In this document: positions 1-64,000 of the stretch, piece by piece
How positions within the stretch are numbered: the first letter of the stretch is position 1
How the letters are laid out: each line of letters starts with the position of its first letter
Origin: Hormiphora californensis
Taxonomy: Eukaryota > Animalia > Ctenophora
DNA length: 64,000 bases
NCBI GenBank assembly: GCA_020137815.1
Contig: CM035355.1
Span: 4,402,001-4,466,000 of the forward strand
Reading direction: 5' to 3'
The notes under the pieces: model-generated
Told to the model about the DNA's origin: nothing
The model's input: only the letters and a program-made list of their open reading frames with translations
Database searches by the model: none
Made by a program: the position numbers and the translations under genes

Positions 1-1508
1 TGTGTACACTCTGAGACATTGCAGCTCCAAGATATGGGCCTATAAATGGACCACAGTTGAAATGGGCATACTGAGCTCCCCTGGAAAAGCATATATGAAG
101 CAACACTGCTGGAAAAGCATCAACAAGATATCTACTATCTAGAACTCTGTTTTCAGTTGAGTATACTCAACAAGACGTTAAAGTCCATTCCGGATATATA
201 TAATCACGCCACTTCCTTTTAAGGAATGTAAGATTGAGGTCCAGGACCAATCAATTATTGATGTGGACCAATTATTACCTCACTTGCATGATCCGGACGA
301 ATGGGACTTCCCTGATAATGTATCCTCAGTTATCATTTTTAATCGTCAGAAGGAACAGATTTGATTCAAAAAATCAAAAAAGGAACAGATAAAACCGGAA
401 GATGCTTCGAATGAGTATAAACGACTAAGAGCAATCCTTCGAGATAATAACTTGTTATAGAAAAATATACCCAGCCGGCTCTGATTATCTGCATGCACGG
501 GAGAAAGTTATGTACTACTATTTGGAGACTAATGAAAACTGTGGCATACATTTATTATTTATTAATTATTTTTAAATGGTGTAATGGAGTCAGATGGTAT
601 TCAAAACTCCGCGGATAGGACTTCAATATCCAAATACCCAAGTTGAGAACTCTCAACAACCATTGGAAAAGCATCGATAGCAGTGGGAATACGTGTAATG
701 TTGCGGAGGAACATCGACGTTAAAAAAGGACTAATAAATGGTATGTAATGTAATTTGTAATCCCATTCGTTAAAGACAAGAAAGGATCCGTTGACAAACT
801 TGAAATTAAATTCGACGGAGTTAGGGAAACAACAAAGAGGTATAAGAGAAGTGAAAGTTTACCGAAATGTTTTCTTCTTCGGACTTCAATTCTCTATAAC
901 TCTTAATTAAATTGAATTAATAAATTATACGTAGTACTATAATCGAGGGTGAGGAATTATTCGCTACAGCAACTTCCGGAATATATGTGCGAAATTCTAC
1001 CACTTCGTCATCATCACGTTCTGGTCTGTGGGAGAGCGAGATGCTGCTATTGGAACATGCCCCCCCTCCCACCCTAGAAGCCTAACACGGGCCACACCGA
1101 AACTAACCCATCTTACAGGAATGGAGTTCGATTGGGAAGAGTTTAGAAAGAGCGCAGAAGAATTACTCTATCATTCCAAAAGGGACCACTGTGGACAGAC
1201 ATATAAACAAGAAGAGGACTGTGGAGGACGAACACTTGGTAGAAATTCTACCACTTCGTCATCACCACATTCTGTGGAAGAGCGACATGCTGCTATTGGA
1301 ACAGGTATCCGGCTAGAATACCAATCGTGTGCCATGAGACAGTATATTCGATCTCCGAGATGGAACCAATGTTATAACAGCTGTTACCAGTCGCCCTGCA
1401 TGCTGGTGCAAACAAATAAAAAGCAACAATGCCCCCACAAATCTAACTAACGAAGTCTGGTCTCTCCGCTTGTTAAAGAACAGGAAAGGAAACGGCGACG
1501 ACTGGAAA

Positions 1509-1681
1509 AGAGCAGAAAAAAGAGTAGATATTATATCTACTCTTTTTTTACTGCTCTATAAATTTACACAAGCTACAAACTGTTGAATAATCAATATCGA
1601 ATGAAACGTTTCTTTACTCATATATTAGTAAAGAAACGTTTCATTCGATATTGAACAGTTTGTAGCTTGTGTAAATTTATA
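1509..1681. repeat. Two abutting hairpins (1509-1557 and 1557-1681)
   Basis: agagcagaaaaaagagtagatat pairs with atatctactctttttttactgctct. tataaatttacacaagctacaaactgt..tcaatatcgaatgaaacgtttctttact pairs with its reverse complement at 1627-1681 (7-nt bulge, 8-nt loop). Confidence 0.9.
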
Positions 1682-2515
1682 ATTGATATCAACATCTATA
1701 ACTTAATTACATCTAATGTAGGTTAATAATCACAAACTCTTATATTTATTATACGAGGAAAGCGTTGAGGTTCGGTGCCCTGTTCACCACCGCATTTTAC
1801 TGGGGGGGGGGGGGGGGTGGCCGTGGGAGGGGGGGGGGGGCGGCCAGGGCGAAATAATCCTGCCACCATAAAATGACTTTGGGTGGAAGGAATACGAGGA
1901 CAGCGTTGCAAAGACCTTAAAGTTTTACTATGTTTACAGATTTCGCACCGGTTGATAGAGTTAAAGTACCCTACAAATTGCAGTTGTAGTAGCTGACCAG
2001 CCCCTCCTAATACTCCTGATGGAATAAAAACTTTAAAACGACGCCATTCGATGGCATTATAACATTATATTTCCAACACTACTCATAATATTTCTGTAGC
2101 TTAACGGGCACTGCAAACATGTTCTACAGTGGCAACAGCCCCCGTAATGGTGCCTCCCCTCCTTCCCCTCCCCTAATCTCCCCTAGATCCGTTGAAAGGA
2201 TCTTGGACTCGCCATTTGCTTCGGTACTAACTAATCTAACTAAAGAAGTATGGTCTCGGCGCTTGTTAAAGAACAGGAAAGGAAACGGCGACGACGTTTC
2301 TTTATTCATATGTCTGGTGATAAGGAAGTAGTTACAGTATCGCTATCTCACGGCTCTATCTATTACATGAGTAAAGAAACGTTTCATTCGATATTGAACA
2401 GTTTGTAGCTTGTGTAAATTTATAATTGATATCAACATTTGTAAATACAAAATAAAATCTATAACTTCATTACATCTAATGTAGGTTAATAATCACAAAT
2501 TTTTATATTTATTAT

Positions 2516-3533
2516 ACGAGGACAGCGTTGAGGTTCGGTGCCCTGTTCACCACCGCATTTTACTGGGGGGGGGGGGGGGCGCCAGGGCGAAATAATCCTG
2601 CCACCATACAATAACTTTGGGTGGAAGGAATACGAGGACAGCGTTGAGGTTCAGTACCTTGTCTTAGAGGATGACGGTGTGGAGGCATACCAACACCTTA
2701 TAAAAAAGTGCACGTGGTGTACCACAGGGTGCAAAAAAAGATGTGGCTGCAAAGACGTTGGTTGCTGGTCTCTCTGCTCGTGTGAAGGTTCCTGTCAATA
2801 ACATCTTCTTGATATTTTGGACAACTATCCTCTTATTGACCGCATAACATTCCTTTCCACTGATGTTTTTGTGCTGGTGTTGGCCTGGTGTAGGAGGATG
2901 AAAGACAGTACAGTTCATGATTTGGGGGTGTACATGGATACCGGTAGCCGGTAGGAAGCGGTGGGACATGAGTGCCGTCCTGCTTAAAGAAGGAGAGAAA
3001 GTTGCAGCAGCACTCCCCTACGTCCATGCTGTTAGTGGGGCCGACTGGGTTCCTGCATTTTATGGACATGGTAAGCCCTCGAAGCCCTCGCCAGCAGCAG
3101 CCCTTGAGATTTGATGATATTTGGAAGAGTAACCACCGATCAGTCCCTGTCCCAACTTGGTGAGTTGTGTGCGGCCACGCTCAACCTGGTCAAGAGTGTG
3201 TACAAGGTAGATAGTTGCGCTACCCTTGCAGAAGCTCGGCTACTGCTACTGCGGAAAAAGGTCATCAAATCATTTCGAGATTTGCCACCCTCCCCTGATG
3301 CCCTACGGCAGCAATGTCTTCGTGCCCTGTTCACCGCCGCATTTTACTGGGGCGGTGCTGGCCAGAACGAAATAATCCTGCCACCATACAATGACTTTGG
3401 GTGGAAGGAATACGAGGACAGCGTTGAGGTTCAGTACCTTGCCTTAGAGGATGAAGGTGAGGAGGCATGTAACCAGCACCTTGTAAAAAAGTGCAAGTGG
3501 TGTACCAGAGGGCGCAAAAAAGACGTGAAGTAA
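2516..3533 (+). pseudogene. Scrambled remnants of an Academ(X)-type transposon protein: PIN/XPG nuclease plus Cys-rich (CXC/Cys8) C-terminus
   Basis: Motifs FLSTDVFVL (~2850), HAVSGADWVPAFYGHGK (HxxxGCDxxxxFxGxGK, ~3025-3075), LPPSPDALRQQCLRA..W..LPP..FGW (~3283-3405) and CTWCTTGCKKRCGCKDVGCWSLCSCEGSC (2709-2795). The C-terminal piece occurs three times (1752-1910, 2516-2800, 3320-3533) and there are frameshifts. Confidence 0.7.
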
Positions 3534-3739
3534 AAGTGTACCAAAATGTCTTTTTCTTCAGACTTCAATTTCCTATAACTCTTAATTAAATAAAACTAGT
3601 GTCTAAAATGAGGAACATGAGAAACTCTGCCCTACCAGCCCAACTGTATTTTTACACGCCACAGGTTTGTTTCAGAACTAATACTTCTCAGTTTGTAGCA
3701 GGCACTGTTTCTAACTAATAGCTATAAATCCATACCTAT

Positions 3740-3935
3740 CTCAGGAACTACAGTTAATGCGATAGATAACTTGGGGAAATATGGTCTCACCGTTAGTAAG
3801 ACTACAATGAGGCGGATATGGGCGGCAAATGCCAACAACGAGAAGTTGCTGATCTGGAGCATCAACCAGGCTAAGATAGATAGGGATCAGTTACTGAAGA
3901 TCCCGATTGTTTACACTGGACAAACGAACATCACA
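3740..3935 (+). pseudogene. Fused fragments: Academ-transposase-like N-terminal motif followed by Penelope-like post-RT motif
   Basis: SGTTVNAIDNLGKYGLTVSKTTMRR resembles the GxxxxxIxxLxxxGxxxSxxT motif of Academ transposases. QAKIDRDQLLKIPIVYT resembles the AxxxxRxxLL..IPxVxT motif of Penelope-like elements. Both matches are short. Confidence 0.35.
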
Positions 3936-4502
3936 CCCTATCTATCTCTGAACGGTATAAACTAATTAATGATAATATCCTAATTTCAAAGATGACAGCT
4001 GCCAATTATTCAAAATCTCTAATTCCAGACACTGTGTAGTGTGCCAATAAATGCTATACTTCTTTAGTTTTTTTTCGGGGGCAACAGTCACATGACACAA
4101 TATTATTCGCAGCTGCAAACGGTATCCGATTCAGCTTCAGTGATAATGACTTAAACTTCAACTGGTATTCCCCCGCATATATAGTTCAAGGAGATAACTT
4201 CAATCGTTATGTTAACGTTATATCATGTAAAGAATTAAAATATTTTTATGGTTGTATGAATGAAATATAATAAATTAGCCACCTATTGCGAGGCCTGGAC
4301 GAGAGAGATCGAGGAGTGAGGACTATATATAAAGACACGAAGACACGACATCTTCCCCTTCTTCTACTGTGTACGTGATCAGAGGGAGGCTATTAGAACG
4401 AGGGAAGGCAGAATTGCCGACAGAAAAGCCGTCCATGGCCACTTCTGGGGCAGGTTGTGTGTATTCCGAGATGCCGTTCACCGGGCAAGAACCAGTAGAT
4501 AT

Positions 4503-6150
4503 CAGGAAACGACCGAACCGGGTTTTTTTCCATCGAACCGAACCGAACCGAATTTGAAAAACTTTTTTACCGAACCGAACCGAACCGAACCGAACCGAAT
4601 TTCGGTAACCGAACCGAACCGAACCATACAAAACTTTTTCTGTATAAATGTTTCTCTAAAAAGTCATGGAGAGCACCCTGCACCGATCAAGGTATTGAGA
4701 ATCATCTCTATTATAATTTGGAGATGTCGCGTCGAAGTCGAAGTCGTTCGTTCAGCGGTATCTAAGCGACAGACTGCTCCTTCATAAAACACTTTATGTG
4801 ACCAAAGCTGTAAAGCTGTTACTCACAGTTTTGGGACTTCCAGTGGAAGTTTGTTAATATTTTCGAATGACTTTTAACATGCCAGTCCCCATAGTTACCG
4901 ATTCAGTTGCCATGGCAACCGTTGAAAGGGGCAAAAAGAACCACCCGGCGAAGCCGGGTGGGTTATCAAAAAGCCCTTACTTGAGGCGCACCCAATGGGT
5001 GCGCTAGTTCTCTGAAATTTTGTTAAAAAATGTTTGAAAAAAATTCAAAGTCAATTTTGTGAAAAAATTTTCAAAGTCAATTTTATCGTAAATTTTCTAT
5101 GTCAATTTTTGCGTACGAATCGTGTTTCGAATCGGCAATGCTATACGGGAATGGTATTGCTAATTAGCAGGATTAAACGAACCATGAATCGTGTCTCTCT
5201 AAATTTCCTAATTAGATTTGATGGGGGATCACGTATCAGCACAATCCATCTCGGACCCACTAATTACCAACATCACTCCCGTTTAGCATTGTCGATTAGA
5301 AACACGATTCGTATACCATAATTTACTTTCATATTTTTCACAAAAAAAATTTCACAAAATTTCAGGTAATGATTCTCAATACCTTGATCGATGCTCTCCA
5401 TGAATTTTTAGAGAAACATTTAATTTTGTGAAAAAACTTTGTAAAATATTTCGGAAAAAAAATTCTATGTCAATTTTGCCGTACGAATCGTGTTGCGAAT
5501 CGGTGATGCTATGCGGCAGTGCTCTCGCTAATTAGCAGGATTTATTGAAACATGAATCGTTTCCCCTAAACTTCCTAATTAGATTTGATGGGGGATCACG
5601 TATCAGCATAATCCATCTCGGACCCACTAATTAGCAACATCACTCCCGCTTAGCAATACCGATTCGAAACACGATTCGTACGCAAAAATTGACATAGAAA
5701 ATTTTCTATAAAATTGACTTTGAAATATTTTCCAAACTTTTTTACAAAATTTCAGAGAATGATTCTTAACACCTTGATCGGTGCTCTCCATGAATTTTTT
5801 GAAAAAAAAAGTTTCTGAATTTGTTGACCCTCTCATGAGGACACGATTCGACGGAAAGTCAGGTATCAAATCAATCCATATCGAACCCGCTAACTAGCGA
5901 AATCATTTCCACATAGCACCACCGATTCGAAATAAGGTTAATACGGCGAAATTGACATTGAAATCCAAACAATTTTCGTGAAATAATTGAAAAATTTTGC
6001 ATGAAAAAGCCCGATTTCTGGGCATTTTTTGACCAAAAAATTCGGTGGTTCGGCCAAAATTTCCTACCGAACCGAACCGAACCGAACCGCCCAAAAAACA
6101 CCGAATTTCCGAACCGAACCGAACCGAACCGAATATTCGGTCGCTTCCTG
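4503..6150. mobile_element. Non-autonomous hAT element (MITE-like)
   Basis: 8-bp TSD GTAGATAT (4495-4502 / 6151-6158). 15-bp TIR caggaa(a/g)cgaccgaa. Subterminal (CCGAA)n arrays at both ends. Internal ~360-bp duplicated and inverted units. Confidence 0.92.
4705..5007 (+). mobile_element. Non-autonomous Helitron (303 bp) nested in the hAT MITE
   Basis: Starts TC and ends CTAG, with 3' hairpins ccacccggc-gaa-gccgggtgg (4941-4961) and gcgcaccca-a-tgggtgcgc (4986-5004). Inserted between A and T with no TSD. The empty site aatca|ttctctgaa is seen in the host MITE's inverted internal repeat (~5751-5790). Confidence 0.88.
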
Positions 6151-7130
6151 GTAGATATGTTGTATCGCACTAAAAAGCGTATATCACGTGCGCGTGGACA
6201 AGTGCTAAGGAGTACGATAGTGTGCAGGAGCTTTTTAAAATGAATAAAGACATCATCATGACAGAAGAGGATGAGAAGATGATGAGAGAGTCGAAGGACT
6301 GCTGGATTTGTGGCAAAGAGTTGAAGAGGGACCGTGTGAAAGACCACTGCCACATGACAGGAAAGTTCCTTGGTGCAGCCCACAACGCCTGCAACTTGAT
6401 GCGAGCAAAGAGGGAGACTGAAAAACTTCCAATCCTCTTTCACAACTTCAAGGTAAACCCTCTGTATCAAGATTTGTGTGCACTGTGGGATAATACCGTG
6501 TTTTAGGTTGAAGGAATGTCTTAAATATATAACTATTGACCGTTTTACACGACGAACACAATTGGTAGAAATTATACCCCTTCGTCTACTGTTATCATTA
6601 TTAGATAGGAGAATTTATCAGTGACATTAGTATACCTTATTTTACTTAAAGTTTTACAGATTTCGTACCGGTTGATAGAGTTAAAGTACCCTACAAATTG
6701 CAGTTGCAGTAGCTGACCAGCCCCTGTGCACCATTGCCAAAATAATACAGTTGGACATGCAACAAAGTTCTATTTATAACAAGAATTATTGCATTATGTA
6801 TTCATAATGCGGTGTTTCCCTGCCCTCCGTCGACAGGATCAGTATCACACTATCAGTATCACAATATCAAGGCTTGGTCACAATGTGAGATGCATGCGTC
6901 CTGTATGTATGCAGTTACACAGCTGTTTTACTCTACCCTCACCCCTTCAGCAACAGTGTTGTGAGCGCCGCGCACAGCTTTGAAAAATAAGCGTCCTGAC
7001 ATCATATTTCATCAAAACAGTTATTTGATTTTATGAAGGAGCAGTTACTATGCTGCTACCGTGACACACGCGATTTTGACCACGCTCGAGTTACTATTTC
7101 AAATCCGAGATTTCTAAACCCTTTATGATC

Positions 7131-7189
7131 TTTTTAGCACACGTGCTAAAACGATCATCCGGGTGGATGCCCTTCGGGCATCCACCCGG
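7131..7189. mobile_element. Probable terminus of a Helitron2/Helentron-like element
   Basis: T-run plus tttagcac-ac-gtgctaaa hairpin, then a perfect 14-bp stem ccgggtggatgccc-ttc-gggcatccacccgg (7159-7189). The other end was not found. Confidence 0.4.
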
Positions 7190-7360
7190 GCAGGGAAAAA
7201 ATAATTAATAAAATTAATAAATTATACGTAGTTATAATCGAGGATGAAGAATTAGTCGCTACAGTAGGCTACTGTCAGTAGCTTCCAGAATATGTGCGAC
7301 GGACTATTCTAGAAATTATACCCCTTCGTCTACTGTTATCATTGTTAGACAGGAGAATTA

Positions 7361-7550
7361 GAGGTTACATTACACACATCACCAGCTGAATCATCGTGGT
7401 GTAATGGTTTGGTAATAATGGAATCCTTGGTAGAATGATCAGAAATATCATGGAGGAAGCGAAAGTGTCACTCGAAATAGCATGCTTATGGGCGACTTCG
7501 GCCAAGAACAGTCTTGCTAATCAAACTGGGTTTTCTCCTCACCAATTGTA
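7361..7550 (+). pseudogene. Ty1/copia (GalEa-like) integrase core fragment
   Basis: TSPAESSWCNGLV/NGILGRMIRNIMEEAKVSLEIACLWATSAKNSLANQTGFSPHQL matches TxAESPWSNG..ERHN..WAxxAKNxL.N..GFSPxQL. One frameshift or deletion at ERH. Confidence 0.75.
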
Positions 7551-7574
7551 TTGTTAATACTGACCCTGTTTTAG

Positions 7575-7686
7575 GTGAAATCAGCACTAACTAGAGTCCA
7601 AACGGAGATAGATTATACGTATGAACCTATAACAGACGCCGAGTGGAAGCTCATAGAGAAAGCCACACCACTCCTAGCCCCACTGG
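7575..7686 (+). pseudogene. hAT transposase (ZBED-like) fragment
   Basis: VKSALTRVQTE..ITDAEWKLIEKATPLLAPL matches the LxxxEWxxIExxxxLLxP motif. Preceded by a tttag acceptor. Confidence 0.55.
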
Positions 7687-8154
7687 TTCATACTATTATT
7701 TTTAATTTTATAGGTCGGTGCAACAGCACAACAATTTTCACGAGAAGTTTGTTTTGATATGAATATGATATTCACTTCTTCACAACAAGAAAGATGTGTT
7801 TAGCATCAGTCAACAAAAGCGACAATGCCCCCACTGTTCTGAAGATCATAGTCCGGTTGAATGCCGTGCAGACCACTGCAATATATAAGAATTAAGAGGA
7901 CACCTGCAAAGATCACAATTGAGTACTTACGACTGTCATGGTTACTGGCCACTGCCATAGAAGAGGATATGATAGAAAGGCCGCGATCGATCATCGACAA
8001 TAAAATAATTAGAGAGAATTGCACTGCTTTGATGAGACAGCTTAACTACATAATATAATATGTAGTTTAGCTGTCTATAGAGTATTTAATTTTGCCTAAA
8101 AACCCAGCACCCCCTGGGTGCATTGCCCAGTAATCTCTTCCGGTGATAAATCCC

Positions 8155-8225
8155 TTCTAAAATGCCCAAACTGTGCCAACAGTCGTACCCGAAACCACTC
8201 GGCTACATCAATGGACTGTCCAATT
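8155..8225 (+). pseudogene. Non-LTR retrotransposon ORF1 third zinc knuckle fragment
   Basis: LLKCPNCANSRTRNHSATSMDCPI = CxNC..HxAxSxxCP. Confidence 0.6.
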
Positions 8226-8638
8226 GACTCATGATGAATCCAAAGACCTATAAATGATTAGTTTATGCCAATTAAACATCAGCGGACTCTGCACACAAGC
8301 TACTATTATTACTGTAGATCGATGTTCAAAAGTTTGTAGCTTGTGTAAATTTATAATTGATATCAATACGAAATAATAATAATTAATATGAATACGAAAA
8401 GGAATCTCAATGGAAACCCAAGAACAAAGAGACGAAGAGGCATTATAACATACTATGATTCATATATAGGTTTTTGAGAGAAATAAACAGATAAAAATTG
8501 GCTTTATTCTATCTATGGTATTGAAGTAAAGATGGAAGCAGAATGCTTTACTAGCAGCACAGTTATCATTTGCCTTATATACGCATCAGGTAACAACTAG
8601 CTCAGTCGTTTAAAGTTGAAAAGTTAGTGTTAAAATTG

Positions 8639-9630
8639 AAATTCAGTGATCTTTAGCTATGCTCATATCTGAAATATTCTGATCTCCTGCCAGGGACCAA
8701 TAGGGCAATGATTGACACACTGCAGTTTCTTGGGCTAACTCTTTGTTGTAAGACGATCTCTGAGACCGCCTTCTGAATCTGTTCTTCGGCAACATGTGAG
8801 AAGAAGTATATTTGTAGCCAGCCTATATGGAGATTGTCTCATAAGAGCGACATTTGGGGAGATATGACTCGAAAGGGGCTAAAGATGGACAATTGGGGAT
8901 GGAGTACCGGTACCGAGAGCTTCTTTAACTGGGGAACAGACTCCAATTTGATTTCAGAAAACTTAAAAGCGCTGTTTAAGTCTTGTTCGTCGACAGTGTG
9001 TATCAGTTGCCGGTGTGAACGCTGCTGGCTCCATTGCGCCTGCAAAGCAGAATGTGCAAAATCAGTTGTTTTATTCTAAAAGAAGCCACAGTTGTATGTG
9101 ACCGGTTTGTGTATTTTAATCTATTCGATGTTTTTACTTTTTAATACATTTTAATTACGCGTTAACTTATCAATTTTATATTATGCAGGGAGTAATTTAA
9201 TCTCTTGAACTTATCAATATCAAAGGAACGTCATTGAACTTGGCGATTGTCAGTTGTTTAATTATCGTATGGTACTGTGTACTATGTTTTATTGTTTCGA
9301 ATCTTAATTTGAGCTCCAGCTCAGCTGAAGGCAAATATGAAAAGTGTGGTTAAATATTTAAAGCATGTATGTAGATATCTCTCGTGCGATATTCGTAGGT
9401 CTAGCGCGCGGTGAAAGTTAGCATCGTCAGCATTTTAAAAGACGCAAACCCATGCAATCGCACATTACCCTTACAAGTGAGATGAAACCTAACGCAGCTC
9501 CCCGAACCCCCGGCAAATTCAGTGATCTCTAGATATGCTCATATCTGAAATATTCTGATCTCCTGCCAGGGACCAATAGGGCAATGATTGACACACTGCA
9601 GTTTCTTGGGCTAAATCTTTGTTGTAAGAC
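8639..9630. repeat. 116-bp direct repeats (8639-8754, 9515-9630) enclosing a 760-bp insert with a minus-strand exon-like segment
   Basis: Near-identical aaattcagtgatct...ttgttgtaagac copies. The insert has a minus-strand ctgctttgcAG acceptor at ~9041 followed by a 67-codon open stretch. Confidence 0.85.
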
Positions 9631-9779
9631 ATTGATAAAATAGTCAAGACAATTGTTCAACAGCAAGAAGAAGTCAGGCATGTTCTAGGAAAATCAGAAG
9701 TAGATTTAATAAATCATTTCTAAATTTATGTATATGTTTCGGTCAATATTCTTTTAATTACTTGAAGTGTGCCCCGTTT

Positions 9780-10050
9780 TTTTCATTTTCATTTTCATTT
9801 TCATTTTCATTTTCATTTTCATTTTCATTTTCATTTTCATTTTCATTTTCATTTTCATTTTCATTTTCATTTTCATTTTCATTTTTTTCTTCATTTTTTT
9901 TCTTCATTTTTTTTCTTCATTTTTTTCTTCATTTTTTTTTCTTCATTTTTTCTTCTTCATTTTCTTCTTCATTTTTTTCACATCTTTCATTTTTTCTCTC
10001 ATTTATTCTCACTTTTTTCATTGTTTTCTTCATTTTTTCCATTTTTTCCC
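9780..10050. repeat. (TTTTCA)n microsatellite (~17 perfect units to 9881) decaying into T-rich low complexity
   Basis: Direct reading. Confidence 0.97.
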
Positions 10051-10629
10051 TGTCTGGGTGAATGCCAAAGGCAGGGTTAGCAGGGCTGATCGTTACGAGG
10101 TTAAACAGGGGAGCTGCCACCAGGCCATCATGGACAAGCTCCAATAACTATAAGCAGCAAGCGATTATCGATGAAAAAATCGAACGGGACCAGCGTGTCC
10201 ACCGTTATAAGACGACAAGAGGGTATTCTAATTTCTTTCAATGCCACCCCGGCCCCTCTGCCCCCACCATTCAATAACCATGCTGTCCATGGATTCGACA
10301 AAAGATAAGGCCGAAATTGTACCAGGGGTTTTGTACGTGCCAGTCACTTTGCAGGAATAATAAAGCTGCGTCTCCACTGTCATGAGACGACGAGAGGGTA
10401 TTCTAATATCTACCACACCAAAGCTATTCTTGCAGTGAAACTTCAGTTTTGTATGGAAGGCGCGGAGGCCGGGACATTGTAGCGTGATTTATATGCATCC
10501 ATTTTTAATGTATCGCTTTTCCCAGAAAGTTCATATGATTTGGTAACCGGTTACCGTGTCATCAGTAGTATGCCTTGCTTGTATAACATGCTATACGAGG
10601 GGATAATCTTGTGGCATGTATCCGGATTC

Positions 10630-10821
10630 TTGGAGTCTTCCCTTTCTTACCAGCAGGAGACATACATTTCTTGTGGGCAGCACTGGGACCATCGCTACCC
10701 GGATGTACCACAGCTTGCAAACCTTACCACAGTTCAGCAACTCAAGGGGTTCAAGGAAGGTAAAAATGTGAAGAATCACTTCGTCTGGTAGCTGATGAAG
10801 ACTCGGTTCTCCCTCAACCAT
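10630..10821 (-). pseudogene. F-box protein 5' fragment
   Basis: MVEGEPSLHQLPDEVILHIFTFLEPLELLNCGKVCKLW is a canonical F-box (LxxLPDEILxxIFxFL..L..VCKxW). A ttgcAG acceptor lies 17 nt upstream of the ATG (10821). No downstream domain. Flanked by an exact 18-bp direct repeat. Confidence 0.8.
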
Positions 10822-10950
10822 CCTTTCCGTCGTGAAATCTGCAAATCGAGGTTTGTTTCGTTGAGCTTGATTCTCGACACTGGAAGCACGTATGTAGCAG
10901 CTATACGAGGGGATAATACTATGGCATATCGAACATGACTTGGGGATCAT

Positions 10951-11016
10951 ACCGAAGCTGGCAGATGAGCAGTTAGGATTCAGGAAGGGATTATCGACAA
11001 GTCATGCAACCCTTAA
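10951..11016 (+). pseudogene. LINE reverse transcriptase fragment interrupted by a Kolobok MITE
   Basis: PKLADEQLGFRKGLSTSHATL = QxGFRxGxSTxxA motif of non-LTR RT. Confidence 0.7.
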
Positions 11017-12406
11017 GGGTACGCTAACCGAAAATTTTTTTCGAGTGCAGGGAAATCTCTCACCGTAGGGTTGTAGGCCATGCCAAGGAGACCTCAAATA
11101 TGCAATTTGAGCTCTCAAGTCGAATTCATATTTTTGCTACAGCTGCTTGAAAAATGAACTGAAAATAAGTTTTTGGCATCTCAAAAAAATTTCTTTAAAG
11201 ATAGGAGCATGAAAATTTAGGGATTTGAAGAGGACATGAATGTGAATAACCACAAAAAAATTTTTCGCAATCCGAGCTGATTTCCGGTCCTGAGATGGAT
11301 TTCTTTTTTTCCATTTTAACGCCCTATTTGGCAAACTTCCGAAAACATGTGAAAGCTGTAAATTGGTGAAAAGTTGCGTCTAACGATTATCTAAGTGGCC
11401 ATAAATTTTGGGCGTGTCCTTATTTGAGATAAGCTGTACAGAGTTTTTTTTGTGAAAGCCGTCATTTCAGAAATAAATAAATTCTCTGTATCTCAAAAAC
11501 GACTGATCGTAGAGACCTGAGACTATGCTTAAACGATTCAGAAGGTCCGATTTTGGGGGGGTCTTCTGAGAGACATTTTGCTCCTACTTCAACCGTTTAT
11601 GCTGTAATTGCGAAAAACAAATTCTATGAAAAGGGCAAAAGCTAAACTCCAATATTCTGTAATTAGGGAATTTTAGCTAACAAAGGACCGAAACTATGGA
11701 AAAATGTGTTACAAGCTAATTCCTTCACTATTTGGTCCATATGGGTCCCTATAATCACCAAAAAGAAAATCACAAAAAATCCACGATGGCGAAGATGGGT
11801 TTTTGTTTTTCGCAATTACAGCAAAAACGGTTGAAGTAGGAGCAAAATGTCTCTCAGAAGACCCCCCCAAAATCGGACCTTTTGAATCGTTTAAGCATAG
11901 TCTCAGGTCTCTACGATCAGTCGTTTTTGAGATACAGAGAATTTATTTATTTCTGAAATGACGGCTTTCACAAAAAAAACTCTGTACAGCTTATCTCAAA
12001 TAAGGACACGCCCAAAATTTATGGCCACTTAGATAATCGTTAGACGCAACTTTTCACCAATTTACAGCTTTCACATGTTTTCGGAAGTTTGCCAAATAGG
12101 GCGTTAAAATGGAAAAAAAGAAATCCATCTCAGGACCGGAAATCAGCTTGGATTGCGAAAAAAATTTTTGTGGTTATTCACCTTCATGTCCTCTTCAAAT
12201 CCCTATATTTTCATGCTCCTATCTTTAAAAAAAAAATTTTGAGATGCCAAAAACTTATTTTCAGTTCATTTTTCAAGCAGCTGTAGCAAAAATATGAATT
12301 CGACTTGAGAGCTCAAATTGCATATTTGAGGTCTCCTTGGCATGGCCTACAACCCTACGGTGAGAGATTTCCCTGCACTCGAAAAAATTTTTTGGTTAGC
12401 GTACCC
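11017..12406. mobile_element. Kolobok-type non-autonomous foldback element, family A copy 1
   Basis: TTAA TSD (11013-16 / 12407-10). Ends GGGTACGCTAACC...GGTTAGCGTACCC (RR..YY termini). ~605-bp TIRs around a ~180-bp spacer. Confidence 0.9.
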
Positions 12407-13607
12407 TTAAAACAGTACCCAAGTCAATGATAACTATCCGGTACTAAAAGTAGTATAATAATTACATTATGTTTTATATAAGTTATTATAAATAGTTCTA
12501 ATTGGAGATGGGACAATGGTCCCAGCAGCTCATTCAAGCACTTTCACAACAATCACCAAAACAATTGTGGGCGAAAAGAAAAACTGTCCCTGAGGCATAA
12601 TTGTTGTATTATTGTATGTCCCTTACCATAATGTAAGTACAGCTACAACATGTACTAACTGAATCATGGCCAAATTATGCTAATAACATTTTCGCACTAT
12701 GAAAAATCAGTGGAGGCCACCAGGCCATTATGGACGTCCTACATGCCTTGGTCAGAAACCAGCAAAAACTACAGGAGAAGATAGAGCGACTGGAAACGAG
12801 TGTTTCAACGATGATGCGCCGCCAAGAGGAACTTCTGGCGTGCTACACACTCCATCGGCAACGGTATAGCTCGTGGGTGTCAACAACGTTTTCTTTCGGT
12901 GCCACTTTTAGTTATATATGGATTATCTAGGGCCTGTCTTAAGCGTAAACGTGACACCGAGGAAGAAACATGGATACTGTTCAACGCGGATCTGACCGTA
13001 CTCCAACGTCCTGACTTAGATAGATAGAACACAGTTTAAAGTTTTACAATTTACATCGTTATCAGAATCTTTGTTTTATCAGGGTTTAATCACATCGATT
13101 AATATTAAACTAATTACTCGTTATGTCCCATCTAACTATGCCTAAATACACCTGCAATAATTGGCAGTGCGGACGGTGTAAACATGACTGGACGAAGTGT
13201 AGAGATAAGTATTGATATGAAATAAATCAGGAGAGTCCGTGCAATTGTAGGGGGAGACGTGACGCCGTGAATTTTGCCCATTACAGAGGAGTCTCGCACA
13301 TAGCTGAGAGCCCAACTGAAAATAATATGTAGTTTCATAATGGTTCAATGTTCATTAAACATAACTAATAAAAAGTTCTAATTAAAAATGTGGCAACGGT
13401 CGCTGCAGCAGCTCAGCGCGTCATAGTGTATAAGGGAAAAGAGAGGGCCAAACATTTACACTTCTTTCTCACAACAGGTGGAGGAAAATACCGATTCGAT
13501 AAAGCAGATACTTGCTCTGACAAAAAAGAATACGACGGTACTAAACAGGATTGAAACGCAGCAACACGAGATGGAAGGGGTTATTGAGGAACAAAAAAAG
13601 GAAATCG

Positions 13608-14985
13608 CTGATTTCACCATTTGCCTAGTCAGCGAACCATTCGCTCTCGAAAATAGTCGGATTTTACCCTCATACTACACTTTCCTACACCAAGGACGAT
13701 CAATGATGTAGAGCGGGGATTGTTATAGGAGAAAATATCTCCCCCACAAATATTCCATTCTCACCCAGTTTTCATTTTCGGATATATGCTTGCTATTCAA
13801 TACAATTAGCACCTGGCTATTGCCTCCTGTTATTGGGACAGTTCCAACAAATTCTAACCTTGGGGGGGCGGTGTCACGCTAATGATATCTCTCCCTGGTA
13901 CTAGGCGGTGATTTCAACTGCCAAAACTCTGCATGGGGTTCACCTTATTCCACCAATATAGGGACCAAGAACTCCTGGACCAATAAGACCAATAACAAGA
14001 CCTGGACGTGTTCCAAAAATCCTGAGGCTGCTCAATGAGGCCTATGCCATCCCTGAAGACCTGAAAGTATCACTAAAGGACCCGAGGAACCCGAGAAACC
14101 CGAGGAACCTGAGGAACTCTGGAAACGAGATGAACGTAAAGAGGGAACCAAGGAGCACACCGCCGTTTATAATGCACGGGTCGCTCTTGCAGGGAAGAGT
14201 GAGGGCATCTGTTTTATGGATTCCTATTATACAACTCATACAACACCTCAAAGATATGTGGACTTTATGTGGGAACACCCCCTTCCCTACATGATGGACT
14301 TCCTCCAGATCAATCTAAACAGAGGGGAAGTTCCTTCCCACTCACTGACGGATATCATCTCTGATTCCACCATCTGCCTAGTCAGCGAACCCTCAACCAT
14401 TCGTTCCTTCTCGAAAATAGTCGGATTTTACCCTCACACTTCATTTTCCCACACCAAGGACGATCAATGATTTAGAGCAGGGATTGTGGTAGGAGGAAAT
14501 TTCTCCCCCACAAATATTTCCATTCTTCATTATCGGATATACAATGTATATATAATATGCTTACTATTCAATACAAGCACCTGACTATTGCCTCCTGTTA
14601 CTGGGACGGTTCCGCTGAACTACTGACAACAATCCGTGTAACCTTGGGGGCGATGTCACGCTAATGGTATTTCAACTGCCACCACTCTGCATGGGGTTCA
14701 CCTTATTCCACCAAGAACTCCTGGACCAATAAGACCAATAACAAGACCTGGACGTGTTCCAAAAATCCTGAGGCTGCTCAATGAGGCCTATGTCATTCTC
14801 GAGGACCTGAAAGTATCACTAAAGGACCCGAGGAACCTGAGGAACCCGAGAGACCCGAGGAACCTGAGGAACCCGAGGAACCTGAGGAACCCGAGGAACC
14901 TGAGGAATCGGAGGAACCTGAGGAATCGGAGGAACCGGAGGAACCCTGGAAACGAGAGGAACGTAAAGAGGGAACCAAGGAGCTA
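13608..14985 (+). pseudogene. Two tandem copies (13608-14155, 14361-14985) of a LINE (I/R1-like) AP-endonuclease fragment
   Basis: FLQINLNR..TICLVSEP (from 14291), RAGI, L(A/T)IASCYWD and LVLGGDFNCQNSAWGS (~13897-13945) are APE motifs. Frameshifted. Copy 2 keeps the N-terminus but has lost GGD. Confidence 0.75.
14824..14947. repeat. 9-bp minisatellite (gaggaaccy)n
   Basis: About 13 units here versus about 4 in the paralogous copy at 14078-14120. Confidence 0.9.
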
Positions 14986-15991
14986 CTGATTTTAATTTAT
15001 ATATTTTACTCTAATTTATCTTCCCCTAAACATTCCATTGAATATACAATATCATGGGCGGACGACTTAGTTTCCCTGGTACAGTCAAGAGATTATGATG
15101 ACTGTCCAGTACTAAAAGTAACTTATAATAATTAAATTTATTTCATATAAGTTATAAACAGTTCTAAAAGAAGATGGGACAATGGTCGCTACACCAGCAC
15201 ACCACCGTTTATGATGTACGGACAACCCTGGGTGCGTGTGCGCTAGAACTTGAGAGATTTGATATTGATTATTGAGAGTTGAAAATCTGCAGATGAAAAT
15301 CTTGTGATGATTTCAAATTGAGTATTCTGTTAAACAAATACACATCGTTTCACGTTTTGACTATCGTTATCAATGTATCATATAGAATCTCTCATTTCCC
15401 TATAGTGACCAAGTCCACGATAAAACAATAACTTATGTAATCCTGTACCGTTTCTCCTATAACAGTGCAGGGACGGCCCACAGTATGGACCCTTCTAGTT
15501 TGTGTGTGACACGGTTTGAAAATAAATCCGGCCGCATGTTTCCATGGGCGTGCAGACTGGAAGCCACCCTAGAATACTCGGCAGTGCCTTCCTTTGCGCC
15601 AACTTATAATGTAAATTAAAAGAAAAAGCACACCAAGTAAAAGCCGGGCTTAGACCTACAGTTTACCAGGTGGACACACGTCATACAATAAACCATAAAA
15701 CCTAGCTATTACTAGTATTAGGGCCACACACAAACTGCATTTTATAGCCACGGAGATCCGTTTAGTTTCACTATTGATATCTCCACACCGGAGACTAGAA
15801 ACTAACACCCCTCTCCCTGTCATAGCAAGATCCTAACATGATATTTGATGCTCGGGAAGATGTCACTATGGAGTGGACTTGGGGCCTAGAGGAGGAGGAG
15901 GAGGAACTACTGCAACTCCAAGAATCAGCCTCCACGTCCACCCCCTGGTCCCTCAGCCCGCATGTATATATGTAATTGTATGTTGTATGTA

Positions 15992-16271
15992 CAGGGTGGT
16001 TCAGAAACATGGAGCCACTTGGAGATAAAAGTTGGAAAAATACAATCCTCTCTCTATTGTAAGGATCCAAATTTCAACGTGTTACCCTGTCAGTTGACAG
16101 GCTGATAATTTTTAAGAAAGAGTGACTCTCTGTCGATCTCAATCCTCAGGGGACGCTTTTTCTAGTCAAGACACCGTGAAAATACGTTTTTAATTACACT
16201 GTACATTGGAGAGCGAACTGTATTGACACATTATTTATCTCAAAGTGGCTCCATGTTTCTGAACCACCCTG
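15992..16271. mobile_element. Tc1/mariner-type MITE (280 bp), copy 1
   Basis: TA TSD. ~37-bp TIR cagggtggttcagaaacatggagccactt(g/t)gagataa. Second copy at 57783-58062. Confidence 0.93.
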
Positions 16272-16968
16272 TATACAAGTCGTATTTATTTATTTGTAAG
16301 ATGTTTTAGACATTGTAAGGAGGGGAGGTGGTTACCTTTTTATTTATAGAGATGTTTATTTTTAATAATATATTATTTTACACCTACTTAAACTTTTCCT
16401 ACTTTACCTCATATATAGTTGTTTCATTATCCATACCGCTAACCCCCTCATTGTCTCTACCTCCATTAATTCCTAGCATAGCTTGGTGATTTTATGAAGC
16501 CAAACAAGAAAGGGGCCCCCAAAACCCCCCGACTACCATGACCCTCCACCAGCGGTGAGGGGTCAGGATGGGTTGTACAGACAATGCCATCACGGAGACG
16601 GATGTACTTCAACCAGATGCACAGAGAACTACCTCAACGATAGGGGGCAAGGTATACATTGGGAACCCCTGACAGTAGGCCCCGGTGACCACATGAATCC
16701 GGGACTATTTTCGTCAGATCCCAAAATCCAGTTCTTCCTCCAAAACCATCATCCAAGCAGAACAATCTTGGTAGAGAATTATACTGCATGAAGAGGGTTA
16801 CTAAAAAGTTATTAAGACGTTATTAGTATTATTTCTTTTGGCTCAAATAGAGTCATTGGAATTGTAAGTTTAATATATTTGAATATAGTAATTACACACG
16901 CATTCATTGTATTTTTCTCAGGTGAGCAACCATCCAATCATTCTGGACATGATGACAGAAAGAGAGGA

Positions 16969-17040
16969 TACATGTGCGATATGTGCGGGATGGTGTTTGT
17001 ACGACACTTAGAAAGACATTCAGGCACTCATGAAAAGGTT
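16969..17040 (+). pseudogene. Degenerate C2H2 zinc finger remnant
   Basis: YMCDMCGMVFVRHLERHSGTH (shortened loop), downstream of a tttttctcag acceptor at 16921. Confidence 0.5.
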
Positions 17041-17857
17041 GAGCCATGATTGCTCTGAATGACACATTTCACATCGAGGATGGTACAATGGTAGCAGCTC
17101 AGCAAAGGACAGCCAGTAAATGAGATATGCAGTGTATATAAATATATTCACGAGGGAGGAACCATGGGAAGGCCCTCAGGCCTATGCGCTGAGGGAGTAA
17201 CGATGAAGAGGATGGACCGGAACAAGAACATCTTCATGAGCTGAGTATAAAGATGGTTGCCAAGGCGGTGAAACAATTAAAGATGTGAGTTTAGATAAAA
17301 TGTAAATCCACCCACGCCCCATATAAACCAGCTCAAATTGTACTTTGTACCAGAAATCTCCCATCGAGAACTAAACCCGACGTTTCAAATCCGTAACTGG
17401 ACCGTAATTGTAATACTTCCAGTGATATTAATGATATATCAGAGGGACATGTGCCTATGATATACCAAGAAGTGTTGAAACACTCAGTGGATGTGTCCAT
17501 GTTATATGCAATATCTACGGAGGATGTTACCAAGATAAGACGAGACCGCCCGTCCTCATGAGAGGAAGCATATACCTGCTGTTCATCACAGCTGCATGCC
17601 ACACGTACGGATACCCGGAATAAATTAATAAAACTTTAGAGTTATGGAAGAATATTGCTGTTGGACTACCCTCACATGTTAGAGCGAGTTATGTTAATCA
17701 TTTAGGAATATATAATTCAATTTAAATGATAATGGAAGTGCAGCAGGATTTCTAGCTGACTTGAATATATATATATATACGATAAAGATACTAGTGAAAC
17801 TCATGTATAACCTTATTAGGAAATTAGACACTGGAGGTGGTGCATAGTAAACATAGA

Positions 17858-18040
17858 GCTGCATACCTCAGTGTGGTAGTTCCCAAATGAATCATTGCAA
17901 TTGGTATGGGAGAACGAATATCGAACGAATATGGGCGCTGAATAGGATATCAGCTCAGGCGGTATTGGGTGGAGGTTACACGGCCCCGAATGATCAGTGC
18001 ATGGTGTTAGCAGGCATCCCACCACCCAGCATCATGGCCA
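17858..18040 (+). pseudogene. LINE (I/R1-like) post-RT connector fragment
   Basis: AAYLSVVVPK/..W..LNRISAQAVLGGGYTAPNDQCMVLAGIPPPSI resembles YxxxVxPxxxY..R...GxxxTxP...xVLAGxPP. Confidence 0.55.
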
Positions 18041-18832
18041 AGACTGCAGAGCCATCCTGGGAAGAAATTGAGTATATTGACAACATTACCCCTGCAGGTG
18101 AATCGCAAAGCCATTTAGGGACTACTTTCCTGAAAATGCCACTCTACCAATGGATCCGAGCATCGGTGATATAATTATCAAGTTTTATCACCATGGTCAT
18201 CGCGCTGACCTCCAGAGAAATATGAACATTAGTACAGTGTACACTGTACATTGTACAGTCACACACCGAGCTGGTGATATTTAGTTTAAAAGTTAAAGCT
18301 AAATCTTATAAAAAAGGAAACAATACCATGATATAAATAAGATTTGATAGCGGCTTCATCTTGGAATGTAAGAGGAACATAAAACATCCAATGGTCCAAC
18401 CACACATATCTGTTGAGAGAGGTTCCTGTGGGACTCAACGCCAGCAAGACATACCTTCTCCATTGCTCTTGCTTTTGTTGCAGCTCTCGATTTTGAACTA
18501 GCAACATTCTACTTCCCTACCGACACGCCAAGACTGCAAGAGCAAAAAAGCAAGTTGGCTCCATGAGATCGGCCGTGAGATGTAACTTAAAAAGGAAACA
18601 ATATTCAATAACATTTTTAAGATGAATTTAATTTGGAGCAGTTTCATCTTGCTCAAAGAGAATTAAGAGGAACATCTAATGGTTCAACCACACGGATCGA
18701 GACTACATTGAACAGTGGTTGAAGCGAGAGTTGGCACCAAAGGCCCACTGAGAACCAAGGGTAAGAGCAAGTGGTGCGGCCAAGCAGACAGTACTCCACG
18801 GTAAAAAACATCATGCAGAAATTTTATAACCA

Positions 18833-18931
18833 CTCAAAGACTTGCTGGAAAAAGCGAATCGAAGATGTCTATTTGTAGTGGATGAGGCCCATACCATACT
18901 CGAATGTGCTACTGATTATCGAATGTACAGT
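18833..18931 (+). pseudogene. RecQ-like SF2 helicase motif II fragment
   Basis: RCLFVVDEAHTILECATDYR resembles VVDEAHCISQWGHDFR. Confidence 0.6.
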
Positions 18932-20125
18932 CACACACACCGAGCTGGTGATGTTTAATTAAAAATAACATTTATAAGATTAACTTAATTTAGAGAATTA
19001 TATAAGAGCACAGCTGTGGCTGAAGCAAGAGCTGGCACGGAAAGCGCAAATAATACTTTCTACAACGCAAGGTAACGACGCATTTCTGTCGACAAAATGT
19101 AAGGAGGATCAGGAAAAAATGGATTTGTAGATTTCGACATGTTTGAGAACGACAGTACCAGTATACAGTACCAGTAAAGTACAGACTACCACAAGGCTAC
19201 GAACCAGGACACCTATTTCAAGCAACTAAAGGATGTCCTAGGAGAGAAGCTACAGTCACATATCGAGCTGGTGATATGTAACTTGAAACAAGATCTTATA
19301 AAAAGGAAACAATACCAAAATTAATGTATGCACATGTATGATGCTGCCAAGGACCAGCCAATGGCCATGATTAAAACACTCACGGTCATGCCACTACTGT
19401 ATCCTGCAACCACCGAGAGGAGGGGCTACTAAGTAGGAAGGCACTATAACATTATGCGCTCTTGTGATGGCCAGATCTACATCCCTCCACTACCCAAGAC
19501 TATGTGGCGATGTGGAAAATGAAGTCGAAATATGACAAAGAACAGCAAGTCACGGAAATGTAACTCATCATGATGCTTCATATACAGGCGATGTGTGTGA
19601 TGCAGATAGCGCACTCCAACTCATTTACACAGACTATGTATCAATGATGACATATACCTGTTTAAATGACTTTTTATTAATTAATAATTAATTATATAAT
19701 TTACTGTGATATAAACAGTACAACGTTATATACTGATACGAATCTATGCCGGCAGGATACGTGATACAAAAGTACGATACCTACACATGTTCAATGCGTG
19801 TAAGTGACCCCCACAAGCATACTTAGTCCCGGAAGAAGTTGAATACTGGCATGGCTTGAACCGGCACAGCAGCTAACCAAACCACCAGTGGCGCTTGAGC
19901 GTAAAGGTCACTGTCTGCTCTTCGTACTAGGAGATGTCGACCCAGATATCATCACCCCGGTGCCGGGATTCCGGATTAAATTAAATTAAAGTTACTTATC
20001 AGGGGTGAGGACTGCAACGGGAAAATTGTACTTAGAGTACAAATGAACACTGTAAAACAAGAATTATTATTATTATTATCAGGTACACGTGGTCAGGAGT
20101 AGTATATAAAATGGCCCCGCTGCCC

Positions 20126-20412
20126 CACGAATTTGGTGTCACCACATTATTCCATATTTGGTCATGATATCACGTGACCTCAGATGTATCACGTGATATC
20201 AGCTGCTGTCACATGATGTCATATGAAGTCACGTGATTATGAGGTCATGTTGTGATGTCATTTCATGACGTCACACCATTTCGTCATCATGTATAATTAT
20301 GTATTATATGATTATGATTAATTAAAATCATAATTTGAATGAAAGTGACGTCATCTGATTTCCTGTGATATAATACCCAAATATGGAATAATATGGTGGC
20401 ACCATATTCGTG
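20126..20412. repeat. ~48-bp imperfect inverted repeat enclosing a cluster of cacgtg/tgacgtca palindromes
   Basis: cacgaatttggtgtcaccacattattccatatttgg..gatatcac (20126-20173) versus the reverse complement of 20365-20412. No TSD. Confidence 0.75.
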
Positions 20413-20691
20413 TACAGCAACAGCATTTTTCAGATTTTACATCACGTTACGTCATCTAAAAATATGACGTCTGCATGAGAAACGCGTTATTCTTCATAGT
20501 TCTAACTATTTAAGCCGGAATTTTTTAAAGAAAGTCAGTTACTACTCTGATTCGATGACTCAATTTAAAGATAGCTCTCAAAGGACCTTCAAATATAGGT
20601 CACAGGACCCAAGGATTTCAAGACTGGAACTGGAAGATATCCAATACAGCAAGTTGAAATTGAATTGCAAAAAGTGTGCCATATTATCGTT

Positions 20692-21060
20692 ATGTCCAAA
20701 GCACACACTTCAACTTTATCTCCCCGGATTGAAAAGAAAAAAGATTCTGTGATTCCCAAACTTGATTTCTCACACTCGCTAAAGAAGCTTGGAATTTCGA
20801 CAGACAATAATGTATTTTTTGAAAAACTCGATATGAAAAACCAAAAAAAACTTAGGCATGTTAAATTCGTAGTTTACGAGTGTGTAGGTTTACCAGCTTG
20901 TCGCAATAAAGGAGGGATGTTATTAGATGGTCACTTACATACAAGTAATTGTGGTAATTTTAAATATGATGGTAGAGATGTGTTAGGGGAAGATGTGTTT
21001 TTAGCTAGATCAGAGTTTTTAAAATTGAGAAAGGAAAGAGAAAATATGTGGGAAATTTGA
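20692..21060 (+). CDS. Intronless ORF (122 aa), unknown function
   Basis: Open from ATG to stop (MSKAHTST...NMWEI). No recognisable domain. Confidence 0.3.
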   Translation: MSKAHTSTLSPRIEKKKDSVIPKLDFSHSLKKLGISTDNNVFFEKLDMKNQKKLRHVKFVVYECVGLPACRNKGGMLLDGHLHTSNCGNFKYDGRDVLGEDVFLARSEFLKLRKERENMWEI

Positions 21061-21951
21061 TTACTTCTGATTTTATCTTCGTTTTTTTTCAAATTCTTGT
21101 TTCTATCTCTCCTCTTTCCCTGCAGGGAGAATGAATGACCTTCAGGGCCCTGGAGATCATTCCTCCTATATAGAGATCTAGACAGAAACTATTTTGTAAA
21201 TTATTCTCTTTGTCAGGTAGAACGAAAGCCGCGATATAGATCCAAGATTCAAGATATAATGAGATTTTCAAAAAAGGGACAAATAGATTTGGTGAAATAC
21301 TACCACAAGGTAATTTTAAATCTTTATTTTCACCTCTTTCTGCAACGTGCAGCCCCAGGCTGGAAGGAGCTGACTAAATAGAGTGTTTTTTTAGCGTAAG
21401 GTATAAAAATTTACCGATATCTCCTCCCTTTCAGAATTCATCCTTCCAGTTGACAAGCGCTTCCACTTCCAGTCAGTCCCTGTTATCCTCTGATCTACAA
21501 TGGATCCCAACCCCCCTGTTATCCTTAAGGAAGGCGACTATTTTATTGACTTACTGGAAATTGCAAATAAGTACAAACCGTCATCTGCATGGACTGTAGA
21601 AACAATTGCCTGTATTCGATTTGATATTTATTCTTTTTAAAATTGTACGTTTTTCGCATTTTTAGTGTGTGCATTCAGTTTGCTATCAAGAATTGTAACG
21701 AACGGTGTTTTAAATTTGAGTATGAGCGTTTCTATCAGAGTTTGAATGAGCACGGATATGATTTCTTTAGCAAATAATTATTATGTTTATTTTCAAAACA
21801 GTTGTTTACCTTTTTGTATTAGAACAACTTTTAAAAGGTCCATAATTGCCCTCTATAAAATACAGTTCACTGTATTCAAATTGAAGATTACCAATTTGGT
21901 ACAGGTGAAATAAAAACAATTTGTGAGTTTTTCTCGACATCCACAACGCCT

Positions 21952-22507
21952 TTACTTTGACAGTTGGAGATTCAATACACAGGAGTTCTTGCCGAGCTTG
22001 ATGGACAGAGTTATTTCGCCGGGGTTTGTTGATTCTTTCGATGGTTTCTTTCCTGATGCACCAGTTGTTTTCTTAGTGGAAGTTGCAGGTTTCTGGGTGG
22101 CAGTTTTTTGGTGACAACCACAAGGTTCTTTCCGGATGTTTTGCCCTTTGCAGACGGCACCTGTTTCTTAGTAGCTGGGTTTACAGGTTTTTTAGCTAGG
22201 GCTGTAGGTTTTTTAGCTGGGGCTGCAGCTGATGGCTTTTTGGCCGGGGCTGTTGGCTTTTTAGCTTGGGCTGACGGCTTTTTTGGCCGTTGTAGGTTGA
22301 GTTTTTTCTGGCTGGAACGAGAGCTTTAAATTTGGCAGATGGAACTGAAGCTTCTCCGCCAGACGTTGAAATCGTTCTCTTCTTTGAAGCTGGCTTCTTA
22401 CCAGATGTGCTAGGTGCAGTTCTTTTCCGCTTGCCTGAACTAGATGCAGATACCGTCTCCAATACATGAACTGACTCATACACAGCTCTCGAGCCTTGCG
22501 CCATCAT
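21952..22507 (-). pseudogene. Frameshifted Lys/Ala/Pro-rich, histone-H1-tail-like basic protein
   Basis: Joining frames gives SGKKPASKKR..AKKPTAPAKKPSAAAPAKKPTALAKKPVNPATKK..KKPSK. At least 2 frameshifts. No globular H1 domain seen. Confidence 0.5.
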
Positions 22508-23244
22508 AAAGCCAGGGCTTCCAAATGGGTCTCCACCTTGGAGATAAAGAAACCGGTCGTCCCTTTGATATCCTTGATATGAGTATAGGTCATGACTGCT
22601 CTACGCTTGGAAAAAAAATCGAAGGGAGGGTCAGGGGAGGTAAATTGTGACGCACCAGCAGTTTCCTCAATTGTAGGGTTCTGAGTGGTACTGGTAGTGG
22701 GGGATAGATACTCAATTACAGTCAACAACCTTTACTATTTTCACAGTTCTGCTGTTGTTCCGTTCACGGAAATCACTATTCTCAATTGTATTATACATTA
22801 TTCCTATCTCGTTCTTTTCTACCGAAAAGTAACTGCAATACCAAAAGAACAACACGCTGCAAGAATGATAAAGGAACAGCAAATGAGCAGTACAATCACA
22901 TTCAGAATGTTCGTGTCAAAATATCTGTCATAGTTCACGTACAATATTTACTGCGGTTCCACTATAACTGCAACTTTTACAAATTGTTGCAAAACATGTG
23001 TTGTAAGTTTTGTAAGTATTGCAAACTGTTACAAAAATAAAACAAACCCGACATAAACTGTAATGTTGGTGTAAACATGTGTTATAAGTGTTGCAAGTGT
23101 TGCAAATTGTTGCAAAAACATGTGTTGTAAGTGTTGTAAGTGTTGTAAGTGTTGCAAATTGTTGCAAAAACATGTGTTTTGATTGTTGCGAATCGTAAGA
23201 AAAATGTCATTAGTGTTACAAAATAACATGTAACGAACCTTCCC

Positions 23245-23252
23245 TATATAAA
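23245..23252 (+). promoter_or_regulatory. Candidate TATA box of the C2H2 ORF
   Basis: cTATATAAAgggg, ~43 bp upstream of ATG 23295. Confidence 0.45.
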
Positions 23253-23294
23253 GGGGGATAACTCTATCCGTTTCCATTTCTAAATATTTTCCTA

Positions 23295-23789
23295 ATGTTT
23301 ACGTGTTGCAACACAACGTTTTTCTCCAAGCAAAGTTTGGCTGGACATCGACGCACCCAACATAATGGTATTTCCTGTGACCAATGTAACAAAGCGTTTT
23401 ACTCGAAACGAAGTCTCGACAGTCACAAAAGTCGTTACCACAAAATTCAACAGAATATAACAACTAATAAAGTGACAACACAGTCGGTTACGTCGTCGTC
23501 AAATAAGAACAACTTTTTATTGGTTCCTGTAGACGGAGGTGATCCGGTACCAGTTTCAATTCCTAAAAATATATACAATGCACCAAAATGTGACTTAGCA
23601 TTAATGAAAGCTTGCGAAGAGGCGGGATTTAGAACGACCGATCGAGGAACTGTTACTCTAGATGAAATTGATACTGACATAGACTATACAACTTTTATCA
23701 AAGATTGTAACGAACGGTGTTTTAAGTGTGAGTATGAGCGTTTCTATCAGAGGTTGGATGAGCACGGATATGATTTCTTTAGCAAATAA
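23295..23789 (+). CDS. Intronless two-finger C2H2 zinc-finger protein (164 aa)
   Basis: FTCCNTTFFSKQSLAGHRRTQH and ISCDQCNKAFYSKRSLDSHKSRYH. Intact ATG to TAA. The 3' end (23696-23836) is duplicated at 21684-21824. Confidence 0.6.
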   Translation: MFTCCNTTFFSKQSLAGHRRTQHNGISCDQCNKAFYSKRSLDSHKSRYHKIQQNITTNKVTTQSVTSSSNKNNFLLVPVDGGDPVPVSIPKNIYNAPKCDLALMKACEEAGFRTTDRGTVTLDEIDTDIDYTTFIKDCNERCFKCEYERFYQRLDEHGYDFFSK

Positions 23790-24387
23790 TTATTATGTTT
23801 ATTTTCAAAACAGTTGTTTACCTTTTTGTATTAGAAAATCATTTTCCTGCCCTCCCTGGAATAGTGTACCAACGGTTAGGTAATTTTCAGATCGTACAAC
23901 TGTGTTATCTGGAACCAATGTTTGACAATAAAATAATCCCTATAGTCTAAGACTAAGTCAAAAAGCTGCGAGTATATTTGAACCTCTGTATTCACACGGC
24001 CAACCCTGTGGCCCTTGTCAGCGTTTTACTATTATCGAGTCTATTGCTAGGTTGCGAACAAGCTTATTTTATCTCCAAGATCAAAAATTGTTATCGGAAC
24101 ACTAAAAAGTGCTCATTTTAAGTGCTCACACTCGGTGGCCCTTGTCAGCGCAATATTTCATATAGCCGGCGCAACATGTTAAGAAATATTCACGGTGCAC
24201 AGGTGTTTCATATTCAAGCCATATCACGTTACTTGTGACGTCATGAGGCAGTTTCCCCCTGTTCGCGTCAAAAAGGGGTCCCTACTGTGCACACTATTAT
24301 ACTACTGTCAGGGTCTGCGTGATCACTGTTAGTAAAGGTTATTATCAGTGCATAACCTAACAAACTTTGAGCCGCCCTTGTCCCACA

Positions 24388-25707
24388 TATCATAGGATGG
24401 AAGACCGAGATCCTCAGACCGAGATCCTCAGATCCTCAGACACGGCTCGGATCATTTCCCGATTACATTCGAGATAAAGAACACATTGGAGAGCACTTTT
24501 TCAGGAAGAAATTCGACAGTTGCCTATTTAACTTTTATGAGAGATGACACTGTGCTAGTTGGTAGCCAATACTATATTGTGGCGATGTGGAAAACTAGCA
24601 TGCAGACTATGTATCAATGATGACATATATAATACCTGTATAAATGACTTTATTTTATTAATTAATTATTCATTGTCTTCTTTATATAGTTTACTATTGC
24701 TATGTACTAGGTAAGGATACAAACAGTACATATATGTACAACGTTATACCATTTTGTTAATGGATGAATGTACTCCCCTGGCCCACCCAGGACTCCTCGA
24801 CGAGATGTGTGCGGAAAAGATAATGGAAACCATGGAAATCTTTAATGAGATGTTCCAGCGCAAAAGAGAGGTTTTTTTGATTTTGTAGTTGATGGATTGT
24901 TTTTCAAAAGTTTAAGGGAATCAATTTATCATAGGATGGAAGACCGAGATCCTCAGACACGGCTCGGATAATTTCCCGATCACATTCGAGATAAACAACA
25001 CACTTTACTTTTTCAGGAAGAAATTCGACAGTTGCCTATTTAACTTTTATGAGAGATGACACTGTGCTAGTTGGTAGCCAATACTATATTGTGGCGATGT
25101 GGAAAACTAGCAGTATCAATGATAACATATAATACCTGTATAAATTGACTTTATTTTATTAATTAATTATTCATTGTCTTCTTTATATAATTTACTATTG
25201 CTATGTACTAGGTAAGGATACAAACAGTACATATATGTACAACGTTATACCATTTTGTCAATGGATGAATGTACCCCCCTGGCCCACCCAGGACTCCTCG
25301 ACGAGATGTGTGCGGAAAAGATAATGGAAACCATGGAAATCTTTAATGAGATGTTCCAGCGCAAAAGAGAGGTTTTTTTGATTTTGTAGTTGATGGATTG
25401 TTTTTCAAAAGTTTAAGGGAATCAATTTATCATAGGATGGAAGACCGAGATCCTCAGACACGGCTCGGATAATTTCCCGATCACATTCGAGATAAACAAC
25501 ACACTTTAATTTTTCAGGAAGAAATTCGACAGTTGCCTATTTAACTTTTATGAGAGATGACACTGTGCTAGTTGGTAGCCAAGACCATGTGGCGATGTGG
25601 AAAACTAGCAGTATCAATGATAACATATAATACCTGTATAAATGAATTTATTTTATTAATTAATTATTCATTGTCTTCTTTATATAATTTACTATTGCTA
25701 TGTACTT
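24388..25707. repeat. Tandem duplication, ~500-540-bp unit, ~2.6 copies
   Basis: ataggatggaagaccgagatcctcagac begins at 24392, 24931 and 25432. Units are near-identical. Confidence 0.95.
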
Positions 25708-26507
25708 ACTATGTGGAAGGTGAACACTGTGTCCCTTGACCCTGTTTGTGGGGGGTTTCACAACCCCTTTTGTGTTCACCACCAGTCTCCGCCCCAGTGA
25801 CCGCCAACCAATGGATACCAATGGACATACAAATGCTGTCTACATATATTTGATAGTGTAAGTGTTTTAGCAATGTTCACCACCAATGATACTTACTCCC
25901 AGTACTGCCACCCAATACAATTTTTCAATTCCCCTCCTTATATTTTCCTAAATCTTAGATGCTAAATTGTATTCTCATTTCAGAACTTTAACCTGTATCT
26001 GGTCGGCGGTGAACGACCATTTACACCGAACAGATGGAGCCCGCCTACTGATTTCTCCCCGACCCCGCCTGGTGATACTGATTGGGACGCTAGATCGAGC
26101 CCTCACACGGAGATATTCTCCCCGACCCCGCCCGGTGATTGGGACGCCAGATCGAGCCCACCCACTGAGATTTTCTCCCCGACCCCGCCCGGTGATGAGA
26201 GCACTCCACCACCTCCACCACCACGGAGACCTATATATTTTCCTAAAGCCTAGATGCTAAATTGTATTCTCATTTCAGAATTTAACCTGTTCGCGGTTCC
26301 ACCAGTCGGTGGTTAGGGAAACTTTACACCGAACTGGGACGCCCAATGGGCATCGAGCCCACCCACTGAGATTTTTCCCCCGCCCGGTGATGATGAGGAG
26401 GGACAGACTTGGCAATCAGTTCCCTTCTCTCAAGAATAGAAGATACTCTAACACATCGACTAGTATGCGTCAGTACAGTAATTACATAAGATGTTTCTCC
26501 AGTTTAA

Positions 26508-26823
26508 GGGTACGCCGACCGAAATTTTTTTCGAGTGCAGGGAAATCTCTCACTGTAGGGTTGTAGGCCATACCAAGGAGACCTCAAATATGCAATTTTA
26601 GTCCTTAAGTCGAATTCATATTTTTGCTACAGCTGTTTAAAAAATGTCTTGTAAATACGTCCTGTAAAAACGTATTTACAGGACATTTTTTAAACAGCTG
26701 TAGCAAAAATATGAATTCGACCTAAGGGCTAAAATTGCATATTTGAGGTCTCCTTGGTATGGCCTACAACCCTACGGTGAGAGATTTCCCTGCACTCGAA
26801 AAAAAATTTCGGTCGGCGGGCCC
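26508..26823. mobile_element. Kolobok family A-related mini-palindrome (internally deleted)
   Basis: TTAA + gggtacgccgaccgaaa left end. ~152-bp arms with an 11-nt loop. The right terminus is mutated (ggtcggcgggccc) and the TSD is lost. Confidence 0.85.
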
Positions 26824-28289
26824 CAAGTAAGCAATAAGCAATATTTCACAGCTGTACTGATACAGATGATTTGAGAAGATAGAGAGGCTTCTACCTGGTG
26901 TGTTGGCTATACCAGCTGGTAGTACCTGCAATAACTAGGTTGTCGGCATTCGACTCGGACCCCACTCGGACTCACCTGCTGAGTCTGAAAGATGCTAGAT
27001 GTGAACAGATTGCTTTTGATGGAGTAAGCAGCCTTTGTATACTGGCAAACGGGTTCATGTACCAAACCGGAAATGTAAACAGTGATTCAACCTTGTACTG
27101 TCTGCTGGCGGGTTTAGGGCGATCGAGAAAGTATCTGTGTCAACAATCATCTAACAAGCTGTACTCCGTGCTGACTACACAAATGGAGGACAACAGACGG
27201 CTGATGAGGAACCGGTATTGGTGAAGGATGCTGGGAGTGGGACCAGTTCTTTACATGTTTATCCGAGGTTGATAACTAAGCAGTAACACATTCCTTTTTG
27301 ATCTAGAGCATTATGGACAACAAGTGCTATCTGGTATTAAGAAGGGGTCTTCAGCTGTTAATCCTGATAGAGAACTTGAAAGAATGGCTAGATGTCCTGG
27401 AGAAAGAGCAGGACCGGAATCGGAAGCTCCGTCGCAGATCAGGACGGAGATGAGCCCTCCGTAGTTACATAGTTACAACAATAACAGCTAATAGCTCAAT
27501 GAAAATAACAATTTGAACCTCCCCACACAGGTATAAATGTGATAAGGAGCTCATATAAGGCGGTGAAACTGACGAAGGATGTCAATGACCTACAGATCGG
27601 ACAGACGAAGAAGCCAACCGATAAATGGGATTGACTCTTTGGAATCAAAAATGGTGAATGATTTAAAGAGGGTTTCGACGGGAAAACCAAAAGAGGAAAT
27701 AAAAGTACTATTTAAGATTTGCAACATGATAGTAGAAACCATGAAGGTACTTTTTGATCACAAAACAGGGGAATTCCCCGCTTTCCCTTCATACCGACTG
27801 GGTATGTTTTTGTTAAACATCGGAACGCCCCATACAAACGGTAGCAAGCGGTCCCTCACCCCTGTCCCTGACCATGTATGGTATGTTTCTGTGTGGAGTA
27901 GCACGGAGTGCCACCCTGCCCTAGATGGGTATATCTTTGGGCACGGTTCAGTAACACACAGTAACACACATAGTTAATGAGTGTAGTTAATTAGTAAGAT
28001 TAATTAGTAGATAAAGGGACAGAAGATGCCAATATATTTGTTGGAACGCAGCAGCTATTGAGCTTGTATAGTGGAACTAAAAACTCTAGAACTCACACGG
28101 AAGAAGCAACGGGAGGGGCAGGCGTGGGAAAGGAGGTGGAAAGTCTCAGGGAGGCTGCAAGGAAGGAAAGATTGTGGGCCAGGGGTTTGCGGTTTTCGTG
28201 ATTTTACTGGTTATTGGTTTGGGTATCGGACTTTTATTCTGGGGAACTGGCAACCTTGACAATGAGCCTATTTGCAATCCTGAATTAAA

Positions 28290-28440
28290 AATACTAGCTG
28301 AGAGCCCCTCCCCTATCCTCCGTGAGGAAAAGTTATGCTCTGCCGAGTTCATTGTAATAGATGAATGCCACCTTTTATTCTTCTGGGGTGGAATTGAAAG
28401 CGATAATCCTTTCCGAGAGAACTTTAAGCGTCTAAGGGAA
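28290..28440 (+). pseudogene. RecQ-like (AcademH-type?) helicase motif II fragment
   Basis: FIVIDECHLLFFWGGIESDNPFRENFKRLRE resembles VIDEAH...WG..FR..xxxL. Lies between ~110-bp direct repeats at ~27960 and ~28786. Confidence 0.65.
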
Positions 28441-29344
28441 CCTCTAGTTCAGTTTGAGGTGAAGTAAATGTAACCATGGGGGGATCAAGTTTCACCTCTT
28501 TTCGCATTATATAGTAAAATTTAAGATACTAAGTGGACTTAATTGTTAAGGTTCGGCCAAAGATAGTTTGTTTGACTGTAACGATTGGAAAGGACAAGGT
28601 TCAGGTGGTAAAACCTCCTGATTGACAACAACACTGTGTTTGAGATACATCGAACGCCCAATTTCGTCCGTCTATCAACTGGGTGCAGTTCAGTTAGCAA
28701 CCTCGTCTGTTAAATCTAATTGCCCATACCAGAAACATTGTCAATAACGGTGTTCAGTAAAGGCGTATATAGATAATGCCAATGTGTAACACACATAGTT
28801 AATTAGTGTAGTTAGTTAGTAAAATTAATTAGTAAAATTAATTAGTAGATAAAGGGACAGAAGATGCCAATAGAATTGCTGGAACGCAGCAGCCATTGAG
28901 CTAGTGGTGGAAATTCACAAAGTCCTGGGGCCTGGGCGGACAATATGGTATCAGAGGACAGTTCCATAATGTGGCTGCATTAATCATGATGCGAGCACAG
29001 AAGATGGTTGATCAGAGAGGGAATTATACCACAAATAAGATGTTAACAGAACCAGAAGATAGAAGATTGCGGAACGTTGTACCATGAACTGAAGCACTAT
29101 CTCAGAAATAAGAGCTCACCGAAGAGAATAAGAAAAAGGAGTTAATGGAAGACTTTGGGATGGAAAACTACCAGTACAGTGTTATATTGGCAACAACGGG
29201 CGCAACCTCAGCAGGGAGAGGTTTCCAAGGTCTTTGTGGGAGGCCATTGCGGGGGCGTCCGAGGGAAAAGATGAGGACTTGATAATAACATTGGTGTTGC
29301 GGCACCTCAGATTAGTGGACCCCCTAGAGCAGGAATACACGGAC

Positions 29345-29386
29345 TGCCACAGGTGCGGCAAACTGGGGCACCAACCGGGTAGCTGC
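29345..29386 (+). pseudogene. Gag-type CCHC zinc knuckle fragment
   Basis: CHRCGKLGHQPGSC = CX2CX4HX4C. Confidence 0.6.
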
Positions 29387-30450
29387 GGAAGAGGCTACGA
29401 TATTCGAGGGAACCGATGAAGGTGGAACACCGGGAAAGGGCCGATGTGATCAGTGTGGGGGAGTCCAGTGGTCGGGAGGACCACGAGATGGCCATAGAGC
29501 TGGAGATAGTGTAGTGATCCCATAATTCAGGTGCAGCGGTTAGTAAGGAGCCTCAGAATGGCACTGCAGCCGCTGGAGTTCATGTGAGAGCTGTCCAGAC
29601 TCGGCATGAGGACAAAGAAAAGGTACCTGCGGTGGTCGAAGTGATACTAGAACGAAACACGGGTATCCTGGGATATAGAGCCATAACAGAAACACTCACT
29701 TATCAAAATAGTTAAGAAGAAATATGCCAATAAGGCTAGGACCCACGCACGGTAAAACCAGTAAACTCAACAGCTGAGAAGTAGTATAAAACTACAATCC
29801 AGCTGCCGATTATTCTTATATATATGGGGAACGATAACTTTGTTATAACACTTTGTACTGGAAATTGATTGACATGATTAAGGATAGTTATACACCGTTG
29901 CTACGGTAACGATGGAGTTTGTTATATAGAGCCATCACATTAGTCATAATAAAAATTAAGATTGACGGGGAAACATAATGCTTGTTTACATCTCTAATCA
30001 TGTTTTATCCCTTCCAGGAAGATCTATACCGACAATGGTATATACATTTGTTTCGATCGATCCATTGTTATTAAGGTTAACAAAAAATCACGTGTATTGT
30101 GAAAAAGTCTAGCACCCCTGATACTAGAGAGATGTCACGGTCACAAAACTGACTGTTTTTATCCCTTTCAGAAAGATTTTCACGGATCACGGGACGTATA
30201 TCTGTTTCGATAAAGCTATAAAGATTGAGCCAAACAAAAAGGTTGTCTGTGTCGTCAAAAAAGCCAAGCCTCCCCAGAGATCTAACATCATACTGGTAAG
30301 AATCAACTTTACATGTTTACATGGTAACGATGGAGTTTGCATCTTTAAATATCTTGTTAGTCTCCTTATTATAAAAAGGCTACTGGATACATATAAATAA
30401 AAGGCAGCCCCTGGGAACTGCATATAAAATATATTTTCTCTCCGACGGAG

Positions 30451-33400
30451 GATGGGTAGAACACCATTACACATCTGAGGTGAGGTGAGATGGGCAGGAC
30501 ACCATTAGACAGGTGAGGTGAGGTGGGCAGGACACCATTAGACAGGTGAGGTGAGGTGGGTAGGACACCATTAGACAGGTGAGGTGGGGTGGGCAGGACA
30601 CCATTAGACAGGTGAGGTGGGTAGGACACCATTAGACAGCTAGGTGAGATGGGCAGGACACCATTAGACAGGTGAGGGGAGGGTGGGTAGGACACCATTA
30701 GACAGGTGAGATGGGCAGGACACCATTAGACAGGTGAGGTGAGATGGGTAGGACACCATTAGACAGGTGAGGTGAGGTGGGTAGGACACCATTAGACAGG
30801 TGAGGTGGGTAGGACACCATTAAACAGGTGAGGTGGGCAGGACACCATTAAACAGGTGAGGTGAGGTGGGCAGGACACCATTAGACAGGTGAGGTGAGGT
30901 GGGCAGGACACCATTAGACAGGTGAGGTGAGGTGGGTAGGACACCATTAGACAGGTGAGGTGAGGTGGGTAGGACACCATTAGACAGGTGAGGTGGGGTG
31001 GGCAGGACACCATTAGACAGGTGAGGTGAGGTGGGTAGGACACCATTAGACAGGTGAGGTGAGGTGGGCAGGACACCATTAGACAGGTGAGGTGAGGTGG
31101 GTAGGACACCATTAGACAGGTGAGGTGAGGTGGGCAGGACACCATTAGACAGGTGAGGTGGGCAGGACACCATTAGACAGGTGAGGTGGGTAGGACACCA
31201 TTAGACAGGTGAGGTGAGGTGGGTAGGACACCATTAGACAGGTGAGGTGAGATGGGTAGGACACCATTAGACAGGTGAGGTGAGGTGGGTAGGACACCAT
31301 TAGACAGGTGAGGTGGGCAGGACACCATTAGACAGGTGAGGTGAGATGGGTAGGACACCATTAGACAGGTGAGGTGGGCAGGACACCATTAGACAGGTGA
31401 GGTGAGGTGGGTAGGACACCATTAGACAGGTGAGGTGGGCAGGACACCATTAGACAGGTGAGGTGAGGTGGGCAGGACACCATTAGACAGGTGAGGTGAG
31501 ATGGGCAGGACACCATTAGACAGGTGAGGTGAGGTGGGTAGGACACCATTAGACAGGTGAGGTGGGCAGGACACCATTAGACAGGTGAGGTGAGATGGGC
31601 AGGACACCATTAGACAGGTGAGGTGGGCAGGACACCATTAGACAGGTGAGGTGAGGTGGGCAGGACACCATTAGACAGGTGAGGTGAGGTGGACACCATT
31701 AGACAGGTGAGGTGAGGTGGGCAGGACACCATTAGACAGGTGAGGTGAGGTGGGTAGGACACCATTAGACAGGTGAGGTGAGGTGGGTAGGACACCATTA
31801 GACAGGTGAGGTGAGGTGGGCAGGACACCATTAGACAGGTGAGGTGGGTAGGACACCATTAGACAGGTGAGGTGAGGTGGGCAGGACACCATTAGACAGG
31901 TGAGGTGGGGTGGGTAGGACACCATTAGACAGGTGAGGTGAGGTGGGCAGGACACCATTAGACAGGTGAGGTGAGGTGGGTAGGACACCATTAGACAGGT
32001 GAGGTGAGGTGGGTAGGACACCATTAGACAGGTGAGGTGAGGTGGGTAGGACACCATTAGACAGGTGAGATGGGCAGGACACCATTAGACAGGTGAGGTG
32101 GGCAGGACACCATTAGACAGGTGAGGTGAGGTGGGTAGGACACCATTAGACAGGTGAGGTGAGGTGGGCAGGACACCATTAGACAGGTGAGGTGGGCAGG
32201 ACACCATTAGACAGGTGAGGTGAGGTGGGCAGGACACCATTAGACAGGTGAGGTGGGCAGGACACCATTAGACAGGTGAGGTGAGGTGGGTAGGACACCA
32301 TTAGACAGGTGAGGTGAGGTGGGCAGGACACCATTAGACAGGTGAGGTGAGGTGGGTAGGACACCATTAGATAGGTGAGATGGGTAGGACACCATTAGAC
32401 AGGTGAGGTGAGATGGGCAGGACACCATTAGACAGGTGAGGTGAGGTGGGTAGGACACCATTAGACAGGTGAGGTGAGGTGGGCAGGACACCATTAGACA
32501 GGTGAGGTGAGGTGGGCAGGACACCATTAGACAGGTGAGGTGGGTAGGACACCATTAGACAGGTGAGATGGGCAGGACACCATTAGACAGGTGAGGTGGG
32601 TAGGACACCATTAGACAGGTGAGGTGAGATGGGTAGGACACCATTAGACAGGTGAGATGAGGTGGGTAGGACACCATTAGACAGGTGAGGTGAGGTGGGT
32701 AGGACACCATTAGACAGGTGAGGTGAGGTGGGTAGGACACCATTAGACAGGTGAGGTGAGGTGGGCAGGACACCATTAGACAGGTGAGATGGGCAGGACA
32801 CCATTAGACAGGTGAGGTGAGGTGGGTAGAACACCATTAGACAGGTGAGATGGGCAGGACACCATTAGACAGGTGAGGTGAGGTGGGTAGGACACCATTA
32901 GACAGGTGAGGTGGGTAGGACACCATTAGACAGGTGAGGTGAGGTGGGCAGGACACCATTAGACAGGTGAGGTGGGCAGGACACCATTAGACAGGTGAGG
33001 TGGGTAGGACACCATTAGACAGGTGAGGTGAGGTGGGTAGGACACCATTAGACAGGTGAGGTGAGGTGGGTAGGACACCATTAGACAGGTGAGGTGAGGT
33101 GGGTAGGACACCATTAGACAGGTGAGGTGGGTAGGACACCATTAGACAGCTAGGTGAGATGGGCAGGACACCATTAGACAGGTGAGGTGGGTAGGACACC
33201 ATTAGACAGGTGAGATGAGGTGGGTAGGACACCATTAGACAGGTGAGGTGAGGTGGGTAGGACACCATTAGACAGGTGAGGTGGGGTGGGCAGGACACCA
33301 TTAGACAGGTGAGGTGAGGTGGGTAGGACACCATTAGACAGGTGAGGTGGGTAGGACACCATTAGACAGGTGAGGTGAGGTGGGTAGGACACCATTAGAC

Positions 33401-36400
33401 AGGTGAGGTGAGGTGGGTAGGACACCATTAGACAGGTGAGGTGGGCAGGACACCATTAGACAGGTGAGGTGAGGTGGGCAGGACACCATTAGACAGGTGA
33501 GGTGAGATGGGCAGGACACCATTAGACAGGTGAGGTGGGCAGGACACCATTAGACAGGTGAGGTGAGGTGGGCAGGACACCATTAGACAGGTGAGGTGAG
33601 GTGGGCAGGACACCATTAGACAGGTGAGGGGAGGGTGGGTAGGACACCATTAGACAGGTGAGGTGGGCAGGACACCATTAGACAGGTGAGGTGGGTAGGA
33701 CACCATTAGACAGGTGAGGTGGGCAGGACACCATTAGACAGGTGAGGTGAGATGGGTAGGACACCATTAGACAGGTGAGGTGAGGTGGGCAGGACACCAT
33801 TAGACAGGTGAGGTGAGGTGGGTAGGACACCATTAGACAGGTGAGGTGAGATGGGTAGGACACCATTAGACAGGTGAGGTGAGGTGGGTAGGACACCATT
33901 AGACAGGTGAGGTGAGGTGGGCAGGACACCATTAGACAGGTGAGGTGAGATGGGCAGGACACCATTAGACAGGTGAGGTGAGGTGGGTAGGACACCATTA
34001 GACAGGTGAGGTGAGATGGGTAGGACACCATTAGACAGGTGAGGTGGGTAGGACACCATTAGACAGGTGAGGTGAGGTGGGTAGGACACCATTAGACAGG
34101 TGAGGTGAGGTGGGCAGGACACCATTAGACAGGTGAGGTGGGCAGGACACCATTAGACAGGTGAGGTGGGTAGGACACCATTAGACAGGTGAGGTGAGAT
34201 GGGCAGGACACCATTAGACAGGTGAGGTGGGCAGGACACCATTAGACAGGTGAGGTGGGTAGGACACCATTAGACAGGTGAGGTGGGTAGGACACCATTA
34301 GACAGGTGAGGTGAGGTGGGCAGGACACCATTAGACAGCTAGGTGAGGTGGGCAGGACACCATTAGACAGGTGAGGTGAGGTGGGTAGGACACCATTAGA
34401 CAGGTGAGGTGAGGTGGGTAGGACACCATTAGACAGGTGAGGTGGGTAGGACACCATTAGACAGCTAGGTGAGATGGGCAGGACACCATTAGACAGCTAG
34501 GTGAGGTGGGCAGGACACCATTAGACAGGTGAGGTGAGGTGGGTAGGACACCATTAGACAGGTGAGGTGGGCAGGACACCATTAGACAGGTGAGGTGGGT
34601 AGGACACCATTAGACAGGTGAGGTGAGGTGGGCAGGACACCATTAGACAGGTGAGGTGGGCAGGACACCATTAGACAGGTGAGGTGAGATGGGTAGGACA
34701 CCATTAGACAGGTGAGGTGGGCAGGACACCATTAGACAGGTGAGGTGAGGTGGGTAGGACACCATTAGACAGGTGAGGTGAGGTGGGTAGGACACCATTA
34801 GACAGGTGAGGTGGGTAGGACACCATTAGACAGGTGAGGTGAGGTGGGTAGGACACCATTAGACAGGTGAGGTGGGGTGGGTAGGACACCATTAGACAGG
34901 TGAGGTGAGGTGGGCAGGACACCATTAGACAGGTGAGGTGAGGTGGGTAGGACACCATTAGACAGGTGAGGTGAGGTGGGTAGGACACCATTAGACAGGT
35001 GAGGTGGGCAGGACACCATTAGACAGGTGAGGTGGGTAGGACACCATTAGACAGGTGAGGTGGGCAGGACACCATTAGACAGGTGAGGTGGGCAGGACAC
35101 CATTAGACAGGTGAGGTGGGTAGGACACCATTAGACAGGTGAGGTGGGTAGGACACCATTAGACAGGTGAGGTGAGGTGGGTAGGACACCATTAGACAGG
35201 TGAGGTGAGATGGGCAGGACACCATTAGACAGGTGAGGTGGGCAGGACACCATTAGACAGGTGAGGTGGGTAGGACACCATTAGACAGGTGAGGTGAGGT
35301 GGGTAGGACACCATTAGACAGGTGAGGTGGGTAGGACACCATTAGACAGGTGAGGTGGGGTGGGTAGGACACCATTAGACAGGTGAGGTGAGGTGGGCAG
35401 GACACCATTAGACAGGTGAGGTGGGTAGGACACCATTAGACAGGTGAGGTGAGGTGGGTAGGACACCATTAGACAGGTGAGGTGAGGTGGGTAGGACACC
35501 ATTAGACAGGTGAGGTGGGTAGGACACCATTAGACAGGTGAGGTGAGGTGGGCAGGACACCATTAGACAGGTGAGGTGAGGTGGGTAGGACACCATTAGA
35601 CAGGTGAGGTGAGGTGGGCAGGACACCATTAGACAGGTGAGGTGAGGTGGGTAGGACACCATTAGACAGGTGAGGTGAGGTGGGCAGGACACCATTAGAC
35701 AGGTGAGGTGAGATGGGTAGGACACCATTAGACAGGTGAGGTGAGATGGGTAGGACACCATTAGACAGGTGAGGTGAGCAGGACACCATTAGACAGGTGA
35801 GGTGGGTAGGACACCATTAGACAGGTGAGGTGGGCAGGACACCATTAGACAGGTGAGGTGAGGTGGGCAGGACACCATTAGACAGGTGAGGTGGGTAGGA
35901 CACCATTAGACAGGTGAGGTGAGGTGGGCAGGACACCATTAGACAGGTGAGATGGGCAGGACACCATTAGACAGGTGAGTGAGATGGGTAGGACACCATT
36001 AGACAGGTGAGGTGAGGTGGGTAGGGACACCATTAGACAGGTGCGAATGAGGCAGGACACCATTAGACAGGGTGAGGTGGGTAGGACACCATTAGACAGG
36101 TGAGGTGAGGTGGGTAGGACAACCAGTAGACAGGTGAGGTGAGGTGGGAGGGGCAAGGACACATTAGACAGGTGAGGTGGGTAGGAGACACCATTAGACA
36201 GGTGAGGTGAGGGTGGGCAGGACACCATTAGACAGGTGAGGTGTGGCCCCACCCCAAAAAGGAACACCATTAGAACAGGTGAGGTGGGTAGGACAACAAT
36301 TAGAGCAGTGTGAGGTGAGGTGGTAGGACACCATGAGACAGAGGTGAGGGTGGAGGGTGGGTAGGACACCATTAGAACAGGTGAGGTGAGGTGGGTAGGA

Positions 36401-39400
36401 ACACCATTAGACAGGTGAGGTGAGGTGGGAGGACCACCATTATGACAGGTGCAGGTGGGTAGGACCACCATTAGACACCATTAGGTGTGAGGTGGGAGAC
36501 ACCTTGACAGGGTGAGGTGGAGGTGGGCCATTAGACACCATTAGACAGTGAGTGGAGTGGCCATTGACAGGTGAGGGGGGAACACCATTAGACAGTGAGG
36601 TGGGGAGACACCATTAACAGGTGAGGTGAGGTGGGTAGGACACCATTATGAAGGGAGGTGGGCAGGACACCATTAACAGGTGAGGTGGAGGTGGGCAGGA
36701 CACCATTAGCAGTGTGAGGTGGGGACGACCAAAGACAGGTGAGGGAGTGGAGGACACCATTAGACAGGTGAGGTGAGGTGGAGGACAACCATTAGACAGG
36801 TGAGGTGGGGTAGGACACCATTAGACAGGTGGGTGAGTGGGCAGGACACCAAACAGGGTGAGGACCATTGGTGAGGTGAGATGGGGGACACCATGGTGAG
36901 GGTGGTGTGGACACTTAGACAGGTGAGGACATGGACAGGTGAGGGGGAGGCGACACCATTGACAGGTGAGGTGGGCAGGACCATTAGACAGGTGAGGTGG
37001 GTGGACACCATTAAAGGTGAGGGATAGGTGGGTAGGACACCATGAGAGTGAGGTGAGGGGTAGGACCTTAACGGTGATTGAGGTGGGTGAGCATAGAGGT
37101 GGACTTAGACGGTGACAGGTGAGGTGAGGTAGGACACCATTAGACAGGTGAGGTGGGGGTAGGACACCATTAGACAGGTGAGGGGGCAGGACACCATTAG
37201 ACAGGTGAGAGGTGGGAGACACCATTAGACAGGGGTGGGGTGGCAGGACACCATTAGACAGGTGAGGAGGCAGACACATTAGACAGGTGGGGAGGGCAGG
37301 ACCATTAGACAGGTGAGCAGTGGGGCAGGACACCATTAGAGGAGTGGGGCAGACCATTAGACAGGTGAGGTGGGTAGGGACACCATTAGACAGGTGGGTG
37401 AGGTGGGCAGGACACCATTAGACAGGTGAGGGGGGTCAGGACCCATTAGACAGTGAGGTGGTGGGCAGACACCATTAGACAGGTGAGGTGGCAGGACACC
37501 ATTAGACAAGTGAGGTGGGTAGGACACCATTAGACAGGGAGTGAGGTGGGCAGGACACCATTAGACAGGTGAGTGTTGGGCAGGACACAATTAGACAGGT
37601 GAGGTGAGGTGGGCAGGACACCATTAGACAGGTGAGTGAGGTGGGTAGGACACCATTAGACAGTGAGGTGAGGTGCGCAGGACACCATTAGACAGGTGAG
37701 GTGAGGTGGAGGACACCATTAGACAGTGTGAGGTGGTAGGACACCATTAGACGGTGAGGTGAGATGGGCAGGACACCATTAGACAGGTGAGGTGGTAGGA
37801 CACCCATTAGACAGGTGAGGTGAGGTGGGCAGGACACCATTAGACAGGTGAGGTGAGGTGGGCAGGACACCATTAGACAGGGAGGTGAGGTGGGCAGGAC
37901 ACCATTAGACAGGTGAGGTGAGGTGGGCAGGACACCATTAGACAGGTGAGGTGAGGTGGGCAGGACACCATTAGACAGGTGAGGTGAGGTGGGCAGGACA
38001 CCATTAGACAGGTGAGGTGAGGTGGGCAGGACACCATTAGACAGGTGAGGTGAGGTGGGCAGGACACCATTAGACAGGTGAGGTGGGTAGGACACCATTA
38101 GACAGGTGAGGTGAGGTGGGCAGGACACCATTAGACAGGTGAGGTGGGCAGGACACCATTAGACAGGTGAGGTGAGGTGGGCAGGACACCATTAGACAGG
38201 TGAGGTGAGGTGGGCAGGACACCATTAGACAGGTGAGGTGAGATGGGCAGGACACCATTAGACAGGTGAGGTGAGATGGGCAGGACACCATTAGACAGGT
38301 GAGGTGATGGTCAGGACACCATTAGACAGGTGAGGTGAGATGGGCAGGACACCATTAGACAGGTGAGGTGATGGTGGGTAGGACACCATTAGACAGTGAG
38401 GTGAGGTGGGGCAGGACACCATTAGACAGGTGAGGTGGGCAGGACACCATTAGACAGGTGAGGTGTGAGTGGGCAGGACACCATTAGACAGGTGAGGTGA
38501 GGGTGGGCAGGACACCATTAGACAGGTGAGGTGAGGTGGGCAGGACACCATTAGACAGGTGAGGTGAGGTGGGCAGGACACCATTAGACAGGTGAGGTGA
38601 GAATGGGCAGGACAGGACACATTATCCAGTGAGGTGAGGTGAGGGCCGGACACCATTAGACAAGGTTAGGTGAGTGGGCAGGGACCACCATTAGGACAGG
38701 TGAGGTGGGCAGGACACCATTAGACAGGTGAGGTGAGTGGGCAGGACACCATTAGACAGGTGAGGTGAGGATGGGAGGACACCATTAGACAGGTGATGGT
38801 GATGTGGGCAGGACACCATTAGACAGGTGAGGTGAGGGGGGTAGGGAACACCATAGAACAGGTTGAGGGGAGGGTGGGTAGGACACATTAGACAGGTGAG
38901 GTGAGCGCTGAGGTAGCGACACCATTTAGACAGTGAGGTGGGTCGGCACAATTAGACAGGTGAGTGGGTAGGACACCATTTAGACAGGTGAGGTGAGGTG
39001 GGCTAGGCACCCCATTGACAGGTTGAGGTTAGGTGCGGTAGGAACACCAATTAGATAGGTGATTGTGCAGGACACCATAGACAGGGGGTGAGGTGGGTAG
39101 GACACATAGACAGCCAGGTGAGATCGGGCAGGACACATAGACAGGTGAAGGTGAGTGGCAGCACCATAGAGGGGGGAGGAAAGGAGAAGGTGGTGAGGGA
39201 GGACCATGGAAGTGAGAGGTGGAGGACACGAAGAGAGAGAGTGAGGGGGAGGAGCACCTGACGGGGGGGCAAAGACGATATGGACGGGTGAAGGGAAGGA
39301 CACAAACGGTAGAGTGGTAGAGCCATAGAAGGCGAGGTGATCGGTGGGTGGACACCTTGCACAGTGAGGGGCAGGACCCACTGAGTGAGAGTGAGGGGCA

Positions 39401-40043
39401 GGACGATAAAAGCGGTGAGGTGGGTGACACCATTGACAGGTGCGGAATGGGCAGGAGGATCAAGTGAGGAGAAAGAACATTTAGACTAGGCCAAGTGGGT
39501 GATGGACACATTAACAGTTCGAGTAGGGCAAAACATAGCATTCAATGGGGACGTTGGAGACACTTACGAAGTAGTAGAAAGGTTAGGGAAACACTTATGG
39601 CAAGTGGTTCAGACCATTAGTAAGGTGAGGTGAATGGCAGATCCTTCGACAGGAGGGGGGGGCAGACATACATGAACGTGAGGAAGTGTGGCGGAAATAG
39701 ACCTGTGTAAATGGCAGGCCACCCGAAGGTGAGGACAGTGGTCAGGCACCAATTAGGCAAGTATGAATGGCAGACACCATAGACAGTAAGTATGGGCGAA
39801 CACTTAGACATAAGTGAGAGACAGACATCATTAGCAATGGTAGGGAGCCCATAAAGGCTAGTGAAGGCACGAAGACAGGAGAGGTGAGTGGCAGGACCAC
39901 TACAAGTGGTGGGGTAGCACCAGCAGGAGTAGGTGAGACACCATTGACAGGTGAGGGAGGTGGGTAGACACCATTAGACGGTGAGTAGGGGTAGGACACC
40001 ATAGACAGGTGAGTGGGTAGGACCCATTAGACAGGTGAGGTGG
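30451..40043. repeat. ~9.6-kb satellite of 28/33-bp units ggacaccattagacaggt(gaggt)1-2ggg(c/t)a, roughly 300 units
   Basis: Direct reading. Homogeneous at 30.5-36.0 kb and 37.8-38.3 kb; indel-rich at 36.0-37.8 kb and 38.6-40.0 kb. Confidence 0.99.
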
Positions 40044-41277
40044 TAGTACAAAGGCAAAGGAGGATCCATGGTGGGAGGAGAAAGACGAGGTAGAGCTGAG
40101 AAGACAAATAGAAACATTGAAGAGAGAGGCAGTGAGGAAGGAAGAGGAGTGGGGGCGGAGGGAAAAAAAATGAGGAGGGAATTGGCGGAGGAGAGGAAAT
40201 GGTCCGAGGCGAAAAGGTTAGAGGCTGAGCAGAGGGCAAAAGAGAGGGAGGATAAACTGCGGGAAAGGGTGTTGGCAGCAGAGAGGGCACTGGAGATGGA
40301 GAGTGGAGACGGAGAGCGGAGCGGATGAAAAAGGCCGGGAGGAGGATGACAGTGCCCATCGGTGGCGGGCACACATGGCCGTGAGGGGCGGGGAGTTCGT
40401 AACGGACGAAGAAAACGAACAGTTTGAGGAGGCATACGAGGCCAACAGTTGGCCGTGTGTGTGCCACACGGTGTGCAATCATTACCGGATAAAACGACCG
40501 GAATTACAACAAATGTCGTTTTGCACATCGTACGAATTTTACGCACAAGGTAATAACGAGACAATTATTGTTTATAGACAAATTTGTTTTAATATTTATT
40601 ATTTAATTTACCATATATGTATTATCATCATTTCAGATCCAAAGATCCGACAACATCCATCTTCAATGGAACCGATGAGGAAAGTGTTTACCAAGAGAGT
40701 AGAAGGCTCTCTCTGTTAAACATTATGGCGAGGCCATCCCGCGGAGGTGAGACAGGTCAGCGTGCAGGGCGCAAATGGCGGCTAACTATCTCCATATAGG
40801 GCAGTGGGCCAACAAGTTAATAGTGGAACTTGAAATGGTCCAGCCCAAAATAATAGAAAAAACATTTTATATTAGCAATACGGTTATCCTAAAATGCATC
40901 ATATAGGTCCTACATAGGTGATAGCAGCTATCTGGAACAGGGTGACGCTATTAGTGTGACACATGAAGGGACAGAGTCCTACTTGAAAATCTGTGGGAAT
41001 ATGCTTATCAGCTTAACAGCTTCCCAGGGAATGACATGAACAACAGGGACCTGCACGGAGCGGGTGCCCCCAGACCCAAGTGGACACCGAAACGGGAAAC
41101 GCAGGCCACGCGGAAGGGATGCTAGATATCCTTACTAGAAACTGAAGTTCCCACTTAATGTAACAAAATATGTAAATTGTATTTTGATGAGGTTCACCCC
41201 TCTACAAGAACAGAGAATGAGTCAGCAGTTCAGAGATTTGATGGAGCAGCTGGAAATCCATATGATTAACAGAGGAC

Positions 41278-42224
41278 CGGGGGGGGGGGGGGGGGGGGGC
41301 TCAACAACTGACTATATGACACCCATGACAGTTAGGGTGGGAGGGTGTCCCATGGGTCTGACAGTTATGTAACTGTCGAAAATTGGGGGGTGTTGGGGTG
41401 TTTTAGGGGTCTGACACTTAGATAACTGTCGGAAATTGGGGGGTGTTTGGGTGTCTTAGGGGTCTGACGCTTAGATAACTGTCGGAAATTGGGGGGTGTT
41501 GGGGTGTTTTTGTTAGATACAATAACTAAAGTGTATCCAAAACCGTATAAAAACCAATAGTCTAAGTTATTTGAAGTATATTTGTTTTATATTCTCTCTC
41601 TCTCTCTCTCTCTCTGGAAGGGTGCACGGTTTCTTTACAAAAAACCAAATCAGCAGTAAAATTGAAAATGTCATCAGACTGTGACTACTTTGTTGAGGTA
41701 AAAAGAATCGGAAAAACCCCAAGTGTTAGGATTCCTTGCAGGAACTATATTACACAATGCAGCTATCCAAACTGTAAACTGGTTTTGTGGAGATATAATA
41801 TGGTCCTCCACTTTGGAGATGCTCACCCGAACGATTTGTCGGATGGCTCATCAGCTTCAAATCGGTGGCCAGAATATGACCACCTTGAAGGAATATCAAG
41901 TGAGGAGATAAGGATGGTGAAGGCGAAAGACTTTGTTGTGGGCTAATGTTAAAAACAATGACTTTATCTATGGTTGAAACATCTTAATAAAACAAAATAT
42001 TAGTACCAAAATGACCTATCTAACTTTATTTTCAAAATATATATGTCTTTTACGAAGTCTCTGAAAAATATGGGGGTGGGTATCGATTCACCTGATTAGT
42101 CAACAGTTATATAACTGTAAAAATTTAGGGGTGGGGTGGTGTCAATAGAATTTGTCAAAATTTTACACTTATCGTCATGGGTGTCATACAGTTAGATGTT
42201 GAGCCCCCCCCCCCCCCACCCCGG
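41278..42224. mobile_element. TIR element with ccgg(G)n termini (EnSpm/CMC-like?) carrying a Cys/His-rich coding remnant
   Basis: ~50-bp TIR ccg(g)n-ctcaacaactgactatatgacacccatgac / gtcatgggtgtcatacagttagatgttgag(c)n-cgg. Internal ~55-bp repeats at 41350-41510 and (CT)n. ORF 41662-41946 has PCRN..C..C..LWRYNM..H...HP. No clear TSD. Confidence 0.7.
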
Positions 42225-42304
42225 GTAATGAAAAATATGCCTTTGTACGCAGTTTTTTATCATGTGCTAGTCCTTTGTCTGTTTATTATGGCAATTTCTA
42301 GATA

Positions 42305-42976
42305 CCTTATTACCGATATATAACGGAACCTTTAATTAACGAAATCAGTAAAAATTTCGTTAATTTTAGGTATCGTTAATTTAGGGTTCCGCTAAATTAA
42401 TGTTCTTTTAATTAAAAATTGCTTTTTTTAGGGTAGCAAAAAAACAAAACCAAGTCATCGAATATAATTTCTACTTCTAGTTCTCTTCCTATTCATCATT
42501 GCATCAATAACTTCAACATTTTCAAATTGAGATATCAGTTCATTATCTGAATCATAGTCATTCGTGGGCAAACCTCAAAAAATCTTGAATCTCTCTAAGA
42601 AGAAAAATTGTCATCCATACGGGTCTTAAAACAATAATTTTCAGTAATTATAGTTATTAGTTTGTAATGAGGTAAGCCCATGTTCTGTCCATTTACAGTA
42701 AAAAGGACCTTAATTTCCAACCCTCCCTGAATGGTGACTGAAATGCATGAGGGTCTTGAACAACTGCCTCAAATTCACAACCGTTCTCAATTGCAAAGAA
42801 TATTATTCTTGATATACCTAATCTCAATAGGAACATAATTACCATTTTAACCCCATTTTAACCCGGTATTTGTGCTTCTTGTCAAAATTTGCTAACCAAA
42901 ACCGAATTTCGTTAATTAAAGGTACGTTAATTAAAGGTACGCTAATAGGAGGTTCCGTTATATAGCGGTAATAAGG
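42305..42976. mobile_element. Tc1/mariner (pogo-like) non-autonomous element
   Basis: TA TSD. 26-bp TIR ccttattaccg(a/c)tatataacggaacc. Subterminal ttaattaacgaaat/cgttaatt motifs. Confidence 0.85.
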
Positions 42977-45344
42977 TACTCACAAAAACGGAAACAGCAA
43001 GCAATAGGAAGAGGCAAGAGAAAAAGGACAAAGAAGAACATTCTTTCTCAAGTTCTTACTGATTTAATTTAATTGTGGACTAGAGACTAAAGATTAAAAT
43101 ATTTACAGGAGATCCATATTCTCTCGAACAATATGGACGATATATGAAGGTCGATTCAGAGACAAGATGTGTGGTTACCTCGCCCCTTACTTGCACAGCT
43201 ATGGATAACACCTTAGTTTCATTCGCCAAGAAATATCATCCCGCCCCGACCACGTTGAATGGCTGTCGTTTACATGCCCAATACATACAGTGTCGAATTT
43301 ATGAATACTCCATACTGGACACTAACCCAATTGCCATATTTACATAGAATATAGAGGTATAGAGGTACACGGAATATATAGAGGTACCTGGTACATGGAA
43401 TAAAGAGGTACATCGCCCTTTAAATATCATTTTGATCAGACGGTCCTCTCCGTTATAAGAGACTCAATCTAGGTAGAAGGCGCCGGACAATTTCAGTGGG
43501 ATAGGAAGGAAAAGATGACGAAACAAGCGCAAAAGTTTTACCGGGAAAATGTTGGTCCTCATTTTTACATCGCTTAGCTCTAGCACAGTACAATATAACA
43601 CTCGCATTTTGTATCGATATTTCATCTTTTTATCGTTATCTTTTTTGGTATCATTCATTATTTTCACGTATATTCTTTTTGTTGTCAATACGTTTATATC
43701 TTACTTTCCAGTTAATACCACAGGCAAGGGGAGAACTCGAGTACCTGCGACACAGGTGCAGGATTGGAAGAAAACTGTTAACATTCTTTTATTTACTCCA
43801 GGAAACGTGTGATTTTGTGTCTGAAGGTGCCCTGTCTCTTGCGAGAGCACCCTCCAGTACACTAAGGGAGGTACTCTAGTTTTCTCCAAGAATATTGGGG
43901 ATGAAATTGCACCAATTGAGCACCATGGAGACAATCAGCACACCGGACACGAAAACCTACTTCTTGAAATGGGCTGACTTCAAACTAATCCAAGCTGAAA
44001 AACAAATAATGTACGGAACGGGGGAGAACTATAAACAGTCGACCAATATATCAGGACACAGAGATGGCACAGGACTGATGATGGTTCACGGAACCGAATT
44101 AGAAATTAATGTCGACCTTATTAAAATTAACAGCGGAAAGAAGAGCAACGATGGGGGAGGCAAGAAAAGGCAAAGGAAAAAGGCATCGGGCAGACCACAC
44201 CCTACAACAGACGTGTGACACCCTGGATTATAAATGATAAAATAACTTTGTTGTTTGTATTTAAGGGAAGACAAAGGATAATCATAAAATAATCTATCCC
44301 GTATCCGATTCCCAAGATTGTTGATATAATGGGATCTTCGCCCAGGGTATTAATTCGAATTGGGAGAAAGGAAGAGTGGTTGGATTCATCCCCAAGTGAT
44401 ATGGTTTCTGCAACGATGAAACGTGCGATTTTGTGCCTGAAAGTCCCTGATATTGGTGAAGGAACCGACCTGTCACAGGTGTAATTCTACATGGAAAAAC
44501 CCAGCGCCAAATAAGAGTTAAAGGAAAGGACGCGAAAATACCGGTAAGTGGTGGAGGAGAAAGGTATCGGGCAGACCACCGCCAGCTATGTTGTGTCAGC
44601 GACTATGCTGGCAAATGATTATGGAGGAGGATGGACCCTGGGTGTAGGTGGTTCTGGACACCCCCTTAGGTATGCAGGAGGTCCGCATGGGAGGATTTGG
44701 AGAGAGGTTGGTAGTGCCTCACCAGAAGCACCCCGGCCCGCTGACCTTCTGCTTGGTGAACTCTGTAATAGCCCTGGTTGTGCCCCTGGAATTATGCTGG
44801 CAAATGATAACGGAGGGAGCTGGACCTTGGGAGTAGGGGGATAAAATAACAAACCTATAACATAATTGATAAATTAAATAAAGAGCTGATATAAGATAAT
44901 AACAATGCTAAAACGCCGGGACTACTACTTTTAAACAAAGTAGACGGAATGTCCAATTAGGGTTTACAGGCAGGTTAGCATTCCGAATTGAGGAATGGTC
45001 AATAGGACTAGGGGAGCTGGAGATGTAGATTCGGGGGTGGTAGATCTCTGGCTGTCACAAAACTCCTTATTCTTCAGGACAGGGGAAATAGAAGTAGGCC
45101 TCCGCACTAACTTTCTTTTACGAATATGTCTCCTAACCCATGATCTATCCAATTCCCAAGCTTACATACACTCCCTCCTTGAGAGGGAGCGGTAAAATAA
45201 CAATGCTATAAAATATAATATAATCACTGATAAAAACTGGTACACCAGGACTACCCCATTTAATTAAAAGTAGACTGAATGTCTCATGGAGCCCTGCAGT
45301 GTAATTGGAGAAGGTAAGTGACACCTAAACCATCAACCGACAAG

Positions 45345-45620
45345 ACAAATCGATTCTGCACTCTCCCCACAACGGCCTGAGAGGAGAGACTACAGCAACA
45401 TTTGGCAAACGGATGGACTGAACTAAGCGAGGACCCCTCCAACTCATTCCAGCTACAAGCCAACACTCTCCTAAAGACTTGCCTAAAGGAAGCAGATATA
45501 GGGGACGAATACCTAGTCACACGTCTGTCAACCAGATATTTCACCGCCCCAATCGTGTACCCACTCGCAAAGGACCACAAACCTGACTTCCCAAACACAA
45601 AGATGCGTGTGGTTCAGCCA
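45345..45620 (+). pseudogene. Penelope-like RT N-terminal fragment (second, deleted copy at 48945-49175)
   Basis: WTELSEDPSNSFQLQANTLL..APIVYPLAKDHKPDFPNTKMRVV matches YxxLxxDPxxxF...PxxYxLPKxHK..PxRxxV. Confidence 0.75.
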
Positions 45621-46212
45621 CAAAGCTATAAAATATAATATTATAATTGTAATAAAAACTGATACACCGGAACTACCCCAATTAAATGTAGACTGAATGT
45701 CTCATGGAGCCCTGCAGTGTAATTGGATGCCTACTACTACATAGGCCTATACAGATGCTACCGACAATCCCCACCGACACTTTCTAGGGAGGAAGCAGTT
45801 ATATCAGCCGTTTCTTTTTCCACCAGCCTTGGAATTTGTTGTAGCTGCAACAATTCGTGCAAAAGCAGTTGCGGCTGCAGAAAAAGTAAGATGACGTGCC
45901 AAAGAATGTTGCAATAACAAAGCCGCCGCCCAAAAGAGACTCCTAGAACTGTAATCAAGGGCTCAATAAGACTAGCGAAAGGGTTTATGGATAAGCATCG
46001 GGTTTCTTGAGTCAAACTAGATATAGACACAGCAGCAACACTGAAAAAACAGAGGAAGTTGTCTAAGGGACACGTATTCTAAATACCACTTAAATTACTC
46101 TGTTTGCTTTATTTGATCGTTTGATCAGCGGTAAAATAACAAAACCCTCCCCTATAACATAATTGATATATTAATTAAAAGGATGATTCATTCCAGAGAC
46201 CAATAACGAATA

Positions 46213-46385
46213 AGAACCGCTCACACTACCGTGGCCCTCATCAAGACTCTAGACAAGCTGAGAGAAAATTCCTGGTTTTCATCACCTGGTGTCCGGGACA
46301 CCACGGGATAGCAGGAAACGTGCGGACCAGTTGGCAAAAGCTGCTGCAGATGCTCCCCCTCCCACAGAACATTTCATCCCTGTAG
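46213..46385 (+). pseudogene. Non-LTR retrotransposon RNase H C-terminal fragment
   Basis: VFITWCPGHHGIAGN/ADQLAKAAA = WxPGHxGIxGNExADxLAK, with a frameshift. Confidence 0.8.
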
Positions 46386-47479
46386 GCAAGATATAAAGTT
46401 GCAGCCAAAACGTGGTCCTTAACACAGCTACCTCCAAGTCTTACTCAGTTGAAGGAAAAGTTGACATCACATCGACCAATCATCTGATTAGCTATGTTAC
46501 TCTCTCATCCAAGGCAGATCTCCAATCGCCAACTTTCTGATAAGAGCTGATATTATGATAAAAGAAGATATATAAATGTAATGCTAAAACACCGGGACAT
46601 TCCGGAGACCAATAACGAATAATAGCATCGGGTTTCTTGAGTCAAAACTAGATTTTTGTGAAGAAACACCGTATAGTGAGGTCCAAAAAGTTAAAAACTC
46701 AAAGTTTTGAGTCAGTGACTAATCGGCCCTAGTATAGTGATTCGGCTATTCTGCCATTTAGGGACTTTAATACCACGGGCAAGAAGTTATGTGCAGACTG
46801 TGTGATACACGTATTCTAAATATTATGGGATGGTAGTACCCGAACAACAGCAGCTTATCTATTGCAAGGCGTGCGGCTACTTCGGGCATATCACCGCGAT
46901 TTGTGGCAGATATATGGACTGAACAAGCGGGGCGCAACAGCACTAGACGGCGGGCAAAGGCGGCCAGGCGGGGGAACAGCGTTCAGAACTGCTCCATCCG
47001 TTGCAATACCCCTACGACAAGACGGTACCCCACCGTGACCACTACAAGGATGTCCCCTCAGGATGCCCGCAGGAAAGAGTCCCCACGGCCCACCCAAGTG
47101 AGAATAATTGATAAATCAAATAATGAGCTGATATAAGATAATAACAATGCTAAAACGCCGGGACTACTACTTTTAAACAAAGTAGACGGAATGTCCAATT
47201 GGGGGGGGGGGGCTGTGTCCAGTCAGCAGTAATAGAAACCTATATGAAGAAATAGAACCCCGGGCAAAGATCCAGAAACCACACGGGAAACCCGCCAGGA
47301 CAGACATCACGGGATTCCATGGATGTGAGTATGAAGAAGGAGAATGCATATACATATGATATATCCAATTCTCAAGCTTACATACACTCCCTCCTTGAGA
47401 GGGAGCGGTAAAAAAACAATGCTATAAAATATAATATAATCACTGATAAAAACTGGTACACCAGGACTACCCCATTTAA

Positions 47480-48851
47480 GGGTACGCTAACGCAGGGAAA
47501 TCTCTCACCGTAGGGTTGTAGGCCATGCCAAGGAGACCTCAAATATGCAATTTGAGCTCTCAAGTCGAATTCATATTTTTGCTACAGCTGTTTAAAAAAT
47601 GTCATGTAAATTCGTTTTTGGCATCTCAAAAAAATTTTTTTAAAGATAGGAGCATGAAAATTAGGGGATTTGAAGAGGACATGAAGGTGAATAACCACAA
47701 AAATTTTTTTTGCAATCCGAGCTGATTTCCGGTCCTGAGATGGATTTCTTTTTTTCCACTTTAACGCCCTATTTGGCAAAGTTCCGAAAACATGTGAAAG
47801 CTGTAAATTGGTGAAAAGTTGCGTCTAACGATTATCTAAGTGGCCATAAATTTTGGGCGTGTCCTTATTTGAGACAAGCTATACAGAGTTTTTTTTGTGA
47901 AAGCCGTCATTTCAGAAATAAATAAATTCCCTGTATCTCAAAAACGGCTGATCGTAGAGACCTGAGACTATGCTTAAGCGATTCAGAAGGTCCGATTTTG
48001 GGGGGGTCTTCTGAGAGACATTTTGCTCCTACTTCAACCGTTTTTGCTGTAATTGCGAAAAACAAATTCTATGAAAAGGGCAAAAGCTAAACTCCAATAT
48101 CCTGTAATTAGGGAATTTTGGCTAAGAAAGGACCGAAACTATGGAAAAATGTGTAACAAGCTAATTCCTTCACTATTTGGTCCATATGGGTCCCTATAAT
48201 CACCAAAAACAAAATCACAAAAAATCCACGATGGCGAAGATGGGTTTTTGTTTTTCGCAATTACAGCAAAAACGGTTGAAGTAGGAGCAAAATGTCTCTC
48301 AGAAGACCCCCCCAAAATCGGACCTTCTGAATCGTTTAAGCATAGTCTCAGGTCTCTACGATCAGCCGTTTTTGAGATACAGGGAATTTATTTATTTCTG
48401 AAATGACGGCTTTCACAAAAAAAACTCTGTACAGCTTGTCTCAAATAAGGACACGCCCAAAACTTATGTCCACTTAGATAATCGTTAGACGCAACTTTTC
48501 ACCAATTTACAGCTTTCACATGTTTTCGGAACTTTGCCAAATAGGGCGTTAAAGTGGAAAAAAAGAAATCCATCTCAGGACCGGAAATCAGCTCGGATTG
48601 CAAAAAAAATTTTTGTGGTTATTCACCTTCATGTCCTCTTCAAATCCCCTAATTTTCATGCTCCTATCTTTAAAAAAATTTTTTTGAGATGCCAAAAACG
48701 AATTTACATGACATTTTTTAAACAGCTGTAGCAAAAATATGAATTCGACTTGAGAGCTCAAATTGCATATTTGAGGTCTCCTTGGCATGGCCTACAACCC
48801 TACGGTGAGAGATTTCCCTGCACTCGAAAAAAAATTTTGGTTAGCGTACCC
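47480..48851. mobile_element. Kolobok-type foldback element, family A copy 2
   Basis: TTAA TSD (47476-79 / 48852-55). Near-identical to 11017-12406 apart from a ~17-bp deletion in the left TIR. Confidence 0.92.
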
Positions 48852-49369
48852 TTAAAAGTAGACTGAATGTCTCATGGAGCCCTGCAGTGTAATTGGAGAA
48901 GGTGACTGGTAACTGACACCTGAACCATCATCCTGACAAGACAAATCGATTCTGCACCCTCCCCACAACGGCCTAAGAGGAGAGACTACAGCAACATTTG
49001 GCAAACGGATGGACTGAACTAAGCGAGGACCCCTCCAACTCATTCCAGCTACAAGCCAACACTCTCCTAAAGACTTGCCTAAAGGAAGCAGATATTTCAC
49101 CGCCCCAATCGTCTACCCACTCGCGAAGGACCACAAACCTGACTTCCCGAACACAAAGGTGCGTGTGGTTCAGCCACAAAGCTATAAAATATAATATTAT
49201 AATTGTAATAAAAACTGATACACCGGAACTACCCCATTTAAATGTAGACTGAATGTCTCATGGAGCCCTGCAGTGTAATTGGATGCCTACTACTTCATAG
49301 GCCTATATTGATGCTACCGACAATCAAAGAACCCCACCGCAGGAAACTTCTTGTATTGTTCATACAAGG

Positions 49370-49530
49370 GACACTTCCTAGGGAGGAAGCAGTTGTAGCT
49401 GCAAGTGCCGTTTCTTTTTCCACCAGCCTTGGAAATTGTTGTAGCTGCAACAATTCGTGCAAAATCAGTTGCGGCTGCAGAAAAAGCAAGAGCAACCATC
49501 TATGCAGTGGCCCTGGCACCTGTGACCTCC
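49370..49530 (+). pseudogene. Cys-rich (CXC-like) C-terminal remnant of a transposon protein (second copy 45780-45900)
   Basis: LPREEAVVAAS..CCSCNNSCKISCGCRKSK..C..C. Confidence 0.4.
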
Positions 49531-50401
49531 GGCCAAAGAATGTTGCAATAGTATAGTGATTCGGCTATTCTGCCATTTAGGGACTTTACTACCACGGGCA
49601 AGAAGAGATGTGCAGACTGTGTGATACACGTATTCTAAATATTATGGGATGATTGTACCGGAACAACAACAGTACAGCTTATCTATTGCAAGGCGTGCGG
49701 CTACTTCGGCCATAGCAGGCAATGCAATCGAGAAAGAAGCGATAAAATCCTACATTATACAATTATACATCTTTAGCTTTCTTTTGTTTAGCAACAGCAA
49801 ACTCTTGTAATACCCCTAAAAGAGCCCCACCGCAGGAAACTTCCTAGGGAGGAAGCGATAAAATAACAAATCTATAACATAATTGATAAATTAAATAAAA
49901 GGCTGATAGAAGATAACAACATTGCTAATACACCGGGACTACTACTTTTAAACAAAGTAGACTGTGAATGTCTCATGGAACCCTGCAGTGTAGAAGGCAA
50001 CTGACACCTGAACCCAGCTCATAGGACATAGGAAACGGACTTCATCATAGTAAATGAGGTACTACTAGAACAGATAGTCATAACACTAATAAACAATTTG
50101 TAATTTAAGATTCAGAGAAGCAGTGGTCGTATTCACAGAAGAATGGAGTTAGTTCTGAAACCGCTGATAACAGTAGATGTACAAAAAGTAACACGTGAAG
50201 CTTGGCTTAAAGTCATTTTTCGTAAAAAACACCTGGTTTTATGTAAAGGCGAGGAAATCGCTCCTGGGCCGTAAAATAAGTGATAAAATAACAAATAACA
50301 TTTAATTGATAAAGGCTGATCAATATAGGAACGATGAAGACATAAAAAAGGCTGATACATAAAAGATTATAACAACACTGCTTACTGGTGTGTTTGAAGA
50401 A

Positions 50402-51305
50402 TAGTTAGGGGTAATAACACCGAATATCGCCTTGACTGGGAAAAAATTTGTGTCAAGCTAATTTCTTCACTAACGTGTCCCAATAGGTCCCCTCTAGCCC
50501 TCCTGAGTTTTTCATAACTCGGGATGGGGTGCAACATGTTCATTTCCGGGTGGGCGTGGTACCTGTATTTTCAGCCTGAGGCCAAAACCATAAGTACCCT
50601 TAAAATAGGAGTAGACATAAAATCGAGGGCACTAAAGTGATCAGCGTCCTCGCATTAGTGGGGGTAGGTGCCGGAATTAATTCTCTATCTCATCTGGTTA
50701 ATTAGATAATTGGATAATTAGGTTTGCACATAACCGTTTTTTGGCTATATGGCTATAGCCACTTAGGAATGGTTTAGAGACTTTTCACTGGCGCCATTTT
50801 GTAGGCAATAGCCAAGTTATGGGGGTCGAAGTCGGACTTTTAAGCTCTATCTCCAACCGTTGGAGATAGAGCTTAAAAGTCCGACATCGACCCCCCATAA
50901 CTTGGCTATTGCCTACAAAATGGCGCCAGTGAAAAGTCTCTAAACCATTCCTAAGTGGCTATAGCCATATAGCCAAAAAACGGTTATGCACAAACCTAAT
51001 TATCCAATTATCTAATTAACCAGATGAGATAGAGAATTAATTCCGGCACCTACCCCCACTAATGCGAGGACGCTGATCACTTTAGTGCCCTCGATTTTAT
51101 GTCTACTCCTATTTTAAGGGTACTTATGGTTTTGGCCTCAGGCTGAAAATACAGGTACCACGCCCACCCGGAAATGAACATGTTGCACCCCATCCCGAGT
51201 TTGGAAAAACTCAGGAGAGCTAGAGGGGACCTATTGGGACACGTTAGTGAAGAAATTAGCTTGACACAAATTTTTTCCCAGTCACACGACTACCGCCCCT
51301 AACTA
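50402..51305. mobile_element. Academ-type foldback MITE copy 1 (904 bp)
   Basis: Termini TAGTTAGGGG...CCCCTAACTA. 3-bp TSD GAA (50399-401 / 51306-08); the empty site ..ggaGAAggcaactgac occurs in scaffold copies at 53888 and 58378. Near-perfect internal palindrome 50432-51284. Confidence 0.85.
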
Positions 51306-52039
51306 GAAGGCAACTGACATCTGAACCCAGATGTCAAGGAGACTAACTGAACAGCCTATCAGAAACAGTGTTATAAAAACTGTCCGATCTGCATCTCGAG
51401 TGTCACATGACTTTGAGAATGACCAATGGGAGTGAGAGTGATATTTACAGGCCTGGTGTTGAATTAACGATTGCTTTGTATAAAATTGAACTTTTATCCT
51501 TCCGTGGCCAGTTCCATCCACGACTCCTGAACAACTTGTCTGAACCAGTTGGATCACTGTGTGGTTGCACTTAGGTCTCTTTTGGATCACTGAGTGTTTG
51601 TGCCTGGGTCTCTTTTGGATCACTGAGTGTTTTAACAAGACCCCCGTGCAGATGTCAAGGAGACTAGATGCCGACACCGAGTTCAGGGACTAATTGAACA
51701 TTGGCTGCCTGCTTTGTTCGGAGGACGACACCCCTGAGCCGGCGGTTACATTCAACTGGAGCAGTCTCAGAAACCATCCGCTCCAATACCCGTTTGACCG
51801 GACAGTTCCTCACCTAGATTTGTATAAAGACGTGCCATCGGGTTGCCCGCAGGAGAGGGCCCCGACCCAAAGAAGAACACTGGAGGATGGAATTCGGTCT
51901 CGATTACAGCACCTCCTCTCAGTACGCGCTCAAAGAGGCAGAGGAAGAGAAGCATGTGCAAAGGATGACCATGATCTATCCAATTCTCAAGCTTACATAC
52001 ACTCTCCCTTGAGAGGGAGCGGTAAAATAACAATGCTAT

Positions 52040-53314
<1,275 letters not shown>

Positions 53315-54465
53315 ATAATATAATATAATCGTGATAAAACTGGTGTAATTGGAGGTCTATACAGATGCCACCCACAATTGCAAAGAGCCCCACCGCAGGA
53401 AACTTCTTGTATTGTTCATACAAGGGTCGGTGTCACAGCACAAGAAGCTTTATAGGCAGGGATCAGCGGAAAAATAACAAAACCCTGCCCTATATTATAA
53501 TTGATAAATAAAATAAAAGGCTGATAGAAGATAATAACAATGCTAAAACACCGGGACTACTACTTTTAAACAAAGTAGACTGAATGTCTCATGGAGCCGG
53601 ATTCGGAGTTTCTTTAGGATTAGCCCTAGCTAAACCCCTAATAATGAGCAGATCAATAACAGGAATGACAACTTGCTAAATTGTTTCTAGCCACAAACGA
53701 ACCCAAATTCTTGGCTGCTATAACAGGATCACCGGCTATTGATTCGGCTATTGGTAAATTAAATAAAAGGCTGATAGAAGATAATAACAATGCTAAAACA
53801 CTGGGACAACTACTTTTAAACTAAGTAGACTGAATGTATCATGGAGCCCTGATATAGTTAGACACAACGCTGCTAACTGATGTAATCGGAGAAGGCAACT
53901 GACACCTGAACCCAGCTCAGTGTAAGCGGTAAATCATAATCTCATTATCTTGGGTAATTGAATTCCACTAACTAACCAATCAGCGATCTCTGTGAGTTGT
54001 CACGTGACACACACGTATATAGGTGTGGAGGGGAGGGGCTGAAGAGCGCTGATAATAATAAAAAGGTGTGTGACACCGTGTGTCTCGGTGCTAAACATGG
54101 AAATGATACCTGAGGATGGAGAAGTGGGTTGAACATGAGATACCAGTTATAATTTGGCACGTATATCTATGTGTGTGGAGGGGAGGGGCTGGAGAGACAC
54201 ACCTTATAATCATGGCTTGATCAGAGCCCAGATAATAAGGTGTGTCTTGGCGCATTCTTTCGGATAGCGAGGAGGAGAGAGTTCTGAACAGGATGGGGGC
54301 GGGATATGGGAAACCAAACTTCCCAACCATGCCCACAGAGATCAGTTATGACATCTCATATTAGAGCCTTTCTAAACGAGACAAAATCTCGTATGAGGCA
54401 GTTATAACTGCCTCCTATAGTTGGTAGATACTGGTCTAGAAAGATATTTCGACTCTAACTGCTGG

Positions 54466-55467
54466 TAGTTAGGGGTAATAACACCGAATATCGCCTTGAC
54501 TGGGAAAAAATTTGTGTCAAGCTAATTTCTTCACTAACGTGTCCCAATAGGTCCCCTCTAGCCCTCCTGAGTTTTTCCAAACTCGGGATGGGGTGCAACA
54601 TGTTCATTTCCGGGTGGGCGTGGTACCTGTATTTTCAGCCTGAGGCCAAAACCATAAGTACCCTTAAAATAGGAGTAGACATAAAATCGAGGGCACTAAA
54701 GTTATCAGCGTCCTCGCATTAGTGGGGGTAGGTGCTGGAATTAATTCTCTATCTCATCTGGTTAATTAGATAATTGGATAATTAGGTTTGCGCATAAACG
54801 TTTTTTGGCTATATGGCTATAGCCACTTAGGAATGGTTTAGAGACTTTTCACTGGTGCCATTTTGTAGGCAATAGCCAAGTTATGGGGGGTCGACGTCGG
54901 ACTTTTAAGCTCTATCTCCAACCGTTTAGTCGTTATGTGGCTTGAAAGTCGCTCAAAATTAGCAAAAAACGGTAAAAAGCCCGATTTTGAGCGACTTTCA
55001 AGCCACATAACGGCTAAACGGTTGGAGATAGAGCTTAAAAGTCCGACATCGACCCCCCATAACTTGGCTATTGCCTACAAAATGGCGCCAGTGAAAAGTC
55101 TCAAAACCATTTCTAAGTGGCTATAGCCATATAGCCAAAAAACGGTTATGCGCAAACCTAATTATCCAATTATCTAATTAACCAGATGAGATAGAGAATT
55201 AATTCCGGCACCTACCCCCACTAATTCGAGGACGCTGATCACTTTAGTGCCCTCGATTTTATGTCTACTCCTATTTTAAGGGTACTTATGGTTTTGGCCT
55301 CAGGCTGAAAATACAGGTACCACGCCCACCCGGAAATGAACATGTTGCACCGCATCCCGAGTTTGGAAAAACTCAGGAGGGCTAGAGGGGACCTATTGGG
55401 ACACGTTAGTGAAGAAATTAGCTTGACACAAATTTTTTCCCAGTCATACGACTACCGCCCCTAACTA
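54466..55467. mobile_element. Academ-type foldback MITE copy 2 (1002 bp)
   Basis: Same TAG...CTA termini. 3-bp TSD TGG (54463-65 / 55468-70). Keeps ~97 bp of the centre that copy 1 lacks. Confidence 0.87.
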
Positions 55468-55968
55468 TGGTTAGAGTTTGAACCATTACCGGCTACTAGT
55501 GGTGCGAGTGATGGTGCTCACGACTGGCCTCTCTGGGATTTAATGACAGAGGTAGACAGCTCAAGTGTCTGTGAGCTGTCACGTGACACACACACATATG
55601 TGTGGAGGGGAGAGCCCTGAATCCTGATAATAAGGTGTGTCTCGGTGCTAAACATGGAAATGATGGCTGAGGATGAAGAAGTGGGTTGAACATGAGATAC
55701 TAGCCAGTTATAATTTGAGTAACCCATCCTTATTTTCTAGATATCTGTTTAATAAGCGGCGTTCTTGAAAACTTGCCGAAAAGGAAGCCAAGCCAACTAC
55801 ATCGACTCGTTAAGGGAAAGACAAAGGATGAAATAATCCGATTCCCAAGACAAACAAAGGCAAACAAAGAGGATTAAAGTACATACACACCCTTTGGAGT
55901 GAGCGGCAAAATAACAAAGCTATAACATAATTGATAAAAGCTGACAATAGATAATAACAATGCTTTAA

Positions 55969-55997
55969 GGGTACGCTAACCAAAACATTTTTTCGAG
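55969..55997. mobile_element. Orphan Kolobok family A-like left end
   Basis: TTAA + gggtacgctaaccaaaacattttttcgag, then diverges. Confidence 0.6.
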
Positions 55998-56037
55998 CCT
56001 AATTGGAAATTCTCCACACAGCATTATGACTTCAAAC

Positions 56038-56436
56038 ATGGTGTCAAGTAGCGAGGAGGAGAGGCAGACAACGGCGGTGGGGGAGGCAAGGGAGCCCACG
56101 TGCGGGAGGAAGGGATGTAACAGGCACGTCACCCTGCAGGATGGGAGGTTATGGTTGGTCAGGGTGTGCATTACTTGCTTTGAGGACCTGGAAGGGAACG
56201 AGGCGGACATCAGGATGGGGAGAGCAGTATTAGATATAGAACTGGAAGGATACAGCCAGGCAGAGTCCTTTAGAAGGATCTTGACAAGGGCACGGGGCGG
56301 GCTCGACAGCATTATGGGGAGGGCTCAAATGGCGGCGTATTACCTTCATAGGGCGGAACGAGGTGCAAACACATTAATAGAGGAACTAGGATTGGCACAG
56401 GAGGTACTTAGAGAACTTAGGGGACGGGCGGTATAG
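56038..56436 (+). CDS. Unknown Cys4 (Cx4C-x15-16-Cx2C) plus helical protein; diverged homolog at ~58705-59010
   Basis: CGRKGCNRHVTLQDGRLWLVRVCITCFEDLEG.. aligns without gaps to CGRRDCNRRVGPEDGRLWKVRLCIWCFEDLEG.. over ~100 aa. Substitutions look conservative and neither copy has a stop. Confidence 0.55.
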   Translation: MVSSSEEERQTTAVGEAREPTCGRKGCNRHVTLQDGRLWLVRVCITCFEDLEGNEADIRMGRAVLDIELEGYSQAESFRRILTRARGGLDSIMGRAQMAAYYLHRAERGANTLIEELGLAQEVLRELRGRAV

Positions 56437-56623
56437 GGGAGGTCAATCAAAATAAGCACTTTTATAATTGTACATTCAATTCAGAGTAATTTATTGAAAA
56501 TGCTGTGTCACTTACACCACCCGCCTAGATTATATGTGTCTATCTCTATCTCTCCTTTTCGTGCTCTCTTTTCTCGTTATCCTTCACACTCTTTCTTTCA
56601 CTCCCACTTTCTCTTTCCCTTAA

Positions 56624-57092
56624 AGTGAGAGTGGACCGAATCAGAATTGGACAAGTTTGTTATAGGTAGTAGAGAATAGCTCTCTGAGCATTTTGCCTTT
56701 TTGCCGCTCAAAATCGACCCACCCATCACTGAGATATTTTTGTTATGTTGGGAGAATTCCTGCTGGATCAGTATTTATCAAACAAGATAGAAACAATCCT
56801 TGTGTTTTACTAACACATTCTTTAAATTTTTAATATGCTGGCTTGCATTGCCCGGCTTCTGTGCATGGACATGTTAACCTCACTGCTTATATTCAGAATG
56901 TGTTAGTAAAACACTACGATTGTTTCTATTCTGTTTTATACATACTGATTAAACAGGAGTTCTCCCAACATAACAAAAATATCTCAGTGATGGGTGGGTC
57001 GATTTTGAGTGGCAAAAACGCAAAATGCTCAGAAAGCTAATCTCTACTACCTACAACAAACTTGTCCAATTCTGATTCGGTCCACTCTCACT
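56624..57092. mobile_element. Kolobok-type MITE, family B (469 bp)
   Basis: TTAA TSD (56620-23 / 57093-96). Ends AGTGAGAGTGGACCGAATCAG...CTGATTCGGTCCACTCTCACT. ~200-bp imperfect TIRs. Confidence 0.88.
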
Positions 57093-57096
57093 TTAA

Positions 57097-57248
57097 CCTC
57101 TTTTTCTCACTCTTCTCTCGCCCTCCCTGTTTCTCCCCTTTTTCACCCTCTCTTTATCCCTCTCTCTCTCCCTCTCTCTCTTTTATCTCTTCCTCATTCT
57201 CTCACTCTAATCTATACCTTTCCCGCGCTCCCTTTTCCCACAATTTGC

Positions 57249-57311
<63 letters not shown>

Positions 57312-57365
57312 TCTCTCTTTCCCTTTCTCGCTTTGCTCTCTCGTTTCTCTCTCTTTACTTTCTCG
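57097..57365. repeat. CT-rich low complexity with (CT)n core 57249-57306
   Basis: Direct reading. Continues the CT-rich tract 56540-56620 that the Kolobok MITE splits. Confidence 0.9.
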
Positions 57366-57782
57366 ATATGACCCCTTCCCATTTATACAAATTACTTACT
57401 ATAACTTAACCATCCCTCTGTATATTTTCAAAGTATCTTCGCAATGAACCAATCAAGAATGAACAGGTGGCAGGCGGCGGCAGTGGAAGGAAAGGGGGCG
57501 GAGGCGGCGGTAGGAGGAGCGGCGGCGGAGGCAAAGGAGAACATTAGAAGATGGTGTTCGGTCACGACTACAGCACCTCCTCTCAGTACGCGCTCAAAGA
57601 GGCAGAGGAAGAGAAGCATGTGCAAAGGAGAACATTAGAAGACGGAGTACGGTCCCGCCTACAGCACCTCCAAGGAGGTAGAGGTAGAGGCAGCCAGATT
57701 TATTATCAAGAGAAGCATGTGCAAAGGATGACCATGATCTATCCAATTCCCAAGCTTACATACACTCTCCCTGTAAAATATA

Positions 57783-58062
57783 CAGGGTGGTTCAGAAACA
57801 TGGAGCCACTTGGAGATAAAAGTTGGAAAAATACAATCCTCTCTCTATTGTACGGATCAAAATTTCAACGTGTTACCCTGTCAGTTGACAGGCTGATAAT
57901 CTTTATGAAAGAGTGACTCTCTGTCGATCCCAATCCTCAGGGGACACCTTTTCTAGCCAATAGACCGTGAAAATACGTTTTCAATTACACTGTACATTGG
58001 AGAGCGAACTGTATTGACACATTAGTTATCTCAAAGTGGCTCCATGTTTCTGAACCACCCTG
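57783..58062. mobile_element. Tc1/mariner-type MITE (280 bp), copy 2
   Basis: TA TSD; same TIR as 15992-16271. Confidence 0.93.
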
Positions 58063-59111
58063 TAATATAATCGTGATAAAACTGGTGTAATTGGAGGTCT
58101 ATACAGATGCCACCCACAATCAAAGAGCCCCACCGCAGGAAACTTCTTGTATTGTTCATACAAGGGTCGGTGTAACAGCAGAAGAAGCTCTATAGGCAGG
58201 GATCAGCGGTAAAATAACAAAACCCTGCCCTATATTATAATTTATAAATAAAATAAAAGGCTGATAGAAGATAATAACAATGCTAAAACACCGGGACTAC
58301 TACTTTTAAACAAAGTAGACTGAATGTCTCATGGAGCCCTGATATAATAAGACACAACACTGCTAACTGATGTAATCGGAGAAGGCAACTGACACCTGAA
58401 CCCAGCTCAGTGTAAGCGGTAAATCATAATCTCATTATCTTGGGTAATTGAAATCCACTAGCTAACCAATCAGCGATCCCTGTGAGTTGTCACGTGACAT
58501 ACACGTATATCTATGTGTGTGGAGGGGAGGGGCTGAAGATCCCTGATAATAATAAAAAGGTGTGTCTCGGTACTAAATATTTAATGGAAATGATACCTGG
58601 GGATGAAGAAGTGGGTTGAACATGAGATACTAGCCAGTTCTAATTTGGGTAACCGGTAAGCCCATCCTTATTTTCTAGATATTTGTTTACTGAGTGGAAT
58701 CAGGATCTGTGGGAGGAGGGACTGCAATAGGCGAGTCGGCCCGGAGGATGGTCGGCTATGGAAGGTTCGGTTATGCATTTGGTGCTTCGAGGACTTAGAA
58801 GGATACGAAATGGACATTAGAATGGTGAGGGCGGTAGCAGACGTGGAGTTGGAGGGTGAGAACGGGTGCGATGAATACCGTCGCATATTATCGAGAGCGC
58901 ATGGTGGACACGATAGCATCACGGCTAGGGCACATTTAGCTTCTAGCTACCTGTATAGGGCGGAATTGGGAGCAAATAAATTAATGGAGGAGTTGGAGTT
59001 GGGACAACCGGAAACCCGGCAAATGCTATTATTAGCCATCAGGTTTTCTTATACGAGAACTAGTGTGTTGTGGGCGGGTAGGTTATTAGCACGGGAAAGG
59101 GCGGGGTACGC

Positions 59112-59340
59112 GCCTACGTGGATGCTTGGGAATCGTACAGGGTGGCGGCGAGGATCAGTCCCGGGGACGCCCAAATGGTGTTTCCCACCTATTTGGACGA
59201 GGTGTCGGCGATGAAGGTCCGTGAGGACGAGGAGGCCAAGGTGGCCACCACATGGGAGGCCTACAAGGAAAGAGTTGTAGAGCTGCTAGCTCCGAGGGAG
59301 CTTAAGGTAGTAGCAATCTCTAAGTTTCGGAACTTAAAAC
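59112..59340 (+). pseudogene. LTR-retrotransposon (Ty3/gypsy-like) Gag capsid fragment
   Basis: YVDAWESYRVAARI..FPTYLD..TWEAYKERVVELLAP..AISKFRNLK resembles the retrotransposon gag WxxxKxxxxxxxxP...AxxxFxxL pattern. Confidence 0.5.
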
Positions 59341-60271
59341 GTTTGCTCCTACGTATTGACATACCGAGTAAACGATGAGGGCCTAGCACAGGCCTGGGCG
59401 ATAAAGGGAAGTCTACAGGCCACTGGGCCCCACGTCACCCTAGGTGGGCTAAGGACAATTATCGAGGACGCATATAGAAGTGGGAGGCAATCCGTGCCCT
59501 CTCCTTAGTCCCCCCTCCTCCGTTTCGGCCCATATCACCACTCCCATTTTTCAAGAAACAGAAGAAAGAGTTTGAGGTTGACATTGATATTAATTTAAGT
59601 GAAAGTGAGCTGCAAAACTATAAGATAGTTGAGTCCCTGATACAAAGTCATATGTCTGGGACTGAGTAATACGAGAAGTCACTAAAGCTGAGATCTAAGT
59701 GTTAGTGTATAGGTAAGTATAAGGTAAGTATAGAGTATAAAATATCTCAACGCCCCTCTTCAGAAGGAAGAGCATGTATGGGACTTGAAATCCCTCCCCC
59801 ATCTCAAGATTATCCTGATACCCAGGGCCCAGGGAAAGAGCGAACCCTGTTCATGCACCTATCCAGAAACAGACACACCAGTCCTCGATTGCAGACCCGA
59901 GGGGCGCCACTAAGAGGATTCATCAGGAAGTGTAGGGAGATGATGGCGAGAGAAGAAGGGACTGTAGAAGATGATCATGAATTGCCGGAGTACATACCCC
60001 CTCAATACAAGGAAATTTGCAACGAGGACACACGTACTGTCCATTTAGTGAAAAATAAAGGAGAGGATGGGGGATTTACACCGTTGCAGATGCAACAGAT
60101 GAATCAAGCAATAAAAAATCAGGTGTAGGACAGCCAGTCACGGAAAGAGCCCCATTCAGCTCATTAGTGGCATATGCATACATGTAATAAATTTAATAAT
60201 CTAAAATTTAAATAAAACTCACGCCCATTATCAATTCATTTGTTTGGTTGTCCAGCTTGATATGAGTCTCA

Positions 60272-60454
60272 TGATGATATAATTATGCTGTAATGATATG
60301 GACAATTGAGACTCGTTGGATTACAGAAATCCAACGAGTCTCAATTGTCCATATCATTACAACATAATTATATTATCAATTCATGTCAATCCAACGAGTC
60401 TCAATTGTCCATATCATTACAACATAATTATATTATCAATTCATGTCAATCCAA
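60272..60454. repeat. 51-bp hairpin whose right arm is tandemly duplicated (60-bp period)
   Basis: 60272-60322 is the reverse complement of 60328-60378 (5-nt loop acaga). 60328-60387 repeats at 60388-60447. Confidence 0.92.
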
Positions 60455-61444
60455 ACCCAATAATTTCCGACTAAATTAGCAATGGTAGGAAAGCGAGTCC
60501 CGGGTAATCCCGGATCGCTTTAGAAGGGGGTTTGGGAGAGGGGCGTGTGAGGGCCCTCCTACACCCGGAAGAGTCATACCTTCGTCCAAGCAGTGGACAA
60601 ACCAACTTGAATATTGAAGTTTCCTTCAACGTTCAGTACTTTCCTGTTTTTTTTTCAGATTAGAATGAAGATCTTCAGCTTCAAGTGAATGAAGGGAGAA
60701 AAAGAGAGGCTATATTGACTCAAAAAATGTCTGAAAGCGAAAGGACAATTAAAAGGTTCAAAAGTACTTTGAGTCGCTTACTGGACAACGAGATGGATGA
60801 ACGTGGAAGCCAGTATGATCTGTTCGAGGATAGTGGAATTCTAACTCTATCTGATACTTTCTGGTTTACATGTGAGGGTGGAGAAAGCATCGTTCTCCTG
60901 GAAAGTTATCCGTTCAACAATGAAAGATATGTTCTCATCAGATAATGTAGGTAAATATACTGTCACGTGTGTATAGTGTTTTCACGTACAAAGTAGCTTG
61001 ATTATATGGAATTAATAAATTCTAAATTGTTTTCAGGTATTCCGAATTCAACTGTTCATTTCTACGGGAATGACGGTGTGTGTATTTTCAAGTATCTGGT
61101 TACCCGAGATGACCCACAATGGTAAGACAGAACAATCAAGATTGATGAGAGTGAGAACTGAGAGGATGACCCCGCAATGGGTCATATCCTTCTCTAACAC
61201 TCCTAGTGATATATAATAACGTGATAAATTATATAAGTTAAATAAATTTCTCATGACCAATATCATTTCAGGTCGACCCACATTCTAGTGTAACAGGAAT
61301 GTAGTCAATGAGGATGATCAGATTCCGCAGCGAGAGGAATGTAGTTGATATATCAATTTGATTTGAACTATTATTAATATAATGTACAAACTAGACGAGA
61401 GTGAGAGTGAGGACAAGACGCTGTATAAACTATCCTCCGCTAAC

Positions 61445-62567
61445 ACTCCTATATAAAATAAATTGGTTGATTATAACATAAATAAATTAGCTCGACCCAT
61501 ATAAAATGGGGGCATAAAAATATTAGGCAGCACGCCAAAGGAGCCAAAGCTCAGATTAGCTCTTAGCGCCATGAGATGAATGACAGTGCAACAACGTCAA
61601 TGGCTCAGAGACAGCCTAGTGGACGCCAATACAGGATACTCAGCCAGGAACTTGGAGGATCGTTGGAGGATCCCGATGGCCGATATTGAAAAAGAGATTC
61701 CAATATTAATGGTCCCCTAGGAATCCCCGAAGTACATAATAAACCGATCAGTGTGTATCTTTGTGTTTCAATGAAACTTAAATCAACCTTCGTCCTCTCA
61801 GGCAGCTTGCTACAATGAAACACATCGATGCCCTTCTGTGTGACCTAGACACTTCTTGTGTAATTGGAGATTTGGCTTATACCTTAAAGTTACTCGCCTA
61901 CGCATTTCCAACACCACCTTCAACCTTCAACCGTCTGACTTCTCAAGAAATAATCACTGAGGAGTAAAAGATTGACCTTCTGGATAAACGGACACTTAAA
62001 AATGTTCAGGAAGATTGGACTGGACCATATCATATTTGGGGCATGTGAAGACTGAACCAGGGCTGAAGCGGCAGTATTAAAAAGCATGATGCTTTCAAAT
62101 AACGATGTGAAAAGGATAGAGGACGAAATGACTAAACTTATGTATCCGAATGAAGTTAACAAAGCCATTGAACTTTCTGGAGACCAAGTAGCATGTATAA
62201 AGAAGGCATTAGAAAAAGTGTATGTCCTTACTACACTAAAAACAGGCAAACTGATTTGAATGGTATGGTATATATAATCAATATATTGATTTTTCACTCC
62301 TATATAAAATAATTGGTTGATTATAACATAAATAAATCAGCTCGACCCATACAAAATGGGGGCATAAAAATATTAGGCAGCACGCCAAAGGGGCCAAAGA
62401 CACGACCAGCAAAGTGAAGATACTCAACTTCCCACTAACTACACGATCAAACAATTAAAGAGCACAAAGTGGTGGTATCACTTACGCTAACGGGTATCGA
62501 GATTTTGTAATGAGAAGGACGCATGTTCAAGGAAGAAAACCGAGACCAAAGGTAATTTTTCACTCAG

Positions 62568-62598
<31 letters not shown>

Positions 62599-63510
62599 AG
62601 GGTTTTTAGTATACCGCTCAGTCCAGACAGGGCTGGATCATTGACATGAGTCCAACACTGCCCAGATTCAGAGCGGTACACCAAGGTTGCTAATATCCTG
62701 ACTCACTTAGAACAAAATAGACACATCTACTGATTATATACTCCAAAAATTGAAAAAAGCCTAAGGAAAAACGGGACACATAAACTTCTGGAAAACAACT
62801 TGTTAGCTGAAATTAAATAACAGACTATAAATCGAGATAAAGAAACAAAGCCAGTAGCCCTCATGCTACAAATAAATTGGTTGATTATAACATAAATAAA
62901 TCAGCTCGACCCATATAAAATGGGGGCCTAAAAAATATGAGGCAGCACGCCAAAGAGACATTGAACTGGAGACCAAGTAGCATGTACAGCGTGTAAACGG
63001 AGTTGTAACCATAGCCAACTTGGAACAGTTCCAGGTGACAGGTACAGAGCGAGACACAGTCAGCACCGGGAAGAAAGCAAGAGGAGGAGGAAAAATCACA
63101 GAGGAACAGACAAGAAATTGTAAACTGTACGCAAATGAGTTTTAATTTAATAAATGACTTTGGGGCCAAAGACACGACGAGCTAAATGACGATACTCAAC
63201 TTCCCACTAACTGACACGATCAAACAATTAAAGAGCACGTTTACCTTGAACCTTCTTTACCTTGTTTAACCATCTGAGTTTACTCTTTGTACGGATTGGA
63301 TCGGTTCGTTTCCCGCAACGCCCCTGCAACCCTTCCCCCCACACTACACCCACCCGAAACAGTGGTAGCAGTGAAGTGTACAACCGATGCCGTCTGATAT
63401 TCAACCACCGTCGACGATACTCCGGGATACTCAACTTCCCACTAACTGACGCGATCAAACAATTAAAGAGCACAAAGTGCTGGTATCACTTACGCTAACG
63501 GGTATCGGGT
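61445..63510. repeat. Local scaffold repeats interleaved with unique inserts
   Basis: aattggttgattataacataaataaat(t/c)agctcgacccat..ggcagcacgccaaag at ~61460, 62311 and 62875. gatactcaacttcccactaact..cgatcaaacaattaaagagcac at ~62419, 63191 and 63426. Confidence 0.9.
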
Positions 63511-63589
63511 ATTATAATGTGATAATTTATAACTTAAATAAATAAACTAAGGGTCGAAGCAACCATTCCTCCGCCGTTATTATCTTAAG

Positions 63590-64000
63590 CAGGGTGTGAA
63601 CTGCATGTCGTGTTTGCTAGTCGCGAGCGCGCTTGCGAGACAAGCAAACACGTCAAGGTTCATTAACAAGCATGCTGCTCAGTCATTTTAGATTTAATAC
63701 ACAATGTAAGGATACCATGTAATAGGTGAGACTCTTGCCGTCACCCTCGTTCAAGTCCCGTGAAAAACGGAGCAGTACACGCAAACTGATGCCCATTTTC
63801 CTCGCGTGACCCCGATTCAGCAGTTTGAGACACCAACTCTTTAGGGGGCCATATCTCAGGAACCAGACAAGATAGGAAAAATCGCCGTCTAACGAGGCGT
63901 ACAGTTTTTAATCTAGTTTACCACTGTACCGGCCGTTTCACTCTCCGACCTAAAACAAAAATCACAACCCCACAAAACTTCAAAATAATGAAATTCGCAT
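63590..64000. mobile_element. Left part of a probable MITE, truncated by the window end
   Basis: Begins cagggtgtgaac. Hairpin cgtgtttgct..agcaaacacg. MITE-like internal text (ccatatctcaggaacc). The partner end is not in the window. Confidence 0.35.

Follow-up and report, generated by a model that had tools for sequence, protein, structure and literature searches.

Doublets, a form of local duplication, were reportedly the subject of earlier work by Thomas et al., as cited in Pace et al. 2009. Repair-mediated duplications of this kind have been described in other genomes (PMC2671141, PMC7407515, PMC5730883) and, in Pace et al. 2009, doublets are duplicates shorter than about 620 bp that lie within 5 kb of each other, lack poly-A, carry microhomology or filler at their junctions and are in some cases chimeric, with one near and one distant donor, 824 cases being reported for the human genome (PMC2671141). 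Patch-mediated or paired-nick duplications (Vaughn and Bennetzen 2014; Schiml 2016), as summarised in PMC7407515 and PMC5730883, result from staggered nicks and end joining, take tandem, partly tandem or non-tandem form, and contain inserts from nearby or ectopic donors. Templated sequence insertions are divided, in PMC5110952, into class 1, with a target duplication, poly-A and a TTTT/A site, and class 2, in which distant DNA is patched into a break with no target duplication. Among the papers listed by a narrow literature search for local duplication and break repair at piRNA clusters, none was listed as describing anatomy such as that found here.

The window analysed is a stretch of 64,000 nucleotides from the ctenophore Hormiphora californensis (contig CM035355.1). 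The initial annotation had listed eight inserts bracketed by direct repeats, each attributed to one acquisition that copied its flank, and the repair mechanism it proposed is that of patch-mediated or paired-nick duplication. The pairs are as follows.

991-1057 and 1242-1303, forward strand: pair 1, around 184 bp, with 4 substitutions and 5 gap columns.
8639-8754 and 9515-9630, forward strand: pair 2, 116-bp repeats around 760 bp, 97% alike with 3 substitutions.
10193-10236 and 10368-10411, forward strand: pair 3, 44-bp repeats around 131 bp, with 6 substitutions.
10590-10617 and 10900-10927, forward strand: pair 4, repeats of 28 bp that share an exact core of 18 bp, around 282 bp.
21684-21824 and 23696-23836, forward strand: pair 5, with 6 substitutions; BLAST extends the repeat to 149 bp.
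27961-28067 and 28786-28905, forward strand: pair 6, the left copy likely representing part of an LTR.
46189-46213 and 46598-46622, forward strand: pair 7, 25-bp repeats around 384 bp.
51328-51345 and 51649-51666, forward strand: pair 8, exact 18-bp repeats around 303 bp.

All eight pairs were recovered where they had been placed, with repeats of 18-149 bp that are 83-100% alike, although that of pair 3 is longer than the approximately 27 bp first given. They exceed chance: the window holds 197 exact direct matches of at least 18 bp within 5 kb, some simple repeats counted, and 20 fourth-order Markov shuffles yielded none of that length and 0.1 per shuffle at 16 bp. Repeat offsets range from 175 to 2012 bp and inserts from 131 to 1871 bp. 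The reported lack of TIRs and poly-A tails holds for all eight inserts (0-1 terminal bases match; the longest 3' A-run is 4), and the insert ends have no motif in common. The description of the inserts as unique or foreign does not suit pairs 1 and 7, which have local sequence at their ends, or pair 6, which contains a high-copy piece.

The listed pairs resemble doublets in their short repeats, in lying within about 5 kb of the donor and in lacking poly-A and TIRs. For most of them the junctions would be definable only against an empty site; features that may be of the doublet type are seen at some places in the window: overlaps of 0-12 bp at 12 of 14 indels between in-window paralogs (the other two mark longer repeats), a 3-nt overlap at pair 8 and a stutter within 63239-63425. 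Unlike human doublets, the repeats here are, by inspection, far denser (13 of 45 kb, with which the human figure of 824 cases is not like-for-like), almost all direct, and heaped into multi-copy scaffolds. The patches also differ from those of patch-mediated duplications, being gene or transposon scraps of 0.2-1.9 kb, and a one-step origin of that type is suggested here for one case only. Patching of distant DNA into a break recalls class 2 templated insertions; the absence of poly-A from all eight inserts departs from class 1. Bracketing by direct repeats is also a feature of transposon target-site duplications, among them that of the rotifer element R9, which is said to be about 126 bp long, but there is here no fixed repeat length, no element ends and no common insert.

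Although real, the listed pairs are a small subset of the local repeats rather than a special class. After masking of MITEs and satellites we counted 36 local repeat families, 33 of them purely direct, with 140 direct and 4 inverted matches (an excess inflated because palindromic MITEs were masked first) and a maximum separation of 16 kb; local repeats occupy 13.1 of the 44.7 kb left unmasked. The true MITEs end in ordinary TA or TTAA, and one stretch of the satellite, at about 35900-37400, looks noisy. The repeats form a gradient: at one end stand perfect tandems, at the other eroded kilobase-scale duplications marked by collinear chains of matches, and in between come repeats separated by a short patch. 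When the 126 direct pairs closer than 10 kb are compared with one another, 796 relations are crossing and 616 nested; these relations are not independent. Pure target duplications would only nest, and the crossing relations count toward duplication by repair. Blocks that are 97% alike enclose different cargo, 198 bp in one case and 172 bp in the other. A short-read contig in run X5 keeps the local order of the window but skips parts of it and has 116 letters replaced. Two regions of local repeats are as follows.

24388-25706, forward strand: young tandem triplication with a unit of about 510 bp, 95% alike, the un-eroded end of the continuum.
44604-58697, forward strand: largest family of neighbourhood repeats, with 79 matches that are all direct.

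Individual pairs differ in their surroundings. Pair 1 belongs to a local family of three matches; sequence matching the start of its repeat and both left flanks is present again at 6551-6590 and 7202-7335, and the end of its insert is the sequence repeated at 6551. Pairs 2-6 are two-copy families within the window, pair 2 having sharp repeat ends, and pairs 2-5 retain no further remnant of a larger duplication. In pair 4, all three differences between the repeats are synonymous in one reading frame, which may resemble a LINE reverse transcriptase by a motif that sequence and structure searches did not confirm. A fragment at pair 2 is presumed hAT-like and another in the window Academ-like; these three motif-based labels are tentative, homology searches having returned no credible match. 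A further fragment lies inside the pair-4 insert.

10683-10800, reverse strand: F-box fragment (Pfam PF12937, E 1.9e-11).

Pairs 5, 7 and 8 look, though not decisively, like local copies. Pair 8 begins its first copy on a 3-nt overlap with a scaffold of which all three other copies continue differently, and the last 55 bp or so of the pair-7 insert, which also holds an RNase H-like scrap (E 0.018), are the second half of a local multi-copy scaffold whose first half sits left of the first repeat. A longer flank duplication, afterwards trimmed by deletion, would be an alternative for all three. The likeness of 9-10 nt at pair 5 could possibly reflect circular permutation; as a general signature this was rejected, only one pair in eight having it. 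The C2H2 match in the open frame at pair 5 (E 8e-5) is below the curated Pfam cut-off.

21684-21842, forward strand: left copy of pair 5 with the bases that follow it, the next 9-10 nt being those just before the right copy.
23262-23836, forward strand: 175-aa open frame that extends across the start of the right copy of pair 5, with a weak C2H2 match.
28785-28956, forward strand: candidate LTR beginning with the pair-6 right copy, from TG at 28785 to CA at 28942.
45917-46729, forward strand: 813-bp block holding all of pair 7, missing from the paralog at about 49550 with an overlap of 2 bp only.

The repeat of pair 6 is likely a retrotransposon LTR, to judge from its Ty3/Gypsy-like features: the TG...CA segment is followed at 28946 by a primer-binding-site-like 11-mer (1 match against 0.03 expected), which we take to be a tRNA-Met site, and downstream, near 29345-29390, by a CCHC knuckle (weak zf-CCHC, E 0.045). 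The element is decayed and incomplete, no pol was found at it, and one pair in eight has this likeness.

Empty, single-repeat forms bear on whether pairs arise in one step. The short reads gave none for pairs 3-6 among 15 joints listed of 58, and within the window none of the eight pairs has an empty paralog. Among 70 pairs there are six in-window candidates, of which two were dated. The candidate 57609/57708 was rejected as a partly tandem duplication, 47416/49176 and 49326/49819 as multi-copy or loose matches, and 53989/55568 as too eroded to date. The dated cases lie outside the original list.

63191-63473, forward strand: 48-bp repeats at 63191 and 63426, 1 substitution, around 187 bp.
62390-62514, forward strand: empty paralog of that pair, from in-window paralog comparison.
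53505-53848, forward strand: 94-bp repeats at 53505 and 53755, 5 substitutions, around 156 bp.
58065-58648, forward strand: empty paralog of that pair, its single copy identical to the first repeat (0/94 differences).

At 63191/63426 the repeats differ at 1 of 48 positions, the flanks differ from the empty paralog at 9 of 79 (Fisher p=0.09), and one base is common to both repeats and absent from the paralog. The empty paralog thus looks older than the duplication at that p value, and the pair, whose patch (63239-63425) is unique in the window and ends in a 10-bp stutter, suggests itself as the strongest example of an insertion made in a single step together with duplication of the flank. The repeats at 53505/53755 look older than their empty paralog, and this dating fits the outcome that the initial annotation had named as its own refutation, remnants of older copies eroded by deletion.

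Searches for sources gave little. Protein word, HMMER and metagenome searches found a donor locus for none of the patches searched. Word searches with pairs 5, 2 and 4 had no match, the sole full-HMMER match for pair 2 was a translated tandem repeat judged spurious, and no credible match came from solved-structure searches with pairs 4 and 2. Atlas look-ups were likewise without a usable match; metagenome scans gave no match, or two 18-mer matches judged chance; and a viral-contig match was rejected as a short chance peptide. Protein, structure and metagenome searches found no homolog of pairs 2, 4 or 5 by which native continuity of flank, repeat and flank might be judged. A strand-bias tally of fragments was dropped, Pfam matches being too few.

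Together, these observations make it probable that the pairs are by-products of error-prone repair of DNA breaks, which makes local direct duplications that later erode. Repair would copy nearby sequence in the same orientation, often with filler DNA at the join; later deletion and further patching would rework the duplications, and repeated rounds would build up the neighbourhood-specific scaffolds. We infer that several routes yield an identical repeat-patch-repeat appearance. A single event may fill in a staggered break and seal it across a captured patch, 63191/63426 being the strongest example and pairs 2 and 3 candidates; deletion with filler may remove the junction of a larger tandem duplication, as proposed for 53505/53755 and probably pair 1; the patch may itself begin with a copy of neighbouring DNA, possibly in pairs 5, 7 and 8; or the repeat may be a retroelement's own or a paralogous piece, likely in pair 6 and possibly in pair 4. 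These assignments are inferential, no ancestral empty allele having been seen for any listed pair.

That most pairs are instead single acquisitions, with distant DNA patched into widely staggered breaks and the flank copied, is favoured by the contrast between flanks and repeats at 63191/63426 with its shared base, the two-copy families of pairs 2-6 and the sharp ends of pair 2. We nevertheless think such uniformity rather unlikely, given the weak dating, the missing empty forms, the frequent crossing, a pair 6 that begins at a likely LTR boundary and a pair-7 insert that ends in local scaffold. The templated-insertion part of the initial proposal fits, with 63191/63426 as its example; one flank-copying event per listed pair is put in question by the LTR-derived look of pair 6 and by the hints of local copying in pairs 5, 7 and 8. 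The converse, that all pairs are remnants of larger tandem duplications and that scrap insertion is never coupled to duplication, draws on the collinear chains, intact tandems and 53505/53755 dating; it appears improbable, as the 63191/63426 patch coincides exactly with the junction of a duplication, one which seems younger than its empty paralog, and pairs 2-5 keep no other trace of larger duplication.

Long-target-duplication elements do exist (rotifer R9, cited in PMC5035012), and the flank-patch-flank pattern is superficially like that of spacer arrays. That a dedicated integrase or transposon captured the pieces is very hard to credit, however: repeat and insert lengths vary widely, common ends, TIRs and poly-A are lacking, the window's own MITEs have ordinary termini, and Pfam scans (150 of 226 frames of at least 58 aa in the main scan, and some others besides) contain no integrase family. 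This part of the initial proposal finds no support. An artefact of long-read assembly is the most remote explanation; the satellite noise and the presence of 78-84% of sampled words in the best short-read runs might suggest one, but repeat copies differ by up to 17% and exact short-read contigs refute it at pair 3, spanned whole by a 511-bp contig with zero differences (runs X1, X2), and at the left junctions of both pair-5 copies (runs X1, X2, X6).

A bolder reading, to which we give little credence, is that such loci are capture zones, in which scraps of 0.1-2 kb from many different mobile elements are routinely used to patch staggered breaks while 20-150 bp of flank is copied, so that the locus grows into a self-templating parasite archive that feeds small-RNA defence. 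Its footprints would be the pair 63191/63426, taken together with the corresponding empty paralog, and the exchange of cargo between conserved blocks at 44862/47104. On the repair account that we prefer, the window shows a known mutational process at unusual density and is of use for understanding how patchwork non-coding DNA arises from break repair in a marine animal. Were such loci to capture mobile-element scraps by coupled one-step events and also to give rise to small RNAs, their importance would be much higher, because they would offer a testable route by which silencing loci gain sequence.

All eight of the direct repeat pairs proposed in the initial annotation are present, with lengths of 18–149 bp and 0–7 substitutions, in excess of chance expectation, and the inserts lack terminal inverted repeats and poly-A in every case, as had been described. 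Pair 3 (10193/10368) is reproduced entire by short-read contigs with zero differences, as are the left junctions of both copies of pair 5 (21684/23696), and these are therefore not assembly errors. The listed pairs are a subset of a larger set of local repeats. After satellite, microsatellites and MITEs were masked, self-BLAST of the remaining 44.7 kb returned 140 direct and 4 inverted matches, a direct share inflated by the prior masking of palindromes, with a maximum separation of at most 16 kb in the masked window. The matches form 36 families (33 direct only, two inverted only, one mixed) covering 13.1 kb and include seven of the eight pairs; pair 8 (51328/51649) falls under the BLAST cut-off. 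At the un-eroded end of the range of forms stand perfect tandems (60 bp at 60328) and a young 510-bp triplication (24388–25706), at the other eroded collinear chains. Relations among 126 direct pairs, which are not independent, comprise 796 crossing and 616 nested cases; with so many pairs crossing, more than target duplications alone is needed. In the two copies at 44862–45263 and 47104–47479, a pair of blocks 97% alike encloses unrelated cargo (198 and 172 bp) between anchors, a swap of cassette-like form.

These repeats lie in eukaryotic-looking DNA with approximately 40% GC outside the satellite, a mosaic of palindromic MITEs and coding scraps that are short and decayed. Sampled window words are present in six runs of one organism (42–84% per run), with small shares in a second organism and in marine metagenomes. 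The principal features are:

683–745: Pif1 2B helicase scrap, Pfam match slightly under cut-off, possibly Helitron-derived
6174–6506: endonuclease VII domain scrap, Pfam E 2e-6
11013–12412 and 47480–48851: high-copy 1.4-kb MITE, ~600-bp inverted arms, TTAA ends
15983–16273, 50402–51303, 54466–55467 and 57778–58064: two more palindromic MITE families, TA ends
30447–39179: satellite, 8.7 kb, strongly GC-skewed, units of 28 and 33 bp in alternation, partly noisy-looking

Among the scraps, F-box and endonuclease VII, a domain typical of Maverick/Polinton polymerase genes, match Pfam above cut-off, Pif1 2B and C2H2 slightly under, and RNase H and a CCHC knuckle weakly; others we presume, from motifs, to be candidate hAT, LINE reverse transcriptase and Academ pieces. 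Recognisable scraps apparently lie mostly on the + strand, with few Pfam matches to count, and AT skew is positive over most of the window. A shorter relative of the 1.4-kb MITE (26503–26816) is missing from a contig of run X5. Open frames at 55969–56436 and 58660–59214, 65% alike in DNA over 284 bp and without Pfam match, may be a genuine small gene family.

The initial annotation had explained the pairs by foreign DNA patched into widely staggered breaks, each event copying its flank. Pair 2 (8639/9515) is the cleanest candidate for this model, homology searches giving no match to establish its native flanks. Pair 1 (991/1242) belongs to a scaffold family of local multi-copy sequence, since further copies of both left flanks and of the start of the repeat lie downstream. 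All three differences in pair 4 (10590/10900) are synonymous in a single frame, hinting at paralogous pieces and not a single duplicated target. The right copy of pair 5 lies within a 175-aa open frame, and the 9–10 bases preceding it also directly follow the left copy (null 0.0004 per test, ~0.006 over 16 tests, post hoc). Pair 6 (27961/28786) is likely an LTR, because its right copy starts one base inside a segment bounded by TG and CA, with an 11-mer resembling a primer-binding site after it. At pair 7 (46189/46598) the first repeat and the RNase H scrap interrupt a local scaffold, so the 25-bp repeats are not true boundaries; a longer duplication, trimmed afterwards, would fit too. The first copy of pair 8 overlaps by 3 nt at its start with a scaffold that continues differently in three copies.

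Empty sites, in which left flank, single repeat and right flank are joined without the insert, were sought in reads for pairs 3–6 (four runs, at most two samples); 15 joints out of 58 and 12 filler rows out of 25 were listed, none of which has this form. A 1940-bp X5 contig keeps window order from 24430 to ~28763 with five skips. In it 116 letters replace 27437–28519, so that the first pair-6 repeat is absent, while the far part of the insert is retained. Three joints in run X1, presumably on one haplotype, connect 27475, 28826–28946, 30019–30047 and 27879, suggestive of an alternative version built by rearranging local pieces. The region 20000–25400 seems polymorphic in presence: run X6 carries the window haplotype exactly, at low depth, and some bins are uncovered in X5, a run registered under the same sample.

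In-window paralogs supplied the empty form for none of the eight pairs. Among 70 direct pairs (gap at least 25 bp, offset at most 3 kb) six have candidate single-repeat paralogs, two of them datable, and these point in opposite directions. At 63191/63426, 48-bp repeats with one substitution surround a 187-bp patch; both repeats share one base that the empty paralog (62390–62514) does not have, and its flanks differ at 9 of 79 positions, which weakly favours joint arrival of patch and duplication (p = 0.09). At 53505/53755 the empty paralog is identical to the first repeat (0/94), with one derived base in common, and the second repeat differs at five sites; here the empty form appears younger than the repeats, which is what erosion of older copies would predict. 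One-step capture probably contributes; as a general rule it is a candidate. A dedicated integrase, also offered in the initial annotation, is disfavoured because repeat lengths span an eight-fold range and insert ends share nothing; the true MITEs of the window, moreover, end in ordinary TA or TTAA.

The repeats are local, almost all direct and graded in form, with short overlaps and filler at indels between in-window paralogs (0–12 bp at 12 of 14; only 2 bp at the 813-bp block holding pair 7). We infer error-prone break repair, in which staggered ends would be filled in, strands would anneal to templates nearby or far away and tandem duplications would arise, followed by deletion. Comparable classes have been described. 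In human DNA, Pace et al. counted 824 duplications lying within 5 kb and linked them to ‘doublets’; they show microhomology or filler, and occasionally combine a near with a distant donor (PMC2671141). Rice insertions of 10–1000 bp have been reviewed as duplications with inserts, whether tandem, partly tandem or non-tandem, with staggered nicks plus end joining given as the cause (PMC7407515). In mouse cells, paired nicks produce tandem duplications (PMC5730883). The window pairs work like these, and share the size, proximity and want of element ends of repair duplications, whereas the templated insertions with target duplication described in PMC5110952 have poly-A, absent from all eight inserts. 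That the region is a capture zone, its breaks routinely patched with mobile-element scraps as a self-templating parasite archive feeding small-RNA defence, is improbable. The window repeats are real, the earlier reading was partly right, and they are probably a dense instance of a known duplication class.

Follow-up and report, generated by a model that had tools for sequence, protein, structure and literature searches.

Which process could leave the remnants of many unrelated transposable elements (TEs) reading along one DNA strand? The question is raised by a 64-kb stretch of the Hormiphora californensis genome (positions 1..64000, hereafter the window), in which nearly all recognisable TE coding remnants lie on the plus strand. 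These remnants come from DNA transposons, LINEs, LTR elements, Penelope-like and Polinton-like elements, and no intact host gene was found in the 64 kb, the longest open reading frame (ORF) outside a central satellite being shorter than 250 amino acids. Dense TE remnants and a one-strand bias are two sequence features of a unistrand piRNA cluster, and both are present in the window. A preliminary description had confined the locus to 2516-59340; the bias begins earlier, with a PIF1 piece at 647, and runs on beyond 59340, such that it reaches both window ends and both ends of the locus lie outside the window.

A motif scan of the whole window returned about 18 motif-bearing TE remnants on the plus strand against one doubtful remnant on the minus strand; six minus matches were short and lacked supporting context, and the motifs were picked after inspection of the data. 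The polarity was upheld by two unbiased orientation tests, Pfam matching on both strands and a strand-hidden reading. All mobile-element Pfam matches (5/5, from 1,085 ORFs on both strands) were on the plus strand. So were 20 of 22 picks that carried a motif and 50 of 57 weaker ones, made among 702 shuffled frame chunks in a reading that was only partly blind (ORFs of at least 90 amino acids had a strand known beforehand) and whose picks are not independent. Two minus ‘high’ picks, which are CXC loci read in reverse, were retained in the 20/22 tally, and a blind ‘hAT’ pick at 60782, which overlaps a better frame, was removed from the family count. The earlier statement that all remnants lie on the plus strand thus holds for almost all of them, the minus strand carrying an F-box piece (10705-10890), a stretch at 21963-22600 and a doubtful hAT ORF inside 42303-42978.

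The same description had counted about 15 independent fragments and set a coin-flip null of 6e-5, which overstates the case: local direct duplicates cover 11.8 of the 45.0 unmasked kb and the LINE pieces are colinear, and p lies nearer 1e-4 to 3e-3 once this non-independence is counted. When duplicates are merged conservatively and colinear pieces are counted once, no fewer than 12 of the 13 unrelated families remain on the plus strand (p 0.003). Pairs diverged at the protein level that are not DNA duplicates also share orientation (the Academ pair, the knuckle pair, the gypsy ORF copies and 30317/61060); two of these pairs span the satellite, and polarity is present in each flank separately. 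A composition-based coding score reached at least 10 bits 46 times on the plus and 6 times on the minus strand, compared with 12-22 and 0-4 in eight block shuffles, with the caveat that a plus excess arises from purine skew alone; of the 47 1-kb bins that were scored, 39 had a positive AT skew.

Pfam matches and homology to the protein P0001 bear out the presence of many TE classes as short coding remnants. Most of the TE labels are presumptive: those of copia integrase, hAT, both DExH, Penelope RT, CXC, RNase H, LINE post-RT and gypsy gag come from motifs in the translation. The leftmost piece, on the plus strand like those that follow unless stated, is a 33-residue segment of a PIF1 helicase 2B domain (647..745; Pfam PF21530, Pif1_2B, 2.1e-6, above cut-off), whose source is either Helitron-type or a host Pif1; it was absent from the original list. 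At 1777..3461 lie three partial tandem copies of a transposase C-terminus with an XPG-like helix motif and a Cys-rich end, which we take to be Academ-like and which aligns to residues 553-803 of P0001 (86% identity, tblastn down to 4e-81). A second, diverged C-terminus of this kind (8748..9076) is 45% identical to the first at the protein level and co-oriented with it. A pPolB N-terminal piece, presumably Polinton-type (6174..6503; Pfam Endonuclease_7, 2.3e-6, above cut-off, and a motif), a hAT-like piece with a zinc knuckle behind it (7575..7864; motifs at 7632-7655 and 7826-7864) and a CXC cysteine cluster (45840..45878, by motif; copy at 49440-49478) were also read. Two RecQ-like DExH pieces were recognised by motif (18830..18955; and 28090..28464, motif at 28354-28371); PDB searches with three motif-labelled pieces gave nothing informative, the search being empty for the former DExH piece and returning nothing relevant for the latter. 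No match came from scanning metagenomes with P0001 or a MITE word, or viral sequences with the pPolB piece.

The view that no termini survive anywhere is contradicted by two neighbouring small elements. One, at 41281..42222 (+), encloses a zinc-finger-like ORF (41575-41943, +) between inverted termini of 49 nt; the other, at 42303..42978 (-), has intact inverted termini and a doubtful hAT-dimerisation-like ORF (42458-42574, -) with no Pfam match, and X1 contigs part from the window precisely at its two ends, 42303 and 42978. A palindromic MITE with TTAA at either end, presumably Kolobok-like and without strand assignment (11013..12411), has a 96% copy at 47476-48856 and a short relative at 26503-26823.

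Among the plus-strand retroelement pieces, a copia-type integrase C-terminal piece (7405..7554) was recognised by a motif at 7501-7524, with no Pfam match. A LINE ORF1-like coiled coil with an APE endonuclease piece (13427..14897; Exo_endo_phos_2, Pfam 0.0026) is doubled in tandem with a period of about 750 nt (13604-14154/14357-14897), and a LINE post-RT piece (17857..18171; blind pick and motif), which is colinear with the APE piece, returned no homologue in a search; the ORF1, APE and post-RT pieces may represent one copy. Further along lie a frameshifted LINE-type RNase H piece (46207..46390; two blind picks and a motif) and a Penelope-like RT N-terminal piece (45381..45635; blind pick and motif), whose copy at 48977-49180 lacks a stretch bordered by a 7-nt direct repeat. 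A gag-type CCHC knuckle piece (29132..29416; motif at 29345-29386) is 35% alike to, and co-oriented with, a CCHC knuckle at 46806..46919 (the 46818 knuckle; copy at 49639-49773; Pfam zf-CCHC_6, 0.033 and 0.003). A gypsy-like upstream ORF and a piece at 59082-59375 that we presume to be gag occupy 55969..59375, with diverged ORF copies at 40751, 55969 and 58660.

The sole clear host-gene match in the window is the F-box piece, of 62 residues (10705..10890, -; Pfam 1.9e-11; homologues P0002-P0005). It is broken within its coding sequence and flanked by imperfect direct repeats of about 30 nt, and an X1 contig diverges from the window behind 10891 with a continuation that resembles the coding sequence of the F-box homologues. 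Other coding pieces are on the plus strand: a C2H2 zinc-finger piece of TE or host origin (23262..23786; Pfam 8e-5), a partly duplicated piece without a family match (29998..30361) that has a co-oriented relative beyond the satellite (61060-61104), and a piece read in the sequence as carrying a GT-AG intron at about 60951-61037 (60664..61125). Because some pieces seem to retain introns, capture likely occurred at the DNA level. The C2H2 piece and several intron-bearing plus-strand pieces may be host genes, and such an origin would weaken a pattern of TEs in antisense and host pieces in sense, the host side of which consists of the single F-box piece.

The two flanks are separated by a G-rich 33-bp satellite of about 9.5 kb (30478..40050, unstranded), with many indels from about 35.9 kb onward. 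After masking, local duplicates were direct in 118 cases and inverted in 2, and a plus-strand duplication patchwork at 44842..58341 is built on an AT-rich unit of about 110 nt with six near-whole occurrences, variants and ragged ends. These ragged ends, and neighbouring stretches that are often mutual duplicates, led us to reject a CRISPR-like repeat-spacer array; a resemblance over 15-16 nt between the unit and the ctenophore spliced leader (PMC8527503) was put down to chance, since it does not include the leader 3’ end and stems from a single duplicated source. The window shows tandem duplication at local scale, loss by deletion and MITEs that inserted later, and the pieces are as small as first described, their size being at least partly due to post-insertion deletion and local duplication. 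AATAAA is not depleted on the minus strand (36 observed, 23 expected, z +3.0), and no tRNA was found in the window. In public contigs of two runs, which we guess to be RNA, 10500-30400 matched 9 and 2 records (including three matches of 142-273 nt at 99-100%) and 40100-53050 matched 8 and 61, mostly repeats; because contigs show no strand, size or level, these records speak neither for nor against transcription.

Judging from this layout, we give about even credence to the window being a candidate minus-strand, flamenco-type small-RNA source locus, a polarised archive of TEs. Transcription from the minus strand would turn the remnants into antisense guides against many transposon classes. Whole elements or parts would enter the locus as DNA; those lying antisense to the transcript would be retained, either for the useful piRNAs they yield or because they leave the transcript undisturbed, and sense copies would be purged. 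Deletion would then trim the retained copies and tandem duplication maintain the length of the locus, with host-gene pieces tolerated mainly in sense, where the host gene would escape silencing. Protein homologues of pieces in the window suggest a Pleurobrachia-like ctenophore; two PIWI proteins are reported in Pleurobrachia (PMC5731801) and piRNA-like RNAs in Mnemiopsis (PMC6211395), and one-strand clusters are described as favouring antisense TE insertions (PMC5844692, PMC10643416). Against this reading stand the undepleted AATAAA on the minus strand, the presumptive nature of most TE labels and the unexplained minus-strand stretch at 21963-22600.

Flamenco and flam-like Drosophila clusters, as described by van Lopik et al. 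2023 (PMC10643416), are likewise long, gene-poor, one-strand arrays of TE remnants, and can be recognised from sequence alone (FlaHMM, PMC11400887). In that account (PMC10643416), however, only gypsy elements carry the bias, and both transcription and piRNAs are demonstrated, whereas the window is known from its sequence, its pieces measure only a few hundred bases, and its bias extends over DNA-transposon, LINE, copia, Penelope-like and Polinton-like pieces. This all-class bias rules out a flam-like cluster in the strict sense, with bias confined to and enriched for gypsy. The uni-strand piRNA clusters of Trichoplusia ni resemble the window in antisense bias, mixed TE content and retained TE splice sites, but are defined by small RNA and show a milder reported bias, with 57% of insertions and 80% of TE bases antisense (PMC5844692). 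As these models are described, the all-class bias in the window is the stronger, which counts against the small-RNA reading. In other early-branching comparisons, 402 of 457 Nematostella piRNA clusters are given as unistranded (PMC5731801) and 1,235 unique clusters are given for Mnemiopsis (PMC6211395), and the available text of these two papers describes no large polarised TE-remnant locus in a ctenophore.

The main rival, which we regard as unlikely, places the window within an extremely long intron, or some other long transcript, on the minus strand and without a small-RNA role. Sense insertions would there be purged for carrying splice acceptors and poly(A) signals, and where trans-splicing operates a stray acceptor might draw the spliced leader as well; the resulting bias would have the same direction, and acceptor-like words are indeed enriched on the plus and not on the minus strand. 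Bias in introns is, however, usually partial, the window holds no series of host exons on the minus strand, the F-box piece is broken within coding sequence, and the four F-box homologues found no further minus-strand match in the window. Antisense-biased TEs in long introns are on record (PMC3517506, PMC1794541), with the same direction of bias relative to the transcript, but they presuppose a host gene, and the window yielded none. In a related ctenophore, 1,654 genes are reported to host nested genes, often TE-flanked, and trans-splicing to be widespread (PMC8527503). An intron longer than 64 kb that also takes in a 9.5-kb satellite would be an extreme case in a genome of about 110-160 Mb (sizes given in PMC8527503).

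Polarity could also have been inherited without selection, if a few co-oriented ancestral nested insertions were multiplied and shredded. The excess of direct duplicates, the duplicated fraction of the unmasked sequence and the colinear LINE pieces all point this way; the agreement of unrelated families after merging, on either side of the satellite, makes it quite improbable. Polarity would be mechanical had reverse transcriptase strung the pieces together by template jumping, as in Terminons, telomeric Penelope-like chains whose RT ORFs are intact and co-oriented and whose terminal repeats bear hammerheads. We consider this very unlikely despite the Penelope-like RT piece and the G-rich, strand-biased satellite in mid-window, since introns are apparently retained and the window has no intact RT ORF, no poly(A) tract longer than 10 nt, and no Rfam family at gathering score (only hairpin-driven miRNA matches below it) and no hammerhead, although permuted forms could be missed. 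A Helitron-type or other capturing element that took up fragments in its own orientation has only a slender chance of being the source; a Helitron would have a Rep/helicase gene and TC...CTRR termini with a 3’ hairpin. In its favour are the PIF1 piece at 647, the lack of own ends and the apparent introns in some pieces, and stepwise capture and loss of fragments is described for Helitrons (PMC3288121). Against it, no Rep domain appears among the Pfam matches, the cargo is mostly other TEs rather than host genes, and in maize 95% of elements of this type stay below 10 kb (a figure cited in PMC3288121). An assembly artefact, or bias on the part of the reader, is hardly credible: a misjoin is possible in the indel-rich right part of the satellite, but either flank is polarised by itself, single-copy-looking stretches are matched by public contigs at 99-100%, and the reading with strand hidden leads to the same result as the database tests.

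Ctenophores, which are reported to lack miRNAs (PMC6211395), diverged at or close to the animal base. If the window is a large polarised piRNA source, antisense TE archives would already have existed before ctenophores separated from cnidarians and bilaterians, and could span every TE class, beyond gypsy; if it is merely an intron or a graveyard, the locus is ordinary. A further reading of the layout, which we hold to be improbable, is a dedicated all-class transposon memory in ctenophores that would take in short DNA pieces of any mobile element, its pieces sorted by polarity (TEs antisense, host sense) and compacted by cycles of duplication and deletion. Such a memory would place a one-strand ‘trap’ design at the animal root, purer and more fragmented than flamenco. 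In the main texts of the open-access literature we found no description of a comparable ctenophore locus.

Some minor coding signals fall outside these families. A search of 30128-30397 in an atlas gave nothing above 0.79, and 20599-21057 gave weak leads only, unnamed or EF-hand-like. A Collagen match at 14796-14996 (-), which falls below cut-off, was rejected as a tandem repeat of 9 bp. On the minus strand, the main piece left unexplained is a K/P/A-rich, coding-like stretch at 21963..22600, within which 22199-22600 has no relatives among 1.84 billion representatives; blind medium picks fall in it, and an X1 contig is 93% alike.

Mobile-element remnants in the window read overwhelmingly on the plus strand. 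We read the six frames of 12601-30500 and 39901-64000 with strand hidden, as 702 shuffled chunks, and found 20 of the 22 motif-bearing picks and 50 of the 57 weaker ones on the plus strand in this only partly blind procedure, in which ORFs of at least 90 aa were already known with their strand and the picks were non-independent. Both minus-strand picks rated 'high' were already counted loci read in reverse. The preliminary description had proposed a search of both strands; Pfam, applied to 639 ORFs of at least 42 aa outside the satellite and, in sequence not masked as repeats, to 446 shorter ORFs of 28-41 aa (235 of these on the minus strand, 211 on the plus), returned five mobile-element-type matches, all on the plus strand (Pif1_2B, Endonuclease_7, Exo_endo_phos_2 and duplicate zf-CCHC_6 matches), with only Pif1_2B and Endonuclease_7 passing the Pfam cut-offs. 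A composition-based coding score gave 46 plus-strand versus 6 minus-strand segments at 10 bits, whereas eight shuffles preserving local skew gave 12-22 and 0-4; purine skew accounts for part, but not all, of this excess. With duplicates merged, about 18 motif-bearing remnants lay on the plus strand versus one doubtful case on the minus, and merging possible single-element neighbours as well left 12 of 13 on the plus (p 0.003). The earlier claim that every fragment lies on the plus strand is thus upheld as a bias, and a minus-strand F-box piece exists.

Among the remnants, DNA transposons are represented by two Academ-like families, a hAT-like piece, PIF1 and two DExH pieces; the others belong to LINEs, to copia and gypsy elements, to a Penelope-like RT and to a Polinton-type polymerase. 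Most of these labels are based on known sequence motifs. The Academ-like transposase piece (1777-3461) had one homologue, an 817-aa EukProt protein with 86% identity, and represents its residues 553-803 in three partial tandem copies. Self-comparison, with palindromic elements, satellite and simple repeats masked, yielded 118 matches in direct and 2 in inverted orientation, with a median length of 69 nt and a median distance of 2.9 kb, which span 11.8 of 45.0 kb. With DNA duplicates set aside, diverged relatives also shared their orientation, including pairs across the satellite, and opposite-orientation matches were confined to palindromes and terminal repeats. The Penelope-like RT piece (45381-45635) has a copy at 48977-49180 from which a stretch between 7-nt repeats is missing. 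Elsewhere, one of two duplicates has been entered by a MITE flanked by TTAA. Together with the local duplicates, these events indicate a field that was duplicated, trimmed and re-invaded, which at least in part explains the small size of the pieces. Some plus-strand pieces apparently retain introns and acceptor-like words are enriched on that strand only (z 2.1-2.4), favouring capture at the DNA level. Termini, reported as absent in the preliminary description, are kept as inverted repeats in two small elements (41281-42222, 42303-42978), and public contigs diverge from the window exactly at both ends of the latter. Outside the satellite GC is about 40%, and ATG, relative to dinucleotide shuffles of the masked 45 kb, is depleted more strongly on the minus strand (z -5.3) than on the plus (z -2.8).

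The only clear host-gene piece, the F-box match (10705-10890), is oriented opposite to the TE pieces. It is a 62-aa piece broken within coding sequence, and its four homologues gave no further hit on the minus strand of the window. A public contig departs from the window at the cut and continues in letters resembling the homologues' coding sequence. Three of the four homologues share with the Academ-like homologue an 'sb' id style, which we take to denote Pleurobrachia bachei gene models, making a pleurobrachiid ctenophore the likely source of the window. Because a C2H2 piece and several unassigned plus-strand pieces could be host genes, the sorting of TE pieces onto one strand and the host piece onto the other is suggestive only. 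A representative search with 22199-22600, from a K/P/A-rich minus-strand stretch (21963-22600), found no relative.

This organization makes the window a candidate one-strand piRNA source, in which a long minus-strand transcript would feed PIWI proteins, a reading to which we give even chances. Selection on such a transcript would give unrelated elements to the left and right of the satellite a common bias; antisense remnants would be useful to it, and sense host pieces harmless. The lineage probably has the PIWI pathway: two PIWI proteins are described in Pleurobrachia (PMC5731801) and 1,235 unique piRNA clusters in Mnemiopsis, where one of two libraries showed a ping-pong signal (PMC6211395); Nematostella clusters are described in the former as mostly one-strand. 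Counting against such a source, AATAAA is not depleted on the minus strand (36 observed vs 23 expected). The same polarity is predicted if the window lies inside a very long intron, and in Hormiphora it is common for genes to be nested within long introns (PMC8527503); we consider this explanation unlikely, though it is the main rival. Polarity inherited from a few ancestors, or carried as Helitron cargo, fits more poorly than either the piRNA source or the intron, and both ideas seem improbable. By the same comparison a chain built by reverse transcription is highly improbable, and an artefact is the least credible of all. The preliminary description is borne out in part as an observation and supported in part as an interpretation.

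The layout matches that of flam-like clusters, whose bias, however, is limited to gypsy (PMC10643416), whereas that of the window extends to all classes; it is therefore not a strict flam-like locus. One-strand clusters of T. ni also show a mixed TE bias, but a milder one (PMC5844692). No description of a polarised TE archive in a ctenophore was found in open-access main texts, and supplements may list such loci; the candidate piRNA source is notable mainly for its lineage and its all-class bias.

The satellite (30478-40050), 9.5 kb of a 33/28-bp G-rich unit, is strongly skewed towards G and A on the plus strand; its final 4 kb are rich in indels, as in a long-read consensus with too little polishing, which makes a misjoin possible. 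A young palindromic MITE family with TTAA ends (11013-12411, 47476-48856, 26503-26823 and a copy starting at 55966) has arms of up to 609 nt that are 98-99% alike, and could be a source of hairpin siRNAs. Short contigs of one public run match, many times over, a second near-perfect palindromic element, present in two copies of about 900-1000 nt (50402-51305, 54466-55467). Further small TIR elements lie at 15987-16273 and 57778-58064, 52964-53317, 56620-57096 and 20126-20412, one containing an AG microsatellite. Three tandem copies of about 500 nt, up to 99% identical (24430-25706), carry coding-like frames on both strands. Three protein-like open ORFs of 134-153 aa on the plus strand (20599-21057, 27573-27974, 59706-60125) had no Pfam match, and a short sequence near 41190 resembles one of them. 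Finally, the unannotated segment 15408-15813 matches two overlapping contigs from a public seawater run at 99-100%.

Follow-up and report, generated by a model that had tools for sequence, protein, structure and literature searches.

Unrelated middles between the same flanks of a patchwork repeat: a probable single replacement by template-switching repair

How can two copies of one repeat share both flanking sequences and yet differ entirely in what lies between them? The window considered here, a 64,000-nt stretch of the Hormiphora californensis genome, contains such a pair. A sequence-only reading had proposed site-specific replacement, or independent capture, at a fixed position, and had argued that duplication and point mutation would not explain the pattern. 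We agree that duplication with point mutation is insufficient and that a block was replaced. On balance, however, we favor the view that copy 2 is a copy that formerly carried the middle M1, which was replaced once by the middle M2 through template-switching repair. The event would be ordinary error-prone repair, and it is probably not programmed cassette swapping. The features on which the argument rests are as follows (X2 is one of the public sequencing runs described below).

44842..44958, plus strand: left flank of scaffold copy 1, with a hairpin (7-bp stem) at 44925-44943
44959..45139, plus strand: middle M1 (181 bp), the common and likely ancestral form; an X2 contig covers 44883-45167 with 0 differences at depth 154.9
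45140..45192, plus strand: right flank R of copy 1, with a hairpin at 45171-45189
45193..45891, plus strand: continuation of copy 1 (scaffold variant, module P, scaffold variant, module Q)
46994..47086, plus strand: coding remnant H, 5' of copy 2, with a paralog at 51774-51866
47104..47200, plus strand: left flank of scaffold copy 2, identical to copy 1 at 95 of 97 positions
47201..47348, plus strand: donor-derived part of middle M2, opening with G12
47349..47355, plus strand: filler of 7 bases from the donor-shared part to R, at the centre of an imperfect inverted repeat with arms 47329-47355 and 47356-47385
47356..47479, plus strand: right flank R and scaffold variant of copy 2, identical to copy 1 at 121 of 124 positions
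47480..48851, no strand: later insertion of a 1372-bp element with inverted arms of about 575 bp (4 mismatches), between two TTAA copies
48852..49491, plus strand: continuation of copy 2, matching 45264-45891
51774..52039, plus strand: copy 3, in which remnant H' runs in frame into a third sequence, M3 (51868-51968), followed by R, without the left scaffold
57532..57767, plus strand: copy 4, with two tandem M3 heads followed by R, without the left scaffold

The window appears to be repeat-rich, non-coding DNA of eukaryote type. It encodes no long open reading frame (the longest is 199 aa) and includes an 8.7-kb satellite with a 33-bp unit, microsatellites, several inverted-repeat insertions and, besides the G12 of M2, five G/C runs of 12-21 bases. 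The region from 43700 to 58750 (about 15 kb) is a patchwork of modules of 30-600 bp in varying order. With later insertions set aside, 79 of the repeat pairs there are direct and 2 are local palindromes, and dispersed inverted pairs were not found. Modules include zinc-knuckle-like (Pfam E 0.003) and RNase-H-like (E 0.15) remnants, both below cut-off. Modules made of other sequences are also shuffled in four further blocks of the window (direct to inverted pairs 5:1, 13:2, 5:1 and 9:0), and a fifth block is mixed, with 20 direct and 14 inverted pairs.

The boundaries given by the sequence-only reading are confirmed: the left flanks end at 44958 and 47200, the right flanks start at 45140 and 47356, and the enclosed middles measure 181 bp (M1) and 155 bp (M2, opening with G12). 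The middles are unrelated, as had been claimed, with a best local alignment score of 18 that 27.6% of 500 shuffles attain; within the window, both are single-copy. Open frames that cross M1 or M2 (57-67 codons) are in the chance range. Beyond the 1372-bp insertion, relatives of which occur at 11013-12412 and 26503-26820, copies 1 and 2 stay in register for about 630 bp (570 matches, 18 mismatches, 8 gaps). The left flank of copy 1 departs from the scaffold consensus at 44953, and its final five bases are common only to copy 2. Among nine exact scaffold matches, copies 1 and 2 alone have in common a T-to-G substitution, which pairs with a 7-mer located in M1. The pairing is weak (z -1.88, 10 of 200 shuffles), and the change is a weak sign that copy 2 formerly held M1. 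Hairpins bracket the slot, one 15 bases before the left joint and one 31 bases after the right joint. The 7-mer TCCAATT closes the left flank of copy 1 (44952-44958) and recurs at 45148-45154. M1 was considered as an insertion with this 7-bp sequence as target duplication on both sides, and this was rejected: there are no inverted ends, poly(A) or empty site, and the eight bases before the second TCCAATT are common to the M3 copies.

A third sequence had been reported before the same right flank in two other copies. M3 is present there (51868-51968 and 57532-57731), where it joins R two bases earlier than M1 and M2 do, but it does not represent a third occupant of that slot, because its carriers lack the left flank and it begins as the continuation of a coding remnant. 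The first 48 bp of M3 are an in-frame extension of that remnant. Comparison of remnant H with its paralog over 30 codons gives 16 synonymous and 5 non-synonymous changes and 9 identical codons; with 16 of the 21 changed codons synonymous, the remnant is genuinely coding in origin. The tandem M3 heads of copy 4 are joined via a 7-base microhomology, so that this copy displays a plain microhomology switch. M2 was also evaluated as a diverged homolog of M3 and rejected (p 0.38 and 0.79). M1, M2 and M3 have no significant sequence in common and no common terminal motif.

The AT-rich scaffold of about 200 bp has 16 matches, all on the plus strand. On a 226-bp reference, their alignments have about 18 distinct end positions, an approximate count in which some ends are indel borders or insertion sites, and the chance that a random breakpoint lands no more than 5 bases from a scaffold end is 0.59. 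Since scaffold copies start and stop at many points, there is no single fixed slot. These scattered ends, the abundance of M1 relative to the rare M2, and the lack of an empty slot in the contigs described below tell against site-specific replacement or independent capture at a fixed position. So does the M2 junction, where a 7-base filler lies in an inverted repeat and neither a target duplication nor a recombination core is present; a single event suffices. The part of the fixed-position claim that survives is the near coincidence of three junctions at R, which the three different sequences M1, M2 and M3 reach within 2 bases (45138-45140).

Such a coincidence could reflect a recurrent nick or pause, if the element's own rolling-circle, Helitron-like replication stalled at the bracketing hairpins and captured sequence repeatedly at nearly the same place. 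We consider this unlikely, and give it the weight we do because of the slot's bracketing hairpins and the arrival of three sequences at R within 2 bases. The direct orientation of all 79 dispersed pairs, and the presence in the modules of remnants of unrelated coding sequences, are also consistent with it. However, in a scan for CTRR-type ends, a Helitron 3' hairpin plus CTRR/T has 1 match in the unmasked sequence versus 0-4 in 20 shuffles, and none at the scaffold or R copies. Neither a target-site duplication nor a Helitron end was found. No Pfam match to a Rep or helicase family (RepHel), or to a site-specific recombinase, was identified in 171 open frames (25 + 146), mostly plus-strand; two of these are minus-strand, and the window holds 185 minus-strand frames of at least 52 aa. 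Also lacking, in the window and in the contigs, is a third middle with both flanks.

Six public runs from two samples contain the stretch, and five of these (X1, X2, X3, X5 and X6) were examined, as short-read contigs only; the runs that cover it best may derive from the same sample as the window. M1 is the common form, present in two samples, and M2 is a rare form, present in one. With bridging defined as 31 bases on each side, the left junction of M1 is bridged in four of the five runs (X1, X2, X3 and X5), from both samples, and the contig of M1 with its left flank has no differences in X1, X2 and X5. The right junction of M1 is just below this threshold, being crossed with only 28 right-side bases in X2 and X6. 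The right junction of M2 is bridged without differences by an 84-base contig in three of four runs (X1, X2 and X3). X5 and X6 have no M2 cover, which is weak evidence because contigs are filtered. Depths of the M1 contig are 154.9 (X2), 68.2 (X1), 122.7 and 582.1 in four runs, and those of M2-R are 32.5, 13.6 and 24.4 in three runs of one sample, or about one fifth of the M1 depth, where contig depth is a rough guide and not a copy number. The arrangement of two middles is real and, for the most part, supported by reads; the left junction of M2 (G12, 47200/47201), however, is crossed in none of the 32 listed pieces out of 69.

That junction could therefore be an assembly error at the poly-G, with the true copy 2 carrying M1 and the true M2-R piece belonging to another locus. 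The X2 contig of M2 begins at the first G of G12, and the contig 5' of copy 2 (46856-47154) stops exactly at the start of the M1 contig, which it feeds. In all three runs the M1 contig is deeper than it would be had everything arriving from upstream departed at 47200 (154.9 vs 118.1, 68.2 vs 60.1, 122.7 vs 106.4), an excess that speaks for the replacement reading as well; by this depth arithmetic, at least part of the path upstream of copy 2 runs into M1 in all three. The X2 depth fits passage of the entire upstream path into M1 (153.8) better than departure of one branch for M2 (127.2). In addition, the satellite decays in an indel-rich manner at 36500-40000, suggesting an imperfect assembly consensus. 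On the other hand, long G runs commonly break short-read contigs, and rare branches are dropped from contigs. The X1 depth (68.2) fits a single low-depth branch leaving for M2 (70.3), with X3 intermediate; each side of the joint matches contigs with 0 or 1 difference; and G/C runs of comparable length occur at the five other places in the window noted above. We regard an assembly error as improbable, and M1 and M2 may be polymorphic at the copy-2 locus.

Of the donor-derived bases of M2, the final 52 (47297-47348) are also found in other contigs with other neighbours, namely a variant of the scaffold start upstream (X1, X3) and another sequence of 255 bases downstream (X2). Thus, the seven bases that follow, 47349-47355, are filler. 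The different 255-base continuation after 47348 would also suit a history in which a longer ancestor, scaffold-M2-X-M1-R, gave rise to the two middles by complementary deletions, a case that the sequence-only reading had itself named, and one X6 contig that begins exactly at 44958 could represent a second upstream neighbour of M1. This history is very unlikely. Joints that link M1 with M2, or that skip either of them, are absent from the 14 joints of one contig survey and from the other survey. In the sample that contains M2, the M1 contig passes its left joint without a branch. A 15-base motif taken from the sequence that continues the donor matches the window once, by chance and with 3 mismatches, and the start of the X6 contig is equally explicable by a variant 30 bases downstream. 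No empty slot was found in any run examined, a negative limited by the tendency of contigs to drop rare forms. The 14 joints indicate that module order varies also among copies outside the window.

An imperfect inverted repeat (23 of 30 columns, score 13) is centred exactly on the M2-R joint, and the filler matches the reverse complement of the start of R with one gap. A score of 13 occurs at 175 of 46,298 unmasked window positions and in 0.24% of 20,000 shuffles, and scores at the five other junctions tested are 4-7. A fold had drawn attention to the inverted repeat before it was tested, and the p value of about 0.002-0.004 precedes correction for six junctions and for this post-hoc choice. 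Folding energy is unremarkable (z -1.58, 14 of 200 shuffles), and the donor-native part alone, compared with the copy-1 flank, gives p 0.10. The filler and two variants in the flank account for the excess, a pattern expected of inverted templated synthesis or of subsequent palindrome correction. At the opposite end, the first bases of M1 are AGGG and those of M2 are the G12 run; the left switch may accordingly sit in a G tract, where microhomology would have been used.

In the reading that we prefer, replacement of M1 during repair, M1 would be ancestral, the replacement would be single and the filler would be templated. A unit consisting of scaffold, M1 and R would have been duplicated many times, and a break or stalled fork in one copy would have removed M1. 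Synthesis would then have switched to a donor, copying 148 bases from another repeat, with priming probably at the short G tract that starts M1; this tract may later have lengthened to G12. The new end would have been extended by a few bases copied inverted from the end of R, then joined, as in polymerase-theta-type end joining. The TTAA-flanked inverted-repeat element would have inserted 124 bp downstream afterwards. Capture followed by re-amplification, as in Pack-TIRs or Helitrons, is a working model for how the patchwork may spread. A single random replacement does not account for the placement of the right end within 2 bases of the M3-R joint, for which a rough hand estimate is 2-10%.

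The individual steps have precedents. Three papers report templated inserts beside breaks and gap-filling capture that uses microhomology or de novo bases (PMC4490562, PMC5728401, PMC8277862). Products of polymerase theta or snap-back SD-MMEJ (PMC4490562, PMC5728401), which combine a deletion with a short insert that forms part of a new inverted repeat, may resemble the M2-R joint. Small products are typical, however, and for 148 bases to be copied from a distant donor the template switch would have to be longer. An enzyme is not assignable from sequence, and the joint only resembles a scar of polymerase theta or snap-back synthesis.

Pack-TIR and Pack-MULE elements capture by gap filling and FoSTeST, with a median duplicated size of 224 bp (PMC8277862). 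On the preferred reading, the patchwork has in common with them that a foreign block of about 150-200 bp replaces internal repeat sequence by template switching, that microhomology marks one of its ends and de novo bases the second, and that re-amplification follows; in the patchwork, the filler at 47349-47355 and the 7-base microhomology in copy 4 are comparable. In contrast to Pack-TIRs (PMC8277862), the donor seems to be another repeat rather than a host gene, and the events would be many and serial instead of one. Neither terminal inverted repeats nor a target-site duplication were found around the patchwork or the captured block in 43700-58750 outside later insertions. Modular non-autonomous Helitrons such as AtREP21 (PMC2955051), and likewise the chimeric Helitrons of bats (PMC4224331, PMC4778049), have members with varied module combinations, captured blocks and hairpins near module borders. 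However, neither 5'-TC or hairpin-CTRR-3' ends nor an A|T insertion site were recognized at scaffold copies of the patchwork, no RepHel remnant was seen in the 171 mostly plus-strand frames, and the fixed end modules that AtREP21 copies keep (PMC2955051) were not found.

Searches for other element classes were largely negative. No hammerhead ribozyme family, a mark of Penelope-like elements and Terminons, was identified at E <= 1 in 41000-64000; one match to the hammerhead core pattern is at 44075, outside the scaffold. The 14 Rfam matches in 41000-64000 are all to miRNA models, below gathering score, on palindromes and microsatellites, and were set aside. The R motif has 0 matches in viral contigs. 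An 18-mer of the scaffold was located at 28 loci in metagenome contigs, none with more than 19-33 bases common to the window, and these were treated as chance. Protein searches returned 0 relatives in viral contigs and no usable match in the Atlas. None of four candidates among longer proteins was a relative of the 45-aa frame in M2, and the same is true of 31 candidates for the ORF at 56026-56433. The ORF at 58660-59211 has two matches in 1.84 billion: one is a 157-aa protein (E 6e-6, 35%) and the second, a TPR protein, was judged to be chance. A profile of four sequences recovered only the same 157-aa protein among 1414 candidates.

A more far-reaching idea is that the scaffold belongs to a eukaryotic mobile element of no known class and marks a point of programmed exchange, where the element's own nuclease repeatedly swaps modules of 100-300 bp, including pieces of an orphan gene family, at hairpin-bracketed slots in an integron-like array; we consider this highly doubtful. 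In integron cassette arrays, variable blocks lie between conserved, hairpin-bearing flanks. A site-specific, integron-like system swapping cassettes at a defined site would suit the conserved flanks, the hairpins near both ends and the 7-mer on both sides of M1, but it is largely refuted and scarcely credible, as the patchwork is eukaryote-type DNA without an integrase, a recombinase match (in the window, mostly plus strand), a per-cassette repeat or an empty site in contigs, the M3 copies lack the left flank, M1, M2 and M3 do not end alike, the joints are imprecise (2 bases apart, one with filler) and the scaffold breakpoints are scattered.

To our knowledge, no eukaryotic element swaps cassettes at a defined site in this way; for that reason, many middles genome-wide with ends at the same bases would matter. 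The patchwork and its M1 and M2 forms are best explained by known repair and capture processes acting inside an unclassified patchwork repeat. The locus is not surprising; on this reading, it is useful for repeat annotation as an example of how a patchwork repeat grows, in which the common module and its rare replaced counterpart are visible along with part of the donor and the repair scar.

The patchwork of co-oriented short repeat modules (43700-58750) shares the window with further repeats and coding remnants:

848-8366, 12427-15201, 18252-25706, 25939-28905 and 61185-63522: five more blocks of short shuffled modules
47480-48851, 11013-12412, 26503-26820 and 55964-55997: TTAA-flanked elements of one family, their inverted arms long
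50402-51305 and 54466-55467: second foldback family, two copies
30478-39155: satellite with a 33-bp unit, about 275 copies
58696-59100, 56089-56433 and 40766-40838: orphan cysteine-motif protein family, three paralogous pieces
46994-47086, 51694-52062 and 57532-57671: second orphan coding remnant with its paralogs
6174-6503: Endonuclease VII domain, fragment only (Pfam PF02945, E 2.3e-6, above cut-off)

In X6, one of the public sequencing runs, 44300-47480 is covered by just 21 short-read contigs, mostly at depths of 390-800, a picture that would fit a single patchwork version present there in highly amplified, uniform form.

Two of the three orphan cysteine-motif pieces are 59% identical, and protein searches found a single relative, an unnamed 157-aa protein (35%, E 6e-6). 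The pieces may represent an accessory gene belonging to whichever element or virus family underlies the patchwork. The second orphan remnant, which has no Pfam match, differs from its paralogs chiefly at synonymous sites. The Endonuclease VII domain is of the type present in Maverick/Polinton-like genes.

Inverted arms of the TTAA-flanked family measure 575-609 bp; the copy at 47480, with four mismatches between its arms, is young. The second foldback family has arms of about 430-460 bp, and its two copies are about 98% alike. Past about 36500 the satellite turns into indel-rich sequence, a decay that may reflect either poor consensus or real erosion.

Runs of 12-16 G bases occupy positions at which the coding-like sequence of a paralog carries a short G tract (1802-1845, 2565-2580 vs 3340-3365). 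Thus long G runs in the window can grow out of short ones.

The sequences of the five further shuffled blocks differ from block to block, each having its own set, and the presence of these blocks suggests that module shuffling is common in the Hormiphora californensis genome.
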